Of a stretch of DNA of 64,000 nucleotides, positions 1-64,000 are shown piece after piece. The notes under the pieces are model-generated. The model was not told where the DNA came from. It ran no database searches and saw nothing but the letters and a program-made list of their open reading frames with translations. The stretch covers positions 62,001 through 126,000 of the IMG/VR virus record IMGVR_UViG_3300042289_000986. One strand, written 5' to 3'. Each line of letters opens with the position of its first letter. Within the stretch, counting starts at the first letter, position 1. The translations under genes and the position numbers were made by a program.

Positions 1-1523
1 ATGTAACAACATCTGATGGATTAAACGCATTAAGAGTTTTATCCCAAGATTTAGAATCTTCTGTTGATGATATCACCATTGGTGATAAAAATGGAAATCT
101 TGCATACGTTACCAATAGTGCATTAAATGTATTTGTAACCAATGGTATTAGTGCAGTTTCTCTTACAAATCAATTAACAGGTATTACTGTTTTAAATCCA
201 ATTACAGCAGTTAATGCTAATATAACAAACACAGTAGCAATTAGTACAACTCAAACTTTACCTATTTCTGGTTCAGTTACTGTTTTAAATCCCGTTACAC
301 AAGTTACTACATCCCAAGAACCTACTCAACTTGATGCCTTTGGAAGATTAAGAACATCTTCTCCCATGACTTTATTTGATTCAAGTCATAGATATAGAGA
401 TAATAATTTATGGTCTACATTATCAGCAAATAATGGTTCGGTTTCATTCAACGAATTACAGGGATTAATGGAGTTAAATGTCACCAATACGTCAGGGGCT
501 AGTGCAATAAGAGAAACAACAAAAGTGTTTTCCTATCAACCGGGTAAGTCATTGTTAGTCATGAACACCTTTGTCATGGCTCCTTCTACAAATAATTTAA
601 GACAAAGAGTAGGTTATTTTGGACAAGATAATGGTATCTATTTTCAACTAGATGATGGTGTAATGAGCTTTGTTGAAAGAACTTTAGTTAACGGTTCTCC
701 TTCTTCAGAAACTATAGTACCTAAATCAGCTTGGAATGGTGACAGATTAGATGGAACTGGACCTTCTGGATTTACTTTAGATATTACAAAAGCACAAATT
801 TTGTGGATGGATATTGAATGGCTTGGTTTAGGAACGGTAAGAACTGGGTTTGTTATCGATGGTAAATTTATTGTTTGTCATTCATTTCACCATGCTAACA
901 GAATTGCTTCAACTTATATTACTACAGCATCTTTGCCTCTGAGATATGAGATTGTTAATAAAGGAACTACAACAGGTGGTACTAAAACACTAAAACAAGT
1001 ATGTTCCACTGTAATATCAGAAGGTGGTTATGAATTGAGAGGTTTGCAACAGGCAGTATCTATTCCAATTAATGCAGCAAGAACCTTTGCGGCTACAAAT
1101 ACATATTATCCGATAATTTCAATTAAATTAAAAACAACTCCAGATAGACTCGATGCAATTATTATTTTAACGGCTTTATCAATTTTAGGAAAAGGAAATA
1201 ACATCAACTACAACTGGCAAGTAAAAGCAAGCGGAGATACATCAGGAGGAAGTTGGGTTGATGCTGGAGTTGATAGTGCAGTGCAATATAATATTACAGG
1301 AACAAGCTATGCGGGTGGAAGAATTTTAGCAAGTGGTTTCATAAATGCTTCTAATCAAGGTTCTCCGAATTTGGATATTCTTAAAGAAGCTTTGTTTAAA
1401 TTTCAATTAGAACGAAACAATTTAACGAAGACTCCTTTTGAATTAACTTTGGTTGCTGCATCAGATGCCACTAATAATGCTGGTATGTTTGCTTCAATGG
1501 ATTGGGAAGAGATTAGTAGATAA
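1..1523 (+). CDS. Virion structural protein, 5'-truncated by window edge (frame open from base 3, upstream of the track's ATG at 366)
   Basis: No stop in frame from 3 to 1523; Thr/Val/Asn-rich beta repeats, then DAFGRLRTSSPMTLFDS, a motif seen in aquatic myophage structural proteins. Confidence 0.6.
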   Translation, partial: VTTSDGLNALRVLSQDLESSVDDITIGDKNGNLAYVTNSALNVFVTNGISAVSLTNQLTGITVLNPITAVNANITNTVAISTTQTLPISGSVTVLNPVTQVTTSQEPTQLDAFGRLRTSSPMTLFDSSHRYRDNNLWSTLSANNGSVSFNELQGLMELNVTNTSGASAIRETTKVFSYQPGKSLLVMNTFVMAPSTNNLRQRVGYFGQDNGIYFQLDDGVMSFVERTLVNGSPSSETIVPKSAWNGDRLDGTGPSGFTLDITKAQILWMDIEWLGLGTVRTGFVIDGKFIVCHSFHHANRIASTYITTASLPLRYEIVNKGTTTGGTKTLKQVCSTVISEGGYELRGLQQAVSIPINAARTFAATNTYYPIISIKLKTTPDRLDAIIILTALSILGKGNNINYNWQVKASGDTSGGSWVDAGVDSAVQYNITGTSYAGGRILASGFINASNQGSPNLDILKEALFKFQLERNNLTKTPFELTLVAASDATNNAGMFASMDWEEISR

Positions 1524-1534
1524 TTTACTTTTTT

Positions 1535-2200
1535 ATGATTCTCTGTTTATCAGATATTCATTTAGGAAGTCCAATATGTCAGGCAGAATTGACATTAAAA
1601 ATATTAGAAGATTGCGAGTACGATAAACTTATAATTTGTGGTGATCTTTTAGATTCTTATAACATTCATAGACTTTGTAAAAAACAATGGAAAGTTTTAT
1701 CTGCCTTGAGGAAAATATCCAAAACTAAAGAGTGCATTTTCATTAAAGGAAATCACGATAAAAGTTTGGAAACCGTAAGTGCTTTGCTTGGTTTTGATTT
1801 TAAATTGGAACACATTGAAAAGATTGGTGGTAAAAAGTTTTATTTTGTTCATGGGGATAAATGGGATTATATAATTCAATTAAGACCATTGTTAACTGAA
1901 ATCGCATCGGGAATTTATTATTTTTTACAAAAAATAGATAAGACCCAAAAGTTTACAAGAAAATTAAAAAAGAAAATTAAAACTTGGAGATCATCTGCTG
2001 ATAAAGTTATGGAAAGAGTAGCTAATCACGGAAAAGATTTAAATTGTGATGTGGTTGTATTTGGACATACCCACATGCCAGAGCATAAAAACGTCAATGG
2101 AATAGAATGTGTTAATTTAGGTTCTCAGTGTGATCTACCAGTTACATACTGTAAAATAAGTAATAAAGGTAACATAACTTTAAAAAGTTTAGATAAATAG
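1535..2200 (+). CDS. Calcineurin-like metallophosphoesterase, LpxH (UDP-2,3-diacylglucosamine hydrolase)-like
   Basis: Motifs SDIHLG, GDLLD, GNHD, HGD, FGHTH, N(L)GS. Confidence 0.8.
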   Translation: MILCLSDIHLGSPICQAELTLKILEDCEYDKLIICGDLLDSYNIHRLCKKQWKVLSALRKISKTKECIFIKGNHDKSLETVSALLGFDFKLEHIEKIGGKKFYFVHGDKWDYIIQLRPLLTEIASGIYYFLQKIDKTQKFTRKLKKKIKTWRSSADKVMERVANHGKDLNCDVVVFGHTHMPEHKNVNGIECVNLGSQCDLPVTYCKISNKGNITLKSLDK

Positions 2201-2208
2201 TAATAGTT

Positions 2209-3045
2209 ATGTTCGTAGGTATTTTAGCTTTAACCGCATTTATTATTGCTGGTGTGGCAGCATATTTTTCTGTTTATGGTATTGCTACACTCTATGCAGG
2301 AGCATTTATTTCTGTTCTTGTCATGGCAGGAGCTTTGGAAGTCGGTAAGCTTGTAGCAACAAGTTTTCTTTACCGATACTGGCACAAGACTAATCTGTTG
2401 TTAAAAACTTATATTCTTGTTGCCATTTTAACTCTGATGGGAATTACATCAATGGGTATATTTGGATTTTTGACATCAGCTTATCAAACAAGTCTTATAG
2501 AATATTCTCAAGCAGAAACACAACAAGAATTTTTGGTATCGCAAAAAGCGATACTTGAAAAAGAATTAGAGTCTTTGGCAATGCGTGTTGATACCTTAAA
2601 TCAATCTCGTCTCTCTCAAGAACAAAGACTCCCATCAATGTCTCGTAGATCAGCAGCACCTGTTTATGAAGATATTAAAAAGTCTGGAGAAGAAATTACA
2701 CAATCTAAAGGAAGAATGAATCAAATATTTGAAGAAATAAAAGCCCTTGATTTACAAACACTGGAAGCACAAAAACAAAGTGGTAAACAAAAAGATATTG
2801 GAACACTCAAATATGCAGCAGAACTTTTTGGAACAGATATCAATACAATTGTTAAGTGGTTCACACTTGCTATTATTGTTGTATTCGATCCTTTGGCTAT
2901 TGCTTTAGTTTTAGCTTATAACATAGCAGCAAATAAAAAATTTGATGAAGAGGAAATTGTAGTCGAAGATGAAGAAAAAGAAGTTAAATTAATAAGAAAA
3001 ATTAAAGAAAAAATTTTACCATCAACAGCAAAATATAGAAACTAA
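2209..3045 (+). CDS. Membrane protein with long coiled coil (conserved myophage protein)
   Basis: Three N-terminal TM helices, coiled coil, C-terminal TM with VFDPLA; TAAATA upstream. Confidence 0.6.
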   Translation: MFVGILALTAFIIAGVAAYFSVYGIATLYAGAFISVLVMAGALEVGKLVATSFLYRYWHKTNLLLKTYILVAILTLMGITSMGIFGFLTSAYQTSLIEYSQAETQQEFLVSQKAILEKELESLAMRVDTLNQSRLSQEQRLPSMSRRSAAPVYEDIKKSGEEITQSKGRMNQIFEEIKALDLQTLEAQKQSGKQKDIGTLKYAAELFGTDINTIVKWFTLAIIVVFDPLAIALVLAYNIAANKKFDEEEIVVEDEEKEVKLIRKIKEKILPSTAKYRN

Positions 3046-3046
3046 T

Positions 3047-3187
3047 ATGAAATATAGTAAAAATAGAAAATATAGAGATCAAGAAGTTATTCTTGAAAAA
3101 GAAATTAAAACAGTTAAAAAGAAAATTAAAAAGAAGACTTCTGTTTTAGATAAAGTTAAAAACTTTTTTAAAAAACTTTGGAAATAA
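3047..3187 (+). CDS. Small Lys-rich protein (46 aa, not in ORF track)
   Basis: ATG right after previous stop; MKYSKNRKYRDQEVILEKEIK...FFKKLWK. Confidence 0.45.
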   Translation: MKYSKNRKYRDQEVILEKEIKTVKKKIKKKTSVLDKVKNFFKKLWK

Positions 3188-3196
3188 TTTTGAAAG

Positions 3197-3653
3197 TGGA
3201 GGTGAGGAGAGTTGAACTCCTGTCCAAATAATCTAGGCTAAAAGGTCTACATGTTTGAGTGTCTTTAGCATTTCAGCCACCATACGGTAACGGAGACTTT
3301 AGGCTGCATAGTGACACTAACTGAGTTTATAGTCTGCCTGTAGACATTATCGCAATCTACATACGGTTGATATTTTGTTGTTACGTTAGAACTACCAACA
3401 ATCTAACAACCTCTGCTATCAATGATTCTTTAGAGGATCCAGAATCAAGGTTCTTAGGCGGCTAAGAGCATCTCTTCATCCGCATATGAGGCGAGAACCT
3501 CATCAGCGTTGTTGAAAATACTCTCGGCTTCTGCCAAGAGATCAGAAGTGAAATCTTCTGCATTTAGTTTTTTAATCGATTTTTTACGAGGCCATCGATT
3601 AACCTCGACATGCACTTTTAGTTTCAACTATCTGTCGAAACCAGTACACCCCC
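3197..3653 (-). ncRNA. ssrA: tmRNA (about 457 nt)
   Basis: 5' GGGGGTGTACTGGTTTCGAC; 3' GACAGGAGTTCAACTCTCCTCACCTCCA; acceptor stem with G3.U70; internal tag frame 3561-3454 ending LLAA-stop. Confidence 0.95.
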
Positions 3654-3654
3654 A

Positions 3655-3669
3655 AATTTTCAAAGAACA
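3655..3669 (-). promoter_or_regulatory. boxA-like antitermination element upstream of tmRNA
   Basis: Minus strand TGTTCTTTGAAAATT immediately before the tmRNA 5' end. Confidence 0.6.
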
Positions 3670-3676
3670 GATCTAT

Positions 3677-4849
3677 TTAGTCAACCTTCAAAGTTTTACC
3701 CAATGAATTGATTGTGGCTTTTTTATTGGTAACCTTAACCAATTCAACGCCTGTGCTATCTTCAGAATAATTGACAATACAAAAACCATTTTGCCAATTT
3801 GCGCCTTTAACATAGGTAGGATTCAGTTTACATGCACATCCGATTTCATGGTTCTCAATAATTTCCATTGGACGAGAACCAATCTTTGGAATGGTTTGAT
3901 ATGTTGATCCCAAACGATGAGTATGGCTTGTAATAGTAGAAGCAAAATGTTTTTCAAAATTACCTCTAGCAGAGAAGCCACCATGCTTACGAACAATATC
4001 ACCATGATAAACAAACACGTTATTTGGCAACTCTACCAAAGAATCCATATCATCTGTAGCATCTACTAAACGAATTCTTGACCAATCAGCTTGAGGATGG
4101 AACACCTTCGTATATGAGAGATTCTCTGCAATTTGTGGAAGCTCTAAAAGTTGTTTGATATCATCACTGGCAGAAATGTATCTCCACCAACGACCTTCGA
4201 TACCATTACCTGAATGGTTTCCATTCGTTTCAAGAATCTCTGCTTTAAATGGTTCTGTAATATCATGAAGAATTTTGAGAAATTTATGATAAGCCTCAAT
4301 TTCATCATTGATACTATGACCATGACGAGCATCTTTAGAATACTTGCTAATAGAAAGAAGATCAACCGTATCACCATTAAGAATAATTCTTTCTGGTTTC
4401 ATTTCTTCGACAGCTTGAAGAAAGATGTTGATCGTATCCCAACACTCAAAACCAAAGTGAGTGTCACCAATAATCATTGTTGATTTGTTGGCAACCGAAT
4501 ATGTTTTAGGTTTTACTGGAGCAGGATATTGGACGTATTTAACATTTTCCAAAAACTCTTTCAAACGTTCTTGGCGGAAATCATTTTTGGTCATTCCTGC
4601 AAGATAAGGAGTTTCAAAAGATTCCGTAGTTTCTTCTTCAGTAATAATATTGATTGGGTTGTCATTCTCATCAAAAGAATTTTGAACTGTTGTCTTAACA
4701 GTAGTATTGCGGCGGCGACCTGTAACCCAATCGTGAATGGTTGATCTTGGAACGCCTAACAGTTCAGAAATTTCTGTTTTGGTTTTACCTCTTCCGTGAA
4801 GCTGTAAAACTTTTTTACGTTTAATATTTCGATCTGAATTTATATTCAT
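3677..4849 (-). CDS. N-terminal HTH fused to calcineurin-like metallophosphoesterase
   Basis: KTEISELLGVPRSTIHDW HTH; GDTH, GDTVD, GNH, HG, SHTH motifs. Confidence 0.8.
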   Translation of the reverse strand: MNINSDRNIKRKKVLQLHGRGKTKTEISELLGVPRSTIHDWVTGRRRNTTVKTTVQNSFDENDNPINIITEEETTESFETPYLAGMTKNDFRQERLKEFLENVKYVQYPAPVKPKTYSVANKSTMIIGDTHFGFECWDTINIFLQAVEEMKPERIILNGDTVDLLSISKYSKDARHGHSINDEIEAYHKFLKILHDITEPFKAEILETNGNHSGNGIEGRWWRYISASDDIKQLLELPQIAENLSYTKVFHPQADWSRIRLVDATDDMDSLVELPNNVFVYHGDIVRKHGGFSARGNFEKHFASTITSHTHRLGSTYQTIPKIGSRPMEIIENHEIGCACKLNPTYVKGANWQNGFCIVNYSEDSTGVELVKVTNKKATINSLGKTLKVD

Positions 4850-4850
4850 A

Positions 4851-4885
4851 TTGCCAATATTAAGCTACTGTGGTATATTTGTCAA
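4851..4885. promoter_or_regulatory. Overlapping divergent sigma70-type promoters
   Basis: Plus: TTGCCA-N17-TATATT; minus: TTGACA-N17-TAATAT, ending 7 nt before the ATG at 4849. Confidence 0.65.
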
Positions 4886-4894
4886 ATCTTTTTT

Positions 4895-5227
4895 GTGAAT
4901 AAATATATGATGGAAGAACAAGAATACTTTCAACTGAATGAAAAACTGAAAGAAGAACTGGTTTTAAAATACGAAGCATTTGAAGTTAAAACTATTTTTT
5001 ATCCTAATGGTTTTAGTATTGTACCATATCCTTTTTATGAATCAATTGCTAGATGGCATAAAGATGTAGATGAGAAAATAATAGCAAGAGGAATGGCTAA
5101 AATTTGGAAATATCAAAAAAAGATAAACGATTTGTGTGAAATGTCTGATCCTGTGTTTGAAACTAGCTACGGCCATCCACAAATCGTCTGGGCTATATTT
5201 CCTGACAATATTGACACTCCAAATTGA
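4895..5227 (+). CDS. Hypothetical protein
   Basis: ORF downstream of the divergent promoter. Confidence 0.55.
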   Translation: MNKYMMEEQEYFQLNEKLKEELVLKYEAFEVKTIFYPNGFSIVPYPFYESIARWHKDVDEKIIARGMAKIWKYQKKINDLCEMSDPVFETSYGHPQIVWAIFPDNIDTPN

Positions 5228-5245
5228 TAATTATTAATATCTCCA

Positions 5246-5692
5246 ATGGAATCATATACACACCGAAGATCAGCAGATAAAAGCGATGCTAAAGTTAATA
5301 TAATTGAATTTTTAAACCAATTTGAAGTAAAACACAGAGCATTTATCAGTTTAATTTTAAGACCGCTGTTTATGCTTTTGATGTTTTTATCTGTAGGATA
5401 TTATACAATGTGGCTTTCATCAACATACGTTAAACAAACTCAATTTGGTCAATATATCGAAAAACAAGACGTAGAAGACGCAAAACAAGATGAATTAGCC
5501 AAAACACGATTTGAAGTAGTACAAACTAAATTGGATGCAATCATCAATCAACAAACAATATACACTGAACAATTAAAATCTGTAAATCAACTGATGGTTA
5601 ATCAACAAAAAGATGTTGATGATTTAAATGAAAGAGTTACATATATAGAGAGAAATATTAGAAATTATTATTCTGAACCAAATACACCATGA
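5246..5692 (+). CDS. Single-TM protein with C-terminal coiled coil
   Basis: Hydrophobic segment about aa 33-58; heptad-rich C-terminus. Confidence 0.55.
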   Translation: MESYTHRRSADKSDAKVNIIEFLNQFEVKHRAFISLILRPLFMLLMFLSVGYYTMWLSSTYVKQTQFGQYIEKQDVEDAKQDELAKTRFEVVQTKLDAIINQQTIYTEQLKSVNQLMVNQQKDVDDLNERVTYIERNIRNYYSEPNTP

Positions 5693-6075
5693 AATATGAT
5701 TTATTAGTATCAAGTTATCTTGATAAACTTGGAAAACCAAAATATAAAAATTCGTATGTTATATCTTACGATCAAAAAAGATATACTTTAAGTGCCAATA
5801 CACCAAAACAAGCAATGGCATTTATTGGTAGAAAAATTGCGGAAAAAATGAATTATAAAAATCCTGCGATTGTTATTTCAAAAGTTTTACAAAATGCAAA
5901 AGTTGTTGAAGAAAAACCTAACCCAGAGACAAAACCAATTGTTAATGAAGAAAAAGCCAAACGTGACCGTTGCTTGCGAAGGGCGGATAGCGTCTACGGT
6001 AAAAAAACAAGTGCCTATAAATCTGGCGCGGTAGTCAAGTGTCGCCAAGGTAAAATCTGGAAAAAGAAAAAATGA
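5689..6075 (+). CDS. Small basic Cys-containing protein, putative head-internal protein
   Basis: C-terminal DRCLRRADSVYGKKTSAYKSGAVVKCR; leader MKYDLLVSSYL. Confidence 0.55.
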   Translation: MKYDLLVSSYLDKLGKPKYKNSYVISYDQKRYTLSANTPKQAMAFIGRKIAEKMNYKNPAIVISKVLQNAKVVEEKPNPETKPIVNEEKAKRDRCLRRADSVYGKKTSAYKSGAVVKCRQGKIWKKKK

Positions 6076-6335
6076 ATTTAAAACAATTAATTTTAGATGT
6101 AATTGAAGAAGGTTTTCAAAAAGAAAAAAAAGAAGGATTGCATGGTTGGTTTTCTAGAAATAAAGGAAAGGGTTGGGTGGATTGTAAAACAGGAAAAACG
6201 TGCGGAAGACAAAAAGGAGAAAAAAGAAAAGGGTATCCTGCTTGCCGTCCAACCAAATCTATGTGCAATTCTCGTAAAAGACACAAGAAAGGTTCTAAAA
6301 GAATTTCTTGGAAAAAAGGAGATAAGGCATCTTAA
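6072..6335 (+). CDS. Small basic Cys-rich protein
   Basis: GLHGWF..KGWVDCKTGKTCGR..YPACRP; leader ending IEE. Confidence 0.6.
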   Translation: MNLKQLILDVIEEGFQKEKKEGLHGWFSRNKGKGWVDCKTGKTCGRQKGEKRKGYPACRPTKSMCNSRKRHKKGSKRISWKKGDKAS

Positions 6336-6355
6336 AAAGTATAAGTATTCATACA

Positions 6356-6670
6356 ATGAAAACAAAAGACCAAATGCTTTTAGAACAAGCTTATAATAAA
6401 ATTTTAAATGAAATAAGCGGTTTCGATGAAGATGATAGTGCTTCTGATGCACAACAAAACGCACCACAAGATTTAAAAGAAATCGAACAAGATTTGATGA
6501 GTGGTGAGTTTGGTGCTGCTTATGGAAAGTTAGAAAAACTTTTAAAATCATTGGAACCATTGGTTGGTGACATGTTCACTAAAGAAGAACCAAAAGGACC
6601 AAACTCTGAAGAATTCTTAAAACAAAGAATGAGTTTGAAGTTTGACGAAGAAGATAATCAAAACAACTAA
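6356..6670 (+). CDS. Acidic protein with KDQxLLExAY leader
   Basis: MKTKDQMLLEQAYNKILNE; TAAGTA 8 nt upstream. Confidence 0.65.
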   Translation: MKTKDQMLLEQAYNKILNEISGFDEDDSASDAQQNAPQDLKEIEQDLMSGEFGAAYGKLEKLLKSLEPLVGDMFTKEEPKGPNSEEFLKQRMSLKFDEEDNQNN

Positions 6671-6681
6671 GATTTTCTTTT

Positions 6682-7035
6682 ATGTCTGATCTTTCATTTA
6701 AAGATTATTTTCTTTTAAAGGAAGCTTTAGAATTTAAAAATGGTGGGTTTAGAATAACAGCCGATGATGGTGTTAATATAACTCTTGTTCAGCTTTTTAA
6801 AGATTTAAAAAATAACTGGAAAGAGCTTGCAAAATTTATTATACAAAATATAAAGTCTCATCATTTTAGTCCTTTAGTTATTATTATATCAATGGCGTTG
6901 GCTGGAATAAACACACAAGATTTTATCAATAAAAATCCTGAAGTTTTAAATTATGGAATAAGTCAAAAACTTATCGATAAAGTTGCCATTTTTTTAGATA
7001 AAAATCCCGAAGCTTTAAAATTATTTCAAAAATGA
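6682..7035 (+). CDS. Hypothetical protein
   Basis: ORF; leader SFKDYFLLKE resembles the T4 capsid-targeting sequence. Confidence 0.5.
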   Translation: MSDLSFKDYFLLKEALEFKNGGFRITADDGVNITLVQLFKDLKNNWKELAKFIIQNIKSHHFSPLVIIISMALAGINTQDFINKNPEVLNYGISQKLIDKVAIFLDKNPEALKLFQK

Positions 7036-7236
7036 AATCTTATAAGCAAGGTGTTGTAAACACAGACGATCATCCAATTTTAAGAAAAACTCAATTAGTG
7101 AGTATAATTTCCGAAGAAGATGATTTTTATATTGTTAAACCATTAATATCTTGTTTTGAACAAAAAATTTTAAAAAAAGATTTAATTGTTAATTGACATC
7201 AACCGATGTTTAAGGTAAGTTTATAGTATATTAAAT

Positions 7237-7307
7237 GCCTGGTTAGTTTAATGGTAAAACGGTTGATTTGTAATCATCTGACACCAGTTCGATTCTGGTA
7301 CTGGGCT
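7237..7307 (+). tRNA. tRNA-Thr(TGT)
   Basis: Acceptor GCCTGGT/ACTGGGC; anticodon loop TT-TGT-AA; TTCGATT T-loop. Confidence 0.9.
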
Positions 7308-7315
7308 TTTTAAAT

Positions 7316-7392
7316 TGCGGGATAGCAGTTCTGGTGAACTCAAGTGTCTCATAAGCACTTTTAGGTGGGTTCGATTCCCACTCCCGCTACCA
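7316..7392 (+). tRNA. tRNA-Met(CAT), initiator-like acceptor end
   Basis: Loop CT-CAT-AA; U1:U72 mismatch; encoded CCA. Confidence 0.88.
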
Positions 7393-7396
7393 ACTT

Positions 7397-7618
7397 ATGT
7401 ATGTACCATCTAAGCATTTTGAAAACCCTGAACAAGAAATAGTTTGTCTTTTAACAGGAGAATCTTATGTTTATTTAGAAGGCGATGATTTATCTCTAAT
7501 AGATCCAAAATATCATGAAGGATCTATAACAGAGCTACCAAAAAGATTTTTTCAACATCCTACTGGTATTTCAAAAGGAAATGGACAAGTTAGAATTTTA
7601 ATGCCCAAGATCCAATAA
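7397..7618 (+). CDS. Hypothetical protein
   Basis: ORF within tRNA region. Confidence 0.45.
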   Translation: MYVPSKHFENPEQEIVCLLTGESYVYLEGDDLSLIDPKYHEGSITELPKRFFQHPTGISKGNGQVRILMPKIQ

Positions 7619-7685
7619 TGTGACGAAATCTTAACTTGTTAGTTGGCACAAATGGTGCTAAATAAATGTGTGAAAGGAGGTATAC

Positions 7686-7847
7686 ATGGAAAAACATTAT
7701 CAAACACACCAATTGGGGATTGTTTTTGGTCCTTATGGTTCAGTTGGATATGTAGGAACAATACAGCGAGAAGATTTGAAAGAAATCGCTCAGATTTTTT
7801 TCGGATTGTTTCGTTGGGTTAAAACAACTTTAGCTTCATTGTTCTAA
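7686..7847 (+). CDS. 53-aa peptide with strong Shine-Dalgarno (not in ORF track)
   Basis: AAAGGAGGT-atac-ATG; MEKHYQTHQLGIVFGPYGSVGYVG...IFFGLFRWVKTTLASLF; followed by a terminator. Confidence 0.6.
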   Translation: MEKHYQTHQLGIVFGPYGSVGYVGTIQREDLKEIAQIFFGLFRWVKTTLASLF

Positions 7848-7857
7848 TCATAAACAC

Positions 7858-7885
7858 AACCCCTCTCGAAAGAGAGGGGTTTTTT
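7858..7885 (+). terminator. Intrinsic terminator
   Basis: AACCCCTCTC-GAAA-GAGAGGGGTT then T-run. Confidence 0.85.
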
Positions 7886-7921
7886 ATTTGACTTTTAAAA
7901 TATTTTTAGTATATTCTTATT

Positions 7922-8083
7922 ATGGACATCACATTTTTACTTCTTCGTTGGTTGGCAATTTTTACTGGATATTTTTTAATTGGATTAAGTATTGGTGCAG
8001 TATTATCTTTCATTTGGATTTCTTGGCGAGAAAAAAGAGCCAATAAACAATTCATGAAAGAAATTCTAAGTAAAAGAAAATAA
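7922..8083 (+). CDS. 53-aa single-TM membrane peptide (not in track)
   Basis: TTGACT..TATATT promoter ending 6 nt before ATG; hydrophobic N-half, basic tail. Confidence 0.55.
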   Translation: MDITFLLLRWLAIFTGYFLIGLSIGAVLSFIWISWREKRANKQFMKEILSKRK

Positions 8084-8090
8084 TTTTTAT

Positions 8091-8162
8091 GTCGCCATCG
8101 TCTAACGGTTAGGACACATGGTTTTCATCCATGTAATCGGAGTTCGATTCTCCGTGGCGATG
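8091..8162 (+). tRNA. tRNA-Glu(TTC)
   Basis: Anticodon arm CATGG-TT-TTC-AT-CCATG. Confidence 0.92.
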
Positions 8163-8167
8163 CTTTT

Positions 8168-8241
8168 GCGGAATTAGTTTAATGGTAAAACTGGACTCTT
8201 CCAAAGTCAGGACGAGGGTTCGATTCCCTCATTCCGCACCA
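8168..8241 (+). tRNA. tRNA-Gly(TCC)
   Basis: Acceptor GCGGAAT/ATTCCGC; loop CT-TCC-AA; CCA encoded. Confidence 0.92.
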
Positions 8242-8275
8242 CTTGACTTCTTTGTTTTGAAAATAAATTAATCAT

Positions 8276-8491
8276 ATGATTAATGCAGAAGTAAGAATAC
8301 CAAAACGAGGAGATGCAAAACTTAATTTAGATAGAGCACTTCAAAGACTAAAAACAAAATTAATGATCGAAGGAACTATGGATACTGTTCGATCAAAAAG
8401 AGCTTTTGAAACACCTAAAGAAAGAAGTGAAAGAAAACTTAAACAAAGATTAAAAATGATCAAGAAAAAATCTTTGACAAAAAGTAGATAA
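8276..8491 (+). CDS. rpsU: 30S ribosomal protein bS21
   Basis: V-x-I...LDRALQRLKTK..EG.M..VRSKRAFETPKERSERK pattern; 71 aa, basic. Confidence 0.88.
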   Translation: MINAEVRIPKRGDAKLNLDRALQRLKTKLMIEGTMDTVRSKRAFETPKERSERKLKQRLKMIKKKSLTKSR

Positions 8492-8509
8492 ACGTCTATA
8501 AATGATAAT

Positions 8510-9064
8510 GTGAAAACATTAATCATTCACCCAAAAGATACAAGTACTGTTTTTTTAGAACCAATCTACGAAAAGATTGATAACAAAACAGTTATCCAAA
8601 AAGATTGTTCCTTTGAACAACTTATTAATCTCATTGAAACACACGATAGAATTATGATGATGGGTCATGGTTCTCCTGATGGATTATTTTCTATTGGTAA
8701 TTTTGATGAGGGGTATGTTATTGATAAAAATATTGTGGATTTTTTAAAAAAGAAAAAAGAATGTTTTTATCTTTGGTGCAACGCTGATAAATTTGTTGAA
8801 AAATATCAATTGAATGGATTTTATTCAGGAATGTTTATTTCCGAAGTTAATGAGGCAAATTTTTGTAATGTGAATACCGATCAAAAATTGGTTAATGAAT
8901 CAAATTATTCTTTTTCTAAAATTGTTTCTAAATGGGCAAATTATGATATGAAAAACTTGTATGATAATGTAAAGATGGAATATAGCAAACTTGCAGAGTT
9001 TAATAATGTAGCTCTTTATAATTTAAAAAGACTTTATTATCAAACTAGCATAAATATTATTTGA
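8510..9064 (+). CDS. Hypothetical protein (caspase/CHAT-like GHG motif)
   Basis: IMMMGHGSPDG and LWC; TTGACA promoter upstream. Confidence 0.45.
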   Translation: MKTLIIHPKDTSTVFLEPIYEKIDNKTVIQKDCSFEQLINLIETHDRIMMMGHGSPDGLFSIGNFDEGYVIDKNIVDFLKKKKECFYLWCNADKFVEKYQLNGFYSGMFISEVNEANFCNVNTDQKLVNESNYSFSKIVSKWANYDMKNLYDNVKMEYSKLAEFNNVALYNLKRLYYQTSINII

Positions 9065-9097
9065 CAAAAGGAAAGATCTTTGATATGTTAGTAATAC

Positions 9098-9400
9098 GAT
9101 TTGGTGGCAGTTATAACCAAATCAGGATAAAAATTTTTGCTTGTTGGTGAGTTGGGGTTTTTATCTGAGCTAGGGGAGCCAAGCTGCGGTAAGCTATGAT
9201 CCTATGCATTTATACAATACAAGCTATGGACGAAGTTGTGTTCTGCGGATTGCGGAGCCTTCGTTGAGTAGTGGGACAAATTCTAGAATAAAACCCACTA
9301 AACACCAATTCGGGTTAATCTTGTAAGAGGAGCCGACTTTCCGTGGTTGTATAAACATGGCTGAGATTAGTCCTGAATCGTCGCGGGTAAACGATTCACA
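9098..9400 (+). ncRNA. Unassigned structured ncRNA (about 300 nt)
   Basis: Own promoter TTGACA(9061)-N17-TATGTT; GC-rich; no ORF; multiple nested helices. Confidence 0.7.
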
Positions 9401-9466
9401 TTTTCAGTAAATATTATTGTTATTTTTCTCGCGGAAACTTAGAGGTTTTTGCGAAAGGAGATAACA

Positions 9467-9571
9467 ATGACATTAATAATAGGAACAATAGTCTTAGCAT
9501 TTAACATTAAACTTGCATGTTTAGGTTATTTGGTAATGATTACAGAAATGTTTGGCAGACACACTCGATAA
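9467..9571 (+). CDS. 34-aa hydrophobic peptide with strong SD (not in track)
   Basis: AAAGGAG-ataaca-ATG; MTLIIGTIVLAFNIKLACLGYLVMITEMFGRHTR. Confidence 0.55.
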   Translation: MTLIIGTIVLAFNIKLACLGYLVMITEMFGRHTR

Positions 9572-9596
9572 TGAATGATTCTGACTAACGTTTTTG

Positions 9597-9630
9597 AAAC
9601 AAGGGTAGAGAAATCTACCCTTGTTTTTTT
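9597..9630 (+). terminator. Intrinsic terminator
   Basis: AAACAAGGGTAGA-GAAA-TCTACCCTTGTTT then T-run. Confidence 0.85.
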
Positions 9631-9657
9631 ATAACTTAATGATATATTGTTTACATG

Positions 9658-9744
9658 GGTGCGATGGCTGAGTGGTCTAAAGCAGGAGTTTACTAAACTC
9701 TCGAAGTTTAATCGCTTCCGTGGGTTCGAATCCTACTCGCACCG
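9658..9744 (+). tRNA. tRNA-Ser(ACT)
   Basis: Acceptor GGTGCGA/TCGCACC, G73, long variable arm, loop TT-ACT-AA. Confidence 0.88.
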
Positions 9745-9750
9745 TTTTTT

Positions 9751-10164
9751 ATGGAAATAACAGAATACGATCCGTTTAAAAAATCAATTGTTCCTTATGG
9801 CTTAGATAGGGGTGCTCCTAAATTTGATATAATTGAAACAAAAACTAAAAAAGATCAGCACTACAATCTTGCAGTGCAACAAGCACAAAAAGAATTTGAA
9901 AATCTTAAACAAATAGCTGATGTAATTAATAAACAAGCTCAACAAATAAAAGAGCGTTTAGAAATTACAGAACTTGTATATAACGCCGAACGTACCTTTA
10001 CCCCTGTTGTTGGAGCCAACTACTGGCTTATAAAAGATACAAAAAAAAATAATATAAAAATTGTTGTTTTGGGTCCGAAAGAATGGGCTACAAAACATCC
10101 AGAAAATTATGAATATATTTCAGAAGTTCAATTTTTAGCTAATGGACTTTGGGAAAAGTTGTGA
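9751..10164 (+). CDS. DUF2452-like protein
   Basis: PYG..RGAPKF, coiled coil, F.PVVG.NYWL, W at C-end. Confidence 0.6.
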   Translation: MEITEYDPFKKSIVPYGLDRGAPKFDIIETKTKKDQHYNLAVQQAQKEFENLKQIADVINKQAQQIKERLEITELVYNAERTFTPVVGANYWLIKDTKKNNIKIVVLGPKEWATKHPENYEYISEVQFLANGLWEKL

Positions 10165-10394
10165 TAATATATCAATATGAAAAAGTATGCTATACATATT
10201 AAATTCAAAGGACGTAATTTTAAATTAAACATTTTACCAAAAGATGATGATAGATTTGATTTGGAAATGGAATTTAAAGGTTCTCTATCTGGAGAAGATT
10301 TTCAAGATTTAAGAAAATATCTTGTTGATGAAGGATATGTAGATGCTGCCAGAAGTTGGATAGAAGGAGATAGTTATCTGGCAAATTAATTTTT

Positions 10395-10485
10395 GGGTAG
10401 ATGGCTGAGTTGGTCTAAGGCGTCCGACTTGAAATCGGAAGTGGGGGAAACTTCACCGTGGGTTCGAATCCTACTCTACCCGCCA
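10395..10485 (+). tRNA. tRNA-Ser(TGA)
   Basis: TCCGA-CT-TGA-AA-TCGGA; long V-arm; GCCA end. Confidence 0.93.
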
Positions 10486-10490
10486 TTTAA

Positions 10491-10564
10491 GGAGTCATAG
10501 CTCAATTGGTCAGAGCACCGCCCTGTCACGGCGGGGGTTGCGAGTTCGAGCCTCGTTGACTCCG
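10491..10564 (+). tRNA. tRNA-Asp(GTC)
   Basis: CCGCC-CT-GTC-AC-GGCGG. Confidence 0.93.
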
Positions 10565-10787
10565 TTTTTGAATAAGTATAACATATGTTTGAAAGCGGAA
10601 ACTCATTTGAAGATAAAACATCTGATGCTTTTATAAATGAAGCAATAAAAGAAACGTTAGATAATTTAAAAATTAACCCACCAAAATTCCAAGCGGTTTT
10701 TGATGACGGTTCAACTGTAGATTTTGAAATTTACGAAGAAGCTATGGGTTTTTTACATAAAAACCCAAACTGTAAAGTATTTGTAAA

Positions 10788-11219
10788 ATGAAATTTAAAA
10801 TTTATTTTGAATCAAAAAATTTTAATTTAAATGTTTATTATAAACTTTTAAATAATTTTTTGAATTCACAAAAAAACTGGAACTTAAAAAAAATTGAAAA
10901 TGATCCATATAACCAAATGGAAATTGTTGATGAGAATGGAAAAAGGTATGGGAAAATTGAAAGAGATTATGATCCTGAAACAAAAACATTATATTTAAAT
11001 CATATCGGTGTGGGGTTTGATGAAAACGGTCAAAGAATGAAAGGTTTGGGGTTGGTTGATTTAATTTATAATTTTGAAAAACAAATCGTGCAAATGTATG
11101 GAATTGAAAACGTTTGCACAGAACCAGTAAATGATATTACAGATAAAAAATTCAAAGAAATATACCAAGATTACAAAATAGAGCAAAAAGACAATTATAT
11201 TTGCGCCTCGATTAAATAA
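10788..11219 (+). CDS. Possible GNAT-fold protein
   Basis: LYLNHIGV..QRMKGLGL resembles acetyl-CoA motif A; leader MKFKIYFES. Confidence 0.4.
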   Translation: MKFKIYFESKNFNLNVYYKLLNNFLNSQKNWNLKKIENDPYNQMEIVDENGKRYGKIERDYDPETKTLYLNHIGVGFDENGQRMKGLGLVDLIYNFEKQIVQMYGIENVCTEPVNDITDKKFKEIYQDYKIEQKDNYICASIK

Positions 11220-11228
11220 GTATAAGAT

Positions 11229-11957
11229 ATGAGAAAAGATGATATTAGCATTAACGAAGCTTACTTAAAAGTTTATCAAAATTTAGAAGAAGGCATGTTT
11301 GATGTCGCTAAAGCCAAAATTGGTGGTGCAATTAAAGGTATTGCGCCTGGTAAAAGATTAGGCGCAATGGCAGCAAAAGGATTAGGAAAAGCTGCTGGTA
11401 TGCTGAGTCCAACAGCAGGAAAAATGTTACAACAAACAGGTGAGCGTTTACAAAAATCTGCATCAGAAGCTGGTATGGCTGGTAAAATAAACTCAATCAT
11501 GAAATCTCATACAGGCAGCATTCAAAAGATTGCTCAAGAAGTCATTAATGATTTAAACAAATTAGATTTAAATCCTGAAAATCTTACAGCCGAACAATTT
11601 GCTTCCCAAATAACACAAGATTTCACATCTTATTTAAGCTCACAGCTTCCAGAATCGCAAGTTGATGTTTCTGGTATTGGAATTGGATCAACAGTTAAAG
11701 ATAAAGAAGGAAACGCTTATCGTTATACTTCTCCTTCAGAAGTTGATCCAGCAACAGGCAAACTTAAACCAGCAACTGATAGTGCCAACAAAGAAGGTGC
11801 TAAATGGTATGAACTGAGTGGTGGTGGCAAATCAGCATATGAGATTGCTGGGGACAGCGATGAAATGCAAAAGAAAATTTCTATTGCTTTCAAAAAACAA
11901 GGCCAATCTCAGCCAGAAACACCAGAAGAAGAAAAACCAAAAATGCCCGAATTTTAA
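11229..11957 (+). CDS. Putative head-internal protein with KDxxxxxEAY leader
   Basis: MRKDDISINEAYLKVYQNLEE-G; Gly/Ala/Lys-rich helix; TAAGTA 6 nt upstream. Confidence 0.6.
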   Translation: MRKDDISINEAYLKVYQNLEEGMFDVAKAKIGGAIKGIAPGKRLGAMAAKGLGKAAGMLSPTAGKMLQQTGERLQKSASEAGMAGKINSIMKSHTGSIQKIAQEVINDLNKLDLNPENLTAEQFASQITQDFTSYLSSQLPESQVDVSGIGIGSTVKDKEGNAYRYTSPSEVDPATGKLKPATDSANKEGAKWYELSGGGKSAYEIAGDSDEMQKKISIAFKKQGQSQPETPEEEKPKMPEF

Positions 11958-11999
11958 TTTATCTTGCTTTCTTTGATTTTTCTAGTAAGATAATAATAT

Positions 12000-12076
12000 C
12001 GGGATGTGGCTCAATTTGGTAGAGCATCTGCTTTGGGAGCAGAGGGTTGCAGGTTCAAATCCTGTCATCCCGACCA
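12000..12076 (+). tRNA. tRNA-Pro(TGG)
   Basis: CGGGATG/CATCCCG; loop TT-TGG-GA; ACCA. Confidence 0.94.
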
Positions 12077-12170
12077 TTTATTCTTGACAATATTTTGTTT
12101 TTATAATATTGTCTATGGATGAAAAATGAAGTTATTTATGATTTAAGAACTTAAAAATGTAACAAAATCT

Positions 12171-12821
12171 ATGTTAATAAAACATTACATCAAAGAAATA
12201 AACTCTGATATTTTTGCGGTTGTTATTAAAAACAAATATGATCGTGCCATGCTTTTTTGTCGCGCCCAAGAATATTATGAAAGTCCAAGTCCTAAGTTTC
12301 GTGGAAAACAATTTTCTATTTGGGACTATATGAAATGGTATGATGAACAACATGGAAGAGGATTTAGTTATGCAAATGATTGGTCTGGTTTCAACATTCC
12401 TTTGAGACAAATAAACGATTGTTATAACAAATTAAACAAGATAGAGTCTCCTTATGATAAACTAATGTATGATATTTTGGCTGTTTTGAATTTAAAATAT
12501 CTTGCGACAAATGAATCATACGTGATTGGTTGTGGTGACACAAAAGGTGATATCTTTAAACATGAAGTCTGTCATGGTCTTTATTACACCAATAAAGAAT
12601 ACAAAAAGAAAATGGATGCTTTGACTAAAGGACTTCCAAAAAAATATTACGAAGCATTCAAAAAAAATATTTTAAAAATGGGATATGCCGCAAAAGTCGT
12701 TGATGATGAGATACAAGCATATCTTCAATATGGATATGAAAATGAAGATTTTGGAAAAGGGGTTGACATTAGTGTTCGTATCGAATATAGTAGTCTTTAT
12801 AAACAACAATCAAAATTATGA
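12171..12821 (+). CDS. Hypothetical protein with HExxH (zincin-like) motif
   Basis: FKHEVCHGLY; downstream DEIQAY. Confidence 0.5.
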   Translation: MLIKHYIKEINSDIFAVVIKNKYDRAMLFCRAQEYYESPSPKFRGKQFSIWDYMKWYDEQHGRGFSYANDWSGFNIPLRQINDCYNKLNKIESPYDKLMYDILAVLNLKYLATNESYVIGCGDTKGDIFKHEVCHGLYYTNKEYKKKMDALTKGLPKKYYEAFKKNILKMGYAAKVVDDEIQAYLQYGYENEDFGKGVDISVRIEYSSLYKQQSKL

Positions 12822-15300
12822 AAGCAAAACATCAATTCAAATATACATACGACGAATTTTGTGAAAACTTTTCACCAGTTGAAGTCATTTTTGATATACC
12901 AACAGGAGAAGTAACTATTACTCAAATGCTTTGGAATTTTGAGTGTTACTTGAAAGCTTGTGGCTTTGTCTTTGATGGACATTTGGAAGTTGTACCAGAA
13001 AGTGGTTATGATGTCATCGATGATACAGACTATTGTTGTATGGGTGATACTGATGGTTTAGAAGATGAACAATATATTATACCTCCAACAGTTAAATCTC
13101 CTTCTTATTGGGATAATCAACCGTCAAGCATTTGTTCTTCTGATAAACACAACATAACAGCGGAAGATCCTAAAAAGTTTTTTCCTCAACATGATAGCGG
13201 TCTTTCTACTACTTCTAGTTCTTTAGATAATGAGTGGACTAAAGCAGAAAAGAAACTCAAAGAATGGAATGAGGGAATTGCTAAACTTGATAACGAACAA
13301 AAAGAGAAAGCTAATGAAGATGCTCGTAAAATGTCTGATCTTCATTACGAAGCCACAAAAGAAGTGGTTAAGAATAAATGGGTTCATGGTATGTGCAATC
13401 CACCTTCACCTGATTGGAAAAAGAATAAATGAAGAAACCTACACAAAAACAAAAGATCGAAATGTATGAAAAATTCTTACATAAGATCAATATGTGTGTA
13501 ATGTGTTGTAATGATACAGGAGTTAGAGAACTTGTACACAATGCAGATGATTGGTCTTATATGCATCGTGTAGGAAACGGAGAACCATCTGAAAGAGAAC
13601 AACAAAGATTGATTACAAAAGCATTTTGGCAACTTTGCGATACTCCAGAATCAGATAAAGAAGTCGAAGAAAGACAAAGAATATATACTGAAAAGAAAAA
13701 AGAAAGAGAAGAAGCTGCTATAAATTTATGAAAAAGAAAAATAATAAATTCCAATACAAACCATATCCATCAACGGATGTAAGATCACCATATTATGATT
13801 CAAAATCAACAATTACGGAGGAACATTACACACTAGACGGAGATCATCCCGAAGATCGAATCTATAGAGATAAAGAATTTATCAACAGACTTCAATCACA
13901 TATTGATATAGTATATGATATTTTAGCTATGGACTTAAAACTTAACGAAAAGGGCAAAGAATGGCTTTTTGATTTTGTTTATAACGAAGAAGAAAATATT
14001 GAGTTTGAAGACTTCTTGGCAAAGTATAAGGTCAAGTATAAAGATCTAGTTACTTCAAATAGCTGGTATTATAATCAATAAAATATGATAACAAAACTAG
14101 TAGCATTATTCGCAATAGTCACCGCATCTATTGGATTGAGTGTAGCAACTCTCATTTATGGATGGGGATTAGAACCTAAAAGCTGGACCGCAATTATATT
14201 CTTTGGTATAGTTGGTCAAGTTATTGTAAGCAGTCTTTATAGAAAAATTATGGAAGATGACAAATGAAATACAGAATTAAAGAAGAAATAAAGATGGGTA
14301 AACATTACTTTTACCCTCAATATAAAAAATTCCTATTCTGGAAGAATATGACTGAACGTGATGTTAAGGATGTAGTTGTATACCCTCACCTAAAAGGAGC
14401 TAAAGATCATATTGAAATCTTTAAAGAGAGACTAAACAAGAAAAAGAAGCTTGATAGTTACAAACAAGTATTGTATCATTCCTATATATCATAGATGAAA
14501 TATAAATTTGTAGAAACTCAAGGTTGCACGGCATTTGGCTTCACTGTCAATGATGAAGACCTTGCTAATGTTTCCAAAGAGAAACAAAAAGAAATTATTG
14601 ATTATCTTTGTGAAAAAATGAAAGAAGAAATTGATAAAGGAACTGTTTTGTTTTCAGATATTGTTGGAGTTTTTCAAGAAACGGATCATGGTTCTGAAAA
14701 AGAACCTTGCGATCAATGCTATGATACTGTAAGCTGGACTATATGGGAGATTTAACTATGAATACAAATGAATATGTAAAAATTCTAGAAGAAGAATGTG
14801 GCAAAAACCAAGCACACAAGAAAAAAAGTATCAAAAAAAGTACAGGTATAAATGCTCTTTACATACCAGAAAAACCAAAGCCAGATTACAGTTGGACGAT
14901 TAAAGATCGTTTAAAAAATACTTTTATAATTCTTAATAACCGTTGGGTGTTTTTGAAAAACTACAACCCTCTGGATTTTAGATCTTATGAAGAAGAATAT
15001 AACCCATATGGGTTTGATAAGATATATACTAAATTTCACAGAACATCGACTCCATTAACTCGTTTTAAACTTTTTTGGGGTGAATTTGAAACTACTTTAA
15101 AAAATATTAAAGATGGTTTTTTATATACCCCACTCGCTGTTAAACATTATCAAAAAAATAAAGAAAGAATATCTTGGTTTGAAGAAAATCTTTCAAAGAT
15201 GTTTGCCGATAAGTTAGATGTTGATGTCAGAAAAGTATTGCATAAACATGGGTATGATCTTGACGGACAAGGTAGAATTTGTTATAAAGTAAAAGAATGA
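12818..15300 (+). other. Run of seven small abutting hypothetical ORFs (12818, 13429, 13728, 14085, 14264, 14495, 14743)
   Basis: Overlapping or abutting start/stop codons on the same strand, typical of phage early genes. Confidence 0.6.
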
Positions 15301-15467
15301 AAATTATAATTTTATCTTTACTTTTAACTGGATGCACAACGCTTACAGATAAAATGGTAAAACCAGCTATTAATGAAGATAACTATTGGAAAACTCCTTG
15401 TATTTGGGATGGAACTATTTTAAAAAAACCTTGGCTCAAAAAAGATATAACTACAAATGAGCGATAA
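15297..15467 (+). CDS. Small lipoprotein (56 aa, not in track)
   Basis: MKIIILSLLLTG-C lipobox; ATGA overlap with the upstream gene. Confidence 0.6.
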   Translation: MKIIILSLLLTGCTTLTDKMVKPAINEDNYWKTPCIWDGTILKKPWLKKDITTNER

Positions 15468-15588
15468 ATTAAAACAAATTATGGAAGAAATCAGTAAATT
15501 AACAATTACTGAACTTAATGAACTTATTAAAAGTTTAGAACCTATCTTTACACCAGAAAATAAAACAGATGAACACGGAAATAATTGA
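15457..15588 (+). CDS. 43-aa protein resembling the N-terminal dimerisation domain of ribosomal protein bL12 (not in track)
   Basis: MSDKLKQIMEEISKLTITELNELIKSLEPIF fits the bL12 NTD pattern I-x-E-x-I-x-x-L-T-x-x-E-L-x-E-L-x-K-x-L-E-x-x-F. Confidence 0.7.
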   Translation: MSDKLKQIMEEISKLTITELNELIKSLEPIFTPENKTDEHGNN

Positions 15589-15823
15589 CGAACAATATAA
15601 AACACATCTTGTTAAAGAGTATGAGCGTCTTAAAGATGAAGTTGAATTATACAAAAAAGTTAATCTTAGTTTAAGGAAAGAACTTACGATGTGTGAAAAA
15701 CTTATTGAATTAAACATAAAAGATCTTTGGAACATAGCCGATCAAAGAGATTGGTATTATGAAGAATATCAAAAATTAAAAAGAAAAGAGGAGCTTAAAC
15801 AAGCTGCTTGGAGAAGAAAATAG
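15569..15823 (+). CDS. Coiled-coil hypothetical protein
   Basis: Heptad-rich ORF. Confidence 0.5.
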   Translation: MNTEIIDEQYKTHLVKEYERLKDEVELYKKVNLSLRKELTMCEKLIELNIKDLWNIADQRDWYYEEYQKLKRKEELKQAAWRRK

Positions 15824-15828
15824 ATTGA

Positions 15829-16203
15829 ATGGATTTATTATTTGTTTACGGTACTTTAATAGAAAATAAAAAAACAAAAATACATAAACTTTTAAACAAA
15901 AATAGTTTGTATATATCTAAAGCTGTTTTTCAAGGTAAACTTTATGATACAGGAAAATATCCAGCAGCAATAAAATCTAATAAAAAAAATGACATGGTTA
16001 TCGGAAATATAATAAAAATATTAGATTTAGAAATATTAAAAAAAATAGACGAATATGAAGGATTAGAGTATAAAAGAAATATAACGACATTAGTAGCTAA
16101 TAAAAAAAATATAAAAGCTTGGATTTATCTTTATTGTAAATCGATTGAGAAACATAAAAGAATAATATCGGGTAATTGGTTAAAATATAAAAAAATAGAT
16201 TGA
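15829..16203 (+). CDS. Gamma-glutamylcyclotransferase (AIG2-like) family protein
   Basis: LFVYGTL, GKLY..G.YP, DEYEG..YKR, AWIY. Confidence 0.85.
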   Translation: MDLLFVYGTLIENKKTKIHKLLNKNSLYISKAVFQGKLYDTGKYPAAIKSNKKNDMVIGNIIKILDLEILKKIDEYEGLEYKRNITTLVANKKNIKAWIYLYCKSIEKHKRIISGNWLKYKKID

Positions 16204-16246
16204 CTGATTAAATATATCTGGTAAATTAGATATAGTTCTTTGAAAA
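16200..16246 (+). promoter_or_regulatory. Sigma70-like promoter followed by boxA-like element
   Basis: TTGACT-N16-TAAATT then GTTCTTTGAAAA (16235-16246). Confidence 0.6.
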
Positions 16247-16257
16247 ATTTAAAAAAG

Positions 16258-16597
16258 TTTAATGTTGGCTAGTCGAACCAGCATTAAAAATCCTGATGCG
16301 AAACCCATCAGGTAACAAGGTATGCAACTCTACCTCTCTATACAACGGATACGTGTCCGTGTTCTGATCAGACATATAGAGTCCCATAGTGGATAACTTA
16401 AAAGTGAAAAAAAAGAGTGTAGGTTCTGGGTAAACCGAAGCTAGATTGGCTAAAACCCTTGTCCCGAAAGGGGTAAAGGTTCTGTGTTCTGATTCTAAGC
16501 ATTATGGCCCAATCGAACAACGATTGGCTTAGATAATGCCAGCAGATTAAGGCGCAACTTAATCGTCAGTCTGGTCCTGTTTGCGACAAAAACACCA
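16258..16597 (+). ncRNA. Unassigned structured ncRNA, 5' domain/RNA A (about 340 nt)
   Basis: GC-rich, no ORF, more than 8 helices with multibranch closure, ends ACCA + U-rich spacer. Confidence 0.7.
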
Positions 16598-16607
16598 ATT
16601 TTTATAA

Positions 16608-16789
16608 TCCGAGAATCCTAACGAGATTCTAGTCAGTACCCACTGATGAATAGAAGCTGTTCGTTACAGTAATAAGGGGGATGGTTGCCGTGACTCGCAT
16701 ACGGTGTGCGTAAGTTGACTCGTCTGAAAAGATAGGGAGTCCGTGCTTGATTCCGAAAGGAAAATGATGGTATGTAAAGACAGCCGAAA
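16608..16789 (+). ncRNA. Unassigned structured ncRNA, 3' domain/RNA B (about 180 nt)
   Basis: Hairpins AGAATC/GATTCT, TCAGT/ACTGA, GCTGT/ACAGT, GACTC/GAGTC; two GAAA tetraloops. Confidence 0.65.
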
Positions 16790-16814
16790 TTTTTTAATTC
16801 TTTTATAATTTAAT

Positions 16815-16888
16815 TCCTTGGTGGGCTAACGGTAAGCCAACAAACTGTTAATTTGTTCATCATGCTGGTTCGAATCCAGCCCAAGGAG
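16815..16888 (+). tRNA. tRNA-Asn(GTT)
   Basis: TCCTTGG/CCAAGGA; ACAAA-CT-GTT-AA-TTTGT. Confidence 0.92.
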
Positions 16889-16970
16889 CTTTTATTAAAT
16901 GTATAAAAATGGTGTTATACTAAGCCAAACCATTATATAAAATGTTACATATAATATGTAAGTATTATAT

Positions 16971-17525
16971 ATGAGTATAAATGCAGATCGTGTTAAAGCT
17001 TGGAGAAAAGATACTAAAAATTTAATTGTTGAAGGGTTTGGAGGAAAATGTTGTATATGTGGTTATGATAAATGTGAAGAAGCTTTTGATATACACCATA
17101 TAGATCCTACTCAAAAGACATTATCTTTTGGAGGAATAAGAGCTAATCCTAAACAATGGAAAATTTTATTAAAAGAGTTAGAAAATTGCGTTTTATTGTG
17201 TGCTAACTGTCACAGAGAATATCATGCAGGTAAAACTAACATCCCAAAAAATATTCCAAAATTTGTAGATTTAAAAGAAAAAAGAAAAATAAAAACATAT
17301 TGTCCAATTTGTAATAAGCAAAAAGCAAATTATCTTATAACTTGTTCAAAAACTTGTGCTGCAAAAAGAAAATCTCAAATCGAATGGGATAATTTTGATT
17401 TATATGATTTACACGTAATTCAAAAATTAAGTAATCTTAAAATAGGAAAAATAGTTGGTGCTTCTGATGTTGCAGTTATAAAAAGATTAAAAAAATTAAA
17501 AATTTATCAACTTCAAAATAATTAG
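16971..17525 (+). CDS. HNH endonuclease with Zn fingers and C-terminal HTH
   Basis: CCICG..FDIHHIDP..CVLLCANCHREYH; CPIC..CSKTC. Confidence 0.85.
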   Translation: MSINADRVKAWRKDTKNLIVEGFGGKCCICGYDKCEEAFDIHHIDPTQKTLSFGGIRANPKQWKILLKELENCVLLCANCHREYHAGKTNIPKNIPKFVDLKEKRKIKTYCPICNKQKANYLITCSKTCAAKRKSQIEWDNFDLYDLHVIQKLSNLKIGKIVGASDVAVIKRLKKLKIYQLQNN

Positions 17526-17540
17526 TGTATAATTACTATT

Positions 17541-17660
17541 ATGAAAAAACTATTATATACTATTATCTTTGTTAGTATTTGTTTACTTGTTTCTGGATGT
17601 TATAGCACAAAATCTATGGGCGATTCAGAAAAAGCAGACAAATATCTTTTTATCTATTAA
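17541..17660 (+). CDS. 39-aa lipoprotein (not in track)
   Basis: MKKLLYTIIFVSICLLVSG-C; TATAAT 7 nt upstream. Confidence 0.55.
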   Translation: MKKLLYTIIFVSICLLVSGCYSTKSMGDSEKADKYLFIY

Positions 17661-17666
17661 CTTAAA

Positions 17667-17918
17667 TTATTTTTGATTACAACTATCTAAAAGTTCTTTA
17701 TAAACTCTGTTTATATTTTCCATAGCTTGACAGAGCATAGATATGGAACTTGGATGATTAATAGCATTAGAATATTCTTTTATTTCTTCAGCATTTGCTG
17801 AAATGGTCATTCTTAATCTAATTTCTTTAGGTGATATAGAATTTTTTTTATTTGAGTCGCAACAAGAAGCAACTGTTTCATATAATTTTTCTAAACTGGT
17901 TTGGTCTTTTTTCGCCAT
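17667..17918 (-). CDS. Small protein with KDQ leader
   Basis: MAKKDQTSLEKLYE; TAAATA 5 nt upstream. Confidence 0.55.
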   Translation of the reverse strand: MAKKDQTSLEKLYETVASCCDSNKKNSISPKEIRLRMTISANAEEIKEYSNAINHPSSISMLCQAMENINRVYKELLDSCNQK

Positions 17919-17926
17919 AATAATAT

Positions 17927-18493
17927 TTATACAATTAAATCACTAACAATCAAAATTAGAGTTTTTGCTCTTGTTTCAAATTCTTCATCAGCACAAGGAG
18001 TTTCCAGTGTGCAATATGGAATGTTTCTTCTTCTCAATGCACGTTCTAAAGTTCCCTTATATGGTTGCTGACCATTTGAAATAACACCTTGATCTGTAAC
18101 ATCCCCATGTGCTTTTACTGCCAGTTGGATTTTACTTTTCATTAAAGCACCTTTTACCTTGTCTTCAATTTCTGGAGAACAATAAGCATAAACTCCATCT
18201 ACTTCATCATCTTCGTGTAAAGAAATAACAAGTGTTGGATTCAGTTCTTCAATTTTAGAAAGAAGTCTGTCTTGTAAATCGTTTTGATCATCAGTGTCAA
18301 AATGACGATTGGGATCTTTTCCATTCAATCTTCTTTTCTTAGTTTTATTTAAATTAGAATAAACCTTGACGTTTGGGAGATTTTTAAAATAGTTTGCAGC
18401 AATATTTCCAGCAGGTTCATCACCATGCAAACCACTAACAATCACAAAAACGTTTGGGTTTAAAAGATTTTCTACTAATGCGTCAAATTTCAC
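17927..18493 (-). CDS. M14-family Zn carboxypeptidase/deacylase (AstE/MpaA-like); start reassigned to GTG 18493
   Basis: GLHGDEPAG, DPNRHF, ISLHED, TLE; TAAGTA 5 nt before GTG. Confidence 0.8.
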   Translation of the reverse strand: MKFDALVENLLNPNVFVIVSGLHGDEPAGNIAANYFKNLPNVKVYSNLNKTKKRRLNGKDPNRHFDTDDQNDLQDRLLSKIEELNPTLVISLHEDDEVDGVYAYCSPEIEDKVKGALMKSKIQLAVKAHGDVTDQGVISNGQQPYKGTLERALRRRNIPYCTLETPCADEEFETRAKTLILIVSDLIV

Positions 18494-18689
18494 TTTAATA
18501 CTTATTTTCTTATAGACAAAAAGCCAAGTTGTGATAAAATAAAAAAAATGAAAAAGTACTGCATATTTCCTGATGAAACTAAAATAGAACTTCATTCAAT
18601 TTTAGATGTAACAGATACACAAACATATATCTGTTATTATGATGAAAATCTTCCACAAACACTTTGGGTTCCGAATGATTTTTTGAGCA

Positions 18690-19703
18690 ATGATTAAACA
18701 CGTTGATGTTATTGTCGGTCTTGCTTGGGGGGATGAAGGCAAGGGTAAAATTTCAAGTGCAATGGCCAAAGACTATGATATGGTCTGTCGTTGGAATGGT
18801 GGACCAAATGCTGGTCATACTGTTTATTTGGATGGGAAAAAATACAAAACCCATCTGATTCCTTCTGGTGTTTTTCATGGAAAGAAATCTGTTATCGGTC
18901 CAAACTGTGTTCTGAATATTGAGAAGTTTTTCAAAGAAATTGAATATCTAAAAGAAAATGGATTCGATACATCTTTGGTAAAAGTTCATCCAAATACTCA
19001 TGTGATTACGGATGCACACATTGAATATGATCTGAAACATTTGAAACCAAAACTTGGAACTACAGGTCAAGGTATTGCTCCTTGTTATGCAGACAAAGCA
19101 AATCGTGTTGGTATTCAGGTTAGTAAAGCAAACTTCAATCCCTTAAAAGATTTTATTTGGGATGGAAAATTAGAAGGAAAAATTCTTTGTGAAGGTGCTC
19201 AAAGTATTTGGTTGGATATCAACTACGGTGATTATCCTTATGTGACAAGCTCTGAAACATTTCCTCACAATGCTTGTTCGCTTGGATTTTCACCCAAGAA
19301 AATTCGTGATATTATTGGTGTCGCTAAAATCTATGATACCAAAAGTGGAGTTGATCCGTTGTTTCCAGAATGTCTTTGGAGTGATGTAAAACTAAACAAG
19401 TTAATTGAACTTGGTCAAGAATTTGGTTCTACTACAGGAAGAAAAAGACTTGTGAATTGGTTGAATTTTGGAAGATTAAACAATGCTATTAATCTTTCAG
19501 GTTCAACCAAAGTAATCATCAATAAGTGTGATGTTTTTGAAAAAGTTGGAATCTTCCGAATTAATAATTTTTACGAAACATCTTTGGAAACAAATTCTTT
19601 TGATCAGTTAAAAGACATCATTAAAAAGTCTTTGGTAAATCAAAACATCAATGGATTAAAACCAAATAATATTATTTTTTCTGGTGATCAGACGAATATT
19701 TAA
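18690..19703 (+). CDS. purA: Adenylosuccinate synthetase (short form)
   Basis: GLAWGDEGKGK, GGPNAGHT, GTTGQGI, EGAQ, YPYVTSS, EFGSTTGRKR. Confidence 0.95.
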   Translation: MIKHVDVIVGLAWGDEGKGKISSAMAKDYDMVCRWNGGPNAGHTVYLDGKKYKTHLIPSGVFHGKKSVIGPNCVLNIEKFFKEIEYLKENGFDTSLVKVHPNTHVITDAHIEYDLKHLKPKLGTTGQGIAPCYADKANRVGIQVSKANFNPLKDFIWDGKLEGKILCEGAQSIWLDINYGDYPYVTSSETFPHNACSLGFSPKKIRDIIGVAKIYDTKSGVDPLFPECLWSDVKLNKLIELGQEFGSTTGRKRLVNWLNFGRLNNAINLSGSTKVIINKCDVFEKVGIFRINNFYETSLETNSFDQLKDIIKKSLVNQNINGLKPNNIIFSGDQTNI

Positions 19704-19704
19704 A

Positions 19705-20196
19705 TTAATCTTCAAAAAAACTTCCGTGCATATCCCATGCTATTTTGTCTAGTGCTGTTGAATCCATTTTTATAAAACTAGTGTTTTTTAACAAATCAAC
19801 TAAAAGCTTTTGAATTAACTCAAACTCATTGTCTAAATTTTCATAGGGAGATAATGAATATTTTTTAGAGTAATATTCTAAGACATTAGGATTTTTAAAT
19901 GCTCTATCAATAAATTTATCTAAAAGTTTTTTTGCAATTACATCCAGATTATCGCCTTCTTCGGTAAGAAAATTTTGATATCCGAACATAACAGATGGAT
20001 TTAAAACGGCTTCGTTAGAATCGTTTTCTTCCTCACGATCATCTTGCTGTGTATATAAGTTCGACTTATCGAGTTTATCTAAATTTCCTGCCGACATTTT
20101 CATATCCGAATCGGGTAATTCTTCGTTTGTATTAACAACTTCTTTTAAAACTTTTTGATAAGCATCTTCTAATAAAATTTGATCTTTGCTTTTCAT
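19705..20196 (-). CDS. Acidic protein with KDQxLLExAY leader
   Basis: MKSKDQILLEDAYQKVLKE; TAAATA upstream. Confidence 0.65.
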   Translation of the reverse strand: MKSKDQILLEDAYQKVLKEVVNTNEELPDSDMKMSAGNLDKLDKSNLYTQQDDREEENDSNEAVLNPSVMFGYQNFLTEEGDNLDVIAKKLLDKFIDRAFKNPNVLEYYSKKYSLSPYENLDNEFELIQKLLVDLLKNTSFIKMDSTALDKIAWDMHGSFFED

Positions 20197-20231
20197 TATG
20201 ATATATTTACTCCAAATTTAATCAATTTAAT

Positions 20232-20444
20232 ATGATAAATATGAATATAGTGAACGTGGCAGATACTTCTTTATATAAAGAATTCTTAGCAATGAGAGAA
20301 GAAGTCATGAAACACAAGTGGTATGAATCCGAAAAAGCTGGATATGATATCGGCTTCGCAAGAGCAGTGATTGATTGGACAATGAGGTTTAAAACTCAGT
20401 GGATTAAAAATAGAAAAAAAAAAATTAAGATTCTTTGTATCTAG
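20232..20444 (+). CDS. DUF4032-like small protein
   Basis: SLYKEFLAMREEVMKHKWYESEKAGYDIGF..AVIDW. Confidence 0.7.
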   Translation: MINMNIVNVADTSLYKEFLAMREEVMKHKWYESEKAGYDIGFARAVIDWTMRFKTQWIKNRKKKIKILCI

Positions 20445-20700
20445 GTGAATGGGAAAGATCAATTATAATTTCTCGCATTTTATCAAATTTTTGATATAAT
20501 GGCTTGAGATCTTCAGAAGTAAAAGCATCTTTTAAGTTTTGATCGTTTAAAAGAGACTCTACTGTATTTAAAGCTTTAAAAAAAGCTTCTTTAGCAAGTC
20601 TTTTTGATCTAGCTTTTCTTAAAAAATAATCGGAACTATATTCTTTTAATATTTCATTTTCATATGCTTCGGATAACATATTTAAATCTTTTCTATTCAT
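20425..20700 (-). CDS. Small protein with KDxxxLxEAY leader
   Basis: MNRKDLNMLSEAYENEILKE; TAAATA upstream. Confidence 0.55.
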   Translation of the reverse strand: MNRKDLNMLSEAYENEILKEYSSDYFLRKARSKRLAKEAFFKALNTVESLLNDQNLKDAFTSEDLKPLYQKFDKMREIIIDLSHSPRYKES

Positions 20701-20759
20701 TATTTAATATTTACAAAAAATACTTGTATCTTTTTAAAAATATGCCATAATTATATTCT

Positions 20760-21287
20760 ATGGTTAAAACATATATCAAACTAATGGTAGTTGGAATTAT
20801 TGCATTGACTTCTACAGTCATGGCTGGTTCTGACTTGAAATCAAGCAAAGAAGTCGTTGTAGATTCTTGCCGCTTTCGCAGCAATGAACTCCAATTAGAC
20901 CTCTTTGGTTCTGGTGCGTTCTATAAGCAAGGTAAACCTGCTTGGGGTGGTGGCGTTGGTGTCAACTACTTCTTCCTCAAGTATGTTGGACTTGGCGTAG
21001 AACAAACCTTGGTTGGTCGTGAAGATGTTGCTGAATGGGGAACATTCGGTAACTTGTTTCTTCGCTATCCAATCTGTTCTTGGAACGTAGCACCTTATGC
21101 CGTTGCTGGTCTTGGTGCTCTCTACGGACAAACCAAAGCAATCCTTGCTGGAACTGTTGGTGGCGGTCTTGAGTATCGCATCACTGACAATATTGGCATC
21201 TTTGCAGATGCTCGTTGGCTTTACAATGCCAACGTCAGCAACAGTGGAGCAGTTGTTGCTCGCACTGGTATCAAATTTGCTTTTTAA
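20760..21287 (+). CDS. Small outer-membrane beta-barrel (OmpA/OmpW/Ail-like)
   Basis: Sec signal (..VMA-G), amphipathic strands GGGVGVNYF, PYAVAGLG, VGGGLEYR, terminal GIKFAF. Confidence 0.85.
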   Translation: MVKTYIKLMVVGIIALTSTVMAGSDLKSSKEVVVDSCRFRSNELQLDLFGSGAFYKQGKPAWGGGVGVNYFFLKYVGLGVEQTLVGREDVAEWGTFGNLFLRYPICSWNVAPYAVAGLGALYGQTKAILAGTVGGGLEYRITDNIGIFADARWLYNANVSNSGAVVARTGIKFAF

Positions 21288-21300
21288 TTAAAGTAAATCA

Positions 21301-21371
21301 TGGCTCGTAGTGTAACGGTAACACCAGAGAATTTGGATCTCTTATTCATAGTTCGAATCTATGCGAGCCAG
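21301..21371 (+). tRNA. tRNA-Gln(TTG)
   Basis: TGGCTCG/CGAGCCA; AGAGA-AT-TTG-GA-TCTCT. Confidence 0.88.
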
Positions 21372-21375
21372 TTTT

Positions 21376-21458
21376 GGGTAAGCGGTAACGTTGGAGAGTT
21401 ACTTCAGACTGTAAATCTGACGCCATTGGCTTAGTAGGTTCGAATCCTTCCTTACCCA
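21376..21458 (+). tRNA. tRNA-Tyr(GTA)
   Basis: TCAGA-CT-GTA-AA-TCTGA; V-arm GCC/GGC. Confidence 0.92.
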
Positions 21459-21475
21459 TTTTCTTTGAAATTTTA

Positions 21476-21566
21476 GCTGGATTAGTGTAACTGGAAGCAC
21501 CGACAGTTTTATAAACTGTGTGCCCTAGATGAGGGCCGAGCGCGGGTTCAATTCCCGCATCCAGCA
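21476..21566 (+). tRNA. tRNA with TAT (Ile) anticodon and long variable arm
   Basis: GCTGGAT/ATCCAGC; ACAGT-TT-TAT-AA-ACTGT; V-arm GCCCT-AGATG-AGGGC; A73. Confidence 0.85.
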
Positions 21567-21572
21567 TTTTTC

Positions 21573-21592
21573 GCACAGTTAGCTCAGTGGTA
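21573..21592 (+). pseudogene. 5' fragment of a tRNA gene, truncated by the HNH gene
   Basis: GCACAGT-TAGCTCAGTGGTA after the usual T-rich spacer, no continuation. Confidence 0.7.
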
Positions 21593-21998
21593 TGTTTAAA
21601 TTCTTAATCCTATATCTTTTCTTATATGTGGATCTTTTAGAATTTTTTCTGTTTCTGCTACAATAAGTGTCTGTCTGTGAATGACAATTTGGACAAAGCA
21701 ATCTAATATTATTAGGATAGTTATTATCGGAATTACCATCAATATGATCTAAATGTAATGATATGTCTTTATTTTTCCAATTTGATATTTCACAAACCTC
21801 ACATTTATATCCTCTTTTAAATTGTAAAAATTTTTTTAAAGTAGCAGCTTGTGAACATTTATTAGATTCTATTTTAGGAATAGTTATATTGTTAAATGTA
21901 TAGTTTCCTTGACAAGTATTGTTACAATACTTTCCAAAACTTTTACTTTCATCGTATTTTATTTCTTTTTTACAGTTTAAACAAAAAGAAGTTTTCAT
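21579..21998 (-). CDS. HNH homing endonuclease
   Basis: CLNC..CNNTC; CEVC..LHLDHIDGN..N...NIRLLCPNCHSQT. Confidence 0.9.
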   Translation of the reverse strand: MKTSFCLNCKKEIKYDESKSFGKYCNNTCQGNYTFNNITIPKIESNKCSQAATLKKFLQFKRGYKCEVCEISNWKNKDISLHLDHIDGNSDNNYPNNIRLLCPNCHSQTDTYCSRNRKNSKRSTYKKRYRIKNLNIPLS

Positions 21999-22004
21999 AT
22001 ATCA

Positions 22005-22048
22005 TATTTATCCGAGCTATTATACATAAATAAGAGGTCGGATAAATA
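22005..22048. repeat. Inverted repeat carrying outward-facing TAAATA boxes
   Basis: TATTTATCCGA ... TCGGATAAATA (11-bp perfect arms). Confidence 0.7.
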
Positions 22049-22093
22049 AAATATAGTTGATTAATAAGATATTTTAATATAATATATAAATAT

Positions 22094-22167
22094 GGGAGGT
22101 TGTTGTAATGGTAGCGATTCGCATTTACACTGCGACAGCAAAGGTTCGATTCCTTTACCTCCTACCA
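22094..22167 (+). tRNA. tRNA-Val(TAC)
   Basis: TCGCA-TT-TAC-AC-TGCGA; ACCA end. Confidence 0.88.
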
Positions 22168-22170
22168 TTT

Positions 22171-22241
22171 GGGGGATTAGTTAAGTGGTATAACTCCTGA
22201 TTTGCATTCAGGTGTCACCAGTTCGACTCTGGTATCCTCCA
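22171..22241 (+). tRNA. tRNA-Ala(TGC)
   Basis: G3.U70; CCTGA-TT-TGC-AT-TCAGG. Confidence 0.92.
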
Positions 22242-22284
22242 CTTTTTTCTTGTCATTATTTAAACATCTGCTAGACTTAAAAAT

Positions 22285-22572
22285 ATGAATTCTTATATCA
22301 CCGAATTTTTTGGAATATTGATGATGCTTAGTTTTATGCTTTGTTATATTCCACAAATTGTTAAAATTTATAAAAACAAATCATCAGAAGATGTTTCTCT
22401 GATGTTAATTTTAATGTCTATTGTTGGTTATATCTCAGGGATGATTTATATGTTTTTAACTGCTTTTGGTCTTTGGTGGTTTTTAAATTATTGTGTGGGT
22501 TTGATCATGTGTTCTATACTTGTTTATGCATGGTTTAAATTTAAAAAAGATAAAGATTACGATTCTTATTAA
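22285..22572 (+). CDS. PQ-loop / SemiSWEET-like 3-TM transporter
   Basis: YIPQIVKIYKNKSSEDVS; three TM helices; Asn in TM3. Confidence 0.8.
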   Translation: MNSYITEFFGILMMLSFMLCYIPQIVKIYKNKSSEDVSLMLILMSIVGYISGMIYMFLTAFGLWWFLNYCVGLIMCSILVYAWFKFKKDKDYDSY

Positions 22573-22574
22573 AA

Positions 22575-22973
22575 ATGAAAAAAGTAATCACTGTAGATTT
22601 TGATGATACTTTAGCTGCTACAGAAGATGGTGCTTGGTATAGCACAAGCTTGGTGCCGATTCCAAGAATTCTAAATTTTGTTAAACAAAAACATAAAGAA
22701 GGATACGAAATCCATATTGTAACTTTTAGAAATTGGCAAAACAAAGCAGACGTTGAAAGGTTTTGTCAAATACACAAACTACCAATTTCATCTATTGTCT
22801 GCACAGAAGGAACAAACAAAGTTCCCTTTTTAAAGAAACTTAATAGTGAACTTCATGTTGATGATAGTGTAGAAGTTTGTACGCTATGTATAATGGCAAA
22901 AATTGATATTTTGCTTGTTGATTGGGGACAAGATGAACACAACACTACTGCTAAATTTATGCCAAAAATTTAA
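22575..22973 (+). CDS. HAD-superfamily phosphatase
   Basis: DFDDTL, IVT, K, HVDD. Confidence 0.8.
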   Translation: MKKVITVDFDDTLAATEDGAWYSTSLVPIPRILNFVKQKHKEGYEIHIVTFRNWQNKADVERFCQIHKLPISSIVCTEGTNKVPFLKKLNSELHVDDSVEVCTLCIMAKIDILLVDWGQDEHNTTAKFMPKI

Positions 22974-23065
22974 ACAAAAGATACCATATCAAGAAAGCTA
23001 ATATATAGTATCTCACAAAAATATTTATTTGCATTTGCCAATTAAAGTGTTATATTTTTAGTACT

Positions 23066-23356
23066 ATGATTAAAACTGTACAAAAGAAAGAAGAGTTCTT
23101 CATCGAATTTACAGATGAAGAAATGAATGAATTGGGGTTTAAACCTAATACAAAATTCACAGTAGAATTAAGTGAAGACAAAAGTGGTTTAAAGTTAATT
23201 CCCCACGAAGAAATTGATATCGATCTTAATGAATTTTCAAAAGAAGATTTAATTAATATTATTGTTGCTGCAAATAAGGTAGATATGACTTTTGAAGATT
23301 TTGTTGTTGACTCTTTGACAAAATTCTGTGAAGCTCATAAAGAAGAAGAAGACTAA
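23066..23356 (+). CDS. AbrB/MazE-like DNA-binding protein
   Basis: FFIEFTDEEMNELGFKPNTKFTVE pattern. Confidence 0.5.
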   Translation: MIKTVQKKEEFFIEFTDEEMNELGFKPNTKFTVELSEDKSGLKLIPHEEIDIDLNEFSKEDLINIIVAANKVDMTFEDFVVDSLTKFCEAHKEEED

Positions 23357-23359
23357 AAT

Positions 23360-23734
23360 ATGTTAGTAGTCAAAAACAAATTGGCTCCTAGTTCTATACA
23401 TGGATTGGGTGTTTTTGCGGAAGAATTTATTCCTTCTGGTTCGGTTATATGGAAATGGTATAATGGTATAGATGGTAAAACAACTATTGAAACTATAAAA
23501 TCTTTACCAATAGCTTGTCGGGATTTTTTTAAAGTTTATGGTTGGTCTGAAAATGGTATATACAAATATTGTATAGATAATCAAAAATATATAAATCATT
23601 CCGATACACCGAATTGTATTCTTATTGATGGTGGAAATACAGGAATAGCAAATAAAAATATTGACGTTGGAGAAGAAATCACAGAAGATTATAAATCATT
23701 CGTTGATAATTTTGATATAAAAGATTTTAAATAA
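23360..23734 (+). CDS. SET-domain protein-lysine methyltransferase
   Basis: SSIHGLGVFA, YINHSDTPNC, ANKNIDVGEEITEDY. Confidence 0.9.
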   Translation: MLVVKNKLAPSSIHGLGVFAEEFIPSGSVIWKWYNGIDGKTTIETIKSLPIACRDFFKVYGWSENGIYKYCIDNQKYINHSDTPNCILIDGGNTGIANKNIDVGEEITEDYKSFVDNFDIKDFK

Positions 23735-23736
23735 TT

Positions 23737-24423
23737 ATGAAAGGTTTATTTTACGGTTCTGTTCGCCAAGAAGCAAAAAACCACGAAATTTTATTCTGGG
23801 GTTGCTTGCACTGGCATCACAATCCAAAGTGGGATATCCCCATTTGGAAACGTAGAGGATTTGAGTCCGTACAAGAACACGACGAAGCTATTGTTTTAAA
23901 TTGGAATAGTAAAGCAACAGATAAAACAATTGGATTTATTCTTGGTGACACCATGTTTGGATATGGTGGTCAAGAAGAATTCACGAAACTCATGCGCCGT
24001 TTAAAGTTTCAGCGTTTGTTTATCATGTCTGGTAATCACACGGCAGGATGGAAACAATCATTTGAAAGTATCAAAGATAATACACTTTATATTGATGGAT
24101 ATCATAAAGAAGTAATATTTGTTCCAAATTATTTGGAAGCATATATTAACGGTCAGCCTATTGTCATGTGCCACTATCCAATTTTGTCTTGGAACGGAGC
24201 AGGAAAAGGTTCGTGGATGCTTTTTAGTCATGTTCATGGTTCACTTGTAAACAGTGAGCTTGGACGTATGTATTTGAAAGATGGAGGTTGTAACTTGGAA
24301 GTTTCCGTAGAAGCAACAAAATTTCCTTTGACTTATGGTGAAATTGGTGCTATTATGAAAACTAAATCTAAATTTAAAACAGATCATCATGACGAAAAGG
24401 CATCGACCCCATTTAGTTATTAA
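23737..24423 (+). CDS. Calcineurin-like phosphoesterase (first-motif Asp replaced by Cys)
   Basis: GCLHWHH, LGD, GNH, CHYP, SHVH. Confidence 0.75.
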   Translation: MKGLFYGSVRQEAKNHEILFWGCLHWHHNPKWDIPIWKRRGFESVQEHDEAIVLNWNSKATDKTIGFILGDTMFGYGGQEEFTKLMRRLKFQRLFIMSGNHTAGWKQSFESIKDNTLYIDGYHKEVIFVPNYLEAYINGQPIVMCHYPILSWNGAGKGSWMLFSHVHGSLVNSELGRMYLKDGGCNLEVSVEATKFPLTYGEIGAIMKTKSKFKTDHHDEKASTPFSY

Positions 24424-24686
24424 TATGATAATATACATAGGAAAAACAACAATTTATTTTGCTACAAATGTAAAATTTTTAAAATTTGCTTGGTTTCCAA
24501 GATGTTCTTACTTTGATGGCGGTTCTTATTTCAAATTAAGTTTTTATTGGTTTCAATCTTTGATTGAGTTTTCCAGAACAAAAAAAAATAAATGTGTTTA
24601 CAAAAAAATTTCTTTTGAAGAAATGGAAGAAATTTTGAAAAAAGATTTTGAAAAAGAAAAACAAAAAAATGAAAGGATTCTGTTAA

Positions 24687-25175
24687 ATGAATAAAGAATT
24701 AGAATTAAAGTTGGTAGAAAAATATCCTAAAATTCTTTTTGATTATGGTGGAGATATGAAAAAAACTTGTATGCATTGGGGAATGGAATGTTGTGATGGA
24801 TGGTACGATCTTTTAGACGAATTATTGGCTAAACTTGATTATATATCTAAACATTCGGGTGTTCAGGTTGTAGCAGATCAAATTAAAGAAAAATTTGGAA
24901 CATTAAGATTTTATTACTCAACGATTATTAAAACCGATTTTAACGTAGAACCTGTTGTTGATAAAATAATTTCAGATGTTGTTAATGCTGCTGAACGTCA
25001 ATCAGCTTATGTTTGTGAAAAATCTGGTAAAAGGGGTGTAACTTGTTCTAGTGTGGGTTGGTTGAGAACTCTATGTAAAGAAGAGGCAGATAAAGACGGC
25101 TATATCCCAATCAATCCACGCGATGCAAAATATTGGGATGAACTAAATAGTAAAAAGAATGATAAAGATCATTAA
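24687..25175 (+). CDS. Conserved phage hypothetical protein
   Basis: GW..L, QIKEKFGTLRFY, CEKSG, GWLRTLC. Confidence 0.65.
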   Translation: MNKELELKLVEKYPKILFDYGGDMKKTCMHWGMECCDGWYDLLDELLAKLDYISKHSGVQVVADQIKEKFGTLRFYYSTIIKTDFNVEPVVDKIISDVVNAAERQSAYVCEKSGKRGVTCSSVGWLRTLCKEEADKDGYIPINPRDAKYWDELNSKKNDKDH

Positions 25176-25461
25176 TATTATAGTTTGTGTACTTTTAACA
25201 TCATGCACTTATAATGATATGAGAAAGTTGTTTATTGATAGACCAGATTCTTATACTAAATTTTCTGGTAATTTTAATTACACCAAAGAACAAACTGAAA
25301 AAGCTAAAAATCAAATTGGTGTAAATTTCAAAAAACCATTGCACGAAACTAAAGATAAAAAAAAGCTTTATTACGTTGGTGGTAGCGTATATCACAACTA
25401 TGATTATTTTAACAGGTCTTATCATGTTAACGGGTTTGGACAATTAGGAATGGAGTTTTAA
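25159..25461 (+). CDS. Lipoprotein with beta-signal-like C-terminus
   Basis: LLTS-C lipobox; ends GQLGMEF. Confidence 0.5.
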   Translation: MIKIINIIVCVLLTSCTYNDMRKLFIDRPDSYTKFSGNFNYTKEQTEKAKNQIGVNFKKPLHETKDKKKLYYVGGSVYHNYDYFNRSYHVNGFGQLGMEF

Positions 25462-25462
25462 T

Positions 25463-26086
25463 ATGGGATTATTTGATACATTTTATTTTAAAAATTACAA
25501 ACTGAAAAGAAGTATTTTACCTAAAAACTTGGGTGAGTTGACTTTGAAAGAAATTCAAGACGCTCAATATCAAACAAAAGATTTGGGTCAAACATTTACT
25601 GGTCACTTTTATCTAAAAAAACATAAAAATTCTTATCGTCTTTTCAAACACGATATTGAATACATTTTTGTCGAGGGCGACCAAAAAGGAAAATCTATTA
25701 TGGATCGTCTCGGTCACATGGAAGAAGTATCTTCGCAAGAGCTTTTAATTGACAATATCGGAACAAACACCATTAATGTTTATGAGTTTTTTTCCAAAGA
25801 AAACCATGATTATTGGGTTGAATTTGGTTTGGTCTTTTTAGAAAATAAACTTTGGAAAGTTAAGTTAAACGAATTTCGAGAAGAAAAAAACGATGATAAA
25901 AAATCTTTTGATTTGGAATATAATGAAAAAATGCGTAAGTCGGCAGAATTTTATAAAAGTCCTTTGGGAAAATTTATCCATTTACTCCGAAGAGCATATC
26001 TAAAAACCATTTGGAGGGTTCAGCTTTTCATTGGAAACATTTTTATTAAAATTGGAAACGCAATTAAAATGTGGCAACTTCTATGA
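25463..26086 (+). CDS. Conserved phage hypothetical protein
   Basis: MGLFD...YQTKDL motif. Confidence 0.55.
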   Translation: MGLFDTFYFKNYKLKRSILPKNLGELTLKEIQDAQYQTKDLGQTFTGHFYLKKHKNSYRLFKHDIEYIFVEGDQKGKSIMDRLGHMEEVSSQELLIDNIGTNTINVYEFFSKENHDYWVEFGLVFLENKLWKVKLNEFREEKNDDKKSFDLEYNEKMRKSAEFYKSPLGKFIHLLRRAYLKTIWRVQLFIGNIFIKIGNAIKMWQLL

Positions 26087-26982
26087 AATTTATAGAAATT
26101 CTTCTTCAAAACAGTACAGTTAAAGAAGCCAAGCTTTACACAGCAGCAAAAAAAGCTAGTTTAAAACCAGATACTGGTGTAACTATTATTAATCAAGCTG
26201 CTTATCATGTTATTAAAGATTGTGCATCGATTACATATAGATACCTTCCAATCTATATTTGGGGTCAGTATCAAGATCCGTTTCAAGCATTAAAAGGAAA
26301 ATTTACAAAAAAGGACATTCAAGATTTTTTAACCGTTGCTAACTCTGATTTCGTTTACCATCAATTACTTTCTTTAATTTTAGATAAGGTTGGTAAAGAT
26401 TCAGAACCACAAGAACAAAAACCAGTAGTTTCAAATTATGCATCAAGCGATGATCCGTATGGTGATTATGGATCATCTGCATATGAGGAAGTTTCTCAAA
26501 TATCTACACCAATAAATGTTTCAACATTAGATTTGCTTTGTAACGCTTTTAACGTAACTAGTTAACAATGATGTTAGAATTTAAAAACCCAATACCAGTT
26601 GTTACCCCTATGGGTGGTGCTTATGCTATATATGTAGCTAACGGTGGAACTTTTGAAAATGATATTTGGACCGTTGTAATGGAAAATGGTGGAAATATCT
26701 TGCATTTTAGATCGGATCAGATTAGAATATACCAAAATGCTACTTTTGATATAAAAAAATCTGATCCATTATGATTAATATATCTAAAATAAAAAACAAG
26801 TTAACCTTTACAGAAAGAGACATTTTTATTTGCTCGACAAAAAAAAGATTTCTTTCAAAGAAAACTGCGTTTGAAAAAAATACAAGATCATATAAATGTC
26901 CAATTTGCTTTTGTTGGCATAGGGCTACAAAATCAAACAAAAAAGATCCTCTTAAAGATTTTTTTAGAACATACAGAATAAA

Positions 26983-27831
26983 ATGAAAACTTTAGTTATA
27001 CCAGATGTCCACCAAAGGATCGAATCGGTCAAATCAATTTTAGACGCTGAAAAAGACTACGATGAAGTAGTTTTTCTCGGTGATTGGGTTGATTCTTTTT
27101 ATGAGCCACCGAAAGTTGCTGGTTTTGAACAAACTTGCGAATACTTAAAATATCTTGTTTTGGAACATCCTAACAAAGATAAATTTGTTTTTTTAATTGG
27201 AAATCACGATTTAAGTTATATTTACGAAAATAAAAATTTTTCACCTAATCCAATTTCAAAAACTTTAAAATATTATTGTTCTGGTTTTACAATTTCTAAA
27301 GCCAGAAAATTTCGTCGTGTGTTTTTTGATCATGGTTTAAAAGATGATTTCTTTTTTACACATTTTAAATTTGCACATCAAACACAAGGATGGACTTTAT
27401 CTCATGCGGGAATTTCAATTAAGTTTTTTCCTTATGGTTATACTATGGATCGTTTTGTAAACGAACTTCTCCCTGATGTTTGGAAAAATTTTAGAAATTT
27501 AGAATATAATCATAACGAGATCATTTCCGCTGCTGGTTATCATCGCGGAGGAAGCCATCCAGTAGGTGGTGTTATATGGCACGATTGGAGAGCAGAATTC
27601 CATCCTATTTTAGAAACTGGTAAACAAATTGTTGGTCACACAACAATCAAAGATCCTGAATGTATTCACATGAATACACCCTTAGAATGTTGGAATTTAG
27701 ATACAGAAAAAGACTACGGGGTTATTATTGATGGGCGTTTAATAACCAAAAAAATACCAATCCAAAAATCAGTTTATAATAAACTATCAAGTAGGGTTAG
27801 TAATTTATCAAATTATGGTGGAATAGCTTAA
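26983..27831 (+). CDS. Metallophosphoesterase
   Basis: PDVH, LGDWVD, GNHD, SHAG, VGHT. Confidence 0.85.
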   Translation: MKTLVIPDVHQRIESVKSILDAEKDYDEVVFLGDWVDSFYEPPKVAGFEQTCEYLKYLVLEHPNKDKFVFLIGNHDLSYIYENKNFSPNPISKTLKYYCSGFTISKARKFRRVFFDHGLKDDFFFTHFKFAHQTQGWTLSHAGISIKFFPYGYTMDRFVNELLPDVWKNFRNLEYNHNEIISAAGYHRGGSHPVGGVIWHDWRAEFHPILETGKQIVGHTTIKDPECIHMNTPLECWNLDTEKDYGVIIDGRLITKKIPIQKSVYNKLSSRVSNLSNYGGIA

Positions 27832-28055
27832 CAGTTAAGTATTATCATGACTGTTAAAGAATTAATAAATCGATTACAACAAATCAGTAATCAAGAAATG
27901 AAAGTTGTTGTGGATGGCTATGAAGATGGCTTTGATGATATCAAAGACCCAAAATTTATTGTTGCTTATGAGCAAATAGATCGTGATTGGTATAACGGAA
28001 AATATGAACAAAGTTCTTCTGGACAAGGTGGCAATCTTATGCTACTCTTGCCTAG

Positions 28056-28469
28056 ATGAAAAGAAAAGTTTTATATCTCATAACAGGACCGTCTGGTGCT
28101 GGTAAAACTACTCGCGCTAAAGAATTGATGCGCGAAAAGGACATTAAGCATCATTACGAAGCAGATATGCTTATGATTGATCGTAATGGTGATTACGCAT
28201 TTAATCCTAGAAAATTAAAAGAATGTCACAATTGGTGTCAGAAAGCAACCGAAAGAGCTATGCTTCTCGGTGAAGCTGTTATTATTTCCAATACCATGAC
28301 AATGCAATGGGAAGTTAAACCGTATATTGAAATGGCAAGACATCACGGCTATCATGTCATTATTGAACATTTGACCACAGAATACAAAAACATTCATGAT
28401 GTTCCACAGGAAATTGTGGAAAAAATGAAATCGAGGAGAGAATTTTTTAAATTGGAGGATTTTGAATAA
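28056..28469 (+). CDS. P-loop kinase (AAA_33 / polynucleotide-kinase-like)
   Basis: GPSGAGKTT, EAD, SNT, HDVP. Confidence 0.8.
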   Translation: MKRKVLYLITGPSGAGKTTRAKELMREKDIKHHYEADMLMIDRNGDYAFNPRKLKECHNWCQKATERAMLLGEAVIISNTMTMQWEVKPYIEMARHHGYHVIIEHLTTEYKNIHDVPQEIVEKMKSRREFFKLEDFE

Positions 28470-29121
28470 TATGAGCATAGAAAAAATTATAGCAAGAGAT
28501 CATAAACTTAGTGAAGATTATCTTAAAGAAGCCAAACTTAATACTTGGCAAAAATTAAATTTTCATATCCGTTCTTGGACAAATAACAAATTTGGCGTCT
28601 GGGATATTTGGGATATTGTTCCTTATGGTTGGCAAAGATTTTATTACGACAAAATCAAAACCATTTTTAAACCACATCACTCTAGACTTCGTAAAGCTAT
28701 TCCTCGTCAATGGTGGGATCTTAGTGGTCTGATTGTTGAGATTAATTTTGAAATCATTAAATCCTTTTACGAAGATGAATACTCAAAGGGAATTGTTGAT
28801 TGGGACGCTGATGAACACCACAAAAAATTTGCTGAATGGTTGGAAGCATCTTACAAATACATCACTGTGGAACGCCAAGAATTCGAAAAACAAAAAGATG
28901 CTGCATATCCAAAAACAGATAATTTTTCTGATTGGTTTGGAGAAGAAAAAACTGATAAAAATGGCGTTGTTACTCGCACTATGAAAACTTGTGAAGAACG
29001 CTATGGAAAATCATATGAAGAGGTTTATGCTGAAGTTAATAGACTTGAAGCTCTTATTGATAAAACTGACACAGAAATATTAACAGAACTCATTAAAAAA
29101 AGAGATTATTTTTGGACATAA
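28462..29121 (+). CDS. Hypothetical protein
   Basis: Trp-rich ORF ending FWT. Confidence 0.55.
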   Translation: MNNMSIEKIIARDHKLSEDYLKEAKLNTWQKLNFHIRSWTNNKFGVWDIWDIVPYGWQRFYYDKIKTIFKPHHSRLRKAIPRQWWDLSGLIVEINFEIIKSFYEDEYSKGIVDWDADEHHKKFAEWLEASYKYITVERQEFEKQKDAAYPKTDNFSDWFGEEKTDKNGVVTRTMKTCEERYGKSYEEVYAEVNRLEALIDKTDTEILTELIKKRDYFWT

Positions 29122-29125
29122 TATC

Positions 29126-29518
29126 ATGGCTAGATATGAAAATTTTATAATGACGGAAGACTTTTTGGATTCTAACCCAAAGGCCATTTTTGTATTTGGT
29201 GATAATACAATTCATCAAGGTTATTGTGGTGCAGCAATATTGAGAGATCACCAACAATCATATGGTTTTATTACAAAAAAATATCCTGATAATGAAGATG
29301 AATCTTTCTATCAACCCAAAGAGTATGCTGGTATATTTTTTGATGAGCTTGTAAACCTAAGAGAAAAAATTAAAGAAGAGCCATTTAAAACTTTTTATAT
29401 TTCTCAACTAGGTGGTGGTTTAGCAAACAAATATCATATTTGGGAAAAAATTATTAAAAATGGATTAGAAAAAAACTTGCAAGAATTTCCTAATGTGGTA
29501 TTCTTATGGGAACAATAA
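29126..29518 (+). CDS. Macro-like fold protein
   Basis: IFVFGDN..G..GAA; LGGGLA. Confidence 0.5.
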   Translation: MARYENFIMTEDFLDSNPKAIFVFGDNTIHQGYCGAAILRDHQQSYGFITKKYPDNEDESFYQPKEYAGIFFDELVNLREKIKEEPFKTFYISQLGGGLANKYHIWEKIIKNGLEKNLQEFPNVVFLWEQ

Positions 29519-29727
29519 CATGATTTACGGATTTAATTTAACTACGGAATATGCTTTAGATTTTGGTCTTTTTTATAAAGTTAGAAATTTTAAAGATGGT
29601 ATTACTTTTTTTGAGTTTTTATTAAATTTAGACCTTTATAAAAGAGATCATAACCCTCAAATTCGATTTAATTTGGTTATATGTAATTTTACTATTTTTG
29701 ATATTACATTGTATAATGTAAGGCACT

Positions 29728-30816
29728 ATGACTCTTATCTGTGATAAACCTTCTGTTGAAGATGGGTTTGGTATATACGAACATAACTTTTGTGGTATAC
29801 CTTCATATTTGATTATTCCTGCAATTGATGCGAAATGGAATAAAACCAATTTACATTACCGATCTTTAATTATAAGCAAAGAGACATCAGAAGTTCTTTC
29901 GAGTGGTTGGCCGAAATTTTTTAATTGTGGTGAAAAACCAGATTGTTATCCTGATCCAAACAAATATGATGATTGGAACATACAAGAAAAACTTGATGGT
30001 TCATTGTTGATTGCAGACTATGTTAATGGAAAATTTAATATGCGAACTCGCGGAACAGCTTCGTATATAAAACAAAACAATTTTTCTGATTTTGAACTTT
30101 TAAAAGATTATCATCCAAATATTATTTCTTTCTTAGAGCAAAACAATCATTTATCTTTACTTTTAGAAATTATTACACCAAACAATGTTATCGTTATTAG
30201 AACACCAATGGTTCAATTTTACTTGCTTGGTGCAATCGATAAAACAACTTTAAAACCGTTGCCTTTAAAAAAGGTTGAAAACATTTCTCAAGAATTAAAA
30301 ATTCCAATGCCTGAAGTTTACTCTTTTGATAGTCTTGAAGAAACCGTTAAAACAGTTAAAGAATGGAAGGGCAAAGAAGGAATTGTTATATCATATAACA
30401 ACAATCAAAATAGAATTAAAATTAAATCTGATTGGTATTGTTGGATTCATAAAATTAAATCCAAATTAAATTCTGAATCAAATTTAATTGAATTTTATGT
30501 GAATGAAGGTCTTCCATCATACAAAAAATTTTACAATATTATTAAAACTAATTTTGATTGGGAGCTTGCTGAACAAATGACAGGGGATATCTCAAAAATG
30601 GTAGAATGTGGAAAAAAAGTAAAAAAAGCTATCAAAGGAATGGGATTTTTTGTTGATATTATTAAACATTATCCCACAAGAAAAGAACAAGCTCAACAAA
30701 TAATGTCATCATATGGAGAAAATCAAAGTAATAAGACGGGAATGATTTTTAATTTATTGGATGGTAAAAGTTTAACTAACGAACAACTAATCAAACTAAT
30801 GCATCAAAATTTATGA
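29728..30816 (+). CDS. RNA ligase (T4 Rnl1-like)
   Basis: KFFN, EKLDGS (adenylated Lys), TRG, EGIV, RIKIKS. Confidence 0.85.
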   Translation: MTLICDKPSVEDGFGIYEHNFCGIPSYLIIPAIDAKWNKTNLHYRSLIISKETSEVLSSGWPKFFNCGEKPDCYPDPNKYDDWNIQEKLDGSLLIADYVNGKFNMRTRGTASYIKQNNFSDFELLKDYHPNIISFLEQNNHLSLLLEIITPNNVIVIRTPMVQFYLLGAIDKTTLKPLPLKKVENISQELKIPMPEVYSFDSLEETVKTVKEWKGKEGIVISYNNNQNRIKIKSDWYCWIHKIKSKLNSESNLIEFYVNEGLPSYKKFYNIIKTNFDWELAEQMTGDISKMVECGKKVKKAIKGMGFFVDIIKHYPTRKEQAQQIMSSYGENQSNKTGMIFNLLDGKSLTNEQLIKLMHQNL

Positions 30817-31091
30817 AAAAAATAAAAATTATAGCACACATTAAAGAAAACTATCCAGAAGCTCAAATATTATTGGCAGATGGTTTTGAAAACGCATTTT
30901 TAGGTATAGGTCAACAATTTAATACTTTTTTTTCAGTTTATGATAAAAACAAGTGTATCAAAATTTTAACAAAAAATATGAGCTATGAAGAAGCTATAGA
31001 ATATTTTGAATATAATGTTTTGGGTGCATATGTGGGAGAAAATACTCCAATTTTTATTGACAATTTTGACAGTTACTGATAGGATAAAGAA

Positions 31092-31520
31092 ATGAAAATA
31101 GTAACTCTTTCATCTCATGCACTACTTCCTAAAAAAGGTTCTGTAAATGCAGCAGGATATGATCTTTATTCTATTGAAACTGGTGTAATAAAACCTAAAG
31201 AAAGACGATTAATACCAACTGGAATAGCTCTAGCAATTCCTTCTGGATATTATGGAAGAATTGCTCCAAGATCTGGATTGGCTTTTAAACATGGAATTGA
31301 TGTAATGGCTGGCGTTATTGATTCAGATTATCGTGGAGAAGTTGGAGTAATACTTTATAACTCTGATAGCTTTAATGATTTTATTTTTAATATTGGAGAT
31401 AAAATAGCACAAATTATTTTTGAAAAACATTATGATTTTGTTTTTAATGAAGTTTTTCAAATTAAAGATTTAAATGAAACACAAAGAGGAAGTGGTGGAT
31501 TTGGTTCTACTGGAGTTTAA
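31092..31520 (+). CDS. dut: dUTPase
   Basis: AGYDL, RSGLA, GVIDSDYRG, IAQ, RGSGGFGSTG. Confidence 0.97.
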   Translation: MKIVTLSSHALLPKKGSVNAAGYDLYSIETGVIKPKERRLIPTGIALAIPSGYYGRIAPRSGLAFKHGIDVMAGVIDSDYRGEVGVILYNSDSFNDFIFNIGDKIAQIIFEKHYDFVFNEVFQIKDLNETQRGSGGFGSTGV

Positions 31521-32017
31521 TGAATATTTTTATTTTAGACGAGCATCCTGCTACCGCAGCAAGATATCACTGTGATAAACACATACCTAAAATGTGTGTT
31601 GAGTTATATCAGCAATTAGGTTCTGCTGTTATTCGTCATGGTGCTACACCTGCCCAAATGCCTTTGACATCCAAAGGAACACCATTAAAGGGTGGTTATC
31701 ACAATCATCCTTGCACTCGTTGGTGTGGCGATAGCAGAATCAATTTTATGTGGGCAATGACACATGCTTTGGCTTTGTGTGAGGAATATACCAGAAGATA
31801 TTCTAAGATTCATAGCTGTGAAGCTGGTCTTAAACATTTAGCTGATATGCAACATATGATCGAAGGCGAACAAGTTACTCCGTTTGCTCAAGCAATGCCT
31901 GATCAATATAAATCACACGATGCTGTCTATTCTTATAGACAATATTATATCCATGAAAAGAAAAACTTTGCCAAATGGGAAAAATTAAATAACATTCCCG
32001 AATGGTGGATACTATGA
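31520..32017 (+). CDS. Pyrimidine-dimer DNA glycosylase / DenV family protein
   Basis: MNIFILD..P..AA..HCDKH..KM..E; NHPC..W; EYTRRY.K.H; AQAMPD.YK. Confidence 0.8.
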   Translation: MNIFILDEHPATAARYHCDKHIPKMCVELYQQLGSAVIRHGATPAQMPLTSKGTPLKGGYHNHPCTRWCGDSRINFMWAMTHALALCEEYTRRYSKIHSCEAGLKHLADMQHMIEGEQVTPFAQAMPDQYKSHDAVYSYRQYYIHEKKNFAKWEKLNNIPEWWIL

Positions 32018-32625
32018 ATACAAAAATTACAAAACTAATTGCAGATGTTTCTAAAAAATGTATTGAAAATAAAATAAACTTTCGTTTGGAATATGCAGAA
32101 CAAGTGGATACTAACAACATTCCATGTAGTGGTTTTTTTGATGAAAAAAGTTTAGTCGTTGCCACAAAAAAGAAAACAGTCCAAGATTGGTTGGATATCT
32201 TAATTCATGAGTCGTGTCATTTAGATCAGTTTATTGAAAAATCTTCTGTTTGGGTTCCAGATGATTTGGGATTGTATGTTGTTGAGGATTGGATTAGCGA
32301 AAAACGTAAAAAGTTTAATTTGAGTAAAGTTACTGAAGCATTTCAAAACACAATTCTTCTTGAATTAGATTGTGAAAAAAGAACTGTCAAAAAAATTAAA
32401 AAATATAAACTTAATTTTAACATAGATTTGTATATCCAAAAAGCTAATGCTTATTTGTATGGTTATGGTGTTTCTTATAAGAAAAAAGTATGGCCAAATA
32501 GACCCTATGAAAAAGCTTTTATTATTAATAAAATGCCAAAAAAGTTTTTGAAAAAAGAAGAGTACTTTAATATTCCAGACCACATACTAAGTCTTTATAA
32601 GTATTCTTATGAAAAAAATACTTAA
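32002..32625 (+). CDS. HExxH putative metalloprotease
   Basis: CSGFF; LIHESCHLDQ; ELDCE. Confidence 0.55.
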   Translation: MVDTMNTKITKLIADVSKKCIENKINFRLEYAEQVDTNNIPCSGFFDEKSLVVATKKKTVQDWLDILIHESCHLDQFIEKSSVWVPDDLGLYVVEDWISEKRKKFNLSKVTEAFQNTILLELDCEKRTVKKIKKYKLNFNIDLYIQKANAYLYGYGVSYKKKVWPNRPYEKAFIINKMPKKFLKKEEYFNIPDHILSLYKYSYEKNT

Positions 32626-32831
32626 ACCATCGGAATTAGAAGATGCTGTATATTACTCTGATTTTAGTGGAAAAATATTAAACGAACAACCTCCGATAGA
32701 GATTAATATTGACTTTAATTATGGGTCAAAGTATGATGGATGTAAGTTAGAATTACATTTGGATGATGAAGATTTTGACCAGCTTTTAAGCTTTTTAAAA
32801 ACCAAATTATCTGAAAATTTTAAACATAATT

Positions 32832-33419
32832 ATGAGCAGTTTAAATAAAGACATTGTATTGGTTTTAAACAAAAATTGGCAAGCTATTAATATCAGTACA
32901 CCAGCCGATGCATTATCCATGATGTATTCGAATACTGCTACTGGATTAGATATTCGTGGAAAGGACGATATGGTTCCTTTAACTTGGAAACAATGGGTCG
33001 ATTTATCATGTTCCGAAGACGATCATTTTGTAAAAACGATTCAGGGTAATGTAAAAATTCCTAAAATTATTATTTTGTGCAGATATGATAAAGTTCCTAA
33101 AAAACGTCCTAAAATAACTCGTAAGGGTATTTGGATTAGAGATCAGGGGATTTGTCAATATACTGGTAAAAAAATAAATCCAAACGAAGGAAATATAGAT
33201 CATGTAATTCCAAAAAGCAGGGGCGGTGCTACTGATTGGACTAACTGCGTTTTAGCACATAAAAAAGTAAATGCTAAAAAAGCAGATAGAACACCAGAAG
33301 AAGCTGGACTGAAATTAATTCGTCAACCGTATGTTCCGAAAGAACTTCCAGTTTCTTTTTATCTTACAAACAAATATAACATCCAAGAATGGGAATTGTT
33401 TTTGAATTCTAAATCATGA
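32832..33419 (+). CDS. HNH endonuclease (McrA/HNH_5-type)
   Basis: VLVLN; RDQGICQYTG; IDHVIPKSRGG..W.NCV..N..K..RTPEEAG. Confidence 0.9.
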   Translation: MSSLNKDIVLVLNKNWQAINISTPADALSMMYSNTATGLDIRGKDDMVPLTWKQWVDLSCSEDDHFVKTIQGNVKIPKIIILCRYDKVPKKRPKITRKGIWIRDQGICQYTGKKINPNEGNIDHVIPKSRGGATDWTNCVLAHKKVNAKKADRTPEEAGLKLIRQPYVPKELPVSFYLTNKYNIQEWELFLNSKS

Positions 33420-33823
33420 GATCATCTTGGCCAAAACATGCAATGGAACTTGCAAAGGTTGCTATGCTCAGATCCGAAGATCCCCATAAAAAAGTGGGTG
33501 CTTGTGTTCTGGGACATAACAACGAAGTTTTAGCTGTTGCTTATAATGGTTTAGCCAGTGGTGTAAACGTTCACAATAGCTTTTGGAAAGATAGAGACGA
33601 GCGTAGACCTTATATGATTCATGCTGAAACAAATTGTTTGGCAAGAATTCGTCAAGGCGAAGGGAAGTTAATAGCTTGTACTTTGCTACCTTGTTCCAAT
33701 TGCGCTATTAACATTGTGGCTCATGGAATTAAAGAAGTGTTCTTTAATGAAATGTACAGCAGAGATTACAAGGCTGTGGAAATTTTTAGTTTTTATGGCG
33801 TTAAGTGCCATCAACTTGATTAA
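33416..33823 (+). CDS. dCMP deaminase
   Basis: RSED..KVGA, YNG, HAE, PCSNC. Confidence 0.9.
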   Translation: MRSSWPKHAMELAKVAMLRSEDPHKKVGACVLGHNNEVLAVAYNGLASGVNVHNSFWKDRDERRPYMIHAETNCLARIRQGEGKLIACTLLPCSNCAINIVAHGIKEVFFNEMYSRDYKAVEIFSFYGVKCHQLD

Positions 33824-34719
33824 AGTTCGTATGCCTCTTTTGCCAATCTATAATCGATTGGTTCAGCCATAGAATATTCTTTGACTGCTTTCTCTATACT
33901 TTCTTTGACAGTTAGAAGTCCTAATCCAATACTTTCAATTTTATCCGTATTTAAAATACAATTACTTCTACCAACTTTAAATTTGGCATCAGGAATAGAA
34001 ACAAAATTCCACTTTGGATTTTCGAATCCATAAGACTTTAAAATTTCAACAACTTCTTTGGCTTCAATACTACCTTTATTGGTAACATTATAAACTCCTA
34101 AAGGTCTATTTTTTTCAATGAACTTGTAAACAAAATTTACAAGATCATCAACATTAGTAATAGAATTTTGTTGGCTGATTAAATTGTCATAATTTAATAA
34201 TTTCCAAAGATAATTTTTAGATTCAGGAACGCCATTAAACGGTATACGAATTCTGAAAATATATCTTTCCAAATGTTCGCTCAACTTTTCAAAAGCATCT
34301 TTTGTTTTTGAATAAAAAGAACTTTGATTACTATCTGCTCCAAAATTTGGGAGATCGTCTTCTGTGTATTGTTGTGAATACCCATCATAAATACAACCAG
34401 ATCCAATATGAATAATTGGAATTCTGAGACGGTTGGCGACTTTAGTGATATATAAAGGTACTGTTACGTTATAATGGTAACAATTTTCTTTATCGGTTTC
34501 ACATGCTTCAACATTGGGTCTACCAGTATAACCAGAACAATTTATAATCCAATCAAAATTTGCTTTTGGATAGTCTGATTCTCTATGTAAAAATTTTACA
34601 AATGTATCAGGATCTTCATAATTCAAATCAGATTTACTAATATGAACTATGTTATGTTTTTCATTAGCTTTTGCTAAATAATTTCCAATATATCCCTTTC
34701 CAAGTATTAATACTTTCAT
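33820..34719 (-). CDS. RmlD-like NDP-sugar epimerase/reductase; start reassigned to 34719
   Basis: MKVLILGKGYIG, GYTGRPNVEACE, SGCIYDG, FYSKTK. Confidence 0.85.
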   Translation of the reverse strand: MKVLILGKGYIGNYLAKANEKHNIVHISKSDLNYEDPDTFVKFLHRESDYPKANFDWIINCSGYTGRPNVEACETDKENCYHYNVTVPLYITKVANRLRIPIIHIGSGCIYDGYSQQYTEDDLPNFGADSNQSSFYSKTKDAFEKLSEHLERYIFRIRIPFNGVPESKNYLWKLLNYDNLISQQNSITNVDDLVNFVYKFIEKNRPLGVYNVTNKGSIEAKEVVEILKSYGFENPKWNFVSIPDAKFKVGRSNCILNTDKIESIGLGLLTVKESIEKAVKEYSMAEPIDYRLAKEAYEL

Positions 34720-34720
34720 A

Positions 34721-36700
34721 TTATTTGATTGGACATGCACCGCCTTCACATTCCAAACCTTGAATAGCATCTTCTCCCATATCAGAAGATTTCATTGTTT
34801 GAATTGGTTTAACTTTAGCTTTATTTTTTTCGTATGTTTCACCATTAATTTCTTCGTATGGTGCTTGTTTGAATCCGTGATTTTGTCTCAACAAAAAGCT
34901 TACAGATTTAATTGAATTTTGATAATTTTCTTCTAACCATTTTTTAAGCTCTGGAAGTTCTTCTTCCGAGTAATATGCGGTAACACTAACTGCATTATCT
35001 GACCAAATAGTTTGAAGTTTTTTAACTGTTTCCAGTTGTTTGATAACTCCCATATCTGCTGCAAAAATTGCACCATCTGGTGTTTCGCACGGAAACTCAA
35101 TAACAACGGTATCATGATTTTCTGAGCCATCAAAATTGATGACATATTCGGTATGATATCCCATATCTCTGCAATATTGAACTAATGGATCATTACTTGC
35201 CATACGAACACGACGAGTATAATATTTTGAATAAGCGGGGTGGATTCCTGGTGTAGCACCACCAAGAAGACTTAATGTTCCACTAGGCTTAATTGTTGTA
35301 AGTTTAATACTACGAGGCCATCCTTTTTGTTTACTCCACTCTTTATCAAATTTTCTCAATTCTTTATAACAATCGTCAAGCCAATCGACTTTATCTAATG
35401 CTTGACAAACACCAGTTACTCCCAAACCAAGACGCATGTTCTTGTGAACAATTTTATTTGTTTCATCGTGAATGAATGGAAGTGCAGCGATTGCTTTTTG
35501 TGTTTTATAAAGCAATCTGGCACAATCAACCAATTCTTCTTTGTTTGAAATATTATTCAAATAAAGTTCTGAGAGATTGCAACACTCATAAGAGGCAAGA
35601 CTAATTTCACCACATGGGTTTGTACCAACTACATTGTCTTCATCGGTTGGATAAAGACTAGAATCCTTCATTGGACCATCTTTAATTCTTCCATATTTTT
35701 GAGAAAGAGGAAGGTTAAAGAAACCATAAGGTTCGCCTTTTGCAAAACCAGTTTCTTTATCTGTTGTATAACCATTTTGCCAGATCTCGTTTGAGATGTG
35801 GGAAAAGTCATCAGCATAAATCGTGTTGTTAGACATTGCTCTCCAGTTAGGAATATTTCCCAATGACCAATTTTTGGCGCGTAAAAAGAGATAATCATCA
35901 GGATCTCCTATAGCAATTTGGGCAGAGCGACGAACATTACCAGAAACAACAATACTTCCAATAATATTACAAATATCTAATACATCGATAGAACGAAGCT
36001 TTTTGCCTTCTCTTGTTTGAAAGATTTTTGCAATTTTGTCAATACCTTCGATTAATATTCCTGCTCCGCTTGCTTGTCCACCGAAACCTTGAATCTTTTC
36101 ACCTGCACCACGAATAAGGATTGTAGAATAATTAAAAGATTTTCCTGTTACATAAAATGCATGAAGAACTCGATCTAAAAGTTCGATCCAGCCTTCACGA
36201 CTATCTGGAATAATAAACTTTGCATCTTTTGTACATTCATGTGTAATCGTTACACCTTTTTTAATTTTAGGAAGTTCGTGAATATCTTCTCTACGAATAG
36301 AAAATCCGACACCACCACCAAGCATTAAATTTTCAAATAAAAACAAAAATGCTTTTGGTTCATTCATAGACACATTCCAACAATTCAATAAAGAATTTGC
36401 TCCAAAACGCTCAACTGTGTTTGTTCCTAATTGCCAAAGCATTCTTCCTGCATAGTTGCAACGCAAGTTGAAAATATGATCAAACAGTCTTTCGGCTTCT
36501 TCTTGTGTATAATCTGCACCTAGTTTTTGTGCTCCGTTGATACAACGTTGAATTGTTTCATGCCACTCTTCTTTTTGTCCATCGTCTTTTAAACGAGCAT
36601 ATGTTCTTTTATAAACAATATAACCAAGTCCATTGAAACCCCAATTAGTTTTTTTGTTAGAATATTTTTTAACAAACGAATCCGAAATAATTTTTTCCAT
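34721..36700 (-). CDS. nrdJ: Class II (adenosylcobalamin) ribonucleotide reductase
   Basis: KRTYAR, NC, GGGVG, NVRRSA, TNPCGE, TIKPSGT, C-terminal CEGGACP. Confidence 0.93.
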   Translation of the reverse strand: MEKIISDSFVKKYSNKKTNWGFNGLGYIVYKRTYARLKDDGQKEEWHETIQRCINGAQKLGADYTQEEAERLFDHIFNLRCNYAGRMLWQLGTNTVERFGANSLLNCWNVSMNEPKAFLFLFENLMLGGGVGFSIRREDIHELPKIKKGVTITHECTKDAKFIIPDSREGWIELLDRVLHAFYVTGKSFNYSTILIRGAGEKIQGFGGQASGAGILIEGIDKIAKIFQTREGKKLRSIDVLDICNIIGSIVVSGNVRRSAQIAIGDPDDYLFLRAKNWSLGNIPNWRAMSNNTIYADDFSHISNEIWQNGYTTDKETGFAKGEPYGFFNLPLSQKYGRIKDGPMKDSSLYPTDEDNVVGTNPCGEISLASYECCNLSELYLNNISNKEELVDCARLLYKTQKAIAALPFIHDETNKIVHKNMRLGLGVTGVCQALDKVDWLDDCYKELRKFDKEWSKQKGWPRSIKLTTIKPSGTLSLLGGATPGIHPAYSKYYTRRVRMASNDPLVQYCRDMGYHTEYVINFDGSENHDTVVIEFPCETPDGAIFAADMGVIKQLETVKKLQTIWSDNAVSVTAYYSEEELPELKKWLEENYQNSIKSVSFLLRQNHGFKQAPYEEINGETYEKNKAKVKPIQTMKSSDMGEDAIQGLECEGGACPIK

Positions 36701-36736
36701 ATTTTTAATTAGATAATTTTTACAATAATCAATATA

Positions 36737-37114
36737 TCATTTTTTAATCTTTTTGTAAATTTTTTTCTTTTTCTTTTTTCGTTTTGCAAGTTTTTTTAAC
36801 TCTCCTTGATATATTTTGATAGCTAAATATTTTAAAAATTTTGTTATATCTAAAACAGACAAAGTATTCATTAATCTAGATTCAGTATATAAAACTTGGG
36901 TTTCGCACCAATCTGGATACAAATAATGAACACATTCATGATAAGCAGTTGATATTAAATTTGTTCTTGGATCTATTTCAATATCTGTCCAATTACAAGA
37001 ACCATCAAACCCTCTCATTTTTTTAAAAATAAAAAAAGTTGGAGGTTTTCTTCTGATCAAATTTAAACATCTATTATGAATTTGAGTCAATTGTCTTTTG
37101 GTCAGCTTTTTCAT
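36737..37114 (-). CDS. Small basic HExxH protein
   Basis: AYHECVH. Confidence 0.5.
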   Translation of the reverse strand: MKKLTKRQLTQIHNRCLNLIRRKPPTFFIFKKMRGFDGSCNWTDIEIDPRTNLISTAYHECVHYLYPDWCETQVLYTESRLMNTLSVLDITKFLKYLAIKIYQGELKKLAKRKKKKKKIYKKIKK

Positions 37115-37322
37115 CTTTATACTTATCGCTATGGATTTGGACGATTTTCGTATGTGGGTTAATGGCTATATTCAATATTACTAAAAAAATATAAGTTGCG
37201 AGCCAATTATTAAATGTGTATAACATGTTCATATTGAACAGTGTATTTAAACTCCACATAAACAAAATAGGCCCAAAAATCAAATATACTAAGATTAATA
37301 GTAACGCAAAAATATATTTCAT
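37074..37322 (-). CDS. Two-TM membrane protein
   Basis: GP...WSLNTLF..Y.F.NWLA. Confidence 0.55.
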   Translation of the reverse strand: MKYIFALLLILVYLIFGPILFMWSLNTLFNMNMLYTFNNWLATYIFLVILNIAINPHTKIVQIHSDKYKDEKADQKTIDSNS

Positions 37323-37400
37323 GAGTTGAATTATGAGCTTTTTTGAGGGAAAGTCAATTTATTTGTTTGCTTTTATCTTCAAAACTGCTAAACTACTTGC

Positions 37401-38597
37401 ATGATTTCTTTAAAAGTAAAAAGTGTCTTTTCAATACCCAAAGATAAAGAATTTTATAAACCTGAAATGGGTAACGAGTTTCCCCTTAAAACATTTATTA
37501 CAAATCATTATGGTTATGCTCCTTGTTTTTATAATCTCGAAACTGTTTTTAGTTCTGGTGTGTTAGATTATTTGTTTGAGCATGGTCAACTTATTAATTT
37601 TTACAATACAGGCAAATTAGAAAGCATCTTAGTTGGAGAAATCGAAAAAACACACGGAGGGTTTTTTCTTTTTAAATACAAAGACATTTTTGTTAAATTA
37701 AATATTAAAAATTTCAACAGTGAATTTTTTGACGATGATTTAGAATTTCTTTCACGCATTCAAATTAAAGATAAAAAGAAAGACACTAAAACTTTTACAC
37801 TATCTATTATAGGACCAGCAAACTTGAAAGAATACCCACTAAAAGATTTTGCTCAGTTTGCTCTTAACGATGCTCAAGAAGTTAAAGTTCACTTGTTTAT
37901 CAAAAATCAATATGGTGACTACAACTTTGAACCTATTGCGATTAATCTTCCAGATAATCTTGATCTAGAATCAAACTATGGAAAAAATTTTATTGATGTT
38001 GACAAAAAAATCAAAGAAAGATTGGAAGAAAAACCCAACGGTTTATTCATGTTTCATGGTTTGCCAGGTACCGGAAAAACAACTTATATCAAATATTTGG
38101 CAGGGCAAGTTAAAAGAGACTTTATTTATATCCCAACAACAATGATCGAATATTTTACTTCCGATCCTAATTGTTTACACACTCTCATCCAAAAACCAAA
38201 TTCTGTTATTATTTTGGAAGATGCAGAAAAAGCAATTTTAAAAAGACTTGGAGATGGCATGGATTCATCAGCAGTATCTTCACTTTTAAATCTTTCAGAT
38301 GGAATTTTAAGCGATATTCTTAAAACATCTGTTATTGTAACTTATAATTGTCCAAAACAAGATGTTGATGATGCATTGAAAAGAAAAGGAAGATTACAAA
38401 TGGATTATGAATTTACAGCATTGAGTGAAGAAGATGCAAAAAAATTAGCAAAAAAATTAAAATATTCTAAAAAGACTATTGATGAAAAAATTAATAAACC
38501 AATGACATTAAGCGAAATTTATAATATTGAAAAAGAAACTGAATTTTATGGAGATACCAAAAAAGAAAATCAAAAACAAATTGGATTTGGGGTTTGA
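37401..38597 (+). CDS. AAA+ ATPase
   Basis: GLPGTGKT, IILEDAE, LLNLSDG, ALKRKGR, terminal IGF. Confidence 0.9.
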   Translation: MISLKVKSVFSIPKDKEFYKPEMGNEFPLKTFITNHYGYAPCFYNLETVFSSGVLDYLFEHGQLINFYNTGKLESILVGEIEKTHGGFFLFKYKDIFVKLNIKNFNSEFFDDDLEFLSRIQIKDKKKDTKTFTLSIIGPANLKEYPLKDFAQFALNDAQEVKVHLFIKNQYGDYNFEPIAINLPDNLDLESNYGKNFIDVDKKIKERLEEKPNGLFMFHGLPGTGKTTYIKYLAGQVKRDFIYIPTTMIEYFTSDPNCLHTLIQKPNSVIILEDAEKAILKRLGDGMDSSAVSSLLNLSDGILSDILKTSVIVTYNCPKQDVDDALKRKGRLQMDYEFTALSEEDAKKLAKKLKYSKKTIDEKINKPMTLSEIYNIEKETEFYGDTKKENQKQIGFGV

Positions 38598-39390
38598 CGA
38601 TTTAATTTTATTGGAAGAATCTTTTTCTCATATAAAGTTCTTTGATAAAAATCACACTTATACAATTAATAATAAACCAGCAAAAGAATCTGTTTCTGGT
38701 TTATTGAAAAATTTTGAAAAACCTTTTGAATCTGAAAAAATTGCAGGTTTTGTTGCGACAAGAGATCAAAAATCAGTAGAACAAGTTTTATCTGAATGGG
38801 AATTTGCAAAAAATTATTCATGTCATAAGGGATCAGAATTTCATTTATTTGTTGAAAATTATTTTAATAGAAAACAAATCACGATAGATTCAAAATCTTT
38901 AAAATTATTTTTTGATTCTAATCAAAGTTTTTATGATAACCAATCAACCGAAAAATACTATAAAGAGTTAGCACATTTAATAAAAAATTTTTTAAATTTT
39001 TATGATTGGTGGAAAAAAGATCATGTATTAATTAAATCTGAGTTTGTTGTTGGTGATGAAGAAAATGGTATTTGCGGAACTATCGACAACCTTTCTTATA
39101 ATAAGAAAACAAAAGAATTAGTTATTTTTGATTATAAAACTAATAAAGAAATTAAAAAAAGAAATCCAAGAGATGAAACATTTTTAAAACCAATCCAATA
39201 TTTGTCTCATTGTGAATACATAAAATACAGCCTTCAATTAAATTTATATCAATATATAATTGAAAAAAATTCACCATTCAAAGTTCCAAAGTCATATATT
39301 GTTTGGGTGGCTGATAAAGAAAACTATGAATTGATGCAAACGTTACAACTTCAAAAAGAAGCAAAAATGTTAATAGAATACTATAAATAG
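38527..39390 (+). CDS. PD-(D/E)xK exonuclease (Cas4/RecB-like); exact start uncertain
   Basis: GSEFH, SE, GTID, IFDYKT, QLNLY. Confidence 0.85.
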   Translation: MKKKLNFMEIPKKKIKNKLDLGFDDLILLEESFSHIKFFDKNHTYTINNKPAKESVSGLLKNFEKPFESEKIAGFVATRDQKSVEQVLSEWEFAKNYSCHKGSEFHLFVENYFNRKQITIDSKSLKLFFDSNQSFYDNQSTEKYYKELAHLIKNFLNFYDWWKKDHVLIKSEFVVGDEENGICGTIDNLSYNKKTKELVIFDYKTNKEIKKRNPRDETFLKPIQYLSHCEYIKYSLQLNLYQYIIEKNSPFKVPKSYIVWVADKENYELMQTLQLQKEAKMLIEYYK

Positions 39391-39395
39391 TATTA

Positions 39396-39902
39396 ATGAG
39401 ATCAAAAGACCAAATTTTACTAGAAAATGCATATTCAAGCATTTTATCAAAAGACAACGATATTGAAATGGGTATGCCAGAAGAAAACCCTGAAGCTCCT
39501 TTTTCGTGTGATCATTTAGCAGAAAGAGAAGAAGAGGCTATGGCAAAATCTAATCTTTATGCTATCTGTAAACACGCAAAATCTCTTTTAGACTCATTGG
39601 AGTCTGGCGCACATTTAGAACCTTGGCAATTAGAAAAAATTGCAATTGTAAATGATAACATTCAAAGTGTTTCTCAAGTAGCAGAGTATGAAGCTGGTGC
39701 TCAATCTGAAGAATTTGATATCAATGATATTGATAGTATGGATAAACCAGAAAGTATCCAAAGAGAATCAAAAGAAACTAAAGAAAAGGGAAATCCTTGG
39801 GCAATATGTAACAAATCAACAGGTGGTAAAAAAGAAAACCCAGAAAAATTTGAAAAATGTGTCAAAGGGGTAAAGAAAAAAACTGGTTATAAAAAGAAAT
39901 AA
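39396..39902 (+). CDS. Protein with KDQxLLExAY leader and basic Cys tail
   Basis: MRSKDQILLENAY; LEPWQLEKI; NPWAIC..KFEKCVKGVKK. Confidence 0.65.
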   Translation: MRSKDQILLENAYSSILSKDNDIEMGMPEENPEAPFSCDHLAEREEEAMAKSNLYAICKHAKSLLDSLESGAHLEPWQLEKIAIVNDNIQSVSQVAEYEAGAQSEEFDINDIDSMDKPESIQRESKETKEKGNPWAICNKSTGGKKENPEKFEKCVKGVKKKTGYKKK

Positions 39903-39946
39903 TTTTATAGAAATGGGAACAAACCAAGATAAATAATATTACAACT

Positions 39947-40786
39947 ATGAATGATCCATTAGCAAACGCATACTTAAAAATCCTTGAGGAAGGTGTTCCT
40001 TCAAGCGAAGTAAAAGGTACAACAACTAAACCAAGCGATGCTCCTTACGGAGACAAGAAAAATAATCTTGTTAAAAAAGTTTCGCCAAAATCAGCAACCG
40101 AAAATGCTGACAGTGAAATGGATGATGTTGAAGAAGCTCCAGCCGAATTAACATCAAATGGATCAGACGGAGAAGCTAAAAAATTAGGAGAAGCATCCAA
40201 TCCTTTTGATGCTCTCTTTAATAAAATTTTAGAAGAAGAAGAAGCATTCAATTTCTCAACTGAAGACAATTCTTTGGAACCAGATTCATCATTTGATATG
40301 AATACAAATGATGATGGTCTTGATGAATTTGATGATGAAACAGAAGAAACAGAAGGCGAAGAAGTAACACTCACACTAAGTCGTGAATTAGCTGAAAAAC
40401 TTCACGAAGCTTTGATGGGAGTTCTCGAAAATTCCGAAGAAGAATCAGAAGATTTGGGTGAAGAAGGTGAAGAAGGTGAAGAAGGTGAAGAAGGTGAAGA
40501 AATCGAAGAAACTGAAGAAGTTAAAGAAGAAGCAGTAGATGCTGAAGTCGTAGGACATGCTTTAGTTGATTCTGAAAAACTCAATAAAGGTTTGAACAGT
40601 CATTCAAACAAAGTTGTAAAGGGAGCAGTTCCTGTTACAAGTAAATCAGCCGAAACACCACAAACAGGAAAAGGTTGTGATGGAGAATTAAAATCACATT
40701 CAACAGAACCAGCAGTAAAAAAACTTCAAAGTAAAAAAGATAATGTTGGTGGAGTAACTGTTGGAAAAACATTGTTTGACAATTAA
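39947..40786 (+). CDS. Highly acidic low-complexity protein (scaffold/core-like)
   Basis: Glu-rich, repeated KILEE, GEE repeats; late-type promoter and terminator. Confidence 0.55.
   Translation: MNDPLANAYLKILEEGVPSSEVKGTTTKPSDAPYGDKKNNLVKKVSPKSATENADSEMDDVEEAPAELTSNGSDGEAKKLGEASNPFDALFNKILEEEEAFNFSTEDNSLEPDSSFDMNTNDDGLDEFDDETEETEGEEVTLTLSRELAEKLHEALMGVLENSEEESEDLGEEGEEGEEGEEGEEIEETEEVKEEAVDAEVVGHALVDSEKLNKGLNSHSNKVVKGAVPVTSKSAETPQTGKGCDGELKSHSTEPAVKKLQSKKDNVGGVTVGKTLFDN
40457..40501 (+). repeat. Perfect tandem repeat (GGTGAAGAA)x5 encoding (GEE)5
   Basis: Read directly. Confidence 0.9.
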
Positions 40787-40807
40787 TTAAAATATTAAAA
40801 TAAAGTT

Positions 40808-40834
40808 AAAAACCCCGCAATCGCGGGGTTTTTT
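40808..40834 (+). terminator. Intrinsic terminator (possibly bidirectional)
   Basis: AAAAACCCCGC-AATC-GCGGGGTTTTTT. Confidence 0.88.
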
Positions 40835-40851
40835 CTTTGTAAGTACTAGTA

Positions 40852-41208
40852 ATGGATTTTAAATCATACTACTCTTTGAATAAACAAGAAAAGGATTTGC
40901 TTAGTCCTAATACAGGGTCACACCATCATCAATCTTTAAACAGATTGGTAGGATCTGGATTAAATCGCAAACACGCTAACTTTGTTGCTCGTAAAGAAAC
41001 TGAAAAAGAACACCTTCATCCCAAAGTTACCAGTTGTTATAAAAACAAAAAAGATGAAAACTTAACACCATTTGAAGCAAAAGACATTATGAATAAATTT
41101 GGTTTATATCCAACTGATGAAGAACCAAAAAAAGCAATTAAACAATTGGGAGTTTATTTATACAAGACCGGACCAGATACATATATTTTAAAATATATGG
41201 GACAATAA
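40852..41208 (+). CDS. Hypothetical late protein
   Basis: TAAGTA 6 nt upstream; leader MDFKSYY. Confidence 0.55.
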   Translation: MDFKSYYSLNKQEKDLLSPNTGSHHHQSLNRLVGSGLNRKHANFVARKETEKEHLHPKVTSCYKNKKDENLTPFEAKDIMNKFGLYPTDEEPKKAIKQLGVYLYKTGPDTYILKYMGQ

Positions 41209-41209
41209 A

Positions 41210-41839
41210 ATGGAAAAGCTAAGATTTTTAGATAAAAGACTTAACGGCAACGAAAGAAGAAACTTTGATCGTTGGTGGTATGAACAAATTGGTATATATG
41301 GACAAGGTGTAACATATTACACAAACCAAACAACTTTAAGTAGTGCATATCATCTTTATGGTGAAAACCCTAGTGCTGGTTTTGGAAATCCAAACGATAT
41401 GGTAGTCATGTTAAATTTAAATAATGATTCATATCTTCTTTCAAAATTTGGAATTGTTGCAGATAGTGATGTAACTGGAGTTATACACCCAAAACACTTT
41501 ACAGCGGTGTATGGATTATCTTCTGAACCAAAAATGGGGGATTTGATGAGGTTGACGGAATTTGGTGCTGACAGAATCAACTATCCAAAAAGAGGCGCAA
41601 CAATATATGAAATAACCGAAGTTGTTGATGAGTTTCAATTTAATCCTCTTGGTGGTCATTACGTTTGGTTTTTCAAAGCGAAACGTTATGATTATAGTTA
41701 TGAAACTGGAAGTCCAGGACCAGGACAAGGTAATAACGGTCTAGATGATAATGATACAATCGAACAGGCTTCTCTAAACAACTTCAACTACATTGATGAT
41801 AATACTTGTAGTAATACTTCTGTTTATGGTGAATATTAA
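41210..41839 (+). CDS. Neck/head-completion protein (T4 gp14-like)
   Basis: IYGQGVTYY, LYGE, SKFGI, EPKMGDL, YEITEV. Confidence 0.7.
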   Translation: MEKLRFLDKRLNGNERRNFDRWWYEQIGIYGQGVTYYTNQTTLSSAYHLYGENPSAGFGNPNDMVVMLNLNNDSYLLSKFGIVADSDVTGVIHPKHFTAVYGLSSEPKMGDLMRLTEFGADRINYPKRGATIYEITEVVDEFQFNPLGGHYVWFFKAKRYDYSYETGSPGPGQGNNGLDDNDTIEQASLNNFNYIDDNTCSNTSVYGEY

Positions 41840-42118
41840 TATTTTTCGTAATTGAAGTTCTTTTCTGAAAAATCATCATAACAAACATCTATTTGATATT
41901 CATCCCTTAGAATTTTTCTTAAAAAAATATTTTCCGTTGCTTCCATATATTTGTAAACTTCTAGTGGTTTAATTTCAATCTTGGAAAATGGGATATTTTT
42001 TTCTTGGGCTTTATCAGCTATAATGTTTACTGCTTCGTATAAAGACATCCATTTGGCCCAAGTAGAAGCTTCTTGATGTACTACTTCAAACTTTTTTTGT
42101 TTATTTTTTTTCATATAT

Positions 42119-42535
42119 TTAAGAAACTTTTTTATCATCAACTAAAGGAACTCCTGTTACACTCGGAATGTTTAATGGTTCTGTTACTCTTGCAACAACA
42201 AATTGAATATTAACAGAATTTTTCTTTTTACAAGAAGCGCAATCAAATTCTACTTTTTCGTTTTCATCTGGTAAAAACGTCATGATATTTTTAGAATTAC
42301 AATATGCACATTCTAATATTGTGGACAATGGTTCTAATTTTTCTAATTGTTTTTGTTTAGTTTTCTCAACAAAATAGTTGTTAATAATATTGGCTAAAAA
42401 AGAAAAGGTAACATATTGAAAAACAAACATTAACAAAAAAGATCCCCAAAAACTAACACCAAATAAATAAAAACCAAATGCACCCAAAGAAGAAATAGAA
42501 AATACAAGTGCTGTTGAAAATAAAGCTTTTTTCAT
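42119..42535 (-). CDS. Two-TM protein with Zn-ribbon
   Basis: TM helices; CAYC..CASC. Confidence 0.55.
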   Translation of the reverse strand: MKKALFSTALVFSISSLGAFGFYLFGVSFWGSFLLMFVFQYVTFSFLANIINNYFVEKTKQKQLEKLEPLSTILECAYCNSKNIMTFLPDENEKVEFDCASCKKKNSVNIQFVVARVTEPLNIPSVTGVPLVDDKKVS

Positions 42536-43077
42536 TTATACTAAGTTAACAAATTATAAACAGTTTGTCAACTTAAAAATCAAGGTAATTGAATTTGGAT
42601 TGTGTTTCCTTGAATTGGAGAAGAGTTTATTGGTATATCTTTTGGAACAAAAACTGGATTCTGTGATGGTTGTTGCTCTGCCATATTAGTTATTTCACCT
42701 ATTTTTAACCCCACATCTTTAATCAAAGAAATGGCTTTTTTTGATTTTCCATATAGCTGAATTAAATCACTTTTTTGTTCTGGTGTTAATGTTGGGTTAT
42801 TTTTAATGCATTGTGCAATTTTAGACATACCCGTCATTAAATAAACAAAACTGTCTGAGAGATCATCCACAATCGTTTGTAATGGCCAAGGGAAAGCAAC
42901 TGATGCGTCTGGTGGTGGTGTTGTTAAATTATCAGTTGGAAAGTTTCTTTGGTTTTGATAATTATAGCCGTCTTTAGTTGGTATAGGAGCAAAGTCTTTT
43001 CTTGGTGGTGCATTGTATGCTGGATACTGTGCAGGACCCCTATCATAGACTTCTTCTATAATTTTTTCCAAATTCAT

Positions 43078-43260
43078 TTACTTGACTACACCAACCTTCG
43101 ATAAATTGCCACATCTAGCACAAACCCATTTACATTCTTTTACTACTTGTTTGTCTTGTGGGTTTGTTTTTTCGGTGATTTTACCATGAATTGATGCGCC
43201 ACAAAAATGACAAGCAATTGGTCTGTTTTCAACCGTCATATAATGGGTGTTGTTGTTCAT
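43078..43260 (-). CDS. Zn-ribbon protein
   Basis: CHFCG..CARCG. Confidence 0.55.
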   Translation of the reverse strand: MNNNTHYMTVENRPIACHFCGASIHGKITEKTNPQDKQVVKECKWVCARCGNLSKVGVVK

Positions 43261-43267
43261 GTTATAT

Positions 43268-44059
43268 TTACTTAGTATTCGAAGGTTTCCAAGTGTTCTT
43301 TTCGTTTTCTAATTTTTCAACAACAAATTTAACAAATTCAGATCTTACAATATCTTCTTTTGTAAATTGAAACCTATGAATACCGAATTTTTTAGATTCT
43401 TCACAAGTAAAAAGATCACAAATTTTTGAAAAACCACCTGCTTTATTTTCTGGTAAATCTGATTGCATGGGGTCACCACAAAAGATTATTTTGGAAAATT
43501 CTCCCATTCTGGTAATTGTCGTAATAAGTTCACGAAAACTAATATTTTGACATTCATCTACAATAATACATTTAGTAGCCCAGTGCAAACCTCGAATATA
43601 ATTTACTGGTGTCGCATTAAATCTTTCATCATTTCTTAATCTGTTGATTGATGCTTTATCTAAAAGTTCTTCGAGTTTTTCCATGAAAGGTACCATGTAT
43701 GCTTCAAACTTCTCATCAATAGTTCCTGGTAAATATCCGATTTTACTATCTGCGCTTTCTACTGCGCTTCTTACAAAGATTATGTCAGATATTTTTTTAT
43801 TTCTTAAAAGATGAAGTGCGGCATAAACAGCAGTAATTGTTTTTGATACACCTGCTGGTCCTTCTACAAACACACATCTAGTATTTTTATCTAAAAGAAT
43901 TTCAATTAATTCTTTTTGTTTTTTAGTCCAAGGAAGTTCTTTGATAAAGAAATCAAATGCAACCTTGTCTCTTTGATAAACATAAGGAGACGTATCCTTG
44001 GAAGTTTCCATGTTTTTTTCCAACGAAGACTCTTTACGACGAGTTTTCTTTTTAGTCAT
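43268..44059 (-). CDS. phoH: PhoH-like ATPase
   Basis: GPAGVSKT, IGYLPG, YIRG, DECQN, TRMGE.SK, GDPMQSD, DIVRS. Confidence 0.93.
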   Translation of the reverse strand: MTKKKTRRKESSLEKNMETSKDTSPYVYQRDKVAFDFFIKELPWTKKQKELIEILLDKNTRCVFVEGPAGVSKTITAVYAALHLLRNKKISDIIFVRSAVESADSKIGYLPGTIDEKFEAYMVPFMEKLEELLDKASINRLRNDERFNATPVNYIRGLHWATKCIIVDECQNISFRELITTITRMGEFSKIIFCGDPMQSDLPENKAGGFSKICDLFTCEESKKFGIHRFQFTKEDIVRSEFVKFVVEKLENEKNTWKPSNTK

Positions 44060-44444
44060 GATTTTTTAAAAATTAATTAAAACGGAGCACTGTAAGTTAA
44101 TGAATCTGGTTTAGTATCTTTTTTAACTTCTGTTTGATTGTTTGTTGTTTTTGGCGGGAGATTTTTTGACATTAAAACTTTTATAAGTTTTTCTTTTCTT
44201 GCATTATCCATTTGGTCAAAGTTTAAATTTTCTAATTGTTTTATCAGATCATCAGATTCTTCTTCTGAAACGTTTTCATCTTCAGTTGCCGATGTAAGAG
44301 GTTCTAATGCTGCTTGTAATCCTTCTTTTTCTCTTTGACCAAGCATTCTACCTAATGGTTCAAACTTCTTTTTTAAAGTTTCTTGGTCTAAAGTAGCTAC
44401 AGTTTCTAAAAATATTTTTTCAAATCTAGTGTTCATAATTTTAA

Positions 44445-44720
44445 TTACCAATCTTTACAAGCTTGATATCTTGGTGTTCCAGGTTTAGCACTAGAACATT
44501 TATGTCTAGCACGAAATGATTTTTTGCGTTTTGTGTTTCCTGATTTACCTGTTACGCGAACTCCTTTTTGGCCCCAATGTATTCTTTTATATCCACCTTT
44601 AGGATTTTTAACACATTTCATCCATTTTTTACCTTTTGAAGTAGAAGACGTTTTTCCTGTTACCTTTGTACAGTTGGATTCTGTAAGTATTGTTGATACA
44701 AGTAAATCAAACTTATTCAT
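44445..44720 (-). CDS. Small basic Cys-rich protein
   Basis: KKWMKCV..WGQKG..RKKSFRARHKC..RYQACKDW; leader MNKFDLLVSTILTE. Confidence 0.65.
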   Translation of the reverse strand: MNKFDLLVSTILTESNCTKVTGKTSSTSKGKKWMKCVKNPKGGYKRIHWGQKGVRVTGKSGNTKRKKSFRARHKCSSAKPGTPRYQACKDW

Positions 44721-44798
44721 AATATTACTTATTCAAAGACAACACTAAAACAAATTAATAAAAATTGGTAAAAATAAAGATAAATAGTATTATAAAAT

Positions 44799-47288
44799 AT
44801 GGCAACAAGAACAATAGCATCACCTGGTGTACAAATAAATGAAATTGATCTCAGTATTATTTCCAGACCAATCGGTTTAACAGACGTATTCATTACTGGA
44901 TTTGCTGATCAAGGCCCAACTGAAGATTTTGTTAGTATTGGAAGTCTTTCTGAATTTGAACAAGTTTATGGAAGTCCAAAAAATGCAGCAGAAAGATATC
45001 TTTATCATTCTGCAAAACAAATTTTATTAAATTCACCTGCTAACCTTTTAGTTTCCAGAATGCCTTATGGATCTGGTGGTGGTGAAGGGTACTCCAATCA
45101 ATATAGTGCTTTGGTATTTCCTATCAGAAACCAAGGTGTGGGTAGTAATATATTTGGGGTAACTACTATTACAGTTCAAACAAATGGAAGTGGGTTTACA
45201 ACAATTCCAAGTATTGAAATTGTTGGTGGTGGACCAAATGGAACAAACCCACCAATAAAAGCTACAGCAAGAGCAGTGATGGGTCTTTTTAGTGGTCTTT
45301 CGGGTGTGGCAGCAATTGAAATTACTAATCCTGGATATGGGTATGTTACAGCACCATCCGTTCAAATAATAGGCGGAACTCCATCTATCGCCGCAGTTGC
45401 TAATGCAACTATTTCATTAATTGGACAGGTTACAAATAACTATGAAACAAGTTTAAGTTATGTTTTAGAAGAACCGATTTCAATGCTTCTCACAGAAGAG
45501 CAATATGAAAAACTTGTACAAAATGATATTCGTTGGTTTTCTTCATATAGTCCAACAATTAATGGATTCGATGAAATTGGTAAAGCTGGTTTAATTATTC
45601 TAAATAATTCCAAAACAACAGTCAATAATTTATATGAAGGATATTATATCAGTATTGCTGATAATTCAGAAGTAAATCCTGCAACCGATTATACGGCTGT
45701 AACTGGTGTTAAATCTGTTAATACAATTAATAACAATCAAACACAATCTTATATTTCTATTCCACAAACAAGATTAAATTTTAGCTTGACACAATCATAC
45801 TCTTCATTTGGAGGAACCAGTATTTCACAAACAATTGAAAATTATCCAATTGGATATGATTTTGGAACAAGATCGTTTAATGATAGTTTATTAATTACTT
45901 TATTCAAAATTAATTCGAATCAATATGGTCAAGATACTGTAACTTTAGATTATAGTGTTGCCGAAGGATTTGCTGGATCTCTTTATTCAAAGAGAACTCA
46001 GAATAATCCTGGTGGCGGAACACCAGATAGCTTTTATATTGATACTGTAATCAATAACTCTTCAAATAATTTGAAAGTTTTCACAAATCCATATATTTCC
46101 ACAAGAGGATCTTGGATTTCTGATGATGGTAATCCTACTAAATCAATTAGAGTTTCTGGTGCTGCTAAAAATCTTTATTCAATAGGTGTTTATACATCTG
46201 ATACAGATTTTTCAGCTAAAGAAGTAGGAAACGTTCCTCTTAAATTACAACGCATTTTAAGAAAAATCGAAAATGATGATGAGATGAACATCGATGTTGT
46301 AGCTGAATGTGGTTTATCAACCATATGGGCTGGTGCTAGAATGCGCTCATTAGATCCTACTATTGAAGATACTAGAACAATATTTGATGAGACATATAAT
46401 GTAAACATTAGTACCATTAAATCTACTAATGGTTCAGCACCAACTGGTACTTTATATCAGTCTTATATTGATGTTGTTAATCAGTTCGTAGTTTTAGCAG
46501 ATAAAACCAAAAAAGATCATGTGTTTATTGCTGATCCTTTAAGATATATATTTGTTCAAGGTGAAAACTCAAAAACAAGCGAAAAACAAAATTACATATT
46601 CTCAACAGACATTTATTGGCCTCTAAAAAATATTTTTAGTTCTGTACAAAGTAGTTATGTAGCTGCTTATGGAAACTGGCTTAAAACAAATGATATAGTA
46701 ACAAATAAACAAGTTTGGGTTCCAAACTCTGGATATATTGCTGCTGTTTTTGCTGAAACATCACAGGCAGCATTCCCTTGGTCTGCACCTGCTGGTTTTA
46801 ATAGAGGTACATTAAATAATGTAACAGATATCGGTGTTAATCCAACACAGAAACAAAGAGATCTATTGTATAAAATGAATGTCAATCCTATTGCATTTTT
46901 CTCAAATGACGGATATGTCATTTATGGACAAAAAACAATGTATCGTAAACCATCTGCATTTGACAGAGTTAACGTTCGTAGATTGTTCCTTACACTTGAA
47001 AAAGAAACACAAGCATTGCTTAAATACTTTGTGTTTGAACCAAATACTTTTGCTACACGCAACAGATTAAAGGGTGCATTGATTCCTACATTTGACAAAG
47101 CAAAATTAAACGATGGTCTTTATGATTATCAATTAATTTGTGATGAAAGAAACAATACAGCAGATGTAATCGACAATAACGAATTAAAAATTTCGATTTA
47201 CATTAAACCAGTAAGAACTGCTGAATTTGTATTAGCAGACTTCATCGCCACAAGAACAGGAATTGATTTCGCTGAACTTAATGGTTAA
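44799..47288 (+). CDS. Tail sheath protein (gp18-like)
   Basis: SPGVQINEID; PWSAPAGFNRG; YGQKT; AFDRVNVRRLF; FEPN; IKPVRTAEF. Confidence 0.96.
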   Translation: MATRTIASPGVQINEIDLSIISRPIGLTDVFITGFADQGPTEDFVSIGSLSEFEQVYGSPKNAAERYLYHSAKQILLNSPANLLVSRMPYGSGGGEGYSNQYSALVFPIRNQGVGSNIFGVTTITVQTNGSGFTTIPSIEIVGGGPNGTNPPIKATARAVMGLFSGLSGVAAIEITNPGYGYVTAPSVQIIGGTPSIAAVANATISLIGQVTNNYETSLSYVLEEPISMLLTEEQYEKLVQNDIRWFSSYSPTINGFDEIGKAGLIILNNSKTTVNNLYEGYYISIADNSEVNPATDYTAVTGVKSVNTINNNQTQSYISIPQTRLNFSLTQSYSSFGGTSISQTIENYPIGYDFGTRSFNDSLLITLFKINSNQYGQDTVTLDYSVAEGFAGSLYSKRTQNNPGGGTPDSFYIDTVINNSSNNLKVFTNPYISTRGSWISDDGNPTKSIRVSGAAKNLYSIGVYTSDTDFSAKEVGNVPLKLQRILRKIENDDEMNIDVVAECGLSTIWAGARMRSLDPTIEDTRTIFDETYNVNISTIKSTNGSAPTGTLYQSYIDVVNQFVVLADKTKKDHVFIADPLRYIFVQGENSKTSEKQNYIFSTDIYWPLKNIFSSVQSSYVAAYGNWLKTNDIVTNKQVWVPNSGYIAAVFAETSQAAFPWSAPAGFNRGTLNNVTDIGVNPTQKQRDLLYKMNVNPIAFFSNDGYVIYGQKTMYRKPSAFDRVNVRRLFLTLEKETQALLKYFVFEPNTFATRNRLKGALIPTFDKAKLNDGLYDYQLICDERNNTADVIDNNELKISIYIKPVRTAEFVLADFIATRTGIDFAELNG

Positions 47289-47322
47289 TCAAAAATATAG
47301 AATAAGGAGATAAATATAATAT

Positions 47323-47865
47323 ATGGCAGGATTACTCGAACAACAAGGAATTGAAAACTTCTACGATAGTGCAATTGCTAATGATTTTGCGCGTCAGAAT
47401 TTATTCAGAGTCGTATCTCTCGGAGGAGTTAGATTCACAACAGACGAATTGGTTTATGTAACCAGTACAACATTGCCAGGACGCGCAATAACAAACGTTC
47501 AGGTCCCATTTATGGGATTGGTATTTAACGTTCCTGGAACAGCTAACTACCCAAACAGTAGTGGTTGGCAGGTAACGTTTAGAGTTCCTCAAAGTTTATC
47601 AATTAGAAGAAAATTTGAAGAATGGACACAACAAGTGTTCAATGATGAAGATAGTACGGGTGCGTATGACATTCCAAGTAAAGATGCTTCAAATCAAGTT
47701 ATATTAACATTAATTGATAAACAAGGAAACCCTCTTCGCACTTACACCTTATTCGGTGCTTATTGCCAAGCTGTAGGAGATTTAACAGTAAACTTAACAA
47801 GTGCTGGAGAAATCCTCGAACAACAAGCAACGTTGGCTTATCAATATTGGAGATTATCTCGATAA
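47323..47865 (+). CDS. Tail tube protein (gp19-like)
   Basis: ARQNLFRV, TLPG, VPFMG, WQVTF, LAYQYW; follows sheath. Confidence 0.88.
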   Translation: MAGLLEQQGIENFYDSAIANDFARQNLFRVVSLGGVRFTTDELVYVTSTTLPGRAITNVQVPFMGLVFNVPGTANYPNSSGWQVTFRVPQSLSIRRKFEEWTQQVFNDEDSTGAYDIPSKDASNQVILTLIDKQGNPLRTYTLFGAYCQAVGDLTVNLTSAGEILEQQATLAYQYWRLSR

Positions 47866-47891
47866 TATTATAATCCGCCATAAATAGTATT

Positions 47892-48617
47892 ATGGCAGTA
47901 CTACCAGCAATAGCGGCTAATAACCGTAGTCCATATTCTTATTATTTAGATCTTTTAGGAAGTTGGCCTACTGGAATAGCTTTAGCTAGTCAGTGGTTGA
48001 TTTATTTTGATTTTAGTTCAGTAAATGCACTTAGAAATAATTTTCAACAAAGACTTACAAATCGAGAAAGTGGAACGGCATGGTCTTTAAACGAAAACGT
48101 TACTAAAACACTATTAGATGGAAAGTACCAATATACCACAAATATAATGACGGGTTGTGTGTTTGCTAGACAAGTTACTCTTCCTAGTGAAACTATAAAT
48201 GGTGGAAATGAAGGATTAACGTATGGTGGATTTCAAGCACCTGCGACATTAAACAATCGAGATAAATATCCTAGTTTAAACGTTACCTTTTTAGAAACAA
48301 ATGCTTCTTTTCTAGATTTAATTATTCGTCCTTGGTTAATTACGGTTGGTTATAATGGTTTAGTGGCGCGATCAACTAACTCCGAAAACTATGTAAAAGC
48401 TAATTTTGCTGATGTGGTTATGTATGCAAAGACAGGTTCTTATAGAAAAATGGGTATAAGAAAAGTATATCGATTTTATAATTTGGCTCCTGTATCTATT
48501 GGCGGCGAAACTTATTCATATACAGAAGAAGGATTAAAATATTCTGAAGTTAAATTTGTGTATGATAGATATGGTATTTTAGATGAAGAAACTGGAACTT
48601 TAATGTCTTTACCATAA
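47892..48617 (+). CDS. Tube-fold baseplate/tail initiator (gp54-like)
   Basis: VTLPSE, LNVTFLET, P-x-S-I, V-x-F-x-Y. Confidence 0.6.
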   Translation: MAVLPAIAANNRSPYSYYLDLLGSWPTGIALASQWLIYFDFSSVNALRNNFQQRLTNRESGTAWSLNENVTKTLLDGKYQYTTNIMTGCVFARQVTLPSETINGGNEGLTYGGFQAPATLNNRDKYPSLNVTFLETNASFLDLIIRPWLITVGYNGLVARSTNSENYVKANFADVVMYAKTGSYRKMGIRKVYRFYNLAPVSIGGETYSYTEEGLKYSEVKFVYDRYGILDEETGTLMSLP

Positions 48618-48623
48618 ATTTAA

Positions 48624-49601
48624 ATGATGGTATTATACAACTACACAATAGATTTACCTTTCAGTAAACAAAAAGTTCATTTTAGAGAACTAAACACACA
48701 AGAACAAATTTTATTAGCTAAAGCTGGTATAAATTATGATAGTCAAATTGAATCTTTATTTTTATATTTTAATTATTTAAAAAAAATTATATCAAAATGT
48801 TTGGAAGATGAATTAATTTTAAATAAAATTAGTATTTTGGAATTTGTTTTATTAGTTTTAAAAATTAGAATGATTAGTGTGGGTGGAAAAATAGAATTTT
48901 TATTAAAAAATAAAAAAGATAAAACAAAAGTTGAAATTGATTTAAAAAAATATCTTTTAAATCTTTATAAGATTGGAGAATTTTTTGAAAATGAAAGTAA
49001 TTCACTTTTTCAAGAAAAAAATTTAGAAATTAAATTAAGTTGGCCTTCAATTAACTCTATAGATTTTTTTTATGAGTTGAACAGTAAAGACAAAAAAAAC
49101 TATGAGGTTATTCTGGATTCGTTTCATGAATATGTTGAATATATAAAAATTAAAAATAAAAAGATTATTTTTAATCAATTTTCTTCAGAAGATAAAATAG
49201 AAATGTGCAATAAAATTAGTGTAAATTTAAGAAATAGTCTTCAAGATAAAATAGTTAATGGGTTAAAAGTTTTATTTGAAAGTTTATTATTTGATATACA
49301 ACTATTTGAAGAACAAAGATTTAATTATTATAATTTAAATTTTGTCGAACATTTAAAAATGTTTTTTTCTAATGATATAAGATCTTTATACCAAGAAATT
49401 TACATTTTATCATCTTTTAATTTACCACCATCATATATATTAAATATATCACCGTCAGAAAGAAAAATATATTTTTCTATAATAGAAGAACAACAAAAAA
49501 GAAATCAAGAAAAGGGTAATGGTGGTGTTGGAGATATAACGCCAAAATCAAATCAAAATTTAGAAGATTTAGCTCTTGAATTTGGGGATACTCCTCCATA
49601 A
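48624..49601 (+). CDS. Baseplate hub assembly protein, gp26-like with gp51-like C-terminus
   Basis: YTIDLP..K.V.FREL..E; L.KIRMISVG; C-terminal YQEIYIL...ISPSERKIY. Confidence 0.7.
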   Translation: MMVLYNYTIDLPFSKQKVHFRELNTQEQILLAKAGINYDSQIESLFLYFNYLKKIISKCLEDELILNKISILEFVLLVLKIRMISVGGKIEFLLKNKKDKTKVEIDLKKYLLNLYKIGEFFENESNSLFQEKNLEIKLSWPSINSIDFFYELNSKDKKNYEVILDSFHEYVEYIKIKNKKIIFNQFSSEDKIEMCNKISVNLRNSLQDKIVNGLKVLFESLLFDIQLFEEQRFNYYNLNFVEHLKMFFSNDIRSLYQEIYILSSFNLPPSYILNISPSERKIYFSIIEEQQKRNQEKGNGGVGDITPKSNQNLEDLALEFGDTPP

Positions 49602-49614
49602 TTAGTAGTAAAGT

Positions 49615-50436
49615 ATGCAAGAAAAAGAATCTAATAACATATTAAACGTACAAGATGCGCTTAATGCATTAAGTGAAGTTTCGGAACTTTTTAAAATACA
49701 AGTCTGGGTTCCTTCTAAAAAACAGAATTATTCTTTTAAAGAAATTGACGCTAAACAACAAAAAGATTTGTTGAGTGCTGCTATGGATGATAATGTTTAC
49801 AATTTAGATTTTGTTAAAACTTTTTATAATATTTTAAAAGAAAACCTCTTAGAAAAAGATAAAAGCGAAATCGATAATTTATTAGTGGTTGATAAAATAG
49901 CGATTGCTTTGGGGTTAAGAATGCAAATTTCTCCAGAAATTTTAGTTGTTTTTGATGAAAAAAATAAAATATCTGAAAAAGTAAAACTGTCTTCAATTGT
50001 TGAAAAATTTAAAAATTATGAATGTAATTTTGAAAAAAATGCAGAAATTAAAAACGATAAAGTTGATTTAAAAGCAAAATTAACATATCCCACAATTAAA
50101 AAAGAATTAGATTATGATCTATTTTTTGGAAAATCATCCAAGAAAGCATCTGAAGTTAAAACAAGTGAAGATGTTCAAAAAATTATTTCTGAAGCATTTT
50201 TAGCTGAAATTTCAAAATATATAGACTCTATTATCATCAACCAAAGTGAAATAAATCTTAATCAAATTTCTTTTGATCAAAAAGTAAAAGTAATTGAAAA
50301 ATTACCTAGTGCTTTGATTCAAAAAATATTAGAAATAATATCTCAGTGGAAAGCATCTTTAGATGAAGTTTTAACTGTAAAACACCAAAATTACAGTAAA
50401 GCTATTACTATAGATAGCATGTTATTTTTGAGTTAA
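49615..50436 (+). CDS. Second gp26-like baseplate hub protein
   Basis: VWVPS..FKEI..KQQK.LL; D...I..LR; L.YPTI. Confidence 0.6.
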   Translation: MQEKESNNILNVQDALNALSEVSELFKIQVWVPSKKQNYSFKEIDAKQQKDLLSAAMDDNVYNLDFVKTFYNILKENLLEKDKSEIDNLLVVDKIAIALGLRMQISPEILVVFDEKNKISEKVKLSSIVEKFKNYECNFEKNAEIKNDKVDLKAKLTYPTIKKELDYDLFFGKSSKKASEVKTSEDVQKIISEAFLAEISKYIDSIIINQSEINLNQISFDQKVKVIEKLPSALIQKILEIISQWKASLDEVLTVKHQNYSKAITIDSMLFLS

Positions 50437-50465
50437 TATTAGAATAGTACTAATAAGTACTATAT

Positions 50466-52562
50466 ATGGCAAGTATCGATGATTTACTTTCTCAAGTAAG
50501 AATTGACGGATCAGTTAGTGCTAAAGATTTTATTAACAGTTTGTTAGTATCATCTGATGATCAGTTTTATCTCGATAATATTAAAAATGATTTTAAAAGA
50601 AGTTTTTTAGAACCTTTTTCTAAAAAAATAAAAGATTTAAAATTAAAAGACGTTAAAGAGGTTTTTGATCCTTTTGGTATTGCTGATCAACAAGATGATT
50701 TAAAAAAAGACATTAAAAATTATAGGGAAAAAATTAAAAAATTTTTAAATTCAAATTTTTTGTCTGATAGAGAAACTGAGGAAACCAATAAAGAAAAAAT
50801 TAAATCCTCTACTGTAAATCAAGTTTTACCTGATAAAATTCAAAGATTGCCAGAGATTGAAAATAATGAAGTTAAAGAAAAAAATATATTAGATGCAATT
50901 AAAGAAAAATTTAGCTTATTAACAAATAATATTCAACAGTTTGAAAAAGCTAAAAAATTTCAAGAACAACAAACACTAGGAGAAACAATACCACAATTTA
51001 ACTATGCGGATGAAACTAAAAAATTTTTAACAGATTTGATATTAAACAAATTAATCGAGCGTTTACCTAAAGCAGAAAAACCAAAAACACAAACACCAGA
51101 AGAAAATGAGGGTGGATTAGGGTTTTTGGGAATATTAGGATTATTAACACTATTAAAAAGATTAAAAGATGGTTTACATGCTTTAAAAATTGGATTTTTA
51201 AGATTTGTTGATGAGTTAATGAAACTGCCAGGTAGAATATGGAACGCCTTAAAAACTTTAGGATTAAAATTAAGAGATTTTAAAGCATGGTTAGAATTAA
51301 GATGGGAAAAATATGTTTCTGAACCACTTAAAAGATTGTTCAACTCACTTAAATTTGATGAACTGTTCGACTCACTAAAACTAAAATGGACTCAAATGAT
51401 TGATGATGTTAAAAAGTTTTTAAAATTTGATGATATTGCAGAATGGATAAATTTAAAATTTGAAAAATACATCAAAGGTCCAATATTATCATTAATAGAC
51501 AAATTAAGTGAGTTTAAAACAAGAGTTGTGACAATGTTTGATGATTTCATTGATATGTTTAAAGCTGGAGGAAAGTTTAGTTTTGTTGAAACTGCTATAA
51601 AGGGATTAGGTTGGCTTTTTTCAAAATTAAAAGCACCATTTGAATTATTAAAACCTTTAGGAAGACCCGTTTTAGGGTTTTTTAAAGGTTTGGGAAAAAT
51701 TTTAGGTCCTTTGGCTTTGGTAATTGATCCTGTTATAACAACAATTCAAACATTTTTTAATTTATGGGGTGATGAAAATTTGTCACCTTTACAAAAGGGC
51801 ATTGCTATCATAACAGGAATTGTAGCTAGTTTTGGTGATATTTTATTTTTTGTCATTGATATGTTATCACAAGGTGTAACGGGATTGTGGAATTTTATTA
51901 CAGGAAATGGTTTTAAAACCGAAAATCCAGTTTCAAAATGGATGAATGAGGAGTTATATAGAGGAGAAGGTGGATTTGGTGCTGGTGCCGCTATGGGTGC
52001 TGCTGAAATGATGCGAAGCTATAACAAAGATCCGAATGGAATGTTTACAGACATGGCGGAAGGTGCAATAAAGAGAGGATCGTTTGGTTTTATTGATCCA
52101 TTTAAAAATAAAGAAGCTGAAAGAAGAGAAAAACGAATGAACGAAATGGAAGAGGATGGTGTTGTCGATGATGCAGAAATGGAAGAGATTGACAGTTGGG
52201 GTACTTTACCAGTTGACGATTTTGTAAAACCTAAAGGAAAGGGTTCTTCTTTGATTGTTGATCCTCAAACGCAACAAATTTTTGAAACCTCACCAAATGA
52301 TGAAATTTGGGCATTAAAAAGTGGAGGAGTTTTAGATAAAGCTTTAGGTGAATTAAAAAATATAATGACAGATGTAAACAAAAACATTTTGTCTATGAAT
52401 AAAAATTTAGCAAATACAAAATCAGTTAATAATTCTTCTATTAACATATCAGGAGGAGCTTCAAATAATAAAGATTATTTGTTTGAAAATACTAGAGATC
52501 CTATTTTTGCGGATAGAACAAATTGGTGGAATCTTTCACAAAGGACTAGATCAACTGTCTAA
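50466..52562 (+). CDS. Putative tape-measure/hub protein (gp29-like)
   Basis: Long helical protein with periodic F/W and hydrophobic Gly-rich segments; position in tail module. Confidence 0.6.
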   Translation: MASIDDLLSQVRIDGSVSAKDFINSLLVSSDDQFYLDNIKNDFKRSFLEPFSKKIKDLKLKDVKEVFDPFGIADQQDDLKKDIKNYREKIKKFLNSNFLSDRETEETNKEKIKSSTVNQVLPDKIQRLPEIENNEVKEKNILDAIKEKFSLLTNNIQQFEKAKKFQEQQTLGETIPQFNYADETKKFLTDLILNKLIERLPKAEKPKTQTPEENEGGLGFLGILGLLTLLKRLKDGLHALKIGFLRFVDELMKLPGRIWNALKTLGLKLRDFKAWLELRWEKYVSEPLKRLFNSLKFDELFDSLKLKWTQMIDDVKKFLKFDDIAEWINLKFEKYIKGPILSLIDKLSEFKTRVVTMFDDFIDMFKAGGKFSFVETAIKGLGWLFSKLKAPFELLKPLGRPVLGFFKGLGKILGPLALVIDPVITTIQTFFNLWGDENLSPLQKGIAIITGIVASFGDILFFVIDMLSQGVTGLWNFITGNGFKTENPVSKWMNEELYRGEGGFGAGAAMGAAEMMRSYNKDPNGMFTDMAEGAIKRGSFGFIDPFKNKEAERREKRMNEMEEDGVVDDAEMEEIDSWGTLPVDDFVKPKGKGSSLIVDPQTQQIFETSPNDEIWALKSGGVLDKALGELKNIMTDVNKNILSMNKNLANTKSVNNSSINISGGASNNKDYLFENTRDPIFADRTNWWNLSQRTRSTV

Positions 52563-52570
52563 ATATTAAT

Positions 52571-53626
52571 ATGGCTAGTACTGGCGCAAATGGAATTAAT
52601 AATGCTTTTGCAAGAAACAAATTTTTTTCTGCTCAAGAAGGAAAAATGAATGTTTTAGGTTTGGATAATTTGGGACAACCATACACCAAATTAGTTCCAA
52701 AGGGATCTGGTATAGTTAATGTTTTAGAAAAAATGCATTGGAAAAATCCCGGTAGCAACAAAGAAGTTCCTAGTGTTTGGGTTACAGAAAGAGAATTATT
52801 GTATGGAACTTGGACTACAAATTTATTGCAAATTTGGAAACAAGGACAAAATTTACTTGGTGGTGGAAGTATTGACTCATATCTACAATTATATTCTGCT
52901 GAAAAAACAGGATTTGCTTACAATTTACCTTATTTAAAAGGTTCAGGGGAAAATTTAAGACAAGTTAGTAATGAATGGGTTAAAGCATCTGGACTTGCTG
53001 ATCTACTTAAAAGCAGTGCAGGTAGTGCTGGTGGTGTGGGTGATATTATCGGTGCTGGTGCTGGCGCAATCGTTGGTTCTGTATCGCCTGGTGTTGGAAT
53101 GGAGGAAACAAAACAATATGGAAACACAGCACCATTTTCTTTAGAAGTTTCTTTTCCTTTGTATAATACAATATCTTTGGAATCTGCATTTGATCATTAT
53201 TGTTTTGTTCAGCTTATAACTTTTCAAAATTTAAAAATAAGAACTTCTTTATTGACATTTATACCCCCAAAAATTTATACGGTTGATACTTTTTCTTTGG
53301 GTGGTGTTTACATGGCTGCTGCTTACATCAGTAATTTAAAAATTGATAGTATTGGAACTACTCGTAGAATGACAGATTTTTCAACATTTGGACCTACTGA
53401 AATAATAATACCGGAAGCATACAAAATTACTATAACTTTTACTGATTTAGTTTCTCCTAGTGCAAATATTTTTGCTGGAACTTTAGGAGGTTCAAAAATA
53501 GAAGTAACGAATATCGATCCTACAATACAAGCACAATTACGACAAGTACAAAATGGGGTTGGTGGTTTTGTTCGCGGTGGAGCAGCTTTGGCTGGAGAAG
53601 CAGCAGAAACCCTTTTAGGATTATAA
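52571..53626 (+). CDS. Baseplate protein (gp48-like)
   Basis: Tube-like C-terminal strands; precedes gp53-like gene. Confidence 0.5.
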   Translation: MASTGANGINNAFARNKFFSAQEGKMNVLGLDNLGQPYTKLVPKGSGIVNVLEKMHWKNPGSNKEVPSVWVTERELLYGTWTTNLLQIWKQGQNLLGGGSIDSYLQLYSAEKTGFAYNLPYLKGSGENLRQVSNEWVKASGLADLLKSSAGSAGGVGDIIGAGAGAIVGSVSPGVGMEETKQYGNTAPFSLEVSFPLYNTISLESAFDHYCFVQLITFQNLKIRTSLLTFIPPKIYTVDTFSLGGVYMAAAYISNLKIDSIGTTRRMTDFSTFGPTEIIIPEAYKITITFTDLVSPSANIFAGTLGGSKIEVTNIDPTIQAQLRQVQNGVGGFVRGGAALAGEAAETLLGL

Positions 53627-53627
53627 A

Positions 53628-53987
53628 ATGAAAAAACAAATAGATTATCCAGATTTGCCTAAACTTTCAGTTTATAGATATGAAAATTTTTTAAATATCT
53701 ATGAAGATGAGAATGGATATAAATTTTATAACTTATTAAAATCAATATCAGTTTTTCCAGCAGAAAACAGTTCTGTTGAAGAAGAATATTACACTAAACC
53801 AAATGATACTTGGGTTTATATATCTTATAAGTTTTATAATACTATTGATCTTTGGTGGTTAATTTGCGAATACAATCAAATTAAAGATGCAACAAAAAAA
53901 CCAGAAACAGGTACAAAACTAAAAATTTTAAAAAGAGAATTTGTTTGGCCTATAATATCAGAACTAAACAGACAACTTAAGCAGTAA
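53628..53987 (+). CDS. Baseplate wedge protein (gp53-like, LysM)
   Basis: DTWVYISYKFYNTIDLWWLICEYNQI. Confidence 0.8.
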   Translation: MKKQIDYPDLPKLSVYRYENFLNIYEDENGYKFYNLLKSISVFPAENSSVEEEYYTKPNDTWVYISYKFYNTIDLWWLICEYNQIKDATKKPETGTKLKILKREFVWPIISELNRQLKQ

Positions 53988-54380
53988 TAATTCATTCAAA
54001 TCAAAATAAAATCTTGCGTATATTTTTCTTTTAGATTTGTTACCGACAGTATATGAATATATTTTATTATTTATTTTAAAAATGAAATGCTTAGTCATTA
54101 ATTTTTTAAAAAATAAAATTTCAAAATCTACATCTGAATTTTTTTTAAAATATTCAATTAAATCTTTTTCAGAAATTTCTTTTAATAAATCTAAGTTTTC
54201 TAATATTTTTAATTTATCTTGGATTTTTTTCCAAAGTCCTTTTTTATCGTAAACATCCAAAAAATAAATAGGCCATTTGCTATTATAATTAGCGGTTCGA
54301 TCATTTTTTCCTAAAATGATATCAAACTCTTCATTTTTTAAAAATGATTTTTCCATTTTTCTTATAAGTATTTATTAATC

Positions 54381-56243
54381 ATGGGAAGAAAAAAAAAGAC
54401 GGATAATCCTTTAGTAGATGTCGATAGTATAACTCCAGAAGATGTTTTAGTTGATGCTTCCTTTTATAAAGGAAATGAAAATCTTTTAAGAGGAAATTCT
54501 CAGTTCAAATGGACTGATGAGATGATTGATGAATTAAAATTATGCAATAAAAGTATTTTACATTTTGCAGAAAATTATTTTTATATTACGACACTTGATG
54601 AAGGAAAAAAGAAAATAGAATTATACAAATATCAAAAACGTCTTTTAAAAGCATTTAAAGGCAATCGCTTTAATGTTGTTTTATCATCTCGTCAATCTGG
54701 AAAAACCACAACAATAACAATATATGCTCTTTGGATTGTTTGTTTTCAAAGCGATAAGAGAATTACTATTGTAGCCAACAAAGAATCAACAGCAAAAGAA
54801 ATATTTGCTCGTATCAAAATGGCATTTGAGCAATTACCAATTTGGATGAAACCAAGTGTTAAATCTTGGAGAAAGGATGGATTTCTTTTGGCCAATGATT
54901 CAGCAATTACTATTAGCACAACATCAAGTGCTGGTCCTCGCGGATCAACCAGTAATCTTTTGATTATTGATGAAATGGCTCACTGTCCAAACGAATTAAT
55001 GAAAGAGCTTTGGAAATCTGCGATTCCAATTATTTCATCTTCCAAAAAATCTCAAATTGTTGTTATTAGTACTCCAAACGGTACAGATAATAAATTTTAC
55101 GATTTATATAAAGAGTCACAAAAAGATAAAGCAGAATGGCACTGTGAAGTCGTAAATTGGTTTGATGTGCCTGGACGAGATGAAGAATGGAAAGTTCAAA
55201 CTATTGCTGCTATGGGTTCAAAAGAAGATTTTGATCAAGAGTTTGGGAATGTCTTCCATGAACCAGGTAAAACTGCAATTGATCCAGAACTTTTAGCAGA
55301 ATTAAAAAGTCAATGCAAAGAACCAATTTTAGTCATGGACAACGGAGCTTATAAAATTTTTGAGGAACCAAACCCACAAAGTTTTTATGCTATAGGTGTT
55401 GACGTTGGAGAGGGTATTGGAAGATCAAATACCGTAGCTCAAATTTTAGATGTTTCCGATTTAACTAATATTAAACAAGTGGCAATTTATTCTAGCAATC
55501 AGATGAGTCCATTTCATTTTGGTACTCGTTTAATGGGAGTTTTAGAAGATTGGGGGCGTCCACCAATACTTGTAGAAAATAACAATAATGGACAACAAGT
55601 TTTGGATGTTTTATGTCATACTCATAACTACGAATCAGTCGTTTCTTATAAATTTGAAGGGTTTAGTCAACATTATAATAATGAAAACCGATTTGGTATT
55701 CACAATCACACCAATACTAGATATAAAGGAATAACAAATTTTAGATATTGGGCAAATAGTTTAAAGGCTGTTAAACTATTTGATTTAGATACTCTTTTAG
55801 AATTGGAAACTTTTGTTCGTCTTCCAAATTATACTTTTAGTAAAAGAAAAGATGATGACTTGGATGATAGAGTATTAGCTTTAATATGGGGATTGTTTAT
55901 ATTAGATCCATCAATAGCGGTAAAATATTATCAAATAATAGATACAGACGACCAAGGAAGACCTTTAAAAATACAACCAATTGTTGATAATAGTGAATTA
56001 ATTAAAAAAAGTCCATTATGTAGCGGAAAAGCTTCTACATTTAAAAAATCTATAAACCCAAATGCTTCGTTTTCTTTTGTTGGAAAAATTGAAGAAAATA
56101 AAGTAATGGGATTAGACGAGGAAGCTGCTTCCCTTCAACAGTGGCTTTTAAATTGGAATAATCCACCACCAAAATCAACAGAAACTGACAATTCGGATAA
56201 GTTATATAATAAGGATAACTACCAACCAGTGATATTATTTTAA
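54381..56243 (+). CDS. Terminase large subunit (gp17-like)
   Basis: SRQSGKTT, LIIDE, ISTPNG, FDQEF, GVDVGEG, DDRV. Confidence 0.96.
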   Translation: MGRKKKTDNPLVDVDSITPEDVLVDASFYKGNENLLRGNSQFKWTDEMIDELKLCNKSILHFAENYFYITTLDEGKKKIELYKYQKRLLKAFKGNRFNVVLSSRQSGKTTTITIYALWIVCFQSDKRITIVANKESTAKEIFARIKMAFEQLPIWMKPSVKSWRKDGFLLANDSAITISTTSSAGPRGSTSNLLIIDEMAHCPNELMKELWKSAIPIISSSKKSQIVVISTPNGTDNKFYDLYKESQKDKAEWHCEVVNWFDVPGRDEEWKVQTIAAMGSKEDFDQEFGNVFHEPGKTAIDPELLAELKSQCKEPILVMDNGAYKIFEEPNPQSFYAIGVDVGEGIGRSNTVAQILDVSDLTNIKQVAIYSSNQMSPFHFGTRLMGVLEDWGRPPILVENNNNGQQVLDVLCHTHNYESVVSYKFEGFSQHYNNENRFGIHNHTNTRYKGITNFRYWANSLKAVKLFDLDTLLELETFVRLPNYTFSKRKDDDLDDRVLALIWGLFILDPSIAVKYYQIIDTDDQGRPLKIQPIVDNSELIKKSPLCSGKASTFKKSINPNASFSFVGKIEENKVMGLDEEAASLQQWLLNWNNPPPKSTETDNSDKLYNKDNYQPVILF

Positions 56244-56244
56244 T

Positions 56245-56856
56245 ATGCAACAACCACCACTAAATAGATCTCGTAACGATAAATTTGTTTTAGTTTTGGA
56301 TATACCAAAAGCACTAAAAAACAAATATGATTCTACAACAGGAGATTTTTTTGAAATTGATTCTTTACAAATGGCTGTATATGGATCTCCTGTTCCACAA
56401 ATAACTGTTCCTGCTATTAGTGTTCCATATGCAGGTCAAGTTTACAAAGCAACTTCTGCTTCAAGACCTGAATACAACCCCTTAACAATTAAATTTTTGG
56501 TTGATAATGGTTATAAAAATTATTGGCTTTTGTGGAATTGGTTAAACTTGTTAAATGATGCTAAAACTTCAAAAAGTGAACAAAATACAATTCCTGACTT
56601 TTCAATTAATGATTCTAAAAGAGATATAAGAATTATTAATCCTATGTCTGATTATGTTTCTCGTTTTGCCATTTATGGAATGGATGAATATAACAATAAA
56701 TTAATTAGTTTTGAATATACTCATGCTTTTCCTACAAATTTAAGCGAGTTAAATTTTTCAAACCAAGACCCTTCTGAAATTAACTGTAATATAACATTTG
56801 CCTTTAATCAACTACACGTTGAGTTAGTTAAAAACGTAAACGATACAAATTGTTAA
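56245..56856 (+). CDS. Tube-fold tail completion protein (gp3-like)
   Basis: YNPLTIKFLVD..KNY..LWNW; AFPTNLS.L.F. Confidence 0.7.
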   Translation: MQQPPLNRSRNDKFVLVLDIPKALKNKYDSTTGDFFEIDSLQMAVYGSPVPQITVPAISVPYAGQVYKATSASRPEYNPLTIKFLVDNGYKNYWLLWNWLNLLNDAKTSKSEQNTIPDFSINDSKRDIRIINPMSDYVSRFAIYGMDEYNNKLISFEYTHAFPTNLSELNFSNQDPSEINCNITFAFNQLHVELVKNVNDTNC

Positions 56857-56857
56857 T

Positions 56858-58459
56858 ATGGCTACTTCCAATAGAAAAGGATTTGTTCAACAAATTCGTG
56901 ATCAAAAATTTTATATAGAAATTTGTTTTTTTAATCAAATTGAAGGACAAGTACCAATAAGCATTCCTTTTTTTTATATTGATTCTTTAAAAATAGTTGA
57001 AAGTTTACAACATTGGGCAACTTCTGCTGAATTAACATTAAATACAGATTTTGAAATTTTTACCAGAGGTACAACACAAAAAGTTGTAACTGATAATGGA
57101 AAGATTGATAAAATCGCTGCTCCTTATATTGATCGAACAGATGGAAGAAACAGGATTGGTGTAAGAATTTATCCAGTTTCTCCAAATAACGATGAAAACG
57201 TTTTTCCAAAATATAGATGGGAAATGTCTTATGATTTTGTTGTAGTAGACGTTGAAGATTTACCTACTCAAAATAGTCAAAGGAAAAAAAGAAAATATAC
57301 ATTGATCGATGAAAGATATCAAATATTAAAAGAAAGAAACATTGAATGGTCTACTAGAATAATGGCGGCGGCAACATATTCCAAGTTACCTTATGAATTA
57401 ACAGATGAAGAATCTTCAATGAATCCTAATGATATTTTACGAGAAATTATAAATTTAGCAGCATCAAATCCCAACCCATCGGTTGGTGTTAATGATCCAA
57501 TTAAAGTTGGTTATTCTGAAGAAGGTAGTATTGATAAACCAACAGTTCCTTTAAACAATTTTAATTTGGATTTGTGGGATGCTGGAAATGTTAATAATAA
57601 ATTGCAAGCAAACAATGTCGCAAAAACTTTTGCTTTAGATGATATTGAGTATATTTTACCTTTTTGTACTGGAACTGATGGATATCCTGTGATTTTAGAT
57701 TTTGGTAGATCTTCTGTAGATAAAGCATGGCACTTAACATCTTTAAAAAAATTATTTGAAAATTCTAATGAAGAACAAGTAGAAAGATTATTAATTGAAG
57801 ATGGGTTGTCTCCTAGTGATAGCGAACCTTATGTTGCTAGAGCAGATGCTTCAGAATCAAATAATGTTAAAAATTTTACTTCAGGTTTGGCATCTCGAAT
57901 AAGCAAATATAAATTTTCTCCAATGGTTGCAACTGATGATAATCAGATTTTAAATAGAGCACTTCATTTTTATAATCATTCTACAGGAGAATTTTCAATA
58001 CTAATGGAACAAAATACCGCTAAAAGTGTTTTAGAAGGATTTAAAGAAATTGCTCAAAACGGACTTTATAGTTTTAAAAATGGATACAGTCCTCAAATCA
58101 TTTCAAACTTAAATCAAACTAAAGCAAAAGGATTAATGACTACAAACGAATTAAGTCTTTCAGGTCCGTTTATAACAGAAAATAATACTAGAAATCAAAT
58201 GATGTTAGATTTTTTATTTTTGTCACAATCTGTGACTTTTCAAGCTTTGGGTTTAACATTAAGAGCACCTGGTAAGTTTATATTCATTGATAGATTTGCA
58301 TCTGCTGATAGCAACCCTTTTGATGATAGATTTTTAGGACAGTGGTTAATGACAAAAGTATCTCATCTTTTTACACAAGAAACATATATGAATGAAGTTG
58401 TGGCAGTAAAAATTGATAGTTTTGGTAAGTTGTTCCCAGAAGAAGATAATAAACTTTAA
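56858..58459 (+). CDS. Baseplate hub protein (gp27-like)
   Basis: N-terminal IDSLKIVES; C-terminal G...R.PGKFI..LGQWLMTKVSHLF. Confidence 0.55.
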   Translation: MATSNRKGFVQQIRDQKFYIEICFFNQIEGQVPISIPFFYIDSLKIVESLQHWATSAELTLNTDFEIFTRGTTQKVVTDNGKIDKIAAPYIDRTDGRNRIGVRIYPVSPNNDENVFPKYRWEMSYDFVVVDVEDLPTQNSQRKKRKYTLIDERYQILKERNIEWSTRIMAAATYSKLPYELTDEESSMNPNDILREIINLAASNPNPSVGVNDPIKVGYSEEGSIDKPTVPLNNFNLDLWDAGNVNNKLQANNVAKTFALDDIEYILPFCTGTDGYPVILDFGRSSVDKAWHLTSLKKLFENSNEEQVERLLIEDGLSPSDSEPYVARADASESNNVKNFTSGLASRISKYKFSPMVATDDNQILNRALHFYNHSTGEFSILMEQNTAKSVLEGFKEIAQNGLYSFKNGYSPQIISNLNQTKAKGLMTTNELSLSGPFITENNTRNQMMLDFLFLSQSVTFQALGLTLRAPGKFIFIDRFASADSNPFDDRFLGQWLMTKVSHLFTQETYMNEVVAVKIDSFGKLFPEEDNKL

Positions 58460-58461
58460 AT

Positions 58462-58773
58462 ATGAATAAAGAAAATTTAAAACAAATGATGCAAAAAAAC
58501 CAAATTCAAAGACTTGCTTCTTCAAATAAGAATAATTTTCCTACTCTTCCACAAATGGCAAAAAATTTAGGAAGAGATGTGGTTAAAAACATTCAAAGCA
58601 TATCTCAAGGAAATTCAATAAATGCTTCTTCAGAAGAAGTACAAAAAAGAAAATCTATCTGTCAGGGTTGCGAGTATTATAACTCGTTTCAAGATCGTTG
58701 TGTTAAATGTGGGTGTTTTCTAGCAGTTAAAACTTATTTAAAAGCATCAAACTGTCCCATTAATAAGTGGTAA
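58462..58773 (+). CDS. Small Cys-rich metal-binding protein
   Basis: R.SICQGC..RCVKCGCF..K...CPINKW. Confidence 0.65.
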   Translation: MNKENLKQMMQKNQIQRLASSNKNNFPTLPQMAKNLGRDVVKNIQSISQGNSINASSEEVQKRKSICQGCEYYNSFQDRCVKCGCFLAVKTYLKASNCPINKW

Positions 58774-59334
58774 ATAATACCTTTCAATGATTAATTTTGA
58801 ATGATGGTCTATTATTTTTCTTTCATATTCAATTTTTTCATTTAACCTACCCCATTTTAAATGGTAGTCAGCAGATTCTTTAATAATTTTATTATTAATT
58901 TTTTCTGTTTCATTGGCATCAAAAATTTCTTCTCTTTCTATAAAAATACATAAGCCTTTCATTTCATTTTTAAGCCAAAACAGTTCATCTTTAGGATATT
59001 CTGAATATCGAATATCTGGAATAATATTAACGCAATTTTCTTTTAATTCAAATTTTTCAATAAAATATCTACCATTTGTTTTTTGTCTCATTAATTTACC
59101 ATATTCTACCAACAATGGTCTAACAGATTCTTTTTCTTGGTTATTTTCTGTAAAAGAATCAAATTCAATTTTTTCAAAAAGTATTTTTTGTAAATCTTGT
59201 TTAACAATATCTCCAGCAATAGATTTTCTCATGGCTGGTAAATCTAATTTCTCAAATTCTCTAATTAATCCTCGACATAACGTATCTTTGCCGCATCTGG
59301 CAGCACCAGAAATGCCTATAATTGGATAATTCAT
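58747..59334 (-). CDS. Deoxynucleoside monophosphate kinase (T4 gp1-like); start reassigned to 59334
   Basis: IIGISGAARCGKDT; RPLLVEYG..R; IPDIRY. Confidence 0.8.
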   Translation of the reverse strand: MNYPIIGISGAARCGKDTLCRGLIREFEKLDLPAMRKSIAGDIVKQDLQKILFEKIEFDSFTENNQEKESVRPLLVEYGKLMRQKTNGRYFIEKFELKENCVNIIPDIRYSEYPKDELFWLKNEMKGLCIFIEREEIFDANETEKINNKIIKESADYHLKWGRLNEKIEYERKIIDHHSKLIIERYYLPLINGTV

Positions 59335-59404
59335 ACTAAATATATAGTATACATTTAAAAATAAAATTATCAAGAAAAAATAAGTTATCTGAGTAAGTTT
59401 TTAT

Positions 59405-61048
59405 ATGGCAACCAATTCAATCACTAATTCTTTATTTCAGGGGGTTAGTCCAGCAACCGCCGATCAAGTTATTAATGGATATAATCCATTTTCTTCTAGT
59501 TCAACTTCTGGAAGAACCACTGTTGGTCAAACAAATCCCCCAACTGGTATTACTGTTGGTGGAGGAACTGGTAATGTTTTTCAAACATTAGCTTCTAGCG
59601 TTCCTGCTGTGCAAAATGCTGCTGCCGCAGCAGGAGCAGCATCTAAAAGAATAACAACGCAAGCAGGATCTAATCAAGTAAGATTTGGAACTCCTACAGG
59701 AAGGTCGCCTTCTATGTTGAGTGGTGAATATAGTGAACCAACATCACAAGAAATTAGAGAACTTGAGAAAAAAACAAATCTAACATTATACCCTTATATT
59801 TTTGGTGGAGAATTAGCAAAAATTAAACATCAGTTTAGCGATTTGAATGTTAATAAATATTATCTTTTATTATCTCTTTTAGTTTATGGATTTGATAACG
59901 CAACTTTAAGATCTGCTACACAAGGACAAGATGCTTATATTATAGATGAAGCATTTATTGCAGATTTTTTAAATCTTCCTAAACAACCAGGTTTACTAGA
60001 AGCATTACAAAAAACACCTGCTTGGCAAAAAGGTTGCTTTGATGATATTGGTAAACTTGGTGTTACTGAAGTGAATGCGGATCGAATGGAAAATAATCCT
60101 ATCACTGGTCCAGAAAAAACTACACCAAGTTTAGTAGAAAAACTTTTAAATCAAATTCATCCTGATACTGTCGATAATATTGAAAAATTTTGTAATGTTA
60201 TACGCACACGTTCTTATCTATCTATGCCAAAGGGAGCATTCGGTTCTATTTCAAGAATTGTTGCAGGAATTAATGGTGTTATTGGTGCTTTTCAAAGTAT
60301 TATCAACGACATCTACAATGGAGTTATTATTTATATTCAAAAAATTTATGCTTGGATTAATGGTATTATAGTTCAAATACAAAGAAAATTATTAGAAGTT
60401 ATCGAAGATCTAATTCCATTAGATTTATTATGTTTAATATTAGATACGTTGCAAGTATTACTAGATGATATCAACTTTTTTACATCATTGTTTAATATGT
60501 CAGGGTCTTTTACTAATATCTTAAATAGTGTACAAAATTTTGTTAACATTGCATCAAATTTTGTTACAAATCCATTTACAACAGCTATGGCATATTTGCC
60601 ACCAGAAGTTCAACAAATTGTTGATACTGTAAATCAAATTGGTACAGATCCTGGTGGGTTTTTAGCTGATCAACTTTCTAACTATGGTTATGCTTGGGTT
60701 GCCACGGCACTTCAAGGAAATTTGATAGGTGCTTTAGTAAATAAGTTTGGACCTGGTTATGCAGCAATTACTCCACTAGGTAATGTTCTTTCAAAAGCGG
60801 GTGAAATATATCAAAGATACGGTGGTTCATTTCCTCCGATTGCTGCTTCACTTGGACCGAATGTTTATAATAGTAATAGAGAAGACATTTATGGGCATCC
60901 TTTAGATCCTTCATTCATTTATAAAAACATCCAAGAAAATTTTAGATCGATTAGTCCATCAGTAGGACAAATTGGAGAAGGGGTTAAAAAGATTCCTGCT
61001 GATGTAAATTCATTTATTACTAGTTTAAATCCTTTTGATGGAAAATGA
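59405..61048 (+). CDS. Putative virion/baseplate-associated protein
   Basis: Low-complexity N-terminus, amphipathic helical core; directly upstream of gp5. Confidence 0.45.
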   Translation: MATNSITNSLFQGVSPATADQVINGYNPFSSSSTSGRTTVGQTNPPTGITVGGGTGNVFQTLASSVPAVQNAAAAAGAASKRITTQAGSNQVRFGTPTGRSPSMLSGEYSEPTSQEIRELEKKTNLTLYPYIFGGELAKIKHQFSDLNVNKYYLLLSLLVYGFDNATLRSATQGQDAYIIDEAFIADFLNLPKQPGLLEALQKTPAWQKGCFDDIGKLGVTEVNADRMENNPITGPEKTTPSLVEKLLNQIHPDTVDNIEKFCNVIRTRSYLSMPKGAFGSISRIVAGINGVIGAFQSIINDIYNGVIIYIQKIYAWINGIIVQIQRKLLEVIEDLIPLDLLCLILDTLQVLLDDINFFTSLFNMSGSFTNILNSVQNFVNIASNFVTNPFTTAMAYLPPEVQQIVDTVNQIGTDPGGFLADQLSNYGYAWVATALQGNLIGALVNKFGPGYAAITPLGNVLSKAGEIYQRYGGSFPPIAASLGPNVYNSNREDIYGHPLDPSFIYKNIQENFRSISPSVGQIGEGVKKIPADVNSFITSLNPFDGK

Positions 61049-62553
61049 AAAAAGTTTCTGGTAATCATTTAGGAATTGTAGTTAATACAACTGACCCCGA
61101 AAATAGAGGAAGGGTTCAAGTTTTTGTTCCACACATTTCCACAACTTTATATTCTGGTTGGAATGAAAACTTAAAAGATATAAAATTTAAAACATTTACA
61201 TCTGATGTTTTTACTGACGAAATAAAACAAAGATTGTGGTCTTTGTTACCTTGGGCAGAAGCTGCGGTCCCGTGTTGGGGTGGTGGTACTGGTGCTCCAA
61301 TTGATGAAAGTACAGGGTTACCAATGCCAATACCAACGGATCAAGCTTTTGCTTCTCAAGGACCTTCTGGCACGATTAGATATAAATCAGGCATATCTGG
61401 TGATGGTTTACAGGGATTTGTTAAAGAAAGGACTGCCGCTTTTTTTGGACAGTTTCCAAACGCAACTATAACGAGTACAACTGGTGGAAGGCACTCTGCT
61501 GGAAGTCTTCATTATTCTGGAAGAGCGATTGATATTAGAACTTATGATCAAAACCCAGAAACAATTCGTCAAATGGTAAATTGGTGGGGTACAGTTGGTG
61601 GCGCAACAGAAATAGGATATGAAGTAAACAGTAGCAGTCCTCACTTACATATTGGTTTTAGAACAGATGGTAGAAGAACCGCTTTTAACGTTGGAAGCAC
61701 CCCTTCATGGTGGGGTGGTTTTGCTTCAGGATTTAGAAATGGAAGTTTACAACAATCTCCAACAAATCCTGGTACATCACAAGCTATTGCTACGGCATCA
61801 GTTAATCCTAGATCTGTTCCAGCAAAAGATGGGTTAAATAATAAAAAAGGAGAAAGAACTGGATCTGAAACAGGTCCTTCACAAGTTTCTGGTACAGGAT
61901 TTAGTCAAAATTTTTTGAATGCTGTAAAAGATTGGGAAGCTGGACCAAACAGAGAATATTTTAACTCAACTGCAATAGATGATGGTGGAATTTATACAAT
62001 AGGTTATGGAACAGAATCTAGACCAGGCGCAACAATTACCGAAGCTGAAGCATCCAGAGCATTGATTGCAGATTTAAGTAAAAGAGCTATTGTGGTAAAT
62101 AATGCATTAAATAATCGAGGAATTACGCTAACACAAAGTCAAAAAGAAGCGTTGATATCTTATACATTTAATAGAGGACCTCGCGGACTTAATGAACTTT
62201 TAAATAAATCTGGTAAAACTTGGGATTCTATAGGACCAAACATGTTAAAATATTGGGGAAAAAATCCAGATGCTCAAGCAGGATTAGTTAATCGTCGCCA
62301 AAAAGAACTAGCACATGCCAATAATGATGGTTCTGGTGGTGGTGCTGTAGAAGGAGACGGTTCAAATGTTTTTAGAACTACAAATGCTGGACAAAATGCA
62401 TATGCCTCAATCAACAGTCCAAGAGCAGGAGGACCGATGGGCTTTTATTCTACACCCGCAGTTGGAGCAAAAGTTTGGGTATTTTTTGAAGCAGAAAATC
62501 CACAAAGACCTGTATTTTTTGCAAATGCTTACGAACCTTCAAATATAATCTAA
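61045..62553 (+). CDS. gp5-like hub: OB-fold with inserted M15-type peptidase and GH24 lysozyme domains
   Basis: GIVVNTTDPENRGRVQV..PWA and P.VGAKVWVFFE..PQRPV flank SLHYSGRAIDI..HLHIG and WEAG..YTIGYG..ALISYTFNRG..GLVNRRQKE. Confidence 0.85.
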   Translation: MKKVSGNHLGIVVNTTDPENRGRVQVFVPHISTTLYSGWNENLKDIKFKTFTSDVFTDEIKQRLWSLLPWAEAAVPCWGGGTGAPIDESTGLPMPIPTDQAFASQGPSGTIRYKSGISGDGLQGFVKERTAAFFGQFPNATITSTTGGRHSAGSLHYSGRAIDIRTYDQNPETIRQMVNWWGTVGGATEIGYEVNSSSPHLHIGFRTDGRRTAFNVGSTPSWWGGFASGFRNGSLQQSPTNPGTSQAIATASVNPRSVPAKDGLNNKKGERTGSETGPSQVSGTGFSQNFLNAVKDWEAGPNREYFNSTAIDDGGIYTIGYGTESRPGATITEAEASRALIADLSKRAIVVNNALNNRGITLTQSQKEALISYTFNRGPRGLNELLNKSGKTWDSIGPNMLKYWGKNPDAQAGLVNRRQKELAHANNDGSGGGAVEGDGSNVFRTTNAGQNAYASINSPRAGGPMGFYSTPAVGAKVWVFFEAENPQRPVFFANAYEPSNII

Positions 62554-62588
62554 ACTTGTATATTTGAATGCTTTAATAAATATTAATA

Positions 62589-64000
62589 ATGGCTACTTTC
62601 TCTTATAGTCCTACAAAATTAAACGAAAACGAATCCAAACAATATAGTGTAATTGGTGGTGAGGCAGGTTCTATTTCTATGGGACAACATGTGGTAAAAG
62701 ATCCTTATGGTTCTTTTATTTCGGAAGATAGATCTCATATGATTTTATCCGATAAATTTGGTAGCTTAATACAATTTATTGGAGGAAAAGTAGTATTTAA
62801 AACTGCATCCGATTTGTGCATGTTTACAAATCAAAACATGTTTATGTCGGTTACAGGTGATGTTCAATCGAGTATTGGTGGTAGTAAACATGATTTTGTT
62901 GAGGGTGATGTTACTGCACAGGCAGGTAATGACAAACAAAGAGCCGCTGCTGAAAAACTTCAAGGATTAACAAGTCAAATAGATAAAGAAAAATTAGATA
63001 CTATTAAATCTACCGAAGGACAAGAAATGGATTGTCCAGTTTGTTCTCAAAAACATTTGTCAGAAAGAGGTTCTGCTTTAGTTGGAAAAATTTTTAAAAC
63101 GTTAAGAAGATTTTTACCAAACATGGCATATCCTTTAGATATTGTTCAAAAGATTATAAATTTTTTGGTAGTTCCTTTTTTAAATGCATCAACTACAAAT
63201 TTATCATTAACTGGAGGAAAAGGCTGTGGTAGTCCTGGCTGTAAAAATGGAAGAATAAAATCGCCAGCAACTGCTGTTCAAGAAGGAAACAGTAAAGCAG
63301 CCGATGCATATGAATCTAGAAAACTTCAAATTGCAAGCGCACAAACAGAAATGGGAAAAGGTGGTGCAAAGGTTGTTAGAGAAGGGGGCGATGTAGTTTG
63401 GCAGGTTGGTTTAGCAAAAAATGATGCACCAACAGTAACGTACAAAGATCCGGTTCCTACGGCATTATATTTACAAAATTCAAAAATACCTGGTGAATTT
63501 TTTGCTCTTGGCGCAAAAGGAACAGCAAAACAAGCTATACATTCAGATCCTTTAATTAATCCAGGTAGCTTATTGCTTGATGTTGCTAATAAGTTTGAAG
63601 TTTCGGCAGGATCGCCAGGTGTAGATTTAAAAACTTCTGGTAAAGCAACTTTTTCTGGTGCAGTTACAAATATTGTTGCAAACCAAGGAGAATTAACTTT
63701 AACATCAGGTAATAAAACAACTTTAAAAGGAAAAAATGTTTTAATTGATGCTAGAGATAGATCTGGTGATAGTGGAGTTAAAATTGAATCTGATAATACT
63801 CTTGTTGCTGGAAAGTTAAGTGTAACTGGAGATCTTGCTTTAAAAGGATCTTTGATGATGGATGGGGGATTGTATGTTACACATTTAACATGCCCATCAG
63901 AAAGAATTCAAACATCTCCTAGTGGTGGAGCACATTATGTTCATTCAAATGCAACGTGGAATGATTTTGCTCCAACAAAAGCAAGTGCTTTGGATATATT
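62589..64000 (+). CDS. gp5 C-terminal (spike, beta-helix-like) protein, runs off window (not in track)
   Basis: ATG 6 nt after TAAATA; frame open to end; V-x-G-D/K-type repeats; CPVC..CGSPGC insert. Confidence 0.7.
   Translation, partial: MATFSYSPTKLNENESKQYSVIGGEAGSISMGQHVVKDPYGSFISEDRSHMILSDKFGSLIQFIGGKVVFKTASDLCMFTNQNMFMSVTGDVQSSIGGSKHDFVEGDVTAQAGNDKQRAAAEKLQGLTSQIDKEKLDTIKSTEGQEMDCPVCSQKHLSERGSALVGKIFKTLRRFLPNMAYPLDIVQKIINFLVVPFLNASTTNLSLTGGKGCGSPGCKNGRIKSPATAVQEGNSKAADAYESRKLQIASAQTEMGKGGAKVVREGGDVVWQVGLAKNDAPTVTYKDPVPTALYLQNSKIPGEFFALGAKGTAKQAIHSDPLINPGSLLLDVANKFEVSAGSPGVDLKTSGKATFSGAVTNIVANQGELTLTSGNKTTLKGKNVLIDARDRSGDSGVKIESDNTLVAGKLSVTGDLALKGSLMMDGGLYVTHLTCPSERIQTSPSGGAHYVHSNATWNDFAPTKASALDI

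What the first reader, a model, noticed from the sequence alone, without database searches (positions are those of the whole stretch)
2190..62591. Promoter boxes sit 4-9 nt before start codons and SD sequences are nearly absent: a largely leaderless transcriptome
Seen: TAA(A/G)TA followed by 5-6 nt then the start codon at 10585, 11229, 16971, 17918-, 18493-, 21998-, 32609, 39396, 40852, 44720-, 47323, 47892, 50466, 52571 and 62589. TTGnnn-N16/17-TAnnnT ends 6-7 nt before ATG at 4849-, 7922, 22285, 31092 and 37401. Known: the T4 late promoter is TATAAATA with the start a few nt downstream. Inference: transcripts begin at or next to the AUG, and the late sigma tolerates A/G at position 4. AT richness makes chance hexamers common, so the fixed spacing is the real signal.
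Basis: partly seen in the sequence, partly recalled or inferred. Interest (0 to 1): 0.65.

Follow-up and report, generated by a model that had tools for sequence, protein, structure and literature searches.

The report
Phage promoters abutting start codons
In this 212-kb freshwater T4-like phage and its uncultured relatives, both early and late promoter boxes sit 5-8 bases before the start codons and ribosome-binding (Shine-Dalgarno) sites are almost absent, so most transcription units are predicted to make leaderless mRNAs, something shown experimentally so far only for Thermus phages.

Summary
In the whole 211,587-bp genome, TAA(A/G)TA ends 5-6 nt before 31 start codons (3-4 expected) and 5-8 nt before 46. 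A sigma70-like TTGnnn-N16-18-TAnnnT ends 5-8 nt before 27 (2.3 expected). SD-like 4-mers precede 7% of genes, which is background; the same pipeline gives 57% for T4. The phage is a deep-branching T4-superfamily myovirus with a gp55-type late sigma. Late boxes precede virion genes and sigma70-like boxes precede replication genes. Box type and position are conserved in relatives at about 50-80% protein identity while flanks diverge. T4 and P-SSM3 place their late boxes mostly 17-29 nt upstream; Mosig does so for most genes. Terminator-promoter-ATG packing and divergent start codons 12-35 nt apart leave no room for leaders. The best reading is that both promoter classes start transcription at or within a few nt of the AUG, that downstream cistrons are translated by coupling, and that SD is kept only for the capsid gene. 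No RNA data could be obtained, so transcription start sites are inferred, not shown. This is a new variant of a known kind: Thermus phage and Deinococcus leaderless architectures are the precedents.

The parts
2194..2199 (+). late box GATAAATA, 9 nt before ATG 2209 (278-aa protein)
6342..6347 (+). late box TATAAGTA, 8 nt before ATG 6356
10573..10578 (+). late box AATAAGTA, 6 nt before ATG 10585; only 20 nt separate the end of tRNA-Asp (10564) from the ATG
11217..11222 (+). late box AATAAGTA, 6 nt before ATG 11229; its TAA is the stop codon of the upstream gene
16959..16964 (+). late box TGTAAGTA, 6 nt before ATG 16971
17924..17929 (-). late box TATAAATA, 5 nt before ATG 17918
18499..18504 (-). 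ATAAGTA 5 nt before an internal GTG at 18493; doubtful start (first ATG of the ORF is at 18595)
20204..20209 (-). late box AGTAAATA, 7 nt before ATG 20196; the divergent neighbour starts 35 nt away at 20232
20708..20713 (-). late box TGTAAATA, 7 nt before ATG 20700
22005..22010 (-). late box GATAAATA, 6 nt before ATG 21998
25144..25149 (+). late box ACTAAATA, 9 nt before ATG 25159
27836..27841 (+). late box GTTAAGTA, 5 nt before ATG 27847
32598..32603 (+). late box TATAAGTA, 5 nt before ATG 32609 (inside the upstream ORF)
37120..37125 (-). late box GATAAGTA, 5 nt before ATG 37114
39384..39389 (+). late box TATAAATA, 6 nt before ATG 39396
39930..39935 (+). late box GATAAATA, 11 nt before ATG 39947 (short-leader variant)
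40840..40845 (+). late box TGTAAGTA, 6 nt before ATG 40852; lies within the 17 nt between the terminator T-run and the ATG
43265..43274 (-). two overlapping late boxes, 4 and 8 nt before ATG 43260
44726..44731 (-). late box AATAAGTA, 5 nt before ATG 44720
44781..44786 (+). late box GATAAATA, 12 nt before ATG 44799 (tail sheath)
47311..47316 (+). late box GATAAATA, 6 nt before ATG 47323 (tail tube); conserved in more than 40 orthologs; AAGGAG lies just 5' of the box
47881..47886 (+). late box CATAAATA, 5 nt before ATG 47892; conserved in all 5 distinct orthologs
50454..50459 (+). late box AATAAGTA, 6 nt before ATG 50466 (698-aa protein)
52560..52565 (+). late box TCTAAATA, 5 nt before ATG 52571; its TAA is the stop codon of the upstream gene
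54365..54370 (+). late box TATAAGTA, 10 nt before ATG 54381 (terminase); box conserved in relatives with spacers of 5-13 nt
54369..54374 (-). late box AATAAATA, 12 nt before ATG 54356; overlaps the terminase box in a 24-nt divergent intergenic region
62577..62582 (+). late box AATAAATA, 6 nt before ATG 62589 (702-aa protein)
4857..4885 (-). sigma70-like TTGACA-N17-TAATAT, ends 7 nt before ATG 4849
5211..5240 (+). sigma70-like TTGACA-N18-TAATAT, ends 5 nt before ATG 5246
7888..7915 (+). sigma70-like TTGACT-N16-TATATT, ends 6 nt before ATG 7922; starts right after the terminator T-run
14707..14735 (+). sigma70-like TTGCGA-N17-TAAGCT, ends 7 nt before ATG 14743 (weak match, inside the upstream ORF)
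22250..22277 (+). sigma70-like TTGTCA-N16-TAGACT, ends 7 nt before ATG 22285
23029..23058 (+). sigma70-like TTGCAT-N18-TATTTT, ends 7 nt before ATG 23066
31057..31085 (+). sigma70-like TTGACA-N17-TAGGAT, ends 6 nt before ATG 31092
31968..31995 (+). sigma70-like TTGCCA-N16-TAACAT, ends 6 nt before ATG 32002
37367..37394 (+). sigma70-like TTGCTT-N16-TAAACT, ends 6 nt before ATG 37401 (AAA-type ATPase)
42543..42571 (-). sigma70-like TTGACA-N17-TAACTT, ends 7 nt before ATG 42535
59344..59373 (-). sigma70-like TTGATA-N18-TACTAT, ends 9 nt before ATG 59334
7858..7881 (.). bidirectional intrinsic terminator (10-bp stem, 6 GC pairs) immediately upstream of the 7888-7915 promoter
40808..40833 (.). bidirectional intrinsic terminator (11-bp stem) whose T-run ends 17 nt before ATG 40852

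Best explanation
The window belongs to a 211.6-kb freshwater myovirus of the T4 superfamily. It runs a T4-style temporal programme with two promoter types. Early and replication genes use host-sigma70-type promoters (TTGACA-like, 16-18 bp, TAnnnT). Virion genes use a -10-only late box, (A/G)TAA(A/G)TA(T), read by a phage gp55-type sigma.

In this clade both promoter types are placed so that the -10 element ends 5-8 nt before the start codon. That is the normal distance from a -10 element to the transcription start. Transcripts are therefore predicted to begin at the A of the AUG, or up to a few nt upstream of it (about 8 nt at most, where orthologous spacers reach 13 nt). They have no room for a Shine-Dalgarno site and would be translated by the leaderless route, in which the ribosome recognises a 5'-terminal AUG.

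The roughly 100 downstream cistrons overlap or lie within 10 nt of the preceding gene. They are most likely translated by termination-reinitiation coupling. SD-led initiation is kept for very few genes, notably the major capsid gene.

Shown here: the positions, statistics, conservation and class-function mapping of the boxes; the presence of gp55; and the absence of SD. Inferred: the actual transcription start sites, use of host RNA polymerase, the leaderless translation route, and coupling.
For: 1. Positional peaks. TAARTA at spacer 5-6: 31 genes against about 3-4 expected; at spacer 5-8: 46 against 5-7. Sigma70-like pairs at spacer 5-8: 27 against 2.3. Both peaks are also seen without gene calls. 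The stop-codon artefact is excluded.

2. The -35 hexamer lies 29-31 nt before the ATG and the -10 hexamer 6-7 nt before it. The ATG therefore occupies the +1 position of a canonical sigma70 promoter.

3. A gp55 homologue is encoded: g189, genome 152,111-152,848. It matches T4 gp55 by phmmer at E = 5e-10 and phrog_234 'late sigma transcription factor' at E = 7e-26, and it lies next to the gp47 homologue as in T4. The box equals T4 TATAAATA minus its first T, and nothing is conserved where a -35 would be. This matches the published T4 late promoter: a -10-like element at the -10 position with no -35 (PMC2988020; PMC7892883).

4. Class-function mapping. Late boxes precede tail tube, sheath stabiliser, tail fibres, adaptor and structural proteins. 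Sigma70-like boxes precede DNA polymerase, primase, gp46, UvsY and helicase.

5. Anatomical constraints.
- At 7922, terminator, -35, -10 and ATG are packed into 36 nt.
- At 40852, only 17 nt lie between the terminator T-run and the ATG, and they hold the box.
- At 10585, only 20 nt separate a tRNA from the ATG.
- Divergent start codons lie 8, 12, 24, 26, 33 and 35 nt apart.

6. Conservation.
- The tube-gene box is kept in 21 distinct relatives at 50-82% identity with scrambled flanks, and in 39-47% identity orthologs.
- Orthologs of late-class genes keep a late box in 11 of 14 cases (G001) and 11 of 12 (G002).
- Late-to-early switching is almost absent.
- The DNA polymerase promoter TTGATT-N16/17-TAnnnT-N6/7-ATG is kept in three genomes.

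7. Contrast with the same pipeline. SD-like 4-mers precede 7%, 5% and 6% of genes in the clade, against 57% in T4, 47% in Mosig and 26% in P-SSM3. The late box lies at 5-6 nt in the clade, at 17-29 nt in T4 and mostly at 19-27 nt in P-SSM3.

8. The same geometry has been shown experimentally to give leaderless mRNAs. In Deinococcus a -10 motif lies 6-7 bp upstream of ORFs (PMC12340547). In Thermus phages most transcripts start at the A or G of the initiator codon (bioRxiv 10.64898/2026.04.20.719267).

9. Independent gene calls on public assemblies give the same starts for the sheath, tube and two following genes.
Against: - No transcript 5' ends are available. No RNA run was listed, and public contigs carrying the tube gene are DNA-type.
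- The distance from box to start site is unknown for this gp55 homologue, which carries an N-terminal extension of about 100 aa.
- Orthologous spacers reach 8-13 nt, so some transcripts probably have leaders of a few nt.
- gp33 and gp45 homologues were not identified.
- Raw counts of sigma70-like hexamer pairs do not exceed shuffles.
- The early class is weaker in relative G002.
- Low 5' structure is shared by all gene starts, so it does not single out the boxed genes.
- The host and its ability to translate leaderless mRNA are unknown.
Confidence: 0.72

Rival explanations
1. The boxes act in the RNA rather than the DNA. They would be AU-rich, non-SD translation enhancers or ribosome (S1) landing sites on leadered, polycistronic mRNAs, which would explain their fixed distance from the AUG.
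For: The boxes occupy the place where an RBS would sit. SD spacers also vary by several nt. Operon-internal genes are enriched for generic AT-rich words upstream. Some boxes lie only a few nt after the upstream gene.
Against: - The second class carries a properly spaced -35 hexamer 16-18 bp upstream, which has no meaning in RNA.
- The late box matches the T4 late promoter, and a gp55 sigma is encoded.
- The two box types split by gene function in the T4 manner.
- TAACTA and TAATTA are not enriched in this genome, so recognition is sequence-specific rather than a matter of AU content.
- Boxes follow strong terminators directly.
- The 102 coupled genes lack the box.
Confidence: 0.08
2. The boxes are ordinary promoters, and the lack of SD merely mirrors a host that does not use SD (for example Bacteroidota). 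Close packing of promoter and ATG would then be genome compaction, and ribosomes would load on short leaders by the host's SD-independent route rather than by a 5'-AUG leaderless route.
For: A at -3 (69% in coupled genes), T at -1 and G depletion resemble the Kozak-like context reported for SD-independent bacteria (the comparison with those bacteria is from my own knowledge). Spacers of 8-13 nt occur in relatives. The genome is 31% GC and freshwater.
Against: - There is no Bacteroidota-type TAnnTTTG box at any fixed position, and the early promoters are canonical TTGACA/TAnnnT.
- The capsid gene keeps AGGAG(G) 6-10 nt before its ATG in three genomes while the flanks diverge, so the host ribosome evidently uses SD.
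- A leader of 0-3 nt cannot carry any upstream signal.
Confidence: 0.12
3. The peak is a compositional or annotation artefact: AT-rich chance hexamers, TAA stop codons of tightly packed upstream genes, or wrongly called start codons.
For: The genome is 31% GC. Raw hexamer-pair counts equal those in shuffles. Six boxes coincide with upstream stop codons.
Against: - Shuffles, column-preserving nulls, sliding windows and internal ATGs all fail to reproduce the peak.
- The peak persists in genes with gaps of at least 25 nt (27 against 2.4 expected).
- It persists without gene calls.
- The same pipeline gives no peak in T4 or P-SSM3.
- N-termini are co-linear in orthologs, and independent gene calls agree.
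Confidence: 0.02

Closest known systems
Thermus phages phiYS40 and Lalka27a (experimentally leaderless phage transcriptomes)
   Same: Large virulent phages in which most transcripts start at the A or G of the initiator codon, with a distinct -10-type late promoter class (bioRxiv 10.64898/2026.04.20.719267).
   Different: Those phages are unrelated to T4. They infect Deinococcota, where leaderless mRNAs are the host norm, and their late box is TAGGGT. Here the phage is T4-superfamily with a gp55 sigma and an ATAA(A/G)TA box, the host is unknown but apparently able to use SD, and start sites are not mapped.
'-10 region adjacent to ORF' expression mode of Deinococcus-Thermus (also Actinobacteria)
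   Same: A TAnnnT -10 motif lies 6-7 bp upstream of the ORF in about one third of genes and produces leaderless mRNA; adding a -35 at 17 bp boosts it (PMC12340547; PMC4007540). The early class here has an identical geometry.
   Different: That is a cellular genome feature in high-GC phyla, where the remaining genes use SD. Here it is a viral genome in which the remaining genes also lack SD.
Bacteriophage T4 late promoters (gp55/gp33/gp45, TATAAATA)
   Same: A -10-only box at the -10 position, no -35, a gp55-type sigma, and use for virion genes (PMC2988020, PMC7892883).
   Different: In T4 the box lies 17-29 nt before the ATG and 57% of genes have SD-like 4-mers. Here the box abuts the ATG, the first T of the T4 octamer is not conserved, G is accepted at the sixth position of the T4 octamer, and gp33 and gp45 were not found.
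Cyanomyovirus and pelagimyovirus late promoter NATAAATA
   Same: The same 7-mer core in aquatic T4-like phages (PMC2984593). A minority of genes in Mosig (6 at spacer 5) and distant tube-gene orthologs already have the box next to the ATG.
   Different: In P-SSM3 and Mosig most boxes are 15-28 nt upstream, and 26-47% of genes have SD-like 4-mers. The papers read say nothing about leaderless mRNAs.
Single leaderless phage genes such as lambda cI from PRM (own knowledge; cited as Shean and Gottesman 1992 in PMC12340547)
   Same: Transcription starts at the A of the AUG and translation proceeds without SD.
   Different: Those are isolated regulatory genes, not a genome-wide architecture covering both early and late classes.

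Membership tests
T4-type late transcription system | gp55-family late sigma factor encoded | tested here: met
   g189 (genome 152,111-152,848, minus strand): phmmer against T4 gp55 E = 5.4e-10; phrog_234 'late sigma transcription factor' E = 7e-26; weak Sigma70_r2 match. It is adjacent to the gp47 homologue.
T4-type late transcription system | -10-like box related to TATAAATA with no conserved -35 | tested here: met
   The consensus is (A/G)TAA(A/G)TA(T) in 61-72 sites in each of 3 genomes. The 12 columns 5' of the box are unconserved.
T4-type late transcription system | Box precedes late (virion) genes | tested here: met
   Tube, sheath stabiliser, tail fibres, adaptor and structural proteins carry the box; replication genes do not.
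T4-type late transcription system | gp33 co-activator and gp45 sliding clamp present | tested here: inconclusive
   T4 gp33: best phmmer E = 0.036. T4 gp45: best E = 0.017. The clamp loader gp44 is present at E = 7e-37. Both proteins diverge fast, so absence is not shown.
T4-type late transcription system | Transcription starts about one helical turn downstream of the box centre | not testable with these tools
   No RNA run was listed.
Leaderless mRNA architecture | -10 element ends about 5-8 nt before the start codon | tested here: met
Leaderless mRNA architecture | No Shine-Dalgarno site upstream | tested here: met
   SD-like 4-mers precede 7% of genes (background is 4%), against 57% in T4.
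Leaderless mRNA architecture | Primary 5' end maps at (or within a few nt of) the start codon | not testable with these tools
   Searches gave no transcript data.
Sigma70-type early promoters | TTGACA-like -35, 16-18 bp spacer, TAnnnT -10, at a fixed place relative to the gene | tested here: met
   27 at spacer 5-8 against 2.3 expected; 23 genes at spacer 6 in G001. The built-in scanner recovers the sites at 4849(-), 5246 and 7922. Raw counts are not above shuffles.
Bacteroidota-type SD-independent expression | TAnnTTTG -7 promoter box; SD not used at all | tested here: not met
   No positional TAnnTTTG signal. A conserved AGGAG(G) precedes the capsid gene in 3 genomes.

The most novel reading that the evidence does not exclude
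A whole clade of T4-superfamily phages has given up 5' leaders and Shine-Dalgarno sites as an expression strategy, although its host can use SD. Both host-sigma70 early promoters and gp55 late promoters would fire directly onto the AUG. The phage may also tilt the host translation apparatus towards leaderless and re-initiating mRNAs, through changes to initiation factors or the ribosome, as a form of host shut-off, while keeping SD only for the capsid gene. The first half (leaderless from both promoter classes in a T4-like clade) is likely. The second half (active remodelling of host translation) is pure conjecture that nothing here excludes; the probability given refers to that second half.
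Probability: 0.12. Interest if true: 0.85.

Novelty: new variant of a known kind. Interest (0 to 1): 0.62.

Why it matters
T4 is the textbook case for phage gene expression, with leadered, SD-driven mRNAs and much 5'UTR-based regulation (RegA, RegB, translational repression). A widespread freshwater branch of the same superfamily appears to do without 5'UTRs and SD altogether. If so, that layer of control is absent or replaced. It would also show that gp55-type promoters can feed leaderless translation, and that leaderless expression at genome scale is not confined to phages of Deinococcota or Actinobacteria.

In practice, gene finders that rely on RBS models will mis-call starts in these phages. 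The box-to-ATG rule gives a simple way to place starts and temporal classes in uncultured genomes. Distant tube-gene orthologs and a pelagimyophage show the same layout for some late genes, which suggests the phenomenon is under-appreciated across aquatic T4-like phages.

Tried and rejected
- **RNA evidence.** The look-up of sequencing runs listed no RNA run, so read laying could not be used. Exact-protein contigs and the metagenome scan returned only DNA-type contigs, and none begins at the predicted start.
- **Host inference.** The one-piece tmRNA argues weakly against SAR11 and picocyanobacteria. The only named-genome hit is a 9-kb contig binned in a Lake Mendota 'Beijerinckiaceae' MAG. I judge this a binning artefact, on my own knowledge that this family is high-GC while the phage clade is about 31% GC. 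The host remains unknown.
- **Phage-encoded initiator tRNA.** One tRNA-Met is fully paired at 1:72. The other has a U1-U72 mismatch but lacks the three G-C pairs in the anticodon stem. Not convincing.
- **Stop-codon artefact.** Excluded.
- **Hidden non-SD RBS motif in operon-internal genes.** Only generic AT-rich words were found.
- **Bacteroidota-type promoters.** None found.
- **5' folding energy.** Starts are less structured than internal windows (p = 1e-7), but equally so for coupled genes, so this does not discriminate.
- **Predicting new small ORFs from two orphan strong sigma70-like sites.** There is no ATG after 9089 and only an 11-codon ORF after 12112. Uninformative.
- **Close annotated relatives.** megablast against phages found nothing. 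The best cultured relatives are only 30-39% identical.
- **Thermus phage phiYS40 primary paper (PMC1885378).** Not held. The claim is cited through a later preprint from the same group.
- **PurZ (Z-genome) idea for the adenylosuccinate synthetase homologue.** The protein is nearer PurA than PurZ structures.

Full report
**What the window is.** The 64-kb window is bases 62,001-126,000 of a 211,587-bp IMG/VR virus record with terminal repeats, rated complete, at 31-32% GC. It encodes:
- a contractile tail (sheath, tube, baseplate hub), a T4-type large terminase and structural proteins;
- nucleotide-metabolism genes and an RNA ligase;
- 14 tRNAs and a one-piece tmRNA.

Outside the window lies a T4-type replication module: gp32, gp41, UvsX, gp43, gp46, gp47, gp44, UvsY and a primase. 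The head genes are also outside: protease, scaffold and a gp23-type capsid protein. The DNA polymerase and terminase are only 30-39% identical to those of any cultured phage. The phage is therefore a deep, uncultured branch of the T4 superfamily.

Eighty related contigs were retrieved, with terminase identity of 64-83% and lengths up to 226 kb. One sits in a Lake Mendota assembly, and the exact tube protein occurs in 90 blocks of public assemblies. This is a common freshwater lineage.

**Checking the observation.** All 20 cited sites are in the sequence as described (coordinates). The one exception is 18493(-), an internal GTG of doubtful standing.

I built a gene set that ignores upstream sequence: first ATG of the ORF, a codon-usage score and greedy overlap removal, giving 252 genes. 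The results were:
- TAA(A/G)TA ends 5-6 nt before 31 starts and 5-8 nt before 46.
- Local shuffles give 2.6 and 5.3; a column-preserving null gives 4.0 and 6.6.
- The background further upstream is 0.3 per position, and internal ATGs show nothing.
- A count over all ATGs, without any gene model, gives the same peak, strongest for TAAGTA.

TAARTA contains TAA, so I tested whether packed stop codons make the peak. Only 6 of 50 boxes coincide with the upstream stop. Among 113 genes with a gap of at least 25 nt or an opposite-strand neighbour, 27 have the box at 5-8 nt against 2.4 expected.

For the sigma70-like class:
- TTGnnn-N16-18-TAnnnT ends 5-8 nt before 27 starts against 2.3 in shuffles.
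- Any other 4-nt window holds 3.0 on average.
- The -35 hexamer ends 29-31 nt before the ATG.
- Without gene calls, stringent matches are followed by an ATG at 6-7 nt about three times more often than at other distances.
Position is the signal.

Shine-Dalgarno sites are indeed missing. GGAG, GAGG or AGGA lies at -18..-5 in 7% of genes (a control window gives 4%), G is depleted from -1 to -11, and only two or three well-placed strong cores exist in the genome.

**What the boxes are.** Five lines of evidence say promoters.

1. The phage encodes a gp55-type late sigma next to its gp47 homologue. The box consensus, (A/G)TAA(A/G)TA(T) with nothing conserved further 5', is the T4 late box without its first T. 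T4 late promoters are a -10-like element at the -10 position with no -35 (PMC2988020; PMC7892883).

2. The other class has a correctly spaced -35, which only makes sense in DNA.

3. The two classes divide as in T4. Late boxes precede tube, sheath stabiliser, tail fibres, adaptor and structural proteins. Sigma70-like boxes precede DNA polymerase, primase, gp46, UvsY and helicase.

4. The boxes follow terminators and RNA genes directly.
   - At 7858-7922, a 10-bp-stem terminator, TTGACT, 16 bp, TATATT, 6 nt and the ATG fill 65 nt with no spare base.
   - At 40808-40852, only 17 nt separate the T-run from the ATG, and they hold TAAGTA.
   - At 10585, only 20 nt separate tRNA-Asp from the ATG.
   - Divergent genes have start codons 8-35 nt apart. 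At genome 34,642/34,655 two late-class genes are 12 nt apart, each box overlapping the other's start codon.

5. The boxes are conserved where the surrounding sequence is not.
   - The tube-gene box is present in 21 distinct relatives at 50-82% identity, and in orthologs down to 39% identity from 38-45% GC marine contigs.
   - A and G alternate at box position 4 between orthologs.
   - Genome-wide, orthologs of late-class genes keep a late box in 11 of 14 and 11 of 12 cases. Early-class orthologs stay early in 6 of 7 and 2 of 7 cases, and box-less genes stay box-less.
   - The DNA polymerase promoter keeps TTGATT-N16/17-TAnnnT-N6/7-ATG in three genomes.

**From geometry to leaderless mRNA.** A -10 element that ends 5-8 nt before a purine is the standard arrangement for starting transcription on that purine. 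Two experimental systems show that this layout yields leaderless mRNAs. In Deinococcus, a TAnnnT motif 6-7 bp before about a third of ORFs does so (PMC12340547; PMC4007540). In Thermus phages phiYS40 and Lalka27a, most transcripts start on the A or G of the initiator codon.

Here, 81 of 252 genes have a box at 4-9 nt (50 late, 31 early). About ten more have the late box at 10-15 nt. A further 102 are within 10 nt of, or overlap, the preceding gene, including 31 four-base ATGA overlaps. More than half of the genes that could head a transcription unit carry a box in the leaderless position, and almost no boxes sit further upstream. The operon-internal genes have no SD and no other specific word upstream. 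Termination-reinitiation coupling is the simplest inference.

Orthologous spacers of 8-13 nt suggest that some units have leaders of a few nucleotides rather than none.

**Is this just the host?** Apparently not. The major capsid gene, the most abundant product, has no adjacent box. It has AGGAG 6 nt before its ATG here, AGGAGG at 10 nt in G001 and AGGAGG at 8 nt in G002, with diverged flanks. The tube gene keeps AAGGA(G) just 5' of its box. The host ribosome can therefore use SD, and the phage mostly does not offer one. No Bacteroidota-type TAnnTTTG box is positioned anywhere. The host itself could not be identified.

**Comparison with other T4-like phages.** The same gene caller and counts were run on six genomes:

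| Genome | Genes with SD-like 4-mer at -18..-5 | Late box position before the ATG | Sigma70-like box at spacer 5-8 |
|---|---|---|---|
| This phage | 7% | 5-8 nt | 27 |
| Relative G001 | 5% | 5-6 nt | 35 (23 at exactly 6 nt) |
| Relative G002 | 6% | 5-6 nt | 15 |
| T4 | 57% | 17-29 nt | 0 |
| Mosig | 47% | mostly 15-28 nt, 6 genes at 5 nt | 4 |
| P-SSM3 | 26% | mostly 19-27 nt | 2 |

An exact-spacing pattern search agrees: 27 vs 17 and 28 vs 12 in the relatives, but 4 vs 15, 7 vs 14 and 11 vs 13 in T4, Mosig and P-SSM3. The near-leaderless late layout thus exists for a few genes in other aquatic T4-like phages and has been generalised to both promoter classes in this clade. The cyanomyovirus papers I read describe the NATAAATA box but not this placement. 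phiKZ and AR9 have long leaders.

**Limits.**
- No RNA data exist for this phage in the resources available, so start sites, the polymerase used and the translation route are inferences.
- gp33 and gp45 were not found.
- The gp55 homologue has an extra lysine-rich and acidic N-terminal region of about 100 aa, of unknown role.
- The early class is weaker in one relative.

**Verdict.** I rate it a new variant of a known kind: leaderless phage transcriptomes and -10-adjacent ORFs are known, but not in the T4 superfamily and not for a gp55-type late promoter.

Noticed in passing
genome 39,600-56,600 (outside the window; L003:1600-18600): A 17-kb island of 44% GC in a 31% GC genome. It has few AT-type ORFs, five tRNAs (Arg-TCT, Lys, Met, Arg-CCG, Cys), a 671-aa ORF with a weak HATPase_c_3 match, a GP88-family protein and an Api92-like domain. 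It could be a foreign insertion, a mobile element or an assembly chimera.
   Followed up: partly
window 3194-3653 (-): A phage-encoded one-piece tmRNA (RF00023, 138 bits), with tag peptide ADEEMLLAA according to ARAGORN. tmRNAs are known in marine T4-like phages, though those are mostly two-piece (PMC9004378).
   Followed up: partly
window 18690-19703 (+): A short (337 aa) adenylosuccinate synthetase homologue (PF00709, E = 1e-82) carrying a PurZ-type PHROG label. By sequence it is much nearer solved PurA structures (E = 1e-54) than phage PurZ structures (E = 1e-20), so there is no good sign of a diaminopurine genome.
   Followed up: partly
genome 152,111-152,848 (-) (L006:8111-8848): The gp55 homologue carries an N-terminal extension of about 100 aa, lysine-rich then strongly acidic, that T4 gp55 lacks. 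No alternative start codon lies near residue 100. Only residues from about 110 onward aligned to the two relatives (80-86% identity); whether the extension exists there was not examined.
   Followed up: partly
genome 191,214 (capsid gene start; outside the window): The major capsid gene is one of the two or three genes with a strong, well-placed SD (AGGAG/AGGAGG). The SD is conserved in both complete relatives and lies downstream of a hairpin that follows the scaffold gene.
   Followed up: yes
genome 34,642 / 34,655 (outside the window): Two divergent late-class genes have start codons 12 nt apart. Each ATAAATA box begins within the reverse complement of the other gene's ATG.
   Followed up: partly
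window 7316-7392 (+): A tRNA-Met(CAT) with a U1-U72 mismatch at the top of the acceptor stem, but without the three G-C pairs of initiator tRNAs, and with a low Rfam score (36.9 bits). Its identity (initiator, elongator or Ile-lysidine) is open.
   Followed up: partly
window 9061-9089 (+): A strong sigma70-like site (TTGACA-N17-TATGTT with an upstream TG) in a 590-nt stretch without called genes and with no ATG 4-9 nt downstream. It may be the promoter of an RNA gene.
   Followed up: partly
L106-L113 (Pelagibacter phage Mosig) and L171-L199 (marine tube-gene orthologs): Mosig has 6 genes with ATAAATA exactly 5 nt before the ATG. Tube-gene orthologs at 39-47% identity from 38-45% GC marine contigs have the box 6-11 nt before the ATG and no SD. 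Near-leaderless late genes may be common in aquatic T4-like phages.
   Followed up: partly
L148 (JBIPLL010000599.1): A 9-kb contig of this low-GC phage clade is binned in a Lake Mendota MAG labelled Beijerinckiaceae. This is probably a binning error rather than a host link; that judgement rests on my own knowledge that the family is high-GC.
   Followed up: no

Follow-up and report, generated by a model that had tools for sequence, protein, structure and literature searches.

The 64,000-nt stretch of DNA analysed here (positions 62,001 to 126,000 of IMG/VR record IMGVR_UViG_3300042289_000986, hereafter the window) carries a tmRNA gene on its minus strand at 3194/3196-3653, which both ARAGORN and the Rfam model RF00023 (138.4 bits against a gathering score of 47, E 4e-54, model positions 1-374) identify as a complete one-piece tmRNA. 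The gene lies in a virus genome of 211,587 bp with direct terminal repeats, rated complete, that has 32% G+C and encodes 20 tRNAs. The window itself holds a tail sheath gene, a large terminase gene, a ribonucleotide reductase, and a T4 Rnl1-like RNA ligase, and one virion protein is 67% identical to proteins of T4-like cyanophages. The tmRNA is therefore phage-borne, and the phage is a myovirus. Four near-identical phage contigs carry it in the same position next to the same HTH-metallophosphoesterase gene. The habitat is lake water, as 14 DNA runs hold at least 93% of the sampled words. The coordinates of the individual features are given in the table.

Features of the phage tmRNA gene (window coordinates, all on the minus strand; RNA numbering from G1).
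Window position	Feature	Support
3197..3653	One-piece tmRNA gene, 457 nt, from G1 (3653) to discriminator A (3197); CCA not encoded, next bases CTT (3196-3194)	Rfam RF00023; ARAGORN; RNA-library contigs from 4 runs cover only 3196-3644
3647..3653	5' strand of the acceptor stem (RNA 1-7), pairs with 3198-3204, includes G3 of the G3.U70 alanine identity pair	Helix 1: 99% of cells paired; G.U at the third pair in 31 of 31 sequences; compensatory changes at 4 pairs
3198..3204	3' strand of the acceptor stem (RNA 450-456)	As for the 5' strand
3205..3221	T-arm of the tRNA-like domain (RNA 433-449)	Helix 17: 96% paired; 4 of 5 pairs with changes on both sides
3574..3607	Pseudoknot PK1 (RNA 47-80): stem 1, 47-51 with 63-67; stem 2, 54-60 with 74-80	Helices 7-9: 88-98% paired; 10 of 12 pairs with compensatory changes
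3562..3573	12-nt single-stranded spacer between PK1 and the resume codon, U at -5 and A at -4	T88, A89, and A90 invariant in 31 sequences; Rfam alignment puts the consensus resume GCA here
3457..3561	Tag reading frame, 35 codons from resume codon GCA (3561-3559) to GCC (3459-3457)	pN/pS 0.42-0.51 in frame against 1.06-1.88 out of frame; gaps in multiples of 3; all 96 unique tag DNAs 31-35 codons; RNA-library differences at 3460, 3466, and 3550 are synonymous third-position changes
3502..3540	Conserved core of the tag, codons 8-20 (LLAEAE-S-IFNNAD)	Invariant in one of the alignments (A3); pS 0.60, pN 0.074, ratio 0.12 in loci found without using this motif; highest-pLDDT part of the AlphaFold2 model
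3457..3480	C-terminal degron-like end, codons 28-35 (DEEMLLAA)	...LAA-type end in nearly all 68 peptides, preceding residues variable
3454..3456	Stop codon TAA of the tag frame	Sequence
3410..3447	Pseudoknot PK2 (RNA 207-244)	Helices 10-11: 84-85% paired; 9 of 12 pairs with compensatory changes
3375..3407	Tentative extra pseudoknot-like element between PK2 and PK3 (RNA 247-279), specific to the window's subclade	Read from the sequence; only 39-52% paired across the whole family because the region is variable
3261..3360	PK3 hairpin (RNA 294-314) and PK4 (RNA 339-393)	Rfam alignment; 56-69% paired across the family; region replaced in some relatives

To assess the RNA structure, we drew it from the window sequence and counted it on an alignment of 31 family members (A2). 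In this alignment, 81.4% of cells form standard pairs, compared to 69.7% in shuffles (0 of 500 as high) and 40-52% when partners are slid, and the covariation score is 0.298 against 0.135 in shuffles. Compensatory changes are also found in helix 2, in addition to the acceptor stem, both PK1 stems, PK2, and the T-arm. PK3 and PK4 are present in the window but variable across the family. The region after PK2 differs among subclades. In the window this region seems to hold an additional pseudoknot-like element, which, together with the 75 extra coding nucleotides, would account for the unusual length of the RNA. Although CCA is not encoded in the window, about half of the 31 aligned relatives do encode it, and one RNA-library contig ends at C3196. 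A scan for sigma-70 promoters and terminators around the gene returned no more sites than in shuffled sequence.

The start of the tag requires closer inspection, as ARAGORN reports a tag of only 9 residues (ADEEMLLAA, starting at GCG 3483), corresponding to the last 9 codons of the frame that the sequence-only reading had proposed to begin at GCA 3561. That frame reads exactly as proposed and is preceded by AACTAAAT. In relatives with tags of 31-32 residues, ARAGORN calls the whole tag from the equivalent codon, whereas in relatives with 33-35 residues it falls back to shortened in-frame starts, and we therefore treat the short call as what looks like a length limit of the program. The short start lies about 90 nt beyond PK1 and has C instead of U at -5. 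Furthermore, the longer frame behaves as a coding sequence from its first codons. Third-position entropy is 35, compared to 14 and 12 at positions 1 and 2, and pN/pS is 0.42 for the seven codons upstream of the core, 0.50 for the five codons after it, and 0.51 for the last five, three segments that are not fixed by the search pattern. Of 82 alignment gaps inside the frame, 78 are 3, 6, 9, or 12 nt long and the other four are a stop-codon alignment effect, while 1-nt and 2-nt gaps dominate outside the frame. A resume codon further downstream, one of two findings named beforehand as speaking against the sequence-only reading, is thus not supported. The observation of a phage tmRNA of 457 nt with a 35-codon tag and no encoded CCA is confirmed, and the absence of smpB noted for the window holds for the whole 211,587-bp genome (PF01668).

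The tag belongs to a family of related phage sequences. A degenerate pattern for the end of the tag retrieved relatives with the same internal motif, and a pattern for this internal motif found 73 IMG/VR loci and 111 metagenome stretches. Together these give 96 distinct tag DNAs and 68 distinct peptides, every one of them 31-35 residues long. The consensus consists of an ordinary-looking start (A-E/D-D-N-T-S-D), a near-invariant core (L/I-L-A-E-A-E-x-I-F-N-N-A-D) followed by E-F/V-L, and a run of acidic residues leading to a variable end (YALAA 18, MLLAA 11, YLLAA 9, ELLAA 4, YELAA 4, and others). As the core was the search pattern, its invariance in this set is partly built in. However, a search with a motif from the RNA body, independent of the tag, returned 14 readable tags, all of 33-35 residues, of which 13 had the core or IFNNAS and one had a different amphipathic sequence. 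The low pN/pS ratio of the core comes from the nine distinct core DNAs found without using the core, for which the other frames give 1.9-2.4. Thus, the core is the most strongly constrained part of the peptide and the degron-like end the least.

AlphaFold2 with 25 family tags predicts helices at residues 2-17 and 19-34, with a mean pLDDT of 84 that rises to 95 over the core and falls to 62 at the end. Hydrophobic residues recur every 3-4 positions, the hydrophobic moment is 0.42 (p about 0.02 against shuffles), and the net charge is -10. The tag matches no Pfam family at E up to 10, and a profile of 25 tags searched against PDB sequences gave only a marginal match to a TPR helix of BepA (E 0.13-1.2), which we treat as chance similarity between helices. 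A search of the tag against the six frames of the phage's own genome revealed no second copy or mimic (best E 0.3). Blastn of the tmRNA and tblastn of the tag against GenBank phages found nothing, and we found no description of this family or its core motif in the searchable literature.

The RNA appears to be expressed. In four metatranscriptome runs from four studies (three freshwater, one estuary), assembled contigs cover the predicted RNA but nothing in 3000-3190 or 3656-4200, which includes the protein gene directly upstream, and sequencing adapters abut at 3196/3197 and at 3644. The longest piece spans 3206-3644 with 8 differences, so that this evidence comes from assembled contigs of close relatives, about 98% identical, and not from raw reads of this phage.

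Host tmRNAs with the same long tag would have been the other finding to speak against the sequence-only reading, and no bacterial tmRNA with this tag was encountered in the genomes examined. A GTDB-wide scan for the EEMLLAA end found five Opitutae tmRNAs of 353-355 nt with the 10-residue tag GNNEEMLLAA, one Anoxychlamydiales tmRNA with a tag of about 10 residues, and one Cardinium tmRNA with 24 residues, none of which has the core. Of 151 sampled Verrucomicrobiota genomes, 137 have a tmRNA of 345-404 nt, and the 50 tags that we read, including those of all the longest RNAs, are 8-20 residues long and mostly 9. The core pattern, searched in sampled genomes of three phyla rather than in all of GTDB, occurs in 0 of 1,203 genomes (0 of 401 in each of three samples drawn from the phyla of a Sphingomonas, a Ferruginibacter, and an Opitutae genome). 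The largest metagenome contigs carrying it are 215, 121, and 95 kb, which are phage-sized. Although the Opitutae tmRNAs share their last seven tag residues with the phage tag, their loci have 59-71% G+C against 32% for the phage. They are thus unlikely hosts, the shared ending may be convergent, and the hint at Verrucomicrobiota in the sequence-only reading is weak. With no host identified, the absence of the long tag from the host rests on sampling and not on a direct comparison of the host's own tag, SmpB, and proteases.

Profile searches of the phage genome found no SmpB, ClpP, Lon (Lon_C), SspB, or CCA-adding enzyme (PolyA_pol, PF01743). Nor is any gene consistently found next to the tmRNA in the family. 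Neighbourhoods vary, with the best cluster covering only 18 of 63 loci, and the annotated neighbours are an RNA ligase, which is the best conserved neighbour and lies upstream in 15 of 63 loci, and an HNH endonuclease.

We consider it somewhat more likely than not that this is a working tmRNA whose additional helix is a protein-binding element that sets or speeds the fate of tagged chains. What the analysis demonstrates is the tmRNA architecture, the coverage of the predicted RNA but not its flanks by RNA-library contigs, which points to an abundant discrete RNA, and a 35-codon frame that has been under purifying selection as a peptide along its whole length in about a hundred related phage sequences. 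The function itself is inferred. As the phage has no SmpB, no CCA-adding enzyme, and no Clp or Lon protease, the RNA would have to be processed, given CCA, charged with alanine (G3.U70), and delivered to stalled ribosomes by host RNase P, CCA-adding enzyme, AlaRS, EF-Tu, and SmpB, and it would keep ribosomes recycling during infection. Whatever happens to tagged proteins would likewise rely on host factors. Each rescued nascent chain would then receive a 36-residue appendage composed of a short N-terminal piece like ordinary tags (A-E/D-D-N-T), the family-specific acidic amphipathic helix with its core, and a variable ...LAA-type end that host ClpXP should recognise. The helix could be an adaptor or protease-docking site, like the SspB-binding half of the E. 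coli tag. The N-terminus A-E-D-(N/F)-T is only loosely similar to the AANDENY-like adaptor site. The helix could also be a second degron rich in hydrophobic and aromatic residues, like the long Lon-directed Mycoplasma tag, to which the resemblance is limited to length and I/F/Y/L content. The interpretation given in the sequence-only reading is therefore supported in part: the phage origin, the resume codon, and the retention of an ...LAA end preceded by a predicted helical, acidic extension hold, but that the extension alters adaptor or protease routing remains a hypothesis, as purifying selection shows that the peptide matters but not what it does.

Other explanations fit the data less well. 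That the real tag is the short one reported by ARAGORN, with the upstream 26 codons being untranslated RNA that merely happens to be open, is very unlikely despite the ordinary length such a tag ending in LLAA would have, given the position of the short start, the behaviour of the program in relatives, and the coding constraint and gap pattern across the frame. It is also unlikely that the extension is kept for the RNA, as a structural element or spacer of the mRNA-like domain, with the peptide having no role of its own beyond the ...LAA end. Codons 8-14 can form an 8-bp RNA hairpin with a tetraloop (3521-3540), and tmRNA reading frames are partly structured, so some constraint could act on the RNA. 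However, variation is concentrated at third positions and is synonymous, amino-acid identity is preserved across many different codon choices, the off-frame controls show no such constraint, and the third-position pair of the hairpin, read from alignment A2, is kept in only some relatives. An inactive relic, or a decoy that only titrates host SmpB, as proposed for the mycobacteriophage DS6A molecule consisting of little more than a tRNA-like domain (PMC4131195), would agree with the missing CCA and smpB, but is hardly compatible with the full-length architecture with compensatory changes, the purifying selection on the frame, the apparent expression, and the many relatives that encode CCA.

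A tag that is not mainly a degradation signal is possible, although we regard it as less likely than a docking site or second degron. The helix might be a handle recognised by a phage-encoded or host factor that sequesters, relocates, or reuses tagged chains, or a competitive inhibitor or decoy that saturates a host protease or adaptor during infection. Phages often inhibit host proteases, with T4 PinA and lambda CIII (an amphipathic helix) as examples, and the core is far more conserved than the degron-like end and was not found in the sampled bacteria. In addition, other unrelated phages, namely Bxz1 and the Cellulophaga phages phi14:2 and Calle_1, have long tags whose ends are not ...LAA. 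Conversely, the ...LAA-type end retained in nearly all 68 peptides argues that ClpXP recognition still matters, and no candidate partner gene was found near the tmRNA. More speculatively, the conserved acidic helix may be a phage-invented functional peptide module that gives every rescued chain a fate that the host's own tag does not, be it docking to a particular host or phage factor or blocking a host protease or adaptor. In this tentative view, the long helical tags of the Bxz1 group and of the Cellulophaga phages phi14:2 and Calle_1 would be parallel solutions to the same problem, and re-tagging of the stalled proteome would be a general phage strategy, overlooked in part because ARAGORN shortens tags above about 32 codons.

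tmRNA tags are usually treated as short, host-specific degradation signals, and phage tmRNAs as borrowed copies that keep ribosomes free. Here, a large group of abundant lake phages has kept a helical insert of 20-25 residues under strong purifying selection, while the part that looks like the degron is free to vary. This implies that the tag peptide carries information of value to the phage, and the extension probably does something beyond marking proteins for destruction. Such a phage-specific, strongly conserved peptide module inside a tmRNA tag is unexpected. In practical terms, the usual annotation program appears to under-report tag length above about 32 codons, so that long phage tags may be missed systematically, and a compact, portable, two-part tag could be useful as a tunable degradation or capture tag.

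Neither phage tmRNAs nor long tags are new as such. The Bxz1 group and phage G are listed in PMC4131195, about 2.3% of phage genomes had a tmRNA in PMC9004378, and huge phages carry them too (PMC7162821). A review gives 8-35 residues as the known range of tag lengths (PMC8012679), placing this tag at the top of the range and not beyond it. Like the bacterial one-piece tmRNA (e.g. E. coli), the phage RNA has a tRNA-like domain with G3.U70, PK1 followed by a short spacer and an alanine resume codon, a tag ending in ...LAA, and further pseudoknots, and it would likewise depend on SmpB. It differs in its length (457 nt against about 350-400), in its 35 codons against about 10, in being carried by a phage without SmpB, in the conserved, predicted helical core inserted between the N-terminal and C-terminal parts of an otherwise ordinary-looking tag, and possibly in the extra pseudoknot-like element. 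The 27-residue Mycoplasma/Mesoplasma tag, also enriched in hydrophobic and aromatic residues, is thought to have evolved for recognition by Lon and shows that extra tag length can carry recognition information for another protease (PMC8403727). However, it is cellular, evolved in bacteria that lack ClpXP, and has no sequence similarity to the phage tag, in which an ...LAA end is kept as well. The marine myophages Melnitz, HTVC008M, and Mosig, T4-like aquatic myophages of plankton, also carry tmRNA genes, with proposed roles in keeping the hijacked translation apparatus running or recycling amino acids (PMC9004378). Those are circularly permuted two-piece RNAs of alphaproteobacterial type, some with a glutamine riboswitch, for which no long conserved tag has been reported.

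Long tags are not a general property of phage tmRNAs, as by ARAGORN's calls EFDG1 has 10 residues, Jay2Jay 11, phage G 13, and phiL47 16. Still, they do recur. Mycobacteriophage Bxz1 (NC_004687: 100059-100495), a soil actinobacteriophage, has a one-piece tmRNA of 435 nt with a strongly acidic 25-residue tag, in which an AEIEAFF stretch resembles the AEAEYIF of the core described here, and both tags begin with an A-x-D-T-like N-terminus. The RNAs show no detectable sequence relation, and the Bxz1 tag ends in ...ALV and has no amphipathic moment (0.09). This resemblance may be chance. The two unrelated Cellulophaga phages phi14:2 and Calle_1 have frames that would give tags of probably 38 and 30 residues from a GGA codon in the same UUUAAAC context, while ARAGORN prints 11 and 22 residues for them, and these two share an A-N-M-x-x-V-x-x-I-L-N stretch.

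Across the loci compared, ARAGORN calls the full tag when it has 32 codons or fewer and a shortened in-frame start when it has 33-35. Long tmRNA tags are therefore likely to be under-reported in phage and metagenome annotation that relies on this program. In two unrelated Cellulophaga phages, phi14:2 and Calle_1, the tmRNA frames, read from a GGA codon in a UUUAAAC context, would give tags of 38 and 30 residues, respectively, although ARAGORN prints only 11 and 22 residues. The two tags read in this way share an ANM..V..ILN stretch. This may be a second case of long helical phage tags. In addition, the tmRNA of Mycobacterium phage Bxz1 has a strongly acidic tag of 25 residues, whose AEIEAFF stretch and A-T-D-T-D start loosely resemble the AEAEYIF core and the A-E-D-N-T start of the family studied here. 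In contrast to the ...LAA end of this family, the Bxz1 tag ends in ...ALV, and the resemblance may be due to chance.

Variability is also found within the family, where some divergent members keep the length of the tag but not its core. Locus L106 has a 33-residue tag with a different amphipathic sequence, whereas loci L012 and L014 (46-51% G+C) have a 31-residue tag that lacks IFNNAD but ends in EEMLLAA. Within the tag frame of the phage itself, we found an 8-bp hairpin with an AGAA loop over codons 8-14 (L-L-A-E-A-E-S). The codons for L-A-E-A-E are inherently self-complementary, and the pairing is kept in only some relatives. Furthermore, in two metatranscriptomes a variant contig replaces 113 nt of the PK3 region with 116 unrelated nt. 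The part of the RNA after PK2 is swapped among close relatives, while the tag and PK1 stay the same.

Coordinates of the tmRNA-associated features and of other genes in the window and at the compared loci.
Feature	Sequence	Coordinates	Strand
Tag calls by ARAGORN	window; loci L008-L105 of relatives	window 3454-3483	
tmRNA of Cellulophaga phage phi14:2	locus L173 (NC_021806)	L173:1501-1970 (NC_021806:4031-4500)	
tmRNA of Cellulophaga phage Calle_1	locus L287	L287:701-1060	
tmRNA of Mycobacterium phage Bxz1	locus L163 (NC_004687)	L163:1501-1935 (NC_004687:100059-100495)	
Divergent family member, 33-residue tag	locus L106	~9256-9282 region	
Divergent family member, 31-residue tag	locus L012	9782-10208	
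Divergent family member, 31-residue tag	locus L014	6619-7045	
Hairpin inside the tag frame	window	3521-3540	-
Region replaced in variant contigs (PK3 region)	window	3291-3405	
RNA-repair-type genes (two metallophosphoesterases, Rnl1-like RNA ligase; RNA ligase of relatives)	window; locus L046	window 1535-2200, 3677-4849, 29728-30816; L046:2613-3626	+, -, + (window)
14 tRNA genes	window	7237-22242	+
Adenylosuccinate-synthetase-like protein	window	18690-19703	+
Virion structural protein (PHROG 1645)	window	366-1523	+

RNA-repair-type genes cluster with the tmRNA and tRNA region. These comprise two metallophosphoesterases, one of which is fused to an HTH domain and ends 24 nt upstream of the tmRNA, and an Rnl1-like RNA ligase. 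In relatives, an RNA ligase (PF09414 + PF21189) lies upstream of the tmRNA in 15 of 63 loci. Of the 20 tRNA genes in the genome, the 14 that lie in the window include a tRNA-Ser with anticodon ACU and a tRNA-Ile with anticodon UAU, which are unusual anticodons, and some of these genes encode CCA while others do not.

The window also encodes a 337-aa protein that, judged by sequence alone, is adenylosuccinate-synthetase-like (Pfam Adenylsucc_synt, 279 bits; PHROG 1211, 241 bits) and is shorter than cellular PurA. Phage homologues of this kind (PurZ) make 2-aminoadenine DNA, and a similar role for the protein found here would be suggested by analogy only. Finally, a virion structural protein is 64-67% identical to proteins of T4-like cyanomyophages and also of the podophage Puniceispirillum phage HMO-2011, and appears to be encoded by a gene that moves between very different phages.

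What the first reader, a model, noticed from the sequence alone, without database searches (positions are those of the whole stretch)
3197..23734. Integrated ribosome-reprogramming kit
Seen within about 20 kb: bS21, bL12-NTD-like peptide, tmRNA, 14 tRNAs (three atypical), unassigned ncRNAs, a SET methyltransferase and a possible GNAT, in a genome with apparently leaderless mRNAs. Known: bS21 lies beside the anti-SD and modulates initiation; bL12 recruits GTPases. Inference: the phage edits both the 30S platform and the 50S stalk to favour its own mRNAs. Co-function is unproven.
Basis: inference. Interest (0 to 1): 0.75.

Follow-up and report, generated by a model that had tools for sequence, protein, structure and literature searches.

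The report
Jumbo phage translation-gene island
A 212-kb freshwater jumbo phage keeps its tRNAs, a tmRNA, a ribosomal protein bS21 gene, a conserved 43-residue copy of only the anchoring end of ribosomal protein bL12, and two unnamed structured RNAs in one mosaic accessory region; the parts are real, but they are gained and lost separately among related phages rather than behaving as one kit.

Summary
I confirmed the tmRNA, 14 tRNAs (several odd), bS21, a 43-aa bL12 N-terminal-domain peptide (15457-15588), a SET protein and a GNAT-fold candidate. I also confirmed two conserved structured RNAs with no Rfam family. About one gene in seven has a promoter-like site placed to give a leaderless mRNA, bS21 included, and the genome shows no Shine-Dalgarno signal.

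The "integrated kit" reading is only partly supported. The 20 kb is a mosaic accessory island: more than 30 unknown ORFs, two HNH genes, purA, a GGACT-family gene and a PQ-loop gene. Among five near-complete relatives, the tmRNA is in 5, bS21 in 4, and the bL12 peptide plus ncRNA-B in 3. SET is in 1 of these five, plus an incomplete relative that has neither bS21 nor the peptide. The peptide segment appears to have been exchanged between lineages, whereas bS21 diverged about as much as the terminase.

The new item is the stand-alone bL12-NTD microprotein. It is a family of 36-44 aa proteins under purifying selection (pN/pS 0.14). It matches the fragment of L7/L12 that binds L10, and the phage has no hinge, C-terminal domain or L10 gene. 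It most likely caps or dilutes the host stalk. In its closer relatives it lies just upstream of a ~550-nt RNA that is present in lake metatranscriptome assemblies.

The parts
3194..3653 (-). tmRNA (one-piece), tag peptide ADEEMLLAA
   Evidence: Called by ARAGORN. Rfam RF00023 138.4 bits, full length. Present in 5 of 5 near-complete relatives. No SmpB gene in the phage.
7237..22242 (+). Span holding 14 tRNA genes: Thr, Met, Glu, Gly, Ser-ACU, Ser-UGA, Asp, Pro, Asn, Gln, Tyr, class-II UAU, Val, Ala. They are interspersed with ORFs.
   Evidence: The order is largely conserved in relatives.
8276..8491 (+). Ribosomal protein bS21 homologue, 71 aa
   Evidence: - Pfam PF01165 31.8 bits.
- The best solved relatives are the P. 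gingivalis and F. johnsoniae bS21 proteins.
- The protein contains no Tyr, so it has no equivalent of Bacteroidia Tyr54 (direct reading; PMC9976891).
- TTGACT-15-TAAATT-6-ATG lies upstream at 8243-8278.
9096..9330 (+). ncRNA-A: conserved structured RNA with no Rfam family, between the bS21 operon and tRNA-Ser(ACU)
   Evidence: - 72-82% nucleotide identity in relatives.
- 14 of 56 consensus pairs show compensatory changes; covariation term -5.3.
- MFE z-score -2.2.
- No Rfam match.
- Promoter-like site at 9061-9089.
10788..11219 (+). GNAT-fold candidate, 143 aa
   Evidence: No HMM hit. Carries the R-x-x-G-x-G motif. Atlas structural neighbours are GNATs, TM 0.53-0.63. Present in G002; not found in the parts of G001 that were read.
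15457..15588 (+). L12N: stand-alone bL12 N-terminal-domain microprotein, 43 aa
   Evidence: - PF16320 26.3 bits.
- 32 clusters of 29-60 aa, nearly all 36-44, with the invariant core LTI(T/V)ELNELIKSLEPIF.
- The family profile hits T. maritima L7/L12 NTD residues 1-30, E = 1e-5.
- AF2 model: helices 3-13 and 17-31, pLDDT 93-97. The top PDB match is 1zav_U, TM 0.80 normalised to the target.
- pN/pS 0.14.
- No L12 C-terminal domain or L10 gene anywhere in the genome.
16245..16795 (+). ncRNA-B: about 550-nt conserved structured RNA with no Rfam family, ending about 20 nt before tRNA-Asn
   Evidence: - No ORF of 43 aa or more on either strand.
- MFE z-score -3.8.
- Invariant blocks, variable hairpin insertions and compensatory changes.
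- No Rfam match.
- Covariance model R1 finds it only in the L12N-positive genomes G000, G001 and G002 out of 20 relatives.
- Apart from tRNA-Pro-like fragments, it is the only part of window 11101-17100 present in RNA-derived contigs from 4 freshwater metatranscriptome studies.
23360..23734 (+). SET-domain protein, 124 aa
   Evidence: Pfam PF00856 42.9 bits. Absent from G001, G002, G006, G009 and G010. Present in G003 (a near-identical strain) and in G007.

Best explanation
The stretch is the tRNA-rich accessory island of a ~212-kb freshwater jumbo myovirus. It is a mosaic of independently acquired and independently transcribed modules, several of which act on translation. It is not one co-inherited kit.

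Shown:
- All the listed elements exist.
- The genome has no SD signal.
- Many first genes, bS21 included, have a sigma70-like promoter placed so that transcription would start at or next to the ATG.
- The bL12 peptide is a conserved, selected microprotein that equals the L10-binding and dimerising hairpin of bL12. The phage has no hinge, C-terminal domain or L10 gene.
- In the closer relatives, ncRNA-B lies directly downstream of the peptide gene. It is present in lake metatranscriptome assemblies while its flanks are not.

Inferred mechanism:
- The tRNAs cover the phage's A/U-rich codon use.
- The tmRNA works with host SmpB.
- bS21 exchanges onto, or is added to, the 30S platform, as shown for another phage's bS21 in E. 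coli (PMC6375957).
- The L12N peptide pairs with host bL12 N-domains or occupies the L12 sites on bL10 helix alpha-8. Stalks then carry fewer factor-recruiting C-terminal domains, which slows IF2- and EF-G-dependent steps (PMC3299993).

Whether this throttles host synthesis, biases initiation towards phage mRNAs, or serves another purpose is not known.
For: - Elements.
- Genome type: tail sheath, TerL and a PHROG-annotated DNA polymerase (phrog_262); 211,587 bp with terminal repeats.
- SD-less; leaderless-type promoter spacing.
- L12N family, PDB match, model and selection.
- No L12 C-terminal domain, L10 or SmpB gene.
- Mosaic content.
- Differential conservation.
- Patchy distribution on the TerL tree, with discordant divergence of L12N and bS21.
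- ncRNA-B linkage and presence in RNA libraries.
Against: - No direct evidence that either phage protein reaches a ribosome.
- L12N transcripts were not seen in the four metatranscriptomes. Those are contigs, so this is weak negative evidence.
- L12N is always nested within bS21 carriers, which leaves room for functional coupling that I call unproven.
- Only five near-complete relatives were available.
- The host is unknown, and the clues conflict:
  - bS21 is closest to Bacteroidota proteins among solved structures.
  - L12N is closest to the bL12 of a Parcubacteria-like lineage whose contigs have 31% GC and no SD.
  - The phage promoters are sigma70-type.
Confidence: 0.6

Rival explanations
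1. bS21, the L12N peptide, tmRNA, tRNAs, SET and GNAT form one co-adapted system that builds specialised ribosomes: a phage platform protein plus an edited stalk, possibly with methylation or acetylation of ribosomal proteins. These ribosomes would prefer the phage's SD-less or leaderless mRNAs.
For: - All parts lie within 20 kb.
- L12N is never seen without bS21 when enough flank is available.
- The bS21 gene itself looks leaderless.
- A true Pfam GNAT lies 1.3 kb upstream of L12N in a diverged relative.
Against: - SET is absent from 4 of 5 near-complete relatives, and present in an incomplete one (G007, 73% complete) in which bS21 and L12N were not found.
- G010 has bS21 without L12N, and G006 has neither.
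- The relative's GNAT is not homologous to the window's candidate.
- bS21 and L12N have different evolutionary histories.
- The tmRNA position is not conserved.
Confidence: 0.15
2. L12N does not act on assembled ribosomes. It could bind free bL10 and so disturb the autoregulation or assembly of the host stalk operon. It could be a decoy against a host factor that recognises bL12. Or it could work together with ncRNA-B as a small ribonucleoprotein.
For: - Tight linkage of L12N, then ncRNA-B, then tRNA-Asn in the closer relatives; they are only 40 nt apart in G002.
- ncRNA-B is present in RNA libraries.
- The peptide has an invariant Pro in LEPIF and an acidic tail, both unlike cellular bL12.
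Against: - More diverged L12N carriers (L034-L036) have no ncRNA-B within 10 kb.
- The bL12 NTD has no known RNA-binding activity (established knowledge of the family).
- The hydrophobic core positions that build the dimer and the L10 interface are all kept.
Confidence: 0.2
3. The short bL12-like ORF is a decaying remnant of a captured rplL gene and has no function.
For: It is very short and matches only the first half of the Pfam NTD model.
Against: - 32 clusters keep the same 36-44-aa frame with an invariant core.
- pN/pS is 0.14, with synonymous sites near saturation between distant members.
- Gene packing is tight on both sides.
Confidence: 0.03

Closest known systems
Virus-encoded ribosomal proteins bS21 and bL12 (Mizuno et al. 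2019, PMC6375957); translation genes of huge phages (Al-Shayeb et al. 2020, PMC7162821)
   Same: A large aquatic phage encoding bS21, an 'L7/L12' annotation, tRNAs and a tmRNA. The proposed role is replacement of exchangeable host ribosomal proteins.
   Different: The phage bL12 described in 2019 is the C-terminal, factor-binding domain (Pfam Ribosomal_L12). It occurs in podoviruses under 80 kb, often embedded in larger proteins. Here only the N-terminal L10-binding hairpin is encoded, as a free ~40-aa protein in a jumbo myovirus. A full-text search for Ribosomal_L12_N together with phage found no paper.
Freshwater bS21-encoding phages of Bacteroidetes (Chen et al. 2022, PMC9723584)
   Same: Freshwater, large genomes, a bS21 gene, and the proposal that phage bS21 swaps into host ribosomes.
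   Different: There, bS21 sits on the reverse strand inside the structural block (terminase, capsid, protease). Here it lies 46 kb from TerL inside the tRNA island. It has a sigma70-like leaderless-type promoter and lacks the Bacteroidia Tyr54 equivalent.
L10-(L7/L12 NTD) stalk complex of Thermotoga maritima (PDB 1zav, 1dd3)
   Same: Residues 6-31 of the peptide family align to L7/L12 residues 4-29, with all core hydrophobic positions kept. The model has the same two-helix hairpin.
   Different: Cellular bL12 continues into a hinge and a C-terminal domain. The phage peptide ends in a Pro-containing turn (LEPIF) and a short, variable, acidic tail.
Large ornate phage-associated RNAs found next to tRNAs (GOLLD, ROOL)
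   Same: ncRNA-B is several hundred nucleotides long, has many hairpins with GNRA-type loops, is phage-encoded, lies beside a tRNA, and is found in lake RNA data.
   Different: No match to the GOLLD or ROOL models, or to any other Rfam 15 model, even at E up to 10. The resemblance rests on my recollection of those families, not on a test.

Membership tests
Ribosomal protein bS21 (PF01165) | Sequence match above the curated Pfam threshold over the conserved core | tested here: met
   31.8 bits against a cut-off of 27, residues 17-60. Six-frame search gives 31.4 bits.
Ribosomal protein bS21 (PF01165) | Incorporation into the 30S platform next to the 16S 3' end | not testable with these tools
   Only a precedent for another phage's bS21 in E. 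coli (PMC6375957).
Bacteroidia-type bS21 (anti-SD sequestering) | Conserved Tyr54 that stacks on A1534 (PMC9976891) | tested here: not met
   The 71-aa protein contains no tyrosine. The aligned region reads KQRLKMIK.
bL12 N-terminal domain (PF16320) | Sequence match above the curated threshold | tested here: met
   26.3 bits against a cut-off of 25, though covering only profile positions 1-25 of 48. The family profile hits PDB 1zav and 1dd3 at E = 1e-5.
bL12 N-terminal domain (PF16320) | Two-helix hairpin fold | tested here: met
   AF2 helices 3-13 and 17-31, pLDDT 93-97. Best PDB match 1zav_U, TM 0.80 normalised to the target, rmsd 2.2 A. The Foldseek E-value is not significant because the match is so short.
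bL12 N-terminal domain (PF16320) | Dimerisation and binding to bL10 helix alpha-8 | not testable with these tools
   Inferred only from conserved hydrophobic positions.
Full-length ribosomal protein bL12 | Hinge plus C-terminal factor-binding domain (PF00542) | tested here: not met
   The ORF stops after 43 aa. No PF00542 match anywhere in the genome in six frames.
tmRNA (RF00023) | Full-length covariance-model match with a tag reading frame | tested here: met
   138.4 bits, model positions 1-374. Tag ADEEMLLAA*.
SET-domain methyltransferase (PF00856) | SET domain match above threshold | tested here: met
   42.9 bits against a cut-off of 22.4, full profile 1-105. Substrate not testable.
GNAT acetyltransferase | HMM match to a GNAT family | tested here: not met
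   No Pfam match at E up to 10 for 10788-11219. PF00583 and PF13302 found nothing in the genome.
GNAT acetyltransferase | GNAT fold and the acetyl-CoA motif Q/R-x-x-G-x-G/A | tested here: inconclusive
   RMKGLG is present. The Atlas model (pTM 0.77) has TM 0.53-0.63 to GNAT clusters, including RimI. I did not run my own model or a PDB search.
Known Rfam RNA families (including GOLLD and ROOL) | Covariance-model match for ncRNA-A or ncRNA-B | tested here: not met
   Nothing relevant at E up to 10 on the isolated stretches.

The most novel reading that the evidence does not exclude
The phage makes CTD-poor ribosomal stalks on purpose. The free bL12 N-domain peptide caps host bL10 or heterodimerises with host bL12. 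Together with the phage bS21, this creates a distinct ribosome population tuned to the phage's SD-less and leaderless messages. The abundant ~550-nt ncRNA-B, encoded directly downstream, would be a partner or regulator of this switch. A corollary is that the donor, and possibly the host, is a low-GC, SD-less Parcubacteria-like lineage, which would make this a jumbo phage of Patescibacteria.
Probability: 0.12. Interest if true: 0.85.

Novelty: new variant of a known kind. Interest (0 to 1): 0.6.

Why it matters
Phage-encoded bS21, tRNAs and tmRNAs are already established, so that part is ordinary.

What is new is a virus that encodes only the anchoring module of the stalk protein, as a selected microprotein. 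This gives a simple, testable way for a virus to change how many factor-recruiting domains a host ribosome carries. That parameter is known to control the IF2 and EF-G steps. The peptide is small enough to synthesise and add to purified ribosomes.

The two unnamed structured RNAs add candidates to the short list of large phage RNAs of unknown function. One of them is present in lake metatranscriptome assemblies.

The comparative result also matters as a caution: co-location in a phage accessory island is weak evidence of co-function.

Tried and rejected
- Megablast of 9 kb against GenBank phages found no match.
- bS21 against genome contigs gave no confirmed hit. The bS21 word-based search returned only the same phage clade, at 63% identity or more, so no cellular donor could be named.
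- bS21 searched against 301 Patescibacteria genomes and against 167 genomes of another phylum gave only 20-25-bit hits, which is uninformative.
- I meant the phylum of locus L180 to stand for Bacteroidota. It held only 167 genomes, so it is probably a different GTDB phylum. I do not use as a Bacteroidota control.
- Comparing tRNAs with the Parcubacteria-like contigs gave 61-74% identity, which carries no host signal.
- I considered that ncRNA-B might mimic the L11/L10-binding region of 23S rRNA, because of a shared UUGGCUUAGA run. I rejected this: that hairpin is variable in relatives, and no rRNA model matched.
- A 20-nt exact match in G008 proved not to be homologous.
- The ORFs carrying the motif KDQ-x-LLE-x-AY (for example 6356-6670) looked at first like the 'bL12-like peptide'. 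They have no Pfam match.

Full report
**What the window is.** The window is bases 62001-126000 of a 211,587-bp IMG/VR virus record with direct terminal repeats and 32% G+C. It encodes a tail sheath, a large terminase and a PHROG-annotated DNA polymerase (phrog_262), so it is a jumbo myovirus. Related contigs and the RNA libraries that hold parts of it come from freshwater and lake metagenomes.

**Checking the observation.**
- ARAGORN and Rfam agree on a full-length tmRNA at 3194-3653 on the minus strand, 138 bits, with tag ADEEMLLAA.
- ARAGORN finds 14 tRNAs between 7237 and 22242. Rfam's tRNA model confirms 13 of them. The genome has 20 tRNAs in all; the other six lie 12-26 kb upstream of the window.
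- Three or four tRNAs are unusual:
  - a seryl-type long-arm tRNA with anticodon ACU;
  - a 91-nt long-arm tRNA with anticodon UAU and discriminator A73, which is conserved after tRNA-Tyr in relatives;
  - a weak tRNA-Met with a U1-U72 mismatch.
- bS21 is at 8276-8491 (31.8 bits, cut-off 27) and the SET protein is at 23360-23734.
- A six-frame search with the bL12 N-domain model found the peptide at 15457-15588 (26.3 bits, cut-off 25).
- The best GNAT candidate is 10788-11219. It has no HMM support. It does carry R-x-x-G-x-G, and its Atlas model resembles GNATs, RimI included, at TM 0.53-0.63.

**Leaderless or SD-less?** Upstream of 206 long ORFs, G makes up only 6-12% of bases at positions -10 to -1, and GGAG-type motifs are rare (at most 6% of genes), so there is no positional SD signal. 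Most genes abut or overlap the previous gene, so they are internal to operons rather than leaderless.

There is nevertheless a real leaderless-type signal. When TTGACN-N14-18-TANNNT occurs within 60 nt of a predicted start, 13 of 23 cases end 5-10 nt before the ATG. In total, 14% of 281 predicted genes have a -35/-10-like pair at that spacing, against 3% at a control offset. bS21 is one of them: TTGACT-15-TAAATT-6-ATG. These are sigma70-type elements.

**The bL12 peptide.** This is the most interesting part.
- A search of 5.8 billion proteins returned 32 clusters. They span 29-60 aa and nearly all are 36-44 aa, at 71-100% identity to the query. They share the invariant core LTI(T/V)ELNELIKSLEPIF and a variable acidic tail. 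Several sit on contigs of 150-226 kb.
- An exhaustive profile search of 1.84 billion representatives found only a handful of short clusters of this type. The remaining hits were ordinary or fragmentary bL12.
- The family profile matches residues 4-29 of Thermotoga L7/L12. That is the 30-residue fragment crystallised on L10 (1zav, 1dd3; E = 1e-5).
- AlphaFold gives helices 3-13 and 17-31 at pLDDT 93-97, followed by a disordered tail. The top PDB match is 1zav_U.
- Across 12 distinct gene copies, pN/pS is 0.14. Synonymous sites are nearly saturated between distant members (16 of 18.8) while only 7 of 80 non-synonymous sites differ.
- The genome has no bL12 C-terminal domain and no bL10 gene.

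So this is a translated, selected, stand-alone anchoring module. The phage bL12 described by Mizuno et al. is the other, C-terminal domain, found in small podoviruses. Al-Shayeb et al. list 'L7/L12' among huge-phage genes without this distinction. A full-text search found no paper that mentions the N-domain model together with phage.

**Is it a kit?**
- All seven L12N-positive viral loci belong to one clade. Every one with enough upstream sequence has bS21 5-11 kb upstream.
- With the terminase as a marker I collected 80 relatives and searched 20 of the longest records. Results for the near-complete genomes and two less complete ones are tabulated below.

| Genome | TerL identity to G000 | Completeness | tmRNA | bS21 | L12N | SET |
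|---|---|---|---|---|---|---|
| G000 | 100% | near-complete | + | + | + | + |
| G002 | 80% | near-complete | + | + | + | - |
| G006 | 73% | near-complete | + | - | - | - |
| G010 | 67% | near-complete | + | + | - | - |
| G001 | 66% | near-complete | + | + | + | - |
| G007 | 69% | 73% | + | - | - | + |
| G009 | 67% | 82% | + | - | - | - |

- On the terminase tree the L12N carriers fall in two separate, well-supported places: G000/G002, and G001 as sister of the L12N-negative G010.
- Between G000 and G001 the L12N core is identical in protein, with pS 0.17, and purA and the HNH gene are 94-97% identical. By contrast bS21 is 61% and TerL 66% identical. The L12N segment has therefore moved between lineages, while bS21 diverged with the backbone.
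- The tmRNA lies between bS21 and L12N, on the other strand relative to them, in G001. It is 28 kb from bS21 in G010.
- The rest of the 20 kb is more than 30 ORFs without family assignment, two HNH endonucleases, adenylosuccinate synthetase, a GGACT-family (gamma-glutamyl cyclotransferase-like) protein, a PQ-loop protein, two phosphoesterase-like proteins and a peptidase-like protein.

This is a mosaic accessory island, not an integrated unit. The nested pattern (L12N only in bS21 carriers) keeps a functional link possible, but it rests on few independent events.

**The unassigned RNAs.**

ncRNA-B (about 16245-16795):
- It contains no ORF of 43 aa or more and has higher G+C than its flanks.
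- It folds better than all 100 shuffles, z = -3.8.
- In relatives it shows long invariant blocks, hairpin insertions with GNRA/UUCG loops, and compensatory changes.
- It has no Rfam match even when searched alone at E up to 10.
- It always lies between L12N and tRNA-Asn, 40 nt to 1.4 kb after L12N. It is present in the three L12N-positive complete genomes and in none of the other 17 relatives by covariance model. More diverged L12N carriers lack it.
- In four freshwater metatranscriptome studies, the only parts of a 6-kb stretch found in RNA-derived contigs were ncRNA-B and tRNA-Pro-like fragments. The flanking genes had zero coverage, which argues against DNA carry-over.

ncRNA-A (about 9096-9330):
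- 14 of 56 consensus pairs have compensatory changes among five sequences.
- It has no Rfam match.
- It has only weak presence in RNA libraries.

Both RNAs are preceded by TTGAC(A/T)-N16/17 promoter-like sites with a TG-extended -10. Such sites are not enriched overall in the region.

**Host.** The host is unresolved.
- Among solved structures, the phage bS21 is closest to the Porphyromonas and Flavobacterium proteins, and SD-less initiation fits Bacteroidota. However, the protein has no tyrosine, so it lacks the Tyr54 that redirects the 16S tail in Bacteroidia, and the promoters are sigma70-type.
- The L12N profile scores 48-51 bits on the bL12 of a set of cellular contigs. These carry rplJ-rplL, TrpRS, IF2, FtsK and Mur ligase. 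It scores 46-48 bits on a Parcubacteria genome, 39 bits or less on 400 other Patescibacteria, and 30 or less on the other taxa sampled.
- Those cellular contigs have 31% G+C and no SD signal, like the phage.
- Two Patescibacteria genomes from that sampling (the Parcubacteria genome G023 and G024) have no bS21 gene.
- This suggests at least the donor of the N-domain, and perhaps the host. The evidence rests on a 31-residue match and 37 ORF starts.

**Mechanism.**
- Shown: the sequence, fold prediction, conservation and selection of the peptide, and the absence of the rest of bL12.
- From established knowledge: bL12 N-domains dimerise and bind 10-residue segments of bL10 helix alpha-8; the C-terminal domains recruit IF2, EF-Tu, EF-G and RF3; and losing one dimer slows IF2 and EF-G steps (PMC3299993).
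- Inferred: a free N-domain would form mixed dimers or occupy bL10 sites, and so lower the number of C-terminal domains per ribosome.

Whether that is a shut-off device, a selectivity device acting together with bS21, or something off the ribosome cannot be decided here.

**Verdict.** bS21, tRNAs and tmRNA in huge phages are known. The N-domain-only bL12 microprotein and the two RNAs are new variants worth experiments.

Noticed in passing
window 16245-16795 (+): A conserved, structured RNA of about 550 nt with no Rfam family. It lies directly upstream of tRNA-Asn and downstream of the bL12 peptide gene. It is present in RNA-derived contigs of four freshwater metatranscriptome studies, while the flanking genes are not.
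   Followed up: yes
window 9096-9330 (+): A second conserved structured RNA with no Rfam family, between the bS21 operon and tRNA-Ser(ACU). 14 of 56 predicted pairs show compensatory changes among five sequences.
   Followed up: partly
window 21476-21566 (+): A 91-nt tRNA with a long variable arm (class II, like Leu, Ser or Tyr), anticodon UAU and discriminator A73. ARAGORN calls it Ile. It is conserved right after tRNA-Tyr in relatives. If it is charged by LeuRS it would read AUA as Leu; I did not test its identity.
   Followed up: partly
window 9658-9744 (+): A seryl-type tRNA with anticodon ACU (unmodified A34 is rare in bacteria). It is conserved in several relatives.
   Followed up: partly
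window 9468-9572 (+): A 34-aa hydrophobic ORF (MTLIIGTIVLAFNIKLACLGYLVMITEMFGRHTR) preceded by a clear AAGGAG Shine-Dalgarno 6 nt upstream, in a genome that otherwise has none. A strong hairpin-plus-U-run terminator follows at about 9593-9628.
   Followed up: no
window 6356-6670, 11229-11957, 17667-17918 (-), 19705-20196 (-), 20425-20700 (-), 39396 onward; also genome position 31558: Seven ORFs share the N-terminal motif M-x-(K/R)-K-D-Q-x-L-L-E-x-A-Y and have unrelated tails. None matches Pfam. This may be a targeting or interaction tag.
   Followed up: partly
whole genome; examples at window 4885 (-), 5211, 7888, 8243, 10556, 31057, 42571 (-): Sigma70-like -35/-10 pairs end 5-10 nt before start codons far more often than at other offsets. 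About 14% of genes are affected, which implies leaderless first genes of operons. The promoter type argues against a Bacteroidota-style host sigma factor.
   Followed up: yes
window 18690-19703, 15829-16203, 22285-22572: Metabolic accessory genes inside the island: a short (337-aa) adenylosuccinate synthetase that is 94% identical across distant relatives, a GGACT-family (gamma-glutamyl cyclotransferase-like) gene found only in this strain, and a single PQ-loop (SemiSWEET-like) membrane protein.
   Followed up: partly
loci L147-L152, L153 (cellular contigs): The full-length bL12 proteins closest to the phage peptide belong to a Parcubacteria-like lineage. Its contigs have 31% G+C and no SD signal, as the phage does. 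Two Patescibacteria genomes from that sampling have no bS21 gene.
   Followed up: partly
locus L036:17-463: In a relative whose L12N is 72% identical, a bona fide Pfam GNAT acetyltransferase lies 1.3 kb upstream of the peptide gene, and the tmRNA lies 2.2 kb downstream. This GNAT is not homologous to the window's GNAT-fold candidate.
   Followed up: partly
genome C1:1-143 and 211444-211587: A 143-bp terminal overlap is consistent with a complete genome with terminal repeats. The first 50 bases are also tandemly repeated at position 51.
   Followed up: no

Follow-up and report, generated by a model that had tools for sequence, protein, structure and literature searches.

Seven late-type genes in the window, the whole stretch of 64,000 nucleotides analysed here, open with the full or partial leader M-[KR]-x-K-D-Q-I-L-L-E-x-A-Y-x-K-[IV]-L-x-E, which is probably a lineage-specific capsid-targeting propeptide carried by fast-changing internal head proteins in a freshwater clade of the T4 superfamily. 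The leader is built from two halves, KDQILLE and AYxK[IV]LxE, each with its own LxE, and it was found on 83 distinct proteins from the window and related viral contigs, nearly always at the initiator Met. An eighth leader gene of the same phage lies 3.4 kb to the left of the window. Judged by its marker genes (sheath, gp19, T4_baseplate, gp5-like and TerL), the source phage is a distant, uncultured freshwater myovirus of the T4 superfamily.

An earlier note on this DNA had described the family from seven ORFs, all of which were recovered with the same positions and N-termini (Table 1). Membership is graded: the genes at 6356, 19705 and 39396 are canonical, with 44-47 bits against the first leader profile, the 20425 gene is a clear member, and the 39947 protein has the second half of the leader only (...AYLKILEE). 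Despite the weak profile score of the 11229 protein, the homologues of its cargo have good leaders, among them the one in L028, MKNKDDIGLFEAYNQV. The regular expression KD.{2,4}L..[AL]Y matched the six-frame translation of the window five times, always at ORF residue 4, and a DNA pattern for KDQxLLExAY matched the window three times, against 0.00 expected from 100 dinucleotide shuffles. Regex, profile, shuffle and cellular-genome searches excluded chance or an ORF-calling artefact as the source of the leader. The window's first ORF actually begins upstream of the window edge.

Table 1. Leader genes, upstream boxes, terminator-like hairpin and prohead protease; coordinates refer to the window unless a locus is named.
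Feature	Coordinates	Strand	Description
Leader gene	6356..6670	+	104 aa; MKTKDQMLLEQAYNKILNE and acidic cargo (pI 4.2); 46.5 bits
Divergent leader gene	11229..11957	+	242 aa; MRKDDISINEAYLKVYQNLEE and Gly/Ala/Lys-rich cargo; 8.5 bits (weak)
Weak/probable leader gene	17667..17918	-	83 aa; MAKKDQTSLEKLYE...; 4.8 bits only
Leader gene	19705..20196	-	163 aa; 44.4 bits
Leader gene	20425..20700	-	91 aa; variant leader MNRKDLNMLSEAYENEILKE and basic cargo (pI 9.3); 22.9 bits
Leader gene	39396..39902	+	168 aa; MRSKDQILLENAYSSILSK and cargo; 46.8 bits
Half-leader gene	39947..40786	+	279 aa; MNDPLANAYLKILEE and very acidic, Glu-rich cargo; 17.3 bits
Late-promoter-like box ATAAGTA	6341..6347	+	8 nt ahead of 6356 ATG
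Box ATAAGTA	11216..11222	+	6 nt ahead of 11229 ATG
Box ATAAATA	17924..17930	-	5 nt ahead of ATG of 17667..17918 gene
Box GTAAATA	20204..20210	-	7 nt ahead of ATG of 19705..20196 gene
Box GTAAATA	20708..20714	-	7 nt ahead of ATG of 20425..20700 gene
Box ATAAATA	39383..39389	+	6 nt ahead of 39396 ATG
Box ATAAATA	39929..39935	+	11 nt ahead of 39947 ATG
Intrinsic-terminator-like hairpin and T run	40808..40833	+	11 bp, 6 GC; closes 39947-40786 unit
S77 (gp21-type) prohead protease	L283:1448-2119	-	223 aa; PF03420

The leader profile is restricted to N-termini, an enrichment that had been named as a check: in 2.9 million six-frame residues, 117 of the 119 matches of at least 10 bits had Met at profile column 1. 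The DNA pattern of the leader matched 54 viral stretches and gave 0 matches in 185,579 bacterial and archaeal genomes (596 Gb). Among cultured phages, megablast and blastn of the phage DNA gave no close match, and tblastn with the 22-aa leader gave no match. The likeness ends at about 20 residues, as had been claimed; BLASTP at 1e-4 divides the 83 leader proteins into 54 cargo clusters. The window leader genes are interleaved with tRNA genes, and three of the seven (17667-17918, 19705-20196 and 20425-20700) lie on the minus strand amid mostly plus-strand genes and tRNA genes, in agreement with the earlier remark that some run against the local gene direction. Relatives carry leader genes in tandem arrays of up to five.

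The head module of the window phage (L283), reached by contig walking, is of T4 type, lies ~59-66 kb to the right of the window and encodes PF07230 Portal_T4, gp13, PF03420 Peptidase_S77, a 298-aa scaffold and PF07068 Gp23. Peptide and DNA pattern searches had missed its protease because the motif there is EEMVKEVNRY and not DEMVKEVNRY. In 18 related loci, whose leader genes fall into 8 cargo clusters, a leader gene begins at most 60 nt downstream of the S77 protease gene, ahead of the scaffold and capsid genes and outside the tail modules. The slot after gp21 holds 8 unrelated cargos among near-identical phages, and one relative has an extra leader gene, MLKDQKLIAEAY..., directly upstream of its gp21 homologue. 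Two observations count against capsid targeting: the window phage's own head module contains no leader gene, and an adjacent leader gene is present in only 13 of 88 L006-type protease loci.

The position of the candidate cleavage sites also points to the prohead protease. The motif [LIVMF]xE ends at residue 10 (Glu10) in 71 of 80 leader proteins, and a second one ends at residues 18-20 in 52 of the 80. T4 IPII and IPIII begin with MKTYQEFIAE↓A and gp22 with MLKEQLIAEA; compared by residue number, the leader Glu10 is in the same register as the cleaved Glu of the T4 capsid-targeting sequence (CTS). Residues 4 and 7 of the T4 CTS serve targeting and residues 8 and 10 processing (PMC9026906), and several cleavage sites per propeptide are known in head proteins (PMC5694885). 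The leader remains conserved past Glu10, at Ala12, Tyr13 and [IV]16-L17, which would be odd if the cut at Glu10 alone mattered and argues against capsid targeting. The leader profile scored below 3 bits at best on the T4 IP and gp22 N-termini and gave no signal across the T4 IP and head loci, so that a claim of homology to the T4 CTS is not justified and the likeness is one of register and context. The T4-like targeting leader proposed in the earlier note is supported by comparative context (the T4-like phage, the S77 protease, adjacency to gp21, the confinement to N-termini, the register and the upstream box) but not by sequence homology to the T4 CTS.

We propose that the first 13-20 residues of the leader, probably helical, would dock the protein on the scaffolding core during prohead assembly, and that the S77 protease would then cut after the Glu of [LIVMF]-x-E, at Glu10 and/or Glu18-20, releasing the cargo within the head. 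At least some cargos may then be ejected together with the DNA and take effect early in the next infection. Tandem duplication, and recombination at the leader or immediately behind it, would supply new tagged proteins. Against this model, an amphipathic-helix test of the leader consensus was not significant (muH 0.32 versus 0.24 ± 0.12 for shuffled sequences).

Comparison of the cargos supports reshuffling of leader, linker and cargo modules at the protein level. AlphaFold modelled the 163-aa protein (19705..20196) with low confidence (pLDDT 58); the model, used for secondary structure only, has a leader helix at residues 4-21, a low-confidence acidic linker at ~24-81 and a helical C-domain. 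A homologue search with this protein, in which leader-only relatives were not retrieved, gave 50 candidates, and 7 matches exposed homologues elsewhere as mosaics of leader, linker and C-domain modules. The variant leader of the 20425 type is joined to a linker of the 19705 type in P0005, and the cargo of 39396..39902 ends in NPWA and a Lys-rich tail that the genes of relatives keep while differing in the middle. It is conceivable, and we put it forward tentatively, that a whole clade of environmental T4-like phages uses the leader as a portable tag for packaging, and with it builds and constantly reshuffles an arsenal of injected effectors, the modules recombining like those of polymorphic toxin systems. 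Each tagged protein, the NUDIX hydrolase described below included, would then be a virion-delivered factor of counter-defence or host takeover in the first minute of infection.

The same cargos could be read differently, as assembly or filler parts comparable to gp67, gp68 and the internal peptides of T4. They would enter the prohead as accessories of the scaffold core or to balance charge, and be degraded or retained in the head rather than delivered; their diversity would reflect weak constraint. The domain scan of 71 cargos found one NUDIX and one DUF5661 only, so that almost no cargo has a recognisable domain; the pI values are widely spread, and many cargos are of low complexity and strongly acidic or basic, 39947-40786 for example. 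The low-confidence residues 24-81 of the 163-aa protein fit this too, as does the placement of relatives' leader genes beside gp21, in the slots of T4 gp67 and gp68. Against it, the NUDIX cargo is a complete hydrolase, several cargo families are kept across diverged phages, and the compact helical domains of some cargos recur among the mosaics. A CTS protein can moreover act as an effector, the T4 precedent being IPI*, which is active against GmrSD. We regard a filler role as unlikely.

Less probable still is that the leader acts as a helix that docks onto some common partner other than the prohead core. This partner could be a chaperone, the membrane, a host factor, or else the lumen or baseplate of the tail, for which the N-terminal signals that load contractile injection systems are a parallel. 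The window leader genes are 80-120 kb away from the head module and have no direct link to the head, and homology to the T4 CTS is not detectable. In two relatives' cargos, furthermore, a hydrophobic stretch follows the leader. One of these stretches has Cys at its end (GGAAC), much as lipoprotein signals do, a hint that some cargos may go elsewhere. Such a partner is, however, at odds with the location of relatives' leader genes directly after the prohead protease, and with the invariant L-L-E at residues 8-10, which matches the known site type of this protease. The N-terminus of the window phage's protease itself reads L-V-E at residues 8-10, and that of the scaffold I-L-E at 6-8. Capsid targeting remains the reading that we prefer.

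Upstream of the leader genes, the claimed TAA(A/G)TA box holds for all seven window genes, in which NTAA[AG]TA ends 5-11 nt ahead of the ATG. Overall, 64 of 83 leader genes have it, with a modal spacing of 5-6 nt, and the same box precedes the sheath, tube, TerL, portal, gp13 and gp21 genes. No Shine-Dalgarno sequence was present ahead of the leader genes, and a gp55 homologue was not located. Freshwater metatranscriptome contigs span 39947-40786 almost fully, the sole gene so covered in the 38.6-42.0 kb stretch, and start 6-9 nt within the ORF. Conservation of the leader is at the amino-acid level, with synonymous differences in the DNA: Leu is encoded by TTA, CTT, CTA, TTG and CTC, and Ser by AGC or TCA. 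Paralogous leaders share 59-72% nucleotide identity; for the window paralogues the value is 59% in the leader, with a longest common run of 13 nt, and 33% in their upstream regions, where the box is the sole common element. The copies are therefore not near-identical, and the idea of a mobile promoter-plus-leader DNA cassette finds no support at the DNA level. Alternatively, the conserved ORF start could serve translation at the RNA level, as a 'downstream box' of leaderless late mRNAs. This would suit the short box-to-ATG spacing, which implies transcripts beginning at the AUG or directly beside it, together with the missing Shine-Dalgarno sequence and the contig starts inside the 39947 ORF. 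We reject it as very improbable because of the synonymous variation in the leaders; structural late genes, moreover, have the same box without the leader.

To our knowledge, a CTS with hypervariable internal proteins has been worked out experimentally in T4 and its close relatives only. Extracellular contractile injection systems, with N-terminal signals, and encapsulins likewise use a short portable peptide to sort diverse cargos into a phage-derived container; they differ in their compartment (the tail tube for the former, an HK97-fold shell addressed by a C-terminal peptide for the latter), in having no maturation protease and in their unrelated sequences. The closest likeness is to T4 IPI, IPII, IPIII and Alt, which also share a short N-terminal propeptide among unrelated small proteins, late in T4 and late-type by their upstream box here (Mullaney & Black 1996; PMC3012670, PMC9026906). 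In both systems a hydrophobic pair precedes Glu at residue 10 (FIAE↓A in the T4 IPs, ILLE↓x here), a gp21-type S77 protease is encoded in the same genome, the genes are scattered by a tRNA cluster, as ipI-III are, and the repertoire is hypervariable among related phages. Unlike the T4 CTS, the leader has a different, longer, two-part consensus and is known from metagenome sequences alone. The repertoire is also larger: this genome has at least 8 such genes, and relatives have arrays of 5. T4 gp22, gp67 and gp68 also carry an N-terminal LxE (MLKEQLIAEA in gp22, MLKDQKLIAEAY in the relative mentioned above) and lie beside gp21, but they are conserved core components, whereas most leader genes here are far from the head module. 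In phiKZ, 201phi2-1 and SPN3US, ejection and inner-body proteins have N-terminal propeptides that a related prohead protease removes by cutting behind Glu, and the SPN3US paralogues gp53 and gp54 resemble the leader proteins in their identical N-termini; these giant-phage propeptides are, however, mostly longer than 100 residues, have an A/S/G-x-E motif, and include no single short leader common to dozens of unrelated cargos (PMC5694885).

In this clade of uncultured freshwater phages, the T4-like logic seems to recur with a different, more strongly conserved tag and dozens of unrelated cargos. Loading of proteins into the head is the most likely role of the tag, and it therefore marks candidate packaged proteins in phages that have not been grown. 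If it works as proposed, it would provide a sequence handle with which to list virion-packaged proteins from metagenomes, these proteins would be prime candidates for injected anti-defence factors, and T4-type heads could be loaded with foreign proteins through a second targeting peptide of natural origin.

All seven window ORFs described in the earlier note as sharing an N-terminal leader (about 20 residues common to otherwise unrelated small late-type proteins, whose remainder is called cargo) are present, with N-termini matching that description. In six-frame translation the window has five matches to a strict motif regex, always at residue 4 of an ORF, and KDQxLLExAY as a DNA pattern gives three matches against 0.00 expected. 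The proposed upstream TAA(A/G)TA box was recovered as NTAA[AG]TA ending 5-11 nt before the ATG of all seven genes, none of which has a Shine-Dalgarno sequence, and three of them do run against local gene direction, on the minus strand amid plus-strand genes and tRNAs. An eighth leader gene, MRNKDAMLLETCYNKVKGLVKE (156 aa), was found 3.4 kb beyond the left end of the window; to the right, reading and profile search of about 70 kb gave no additional one.

Using the back-translated leader we obtained matches in 54 IMG/VR stretches; 596 Gb of genomes from bacteria and archaea gave none, nor did cultured phages or a literature search. A profile made from leader matches was searched against the six-frame translation of 272 fetched loci (2.9 million residues); 119 hits scored 10 bits or more, and 117 of them start at Met. 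Iteration yielded 83 distinct leader proteins of 67-405 aa, whose regions past residue 22 form 54 BLAST clusters. The leader consensus is M-[KR]-[SNTK]-K-D-Q-I-L-L-E-[EQND]-A-Y-x-K-[IV]-L-x-E. When 71 of these proteins were scanned with Pfam and PHROGs, one displayed DUF5661 and one a NUDIX domain, the sole clearly enzymatic cargo found, while the other 69 gave no convincing domain.

The leader can be set beside the starts of T4 head proteins: MKTYQEFIAE|A in the internal head proteins (IPs) IPII and IPIII, MKTFKEF... in IPI and MLKEQLIAEA in gp22. In the T4 capsid-targeting sequence (CTS), residues 4 and 7 serve targeting and residues 8 and 10 processing (PMC9026906). Of 80 leaders, 71 have an [LIVMF]-x-E motif whose Glu is residue 10, and 52 have a second one with its Glu at residue 18-20, several sites inside one propeptide being usual for such proteases (PMC5694885). 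The window phage has similar N-terminal motifs in its protease, L-V-E at 8-10, and in its scaffold, I-L-E at 6-8. The leader profile did not recognise T4 sequences, so we claim that leader and CTS are alike in function and register but do not call them homologous. For the 163-aa protein (19705) the AlphaFold model is of low confidence (pLDDT 58), with a helix at 4-21, a low-confidence stretch at 24-81 and a C-domain made of helices; for the leader consensus, hydrophobic moment was not significant. The most likely reading, held as rather probable, is that the leader is a propeptide which targets polymorphic internal head proteins to the capsid and would be processed by the gp21-type S77 protease; injected effectors and mere core fillers are both candidate roles for the cargos. 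Docking of the leader to a different partner is less likely.

Paralogous leaders are just 59-72% identical in nucleotides, differ in their Leu and Ser codons and have only the box in common upstream, which argues that selection acts on the peptide and not on a DNA cassette or RNA element. A signal at the RNA level is thus a less likely explanation, and the mobile promoter-plus-leader cassette of the earlier note is not borne out at the DNA level. The halves of the leader are separable, since KDQILLExAY is fused straight to cargo in two homologues of the 19705 protein (P0002 and P0003) and the 39947 protein has the second half alone (...AYLKILEE). In an unbiased scan for common N-termini on dissimilar proteins the leader family was the largest group; the same scan showed that proteins of 336-406 aa encoded next to gp21 in a different lineage start with a related leader, M..D...IFE.Y...L.EA, suggesting that leader variants track phage lineages. 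Genes with this second leader (L119, L205, L113 and other loci) lie just upstream of gp21 and divergent, on contigs of about 236-243 kb.

Searching related contigs with the T4 head proteins (NC_000866), we located homologues of gp21 and gp23 adjacent to leader genes. The order in locus L006 is a 106-aa MLKDQKLIAEAY... protein, gp21-type protease, a 178-aa MKKKDQILLEEAY... protein, coiled-coil scaffold and capsid protein. The position after the protease is a variable slot: in 18 fetched loci a leader gene starts at most 60 nt past the protease gene, these 18 genes represent eight unrelated cargo clusters even with near-identical proteases, and a recognisable leader gene fills the slot in just 13 of 88 L006-type loci. 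The head module of the window phage, reached by a rightward walk through contigs with identical proteins, lies outside the window at about 123-131 kb (window coordinate) and comprises Portal_T4, gp13, a TnsA-like gene, Peptidase_S77 (223 aa), a 69-aa gp67-like protein, a 298-aa scaffold and Gp23; the protease required by the CTS model therefore exists in the same genome. The first window ORF (1-1523) belongs to a 580-aa gene that begins 219 nt before the window, and represents its 3' portion. Since relatives have homologues of this gene a few kb downstream of their capsid genes, the head module of the window phage has moved relative to theirs. The family of the 91-aa window protein (MNFNNTVLEILEEAK..., often with an RCTKVTK motif) has a conserved N-terminus and a variable tail, is encoded close to the head module of almost every relative, and may represent a further protein inside the head that bears an L-x-E motif of its own.

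In relatives, as many as five leader genes with differing cargos stand in tandem; in L038, L048 and L049 such an array adjoins a tRNA gene and a gene homologous to window gene 16971. The 19705 cargo has mosaic homologues: P0002, P0003 and P0008 join leader and C-domain without the acidic linker, P0004, P0005 and P0007 follow leader and linker with three different C-termini, and P0005 has a 20425-type leader on a 19705-type linker. Gene 39396 and its relatives on other contigs have a common NPWA and Lys-rich tail and differing middles.

The box, which we take to resemble the T4 late promoter TATAAATA, precedes 27 of 100 called window genes, namely all 7 leader genes and 20 others including sheath, tube, 47892, 50466, 52571 and terminase, and outside the window portal, gp13 and gp21. 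It is present at 64 of the 83 leader genes, with a modal distance to the ATG of 5-6 nt, so that transcripts would begin with the AUG or immediately beside it; where leader genes stand in tandem, a clear box precedes the first one alone. Window-wide (e.g. 39383-39395, 47310-47322) and in L283, NTAA[AG]TA ends mostly 5-6 nt before the ATG with no Shine-Dalgarno; the capsid gene differs, having GGAG and no box. This spacing implies that late mRNAs would be leaderless or nearly so. In two of the three freshwater metatranscriptomes there are contigs that traverse gene 39947-40786 (279 aa, very acidic), from 39953 or 39956 to 40780 or 40793; as they were assembled from RNA libraries that may contain DNA, they are weak evidence. 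Beyond the gene, at 40808-40833, lies a strong hairpin resembling a terminator. The 39947 gene is the sole one in 38.6-42.0 kb spanned nearly end to end by such contigs, and its GAA/Glu-rich repeat (about 40459-40493) draws unrelated contigs.

The window phage is a distant T4-superfamily member, with about 31% G+C in the window and a T4-type large terminase whose closest cultured counterpart is that of phiM9 (38.7%). No close cultured phage was found at the DNA level; a 211.6-kb IMG/VR contig is the same phage. Fourteen tRNA genes lie in four small groups at 7237-22242 (+) with five leader genes interspersed, recalling T4, where ipI, ipII and ipIII sit around the tRNA cluster. The methyltransferase cluster, with its epimerase and DUF5672 members, and the glycosyltransferases may act together in sugar modification of DNA or virion. 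Several ORFs per locus in L059-L096 carry an N-terminal module, ...ECIGDSL.TIN.NF..L, on 73-651-aa proteins with diverse C-termini, possibly tail fibres.

Features of the window and of fetched loci (L-numbers)
Feature	Position	Strand	Remarks
tmRNA, phage-encoded	3194-3653	-	Rfam RF00023, 138 bits, full length; tag ADEEMLLAA (ARAGORN)
155-aa ORF	6093-6560	-	overlaps leader gene 6356-6670 and gene 6072-6335; probably spurious
91-aa protein MNKFDLLVSTILTES...	44445-44720	-	window
Tail sheath	44799-47288		window
gp19 tube protein			window
T4_baseplate proteins (two)			window
gp5-like lysozyme/OB protein			window
Ribonucleotide reductase			window
RNA ligase			window
Leader protein, 405 aa	L136:5421-6635	-	NUDIX hydrolase domain at the C-terminus, complete (Pfam 6.4e-19)
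Methyltransferase cluster, NAD-dependent epimerase, DUF5672	L279:2697-9999		about 82-89 kb (window coordinate), between recombination genes
Glycosyltransferase genes	L280:344-1018; L282:10205-11296		farther right
TnsA-like gene	L283:2152-2613	-	between gp13 and prohead protease; putative mobile endonuclease
HNH/NUMOD4 gene	L276:9347-10000		left of window; putative mobile endonuclease
SegE-like GIY-YIG gene	L280:7477-7917		putative mobile endonuclease

The CTS/IP arrangement is a kind of system already known, and the leader family most likely represents it in a lineage new to it, where the tag is new and longer and the repertoire larger than in T4. In practice the leader would be of interest as a tag for mining packaged proteins in uncultured phages.
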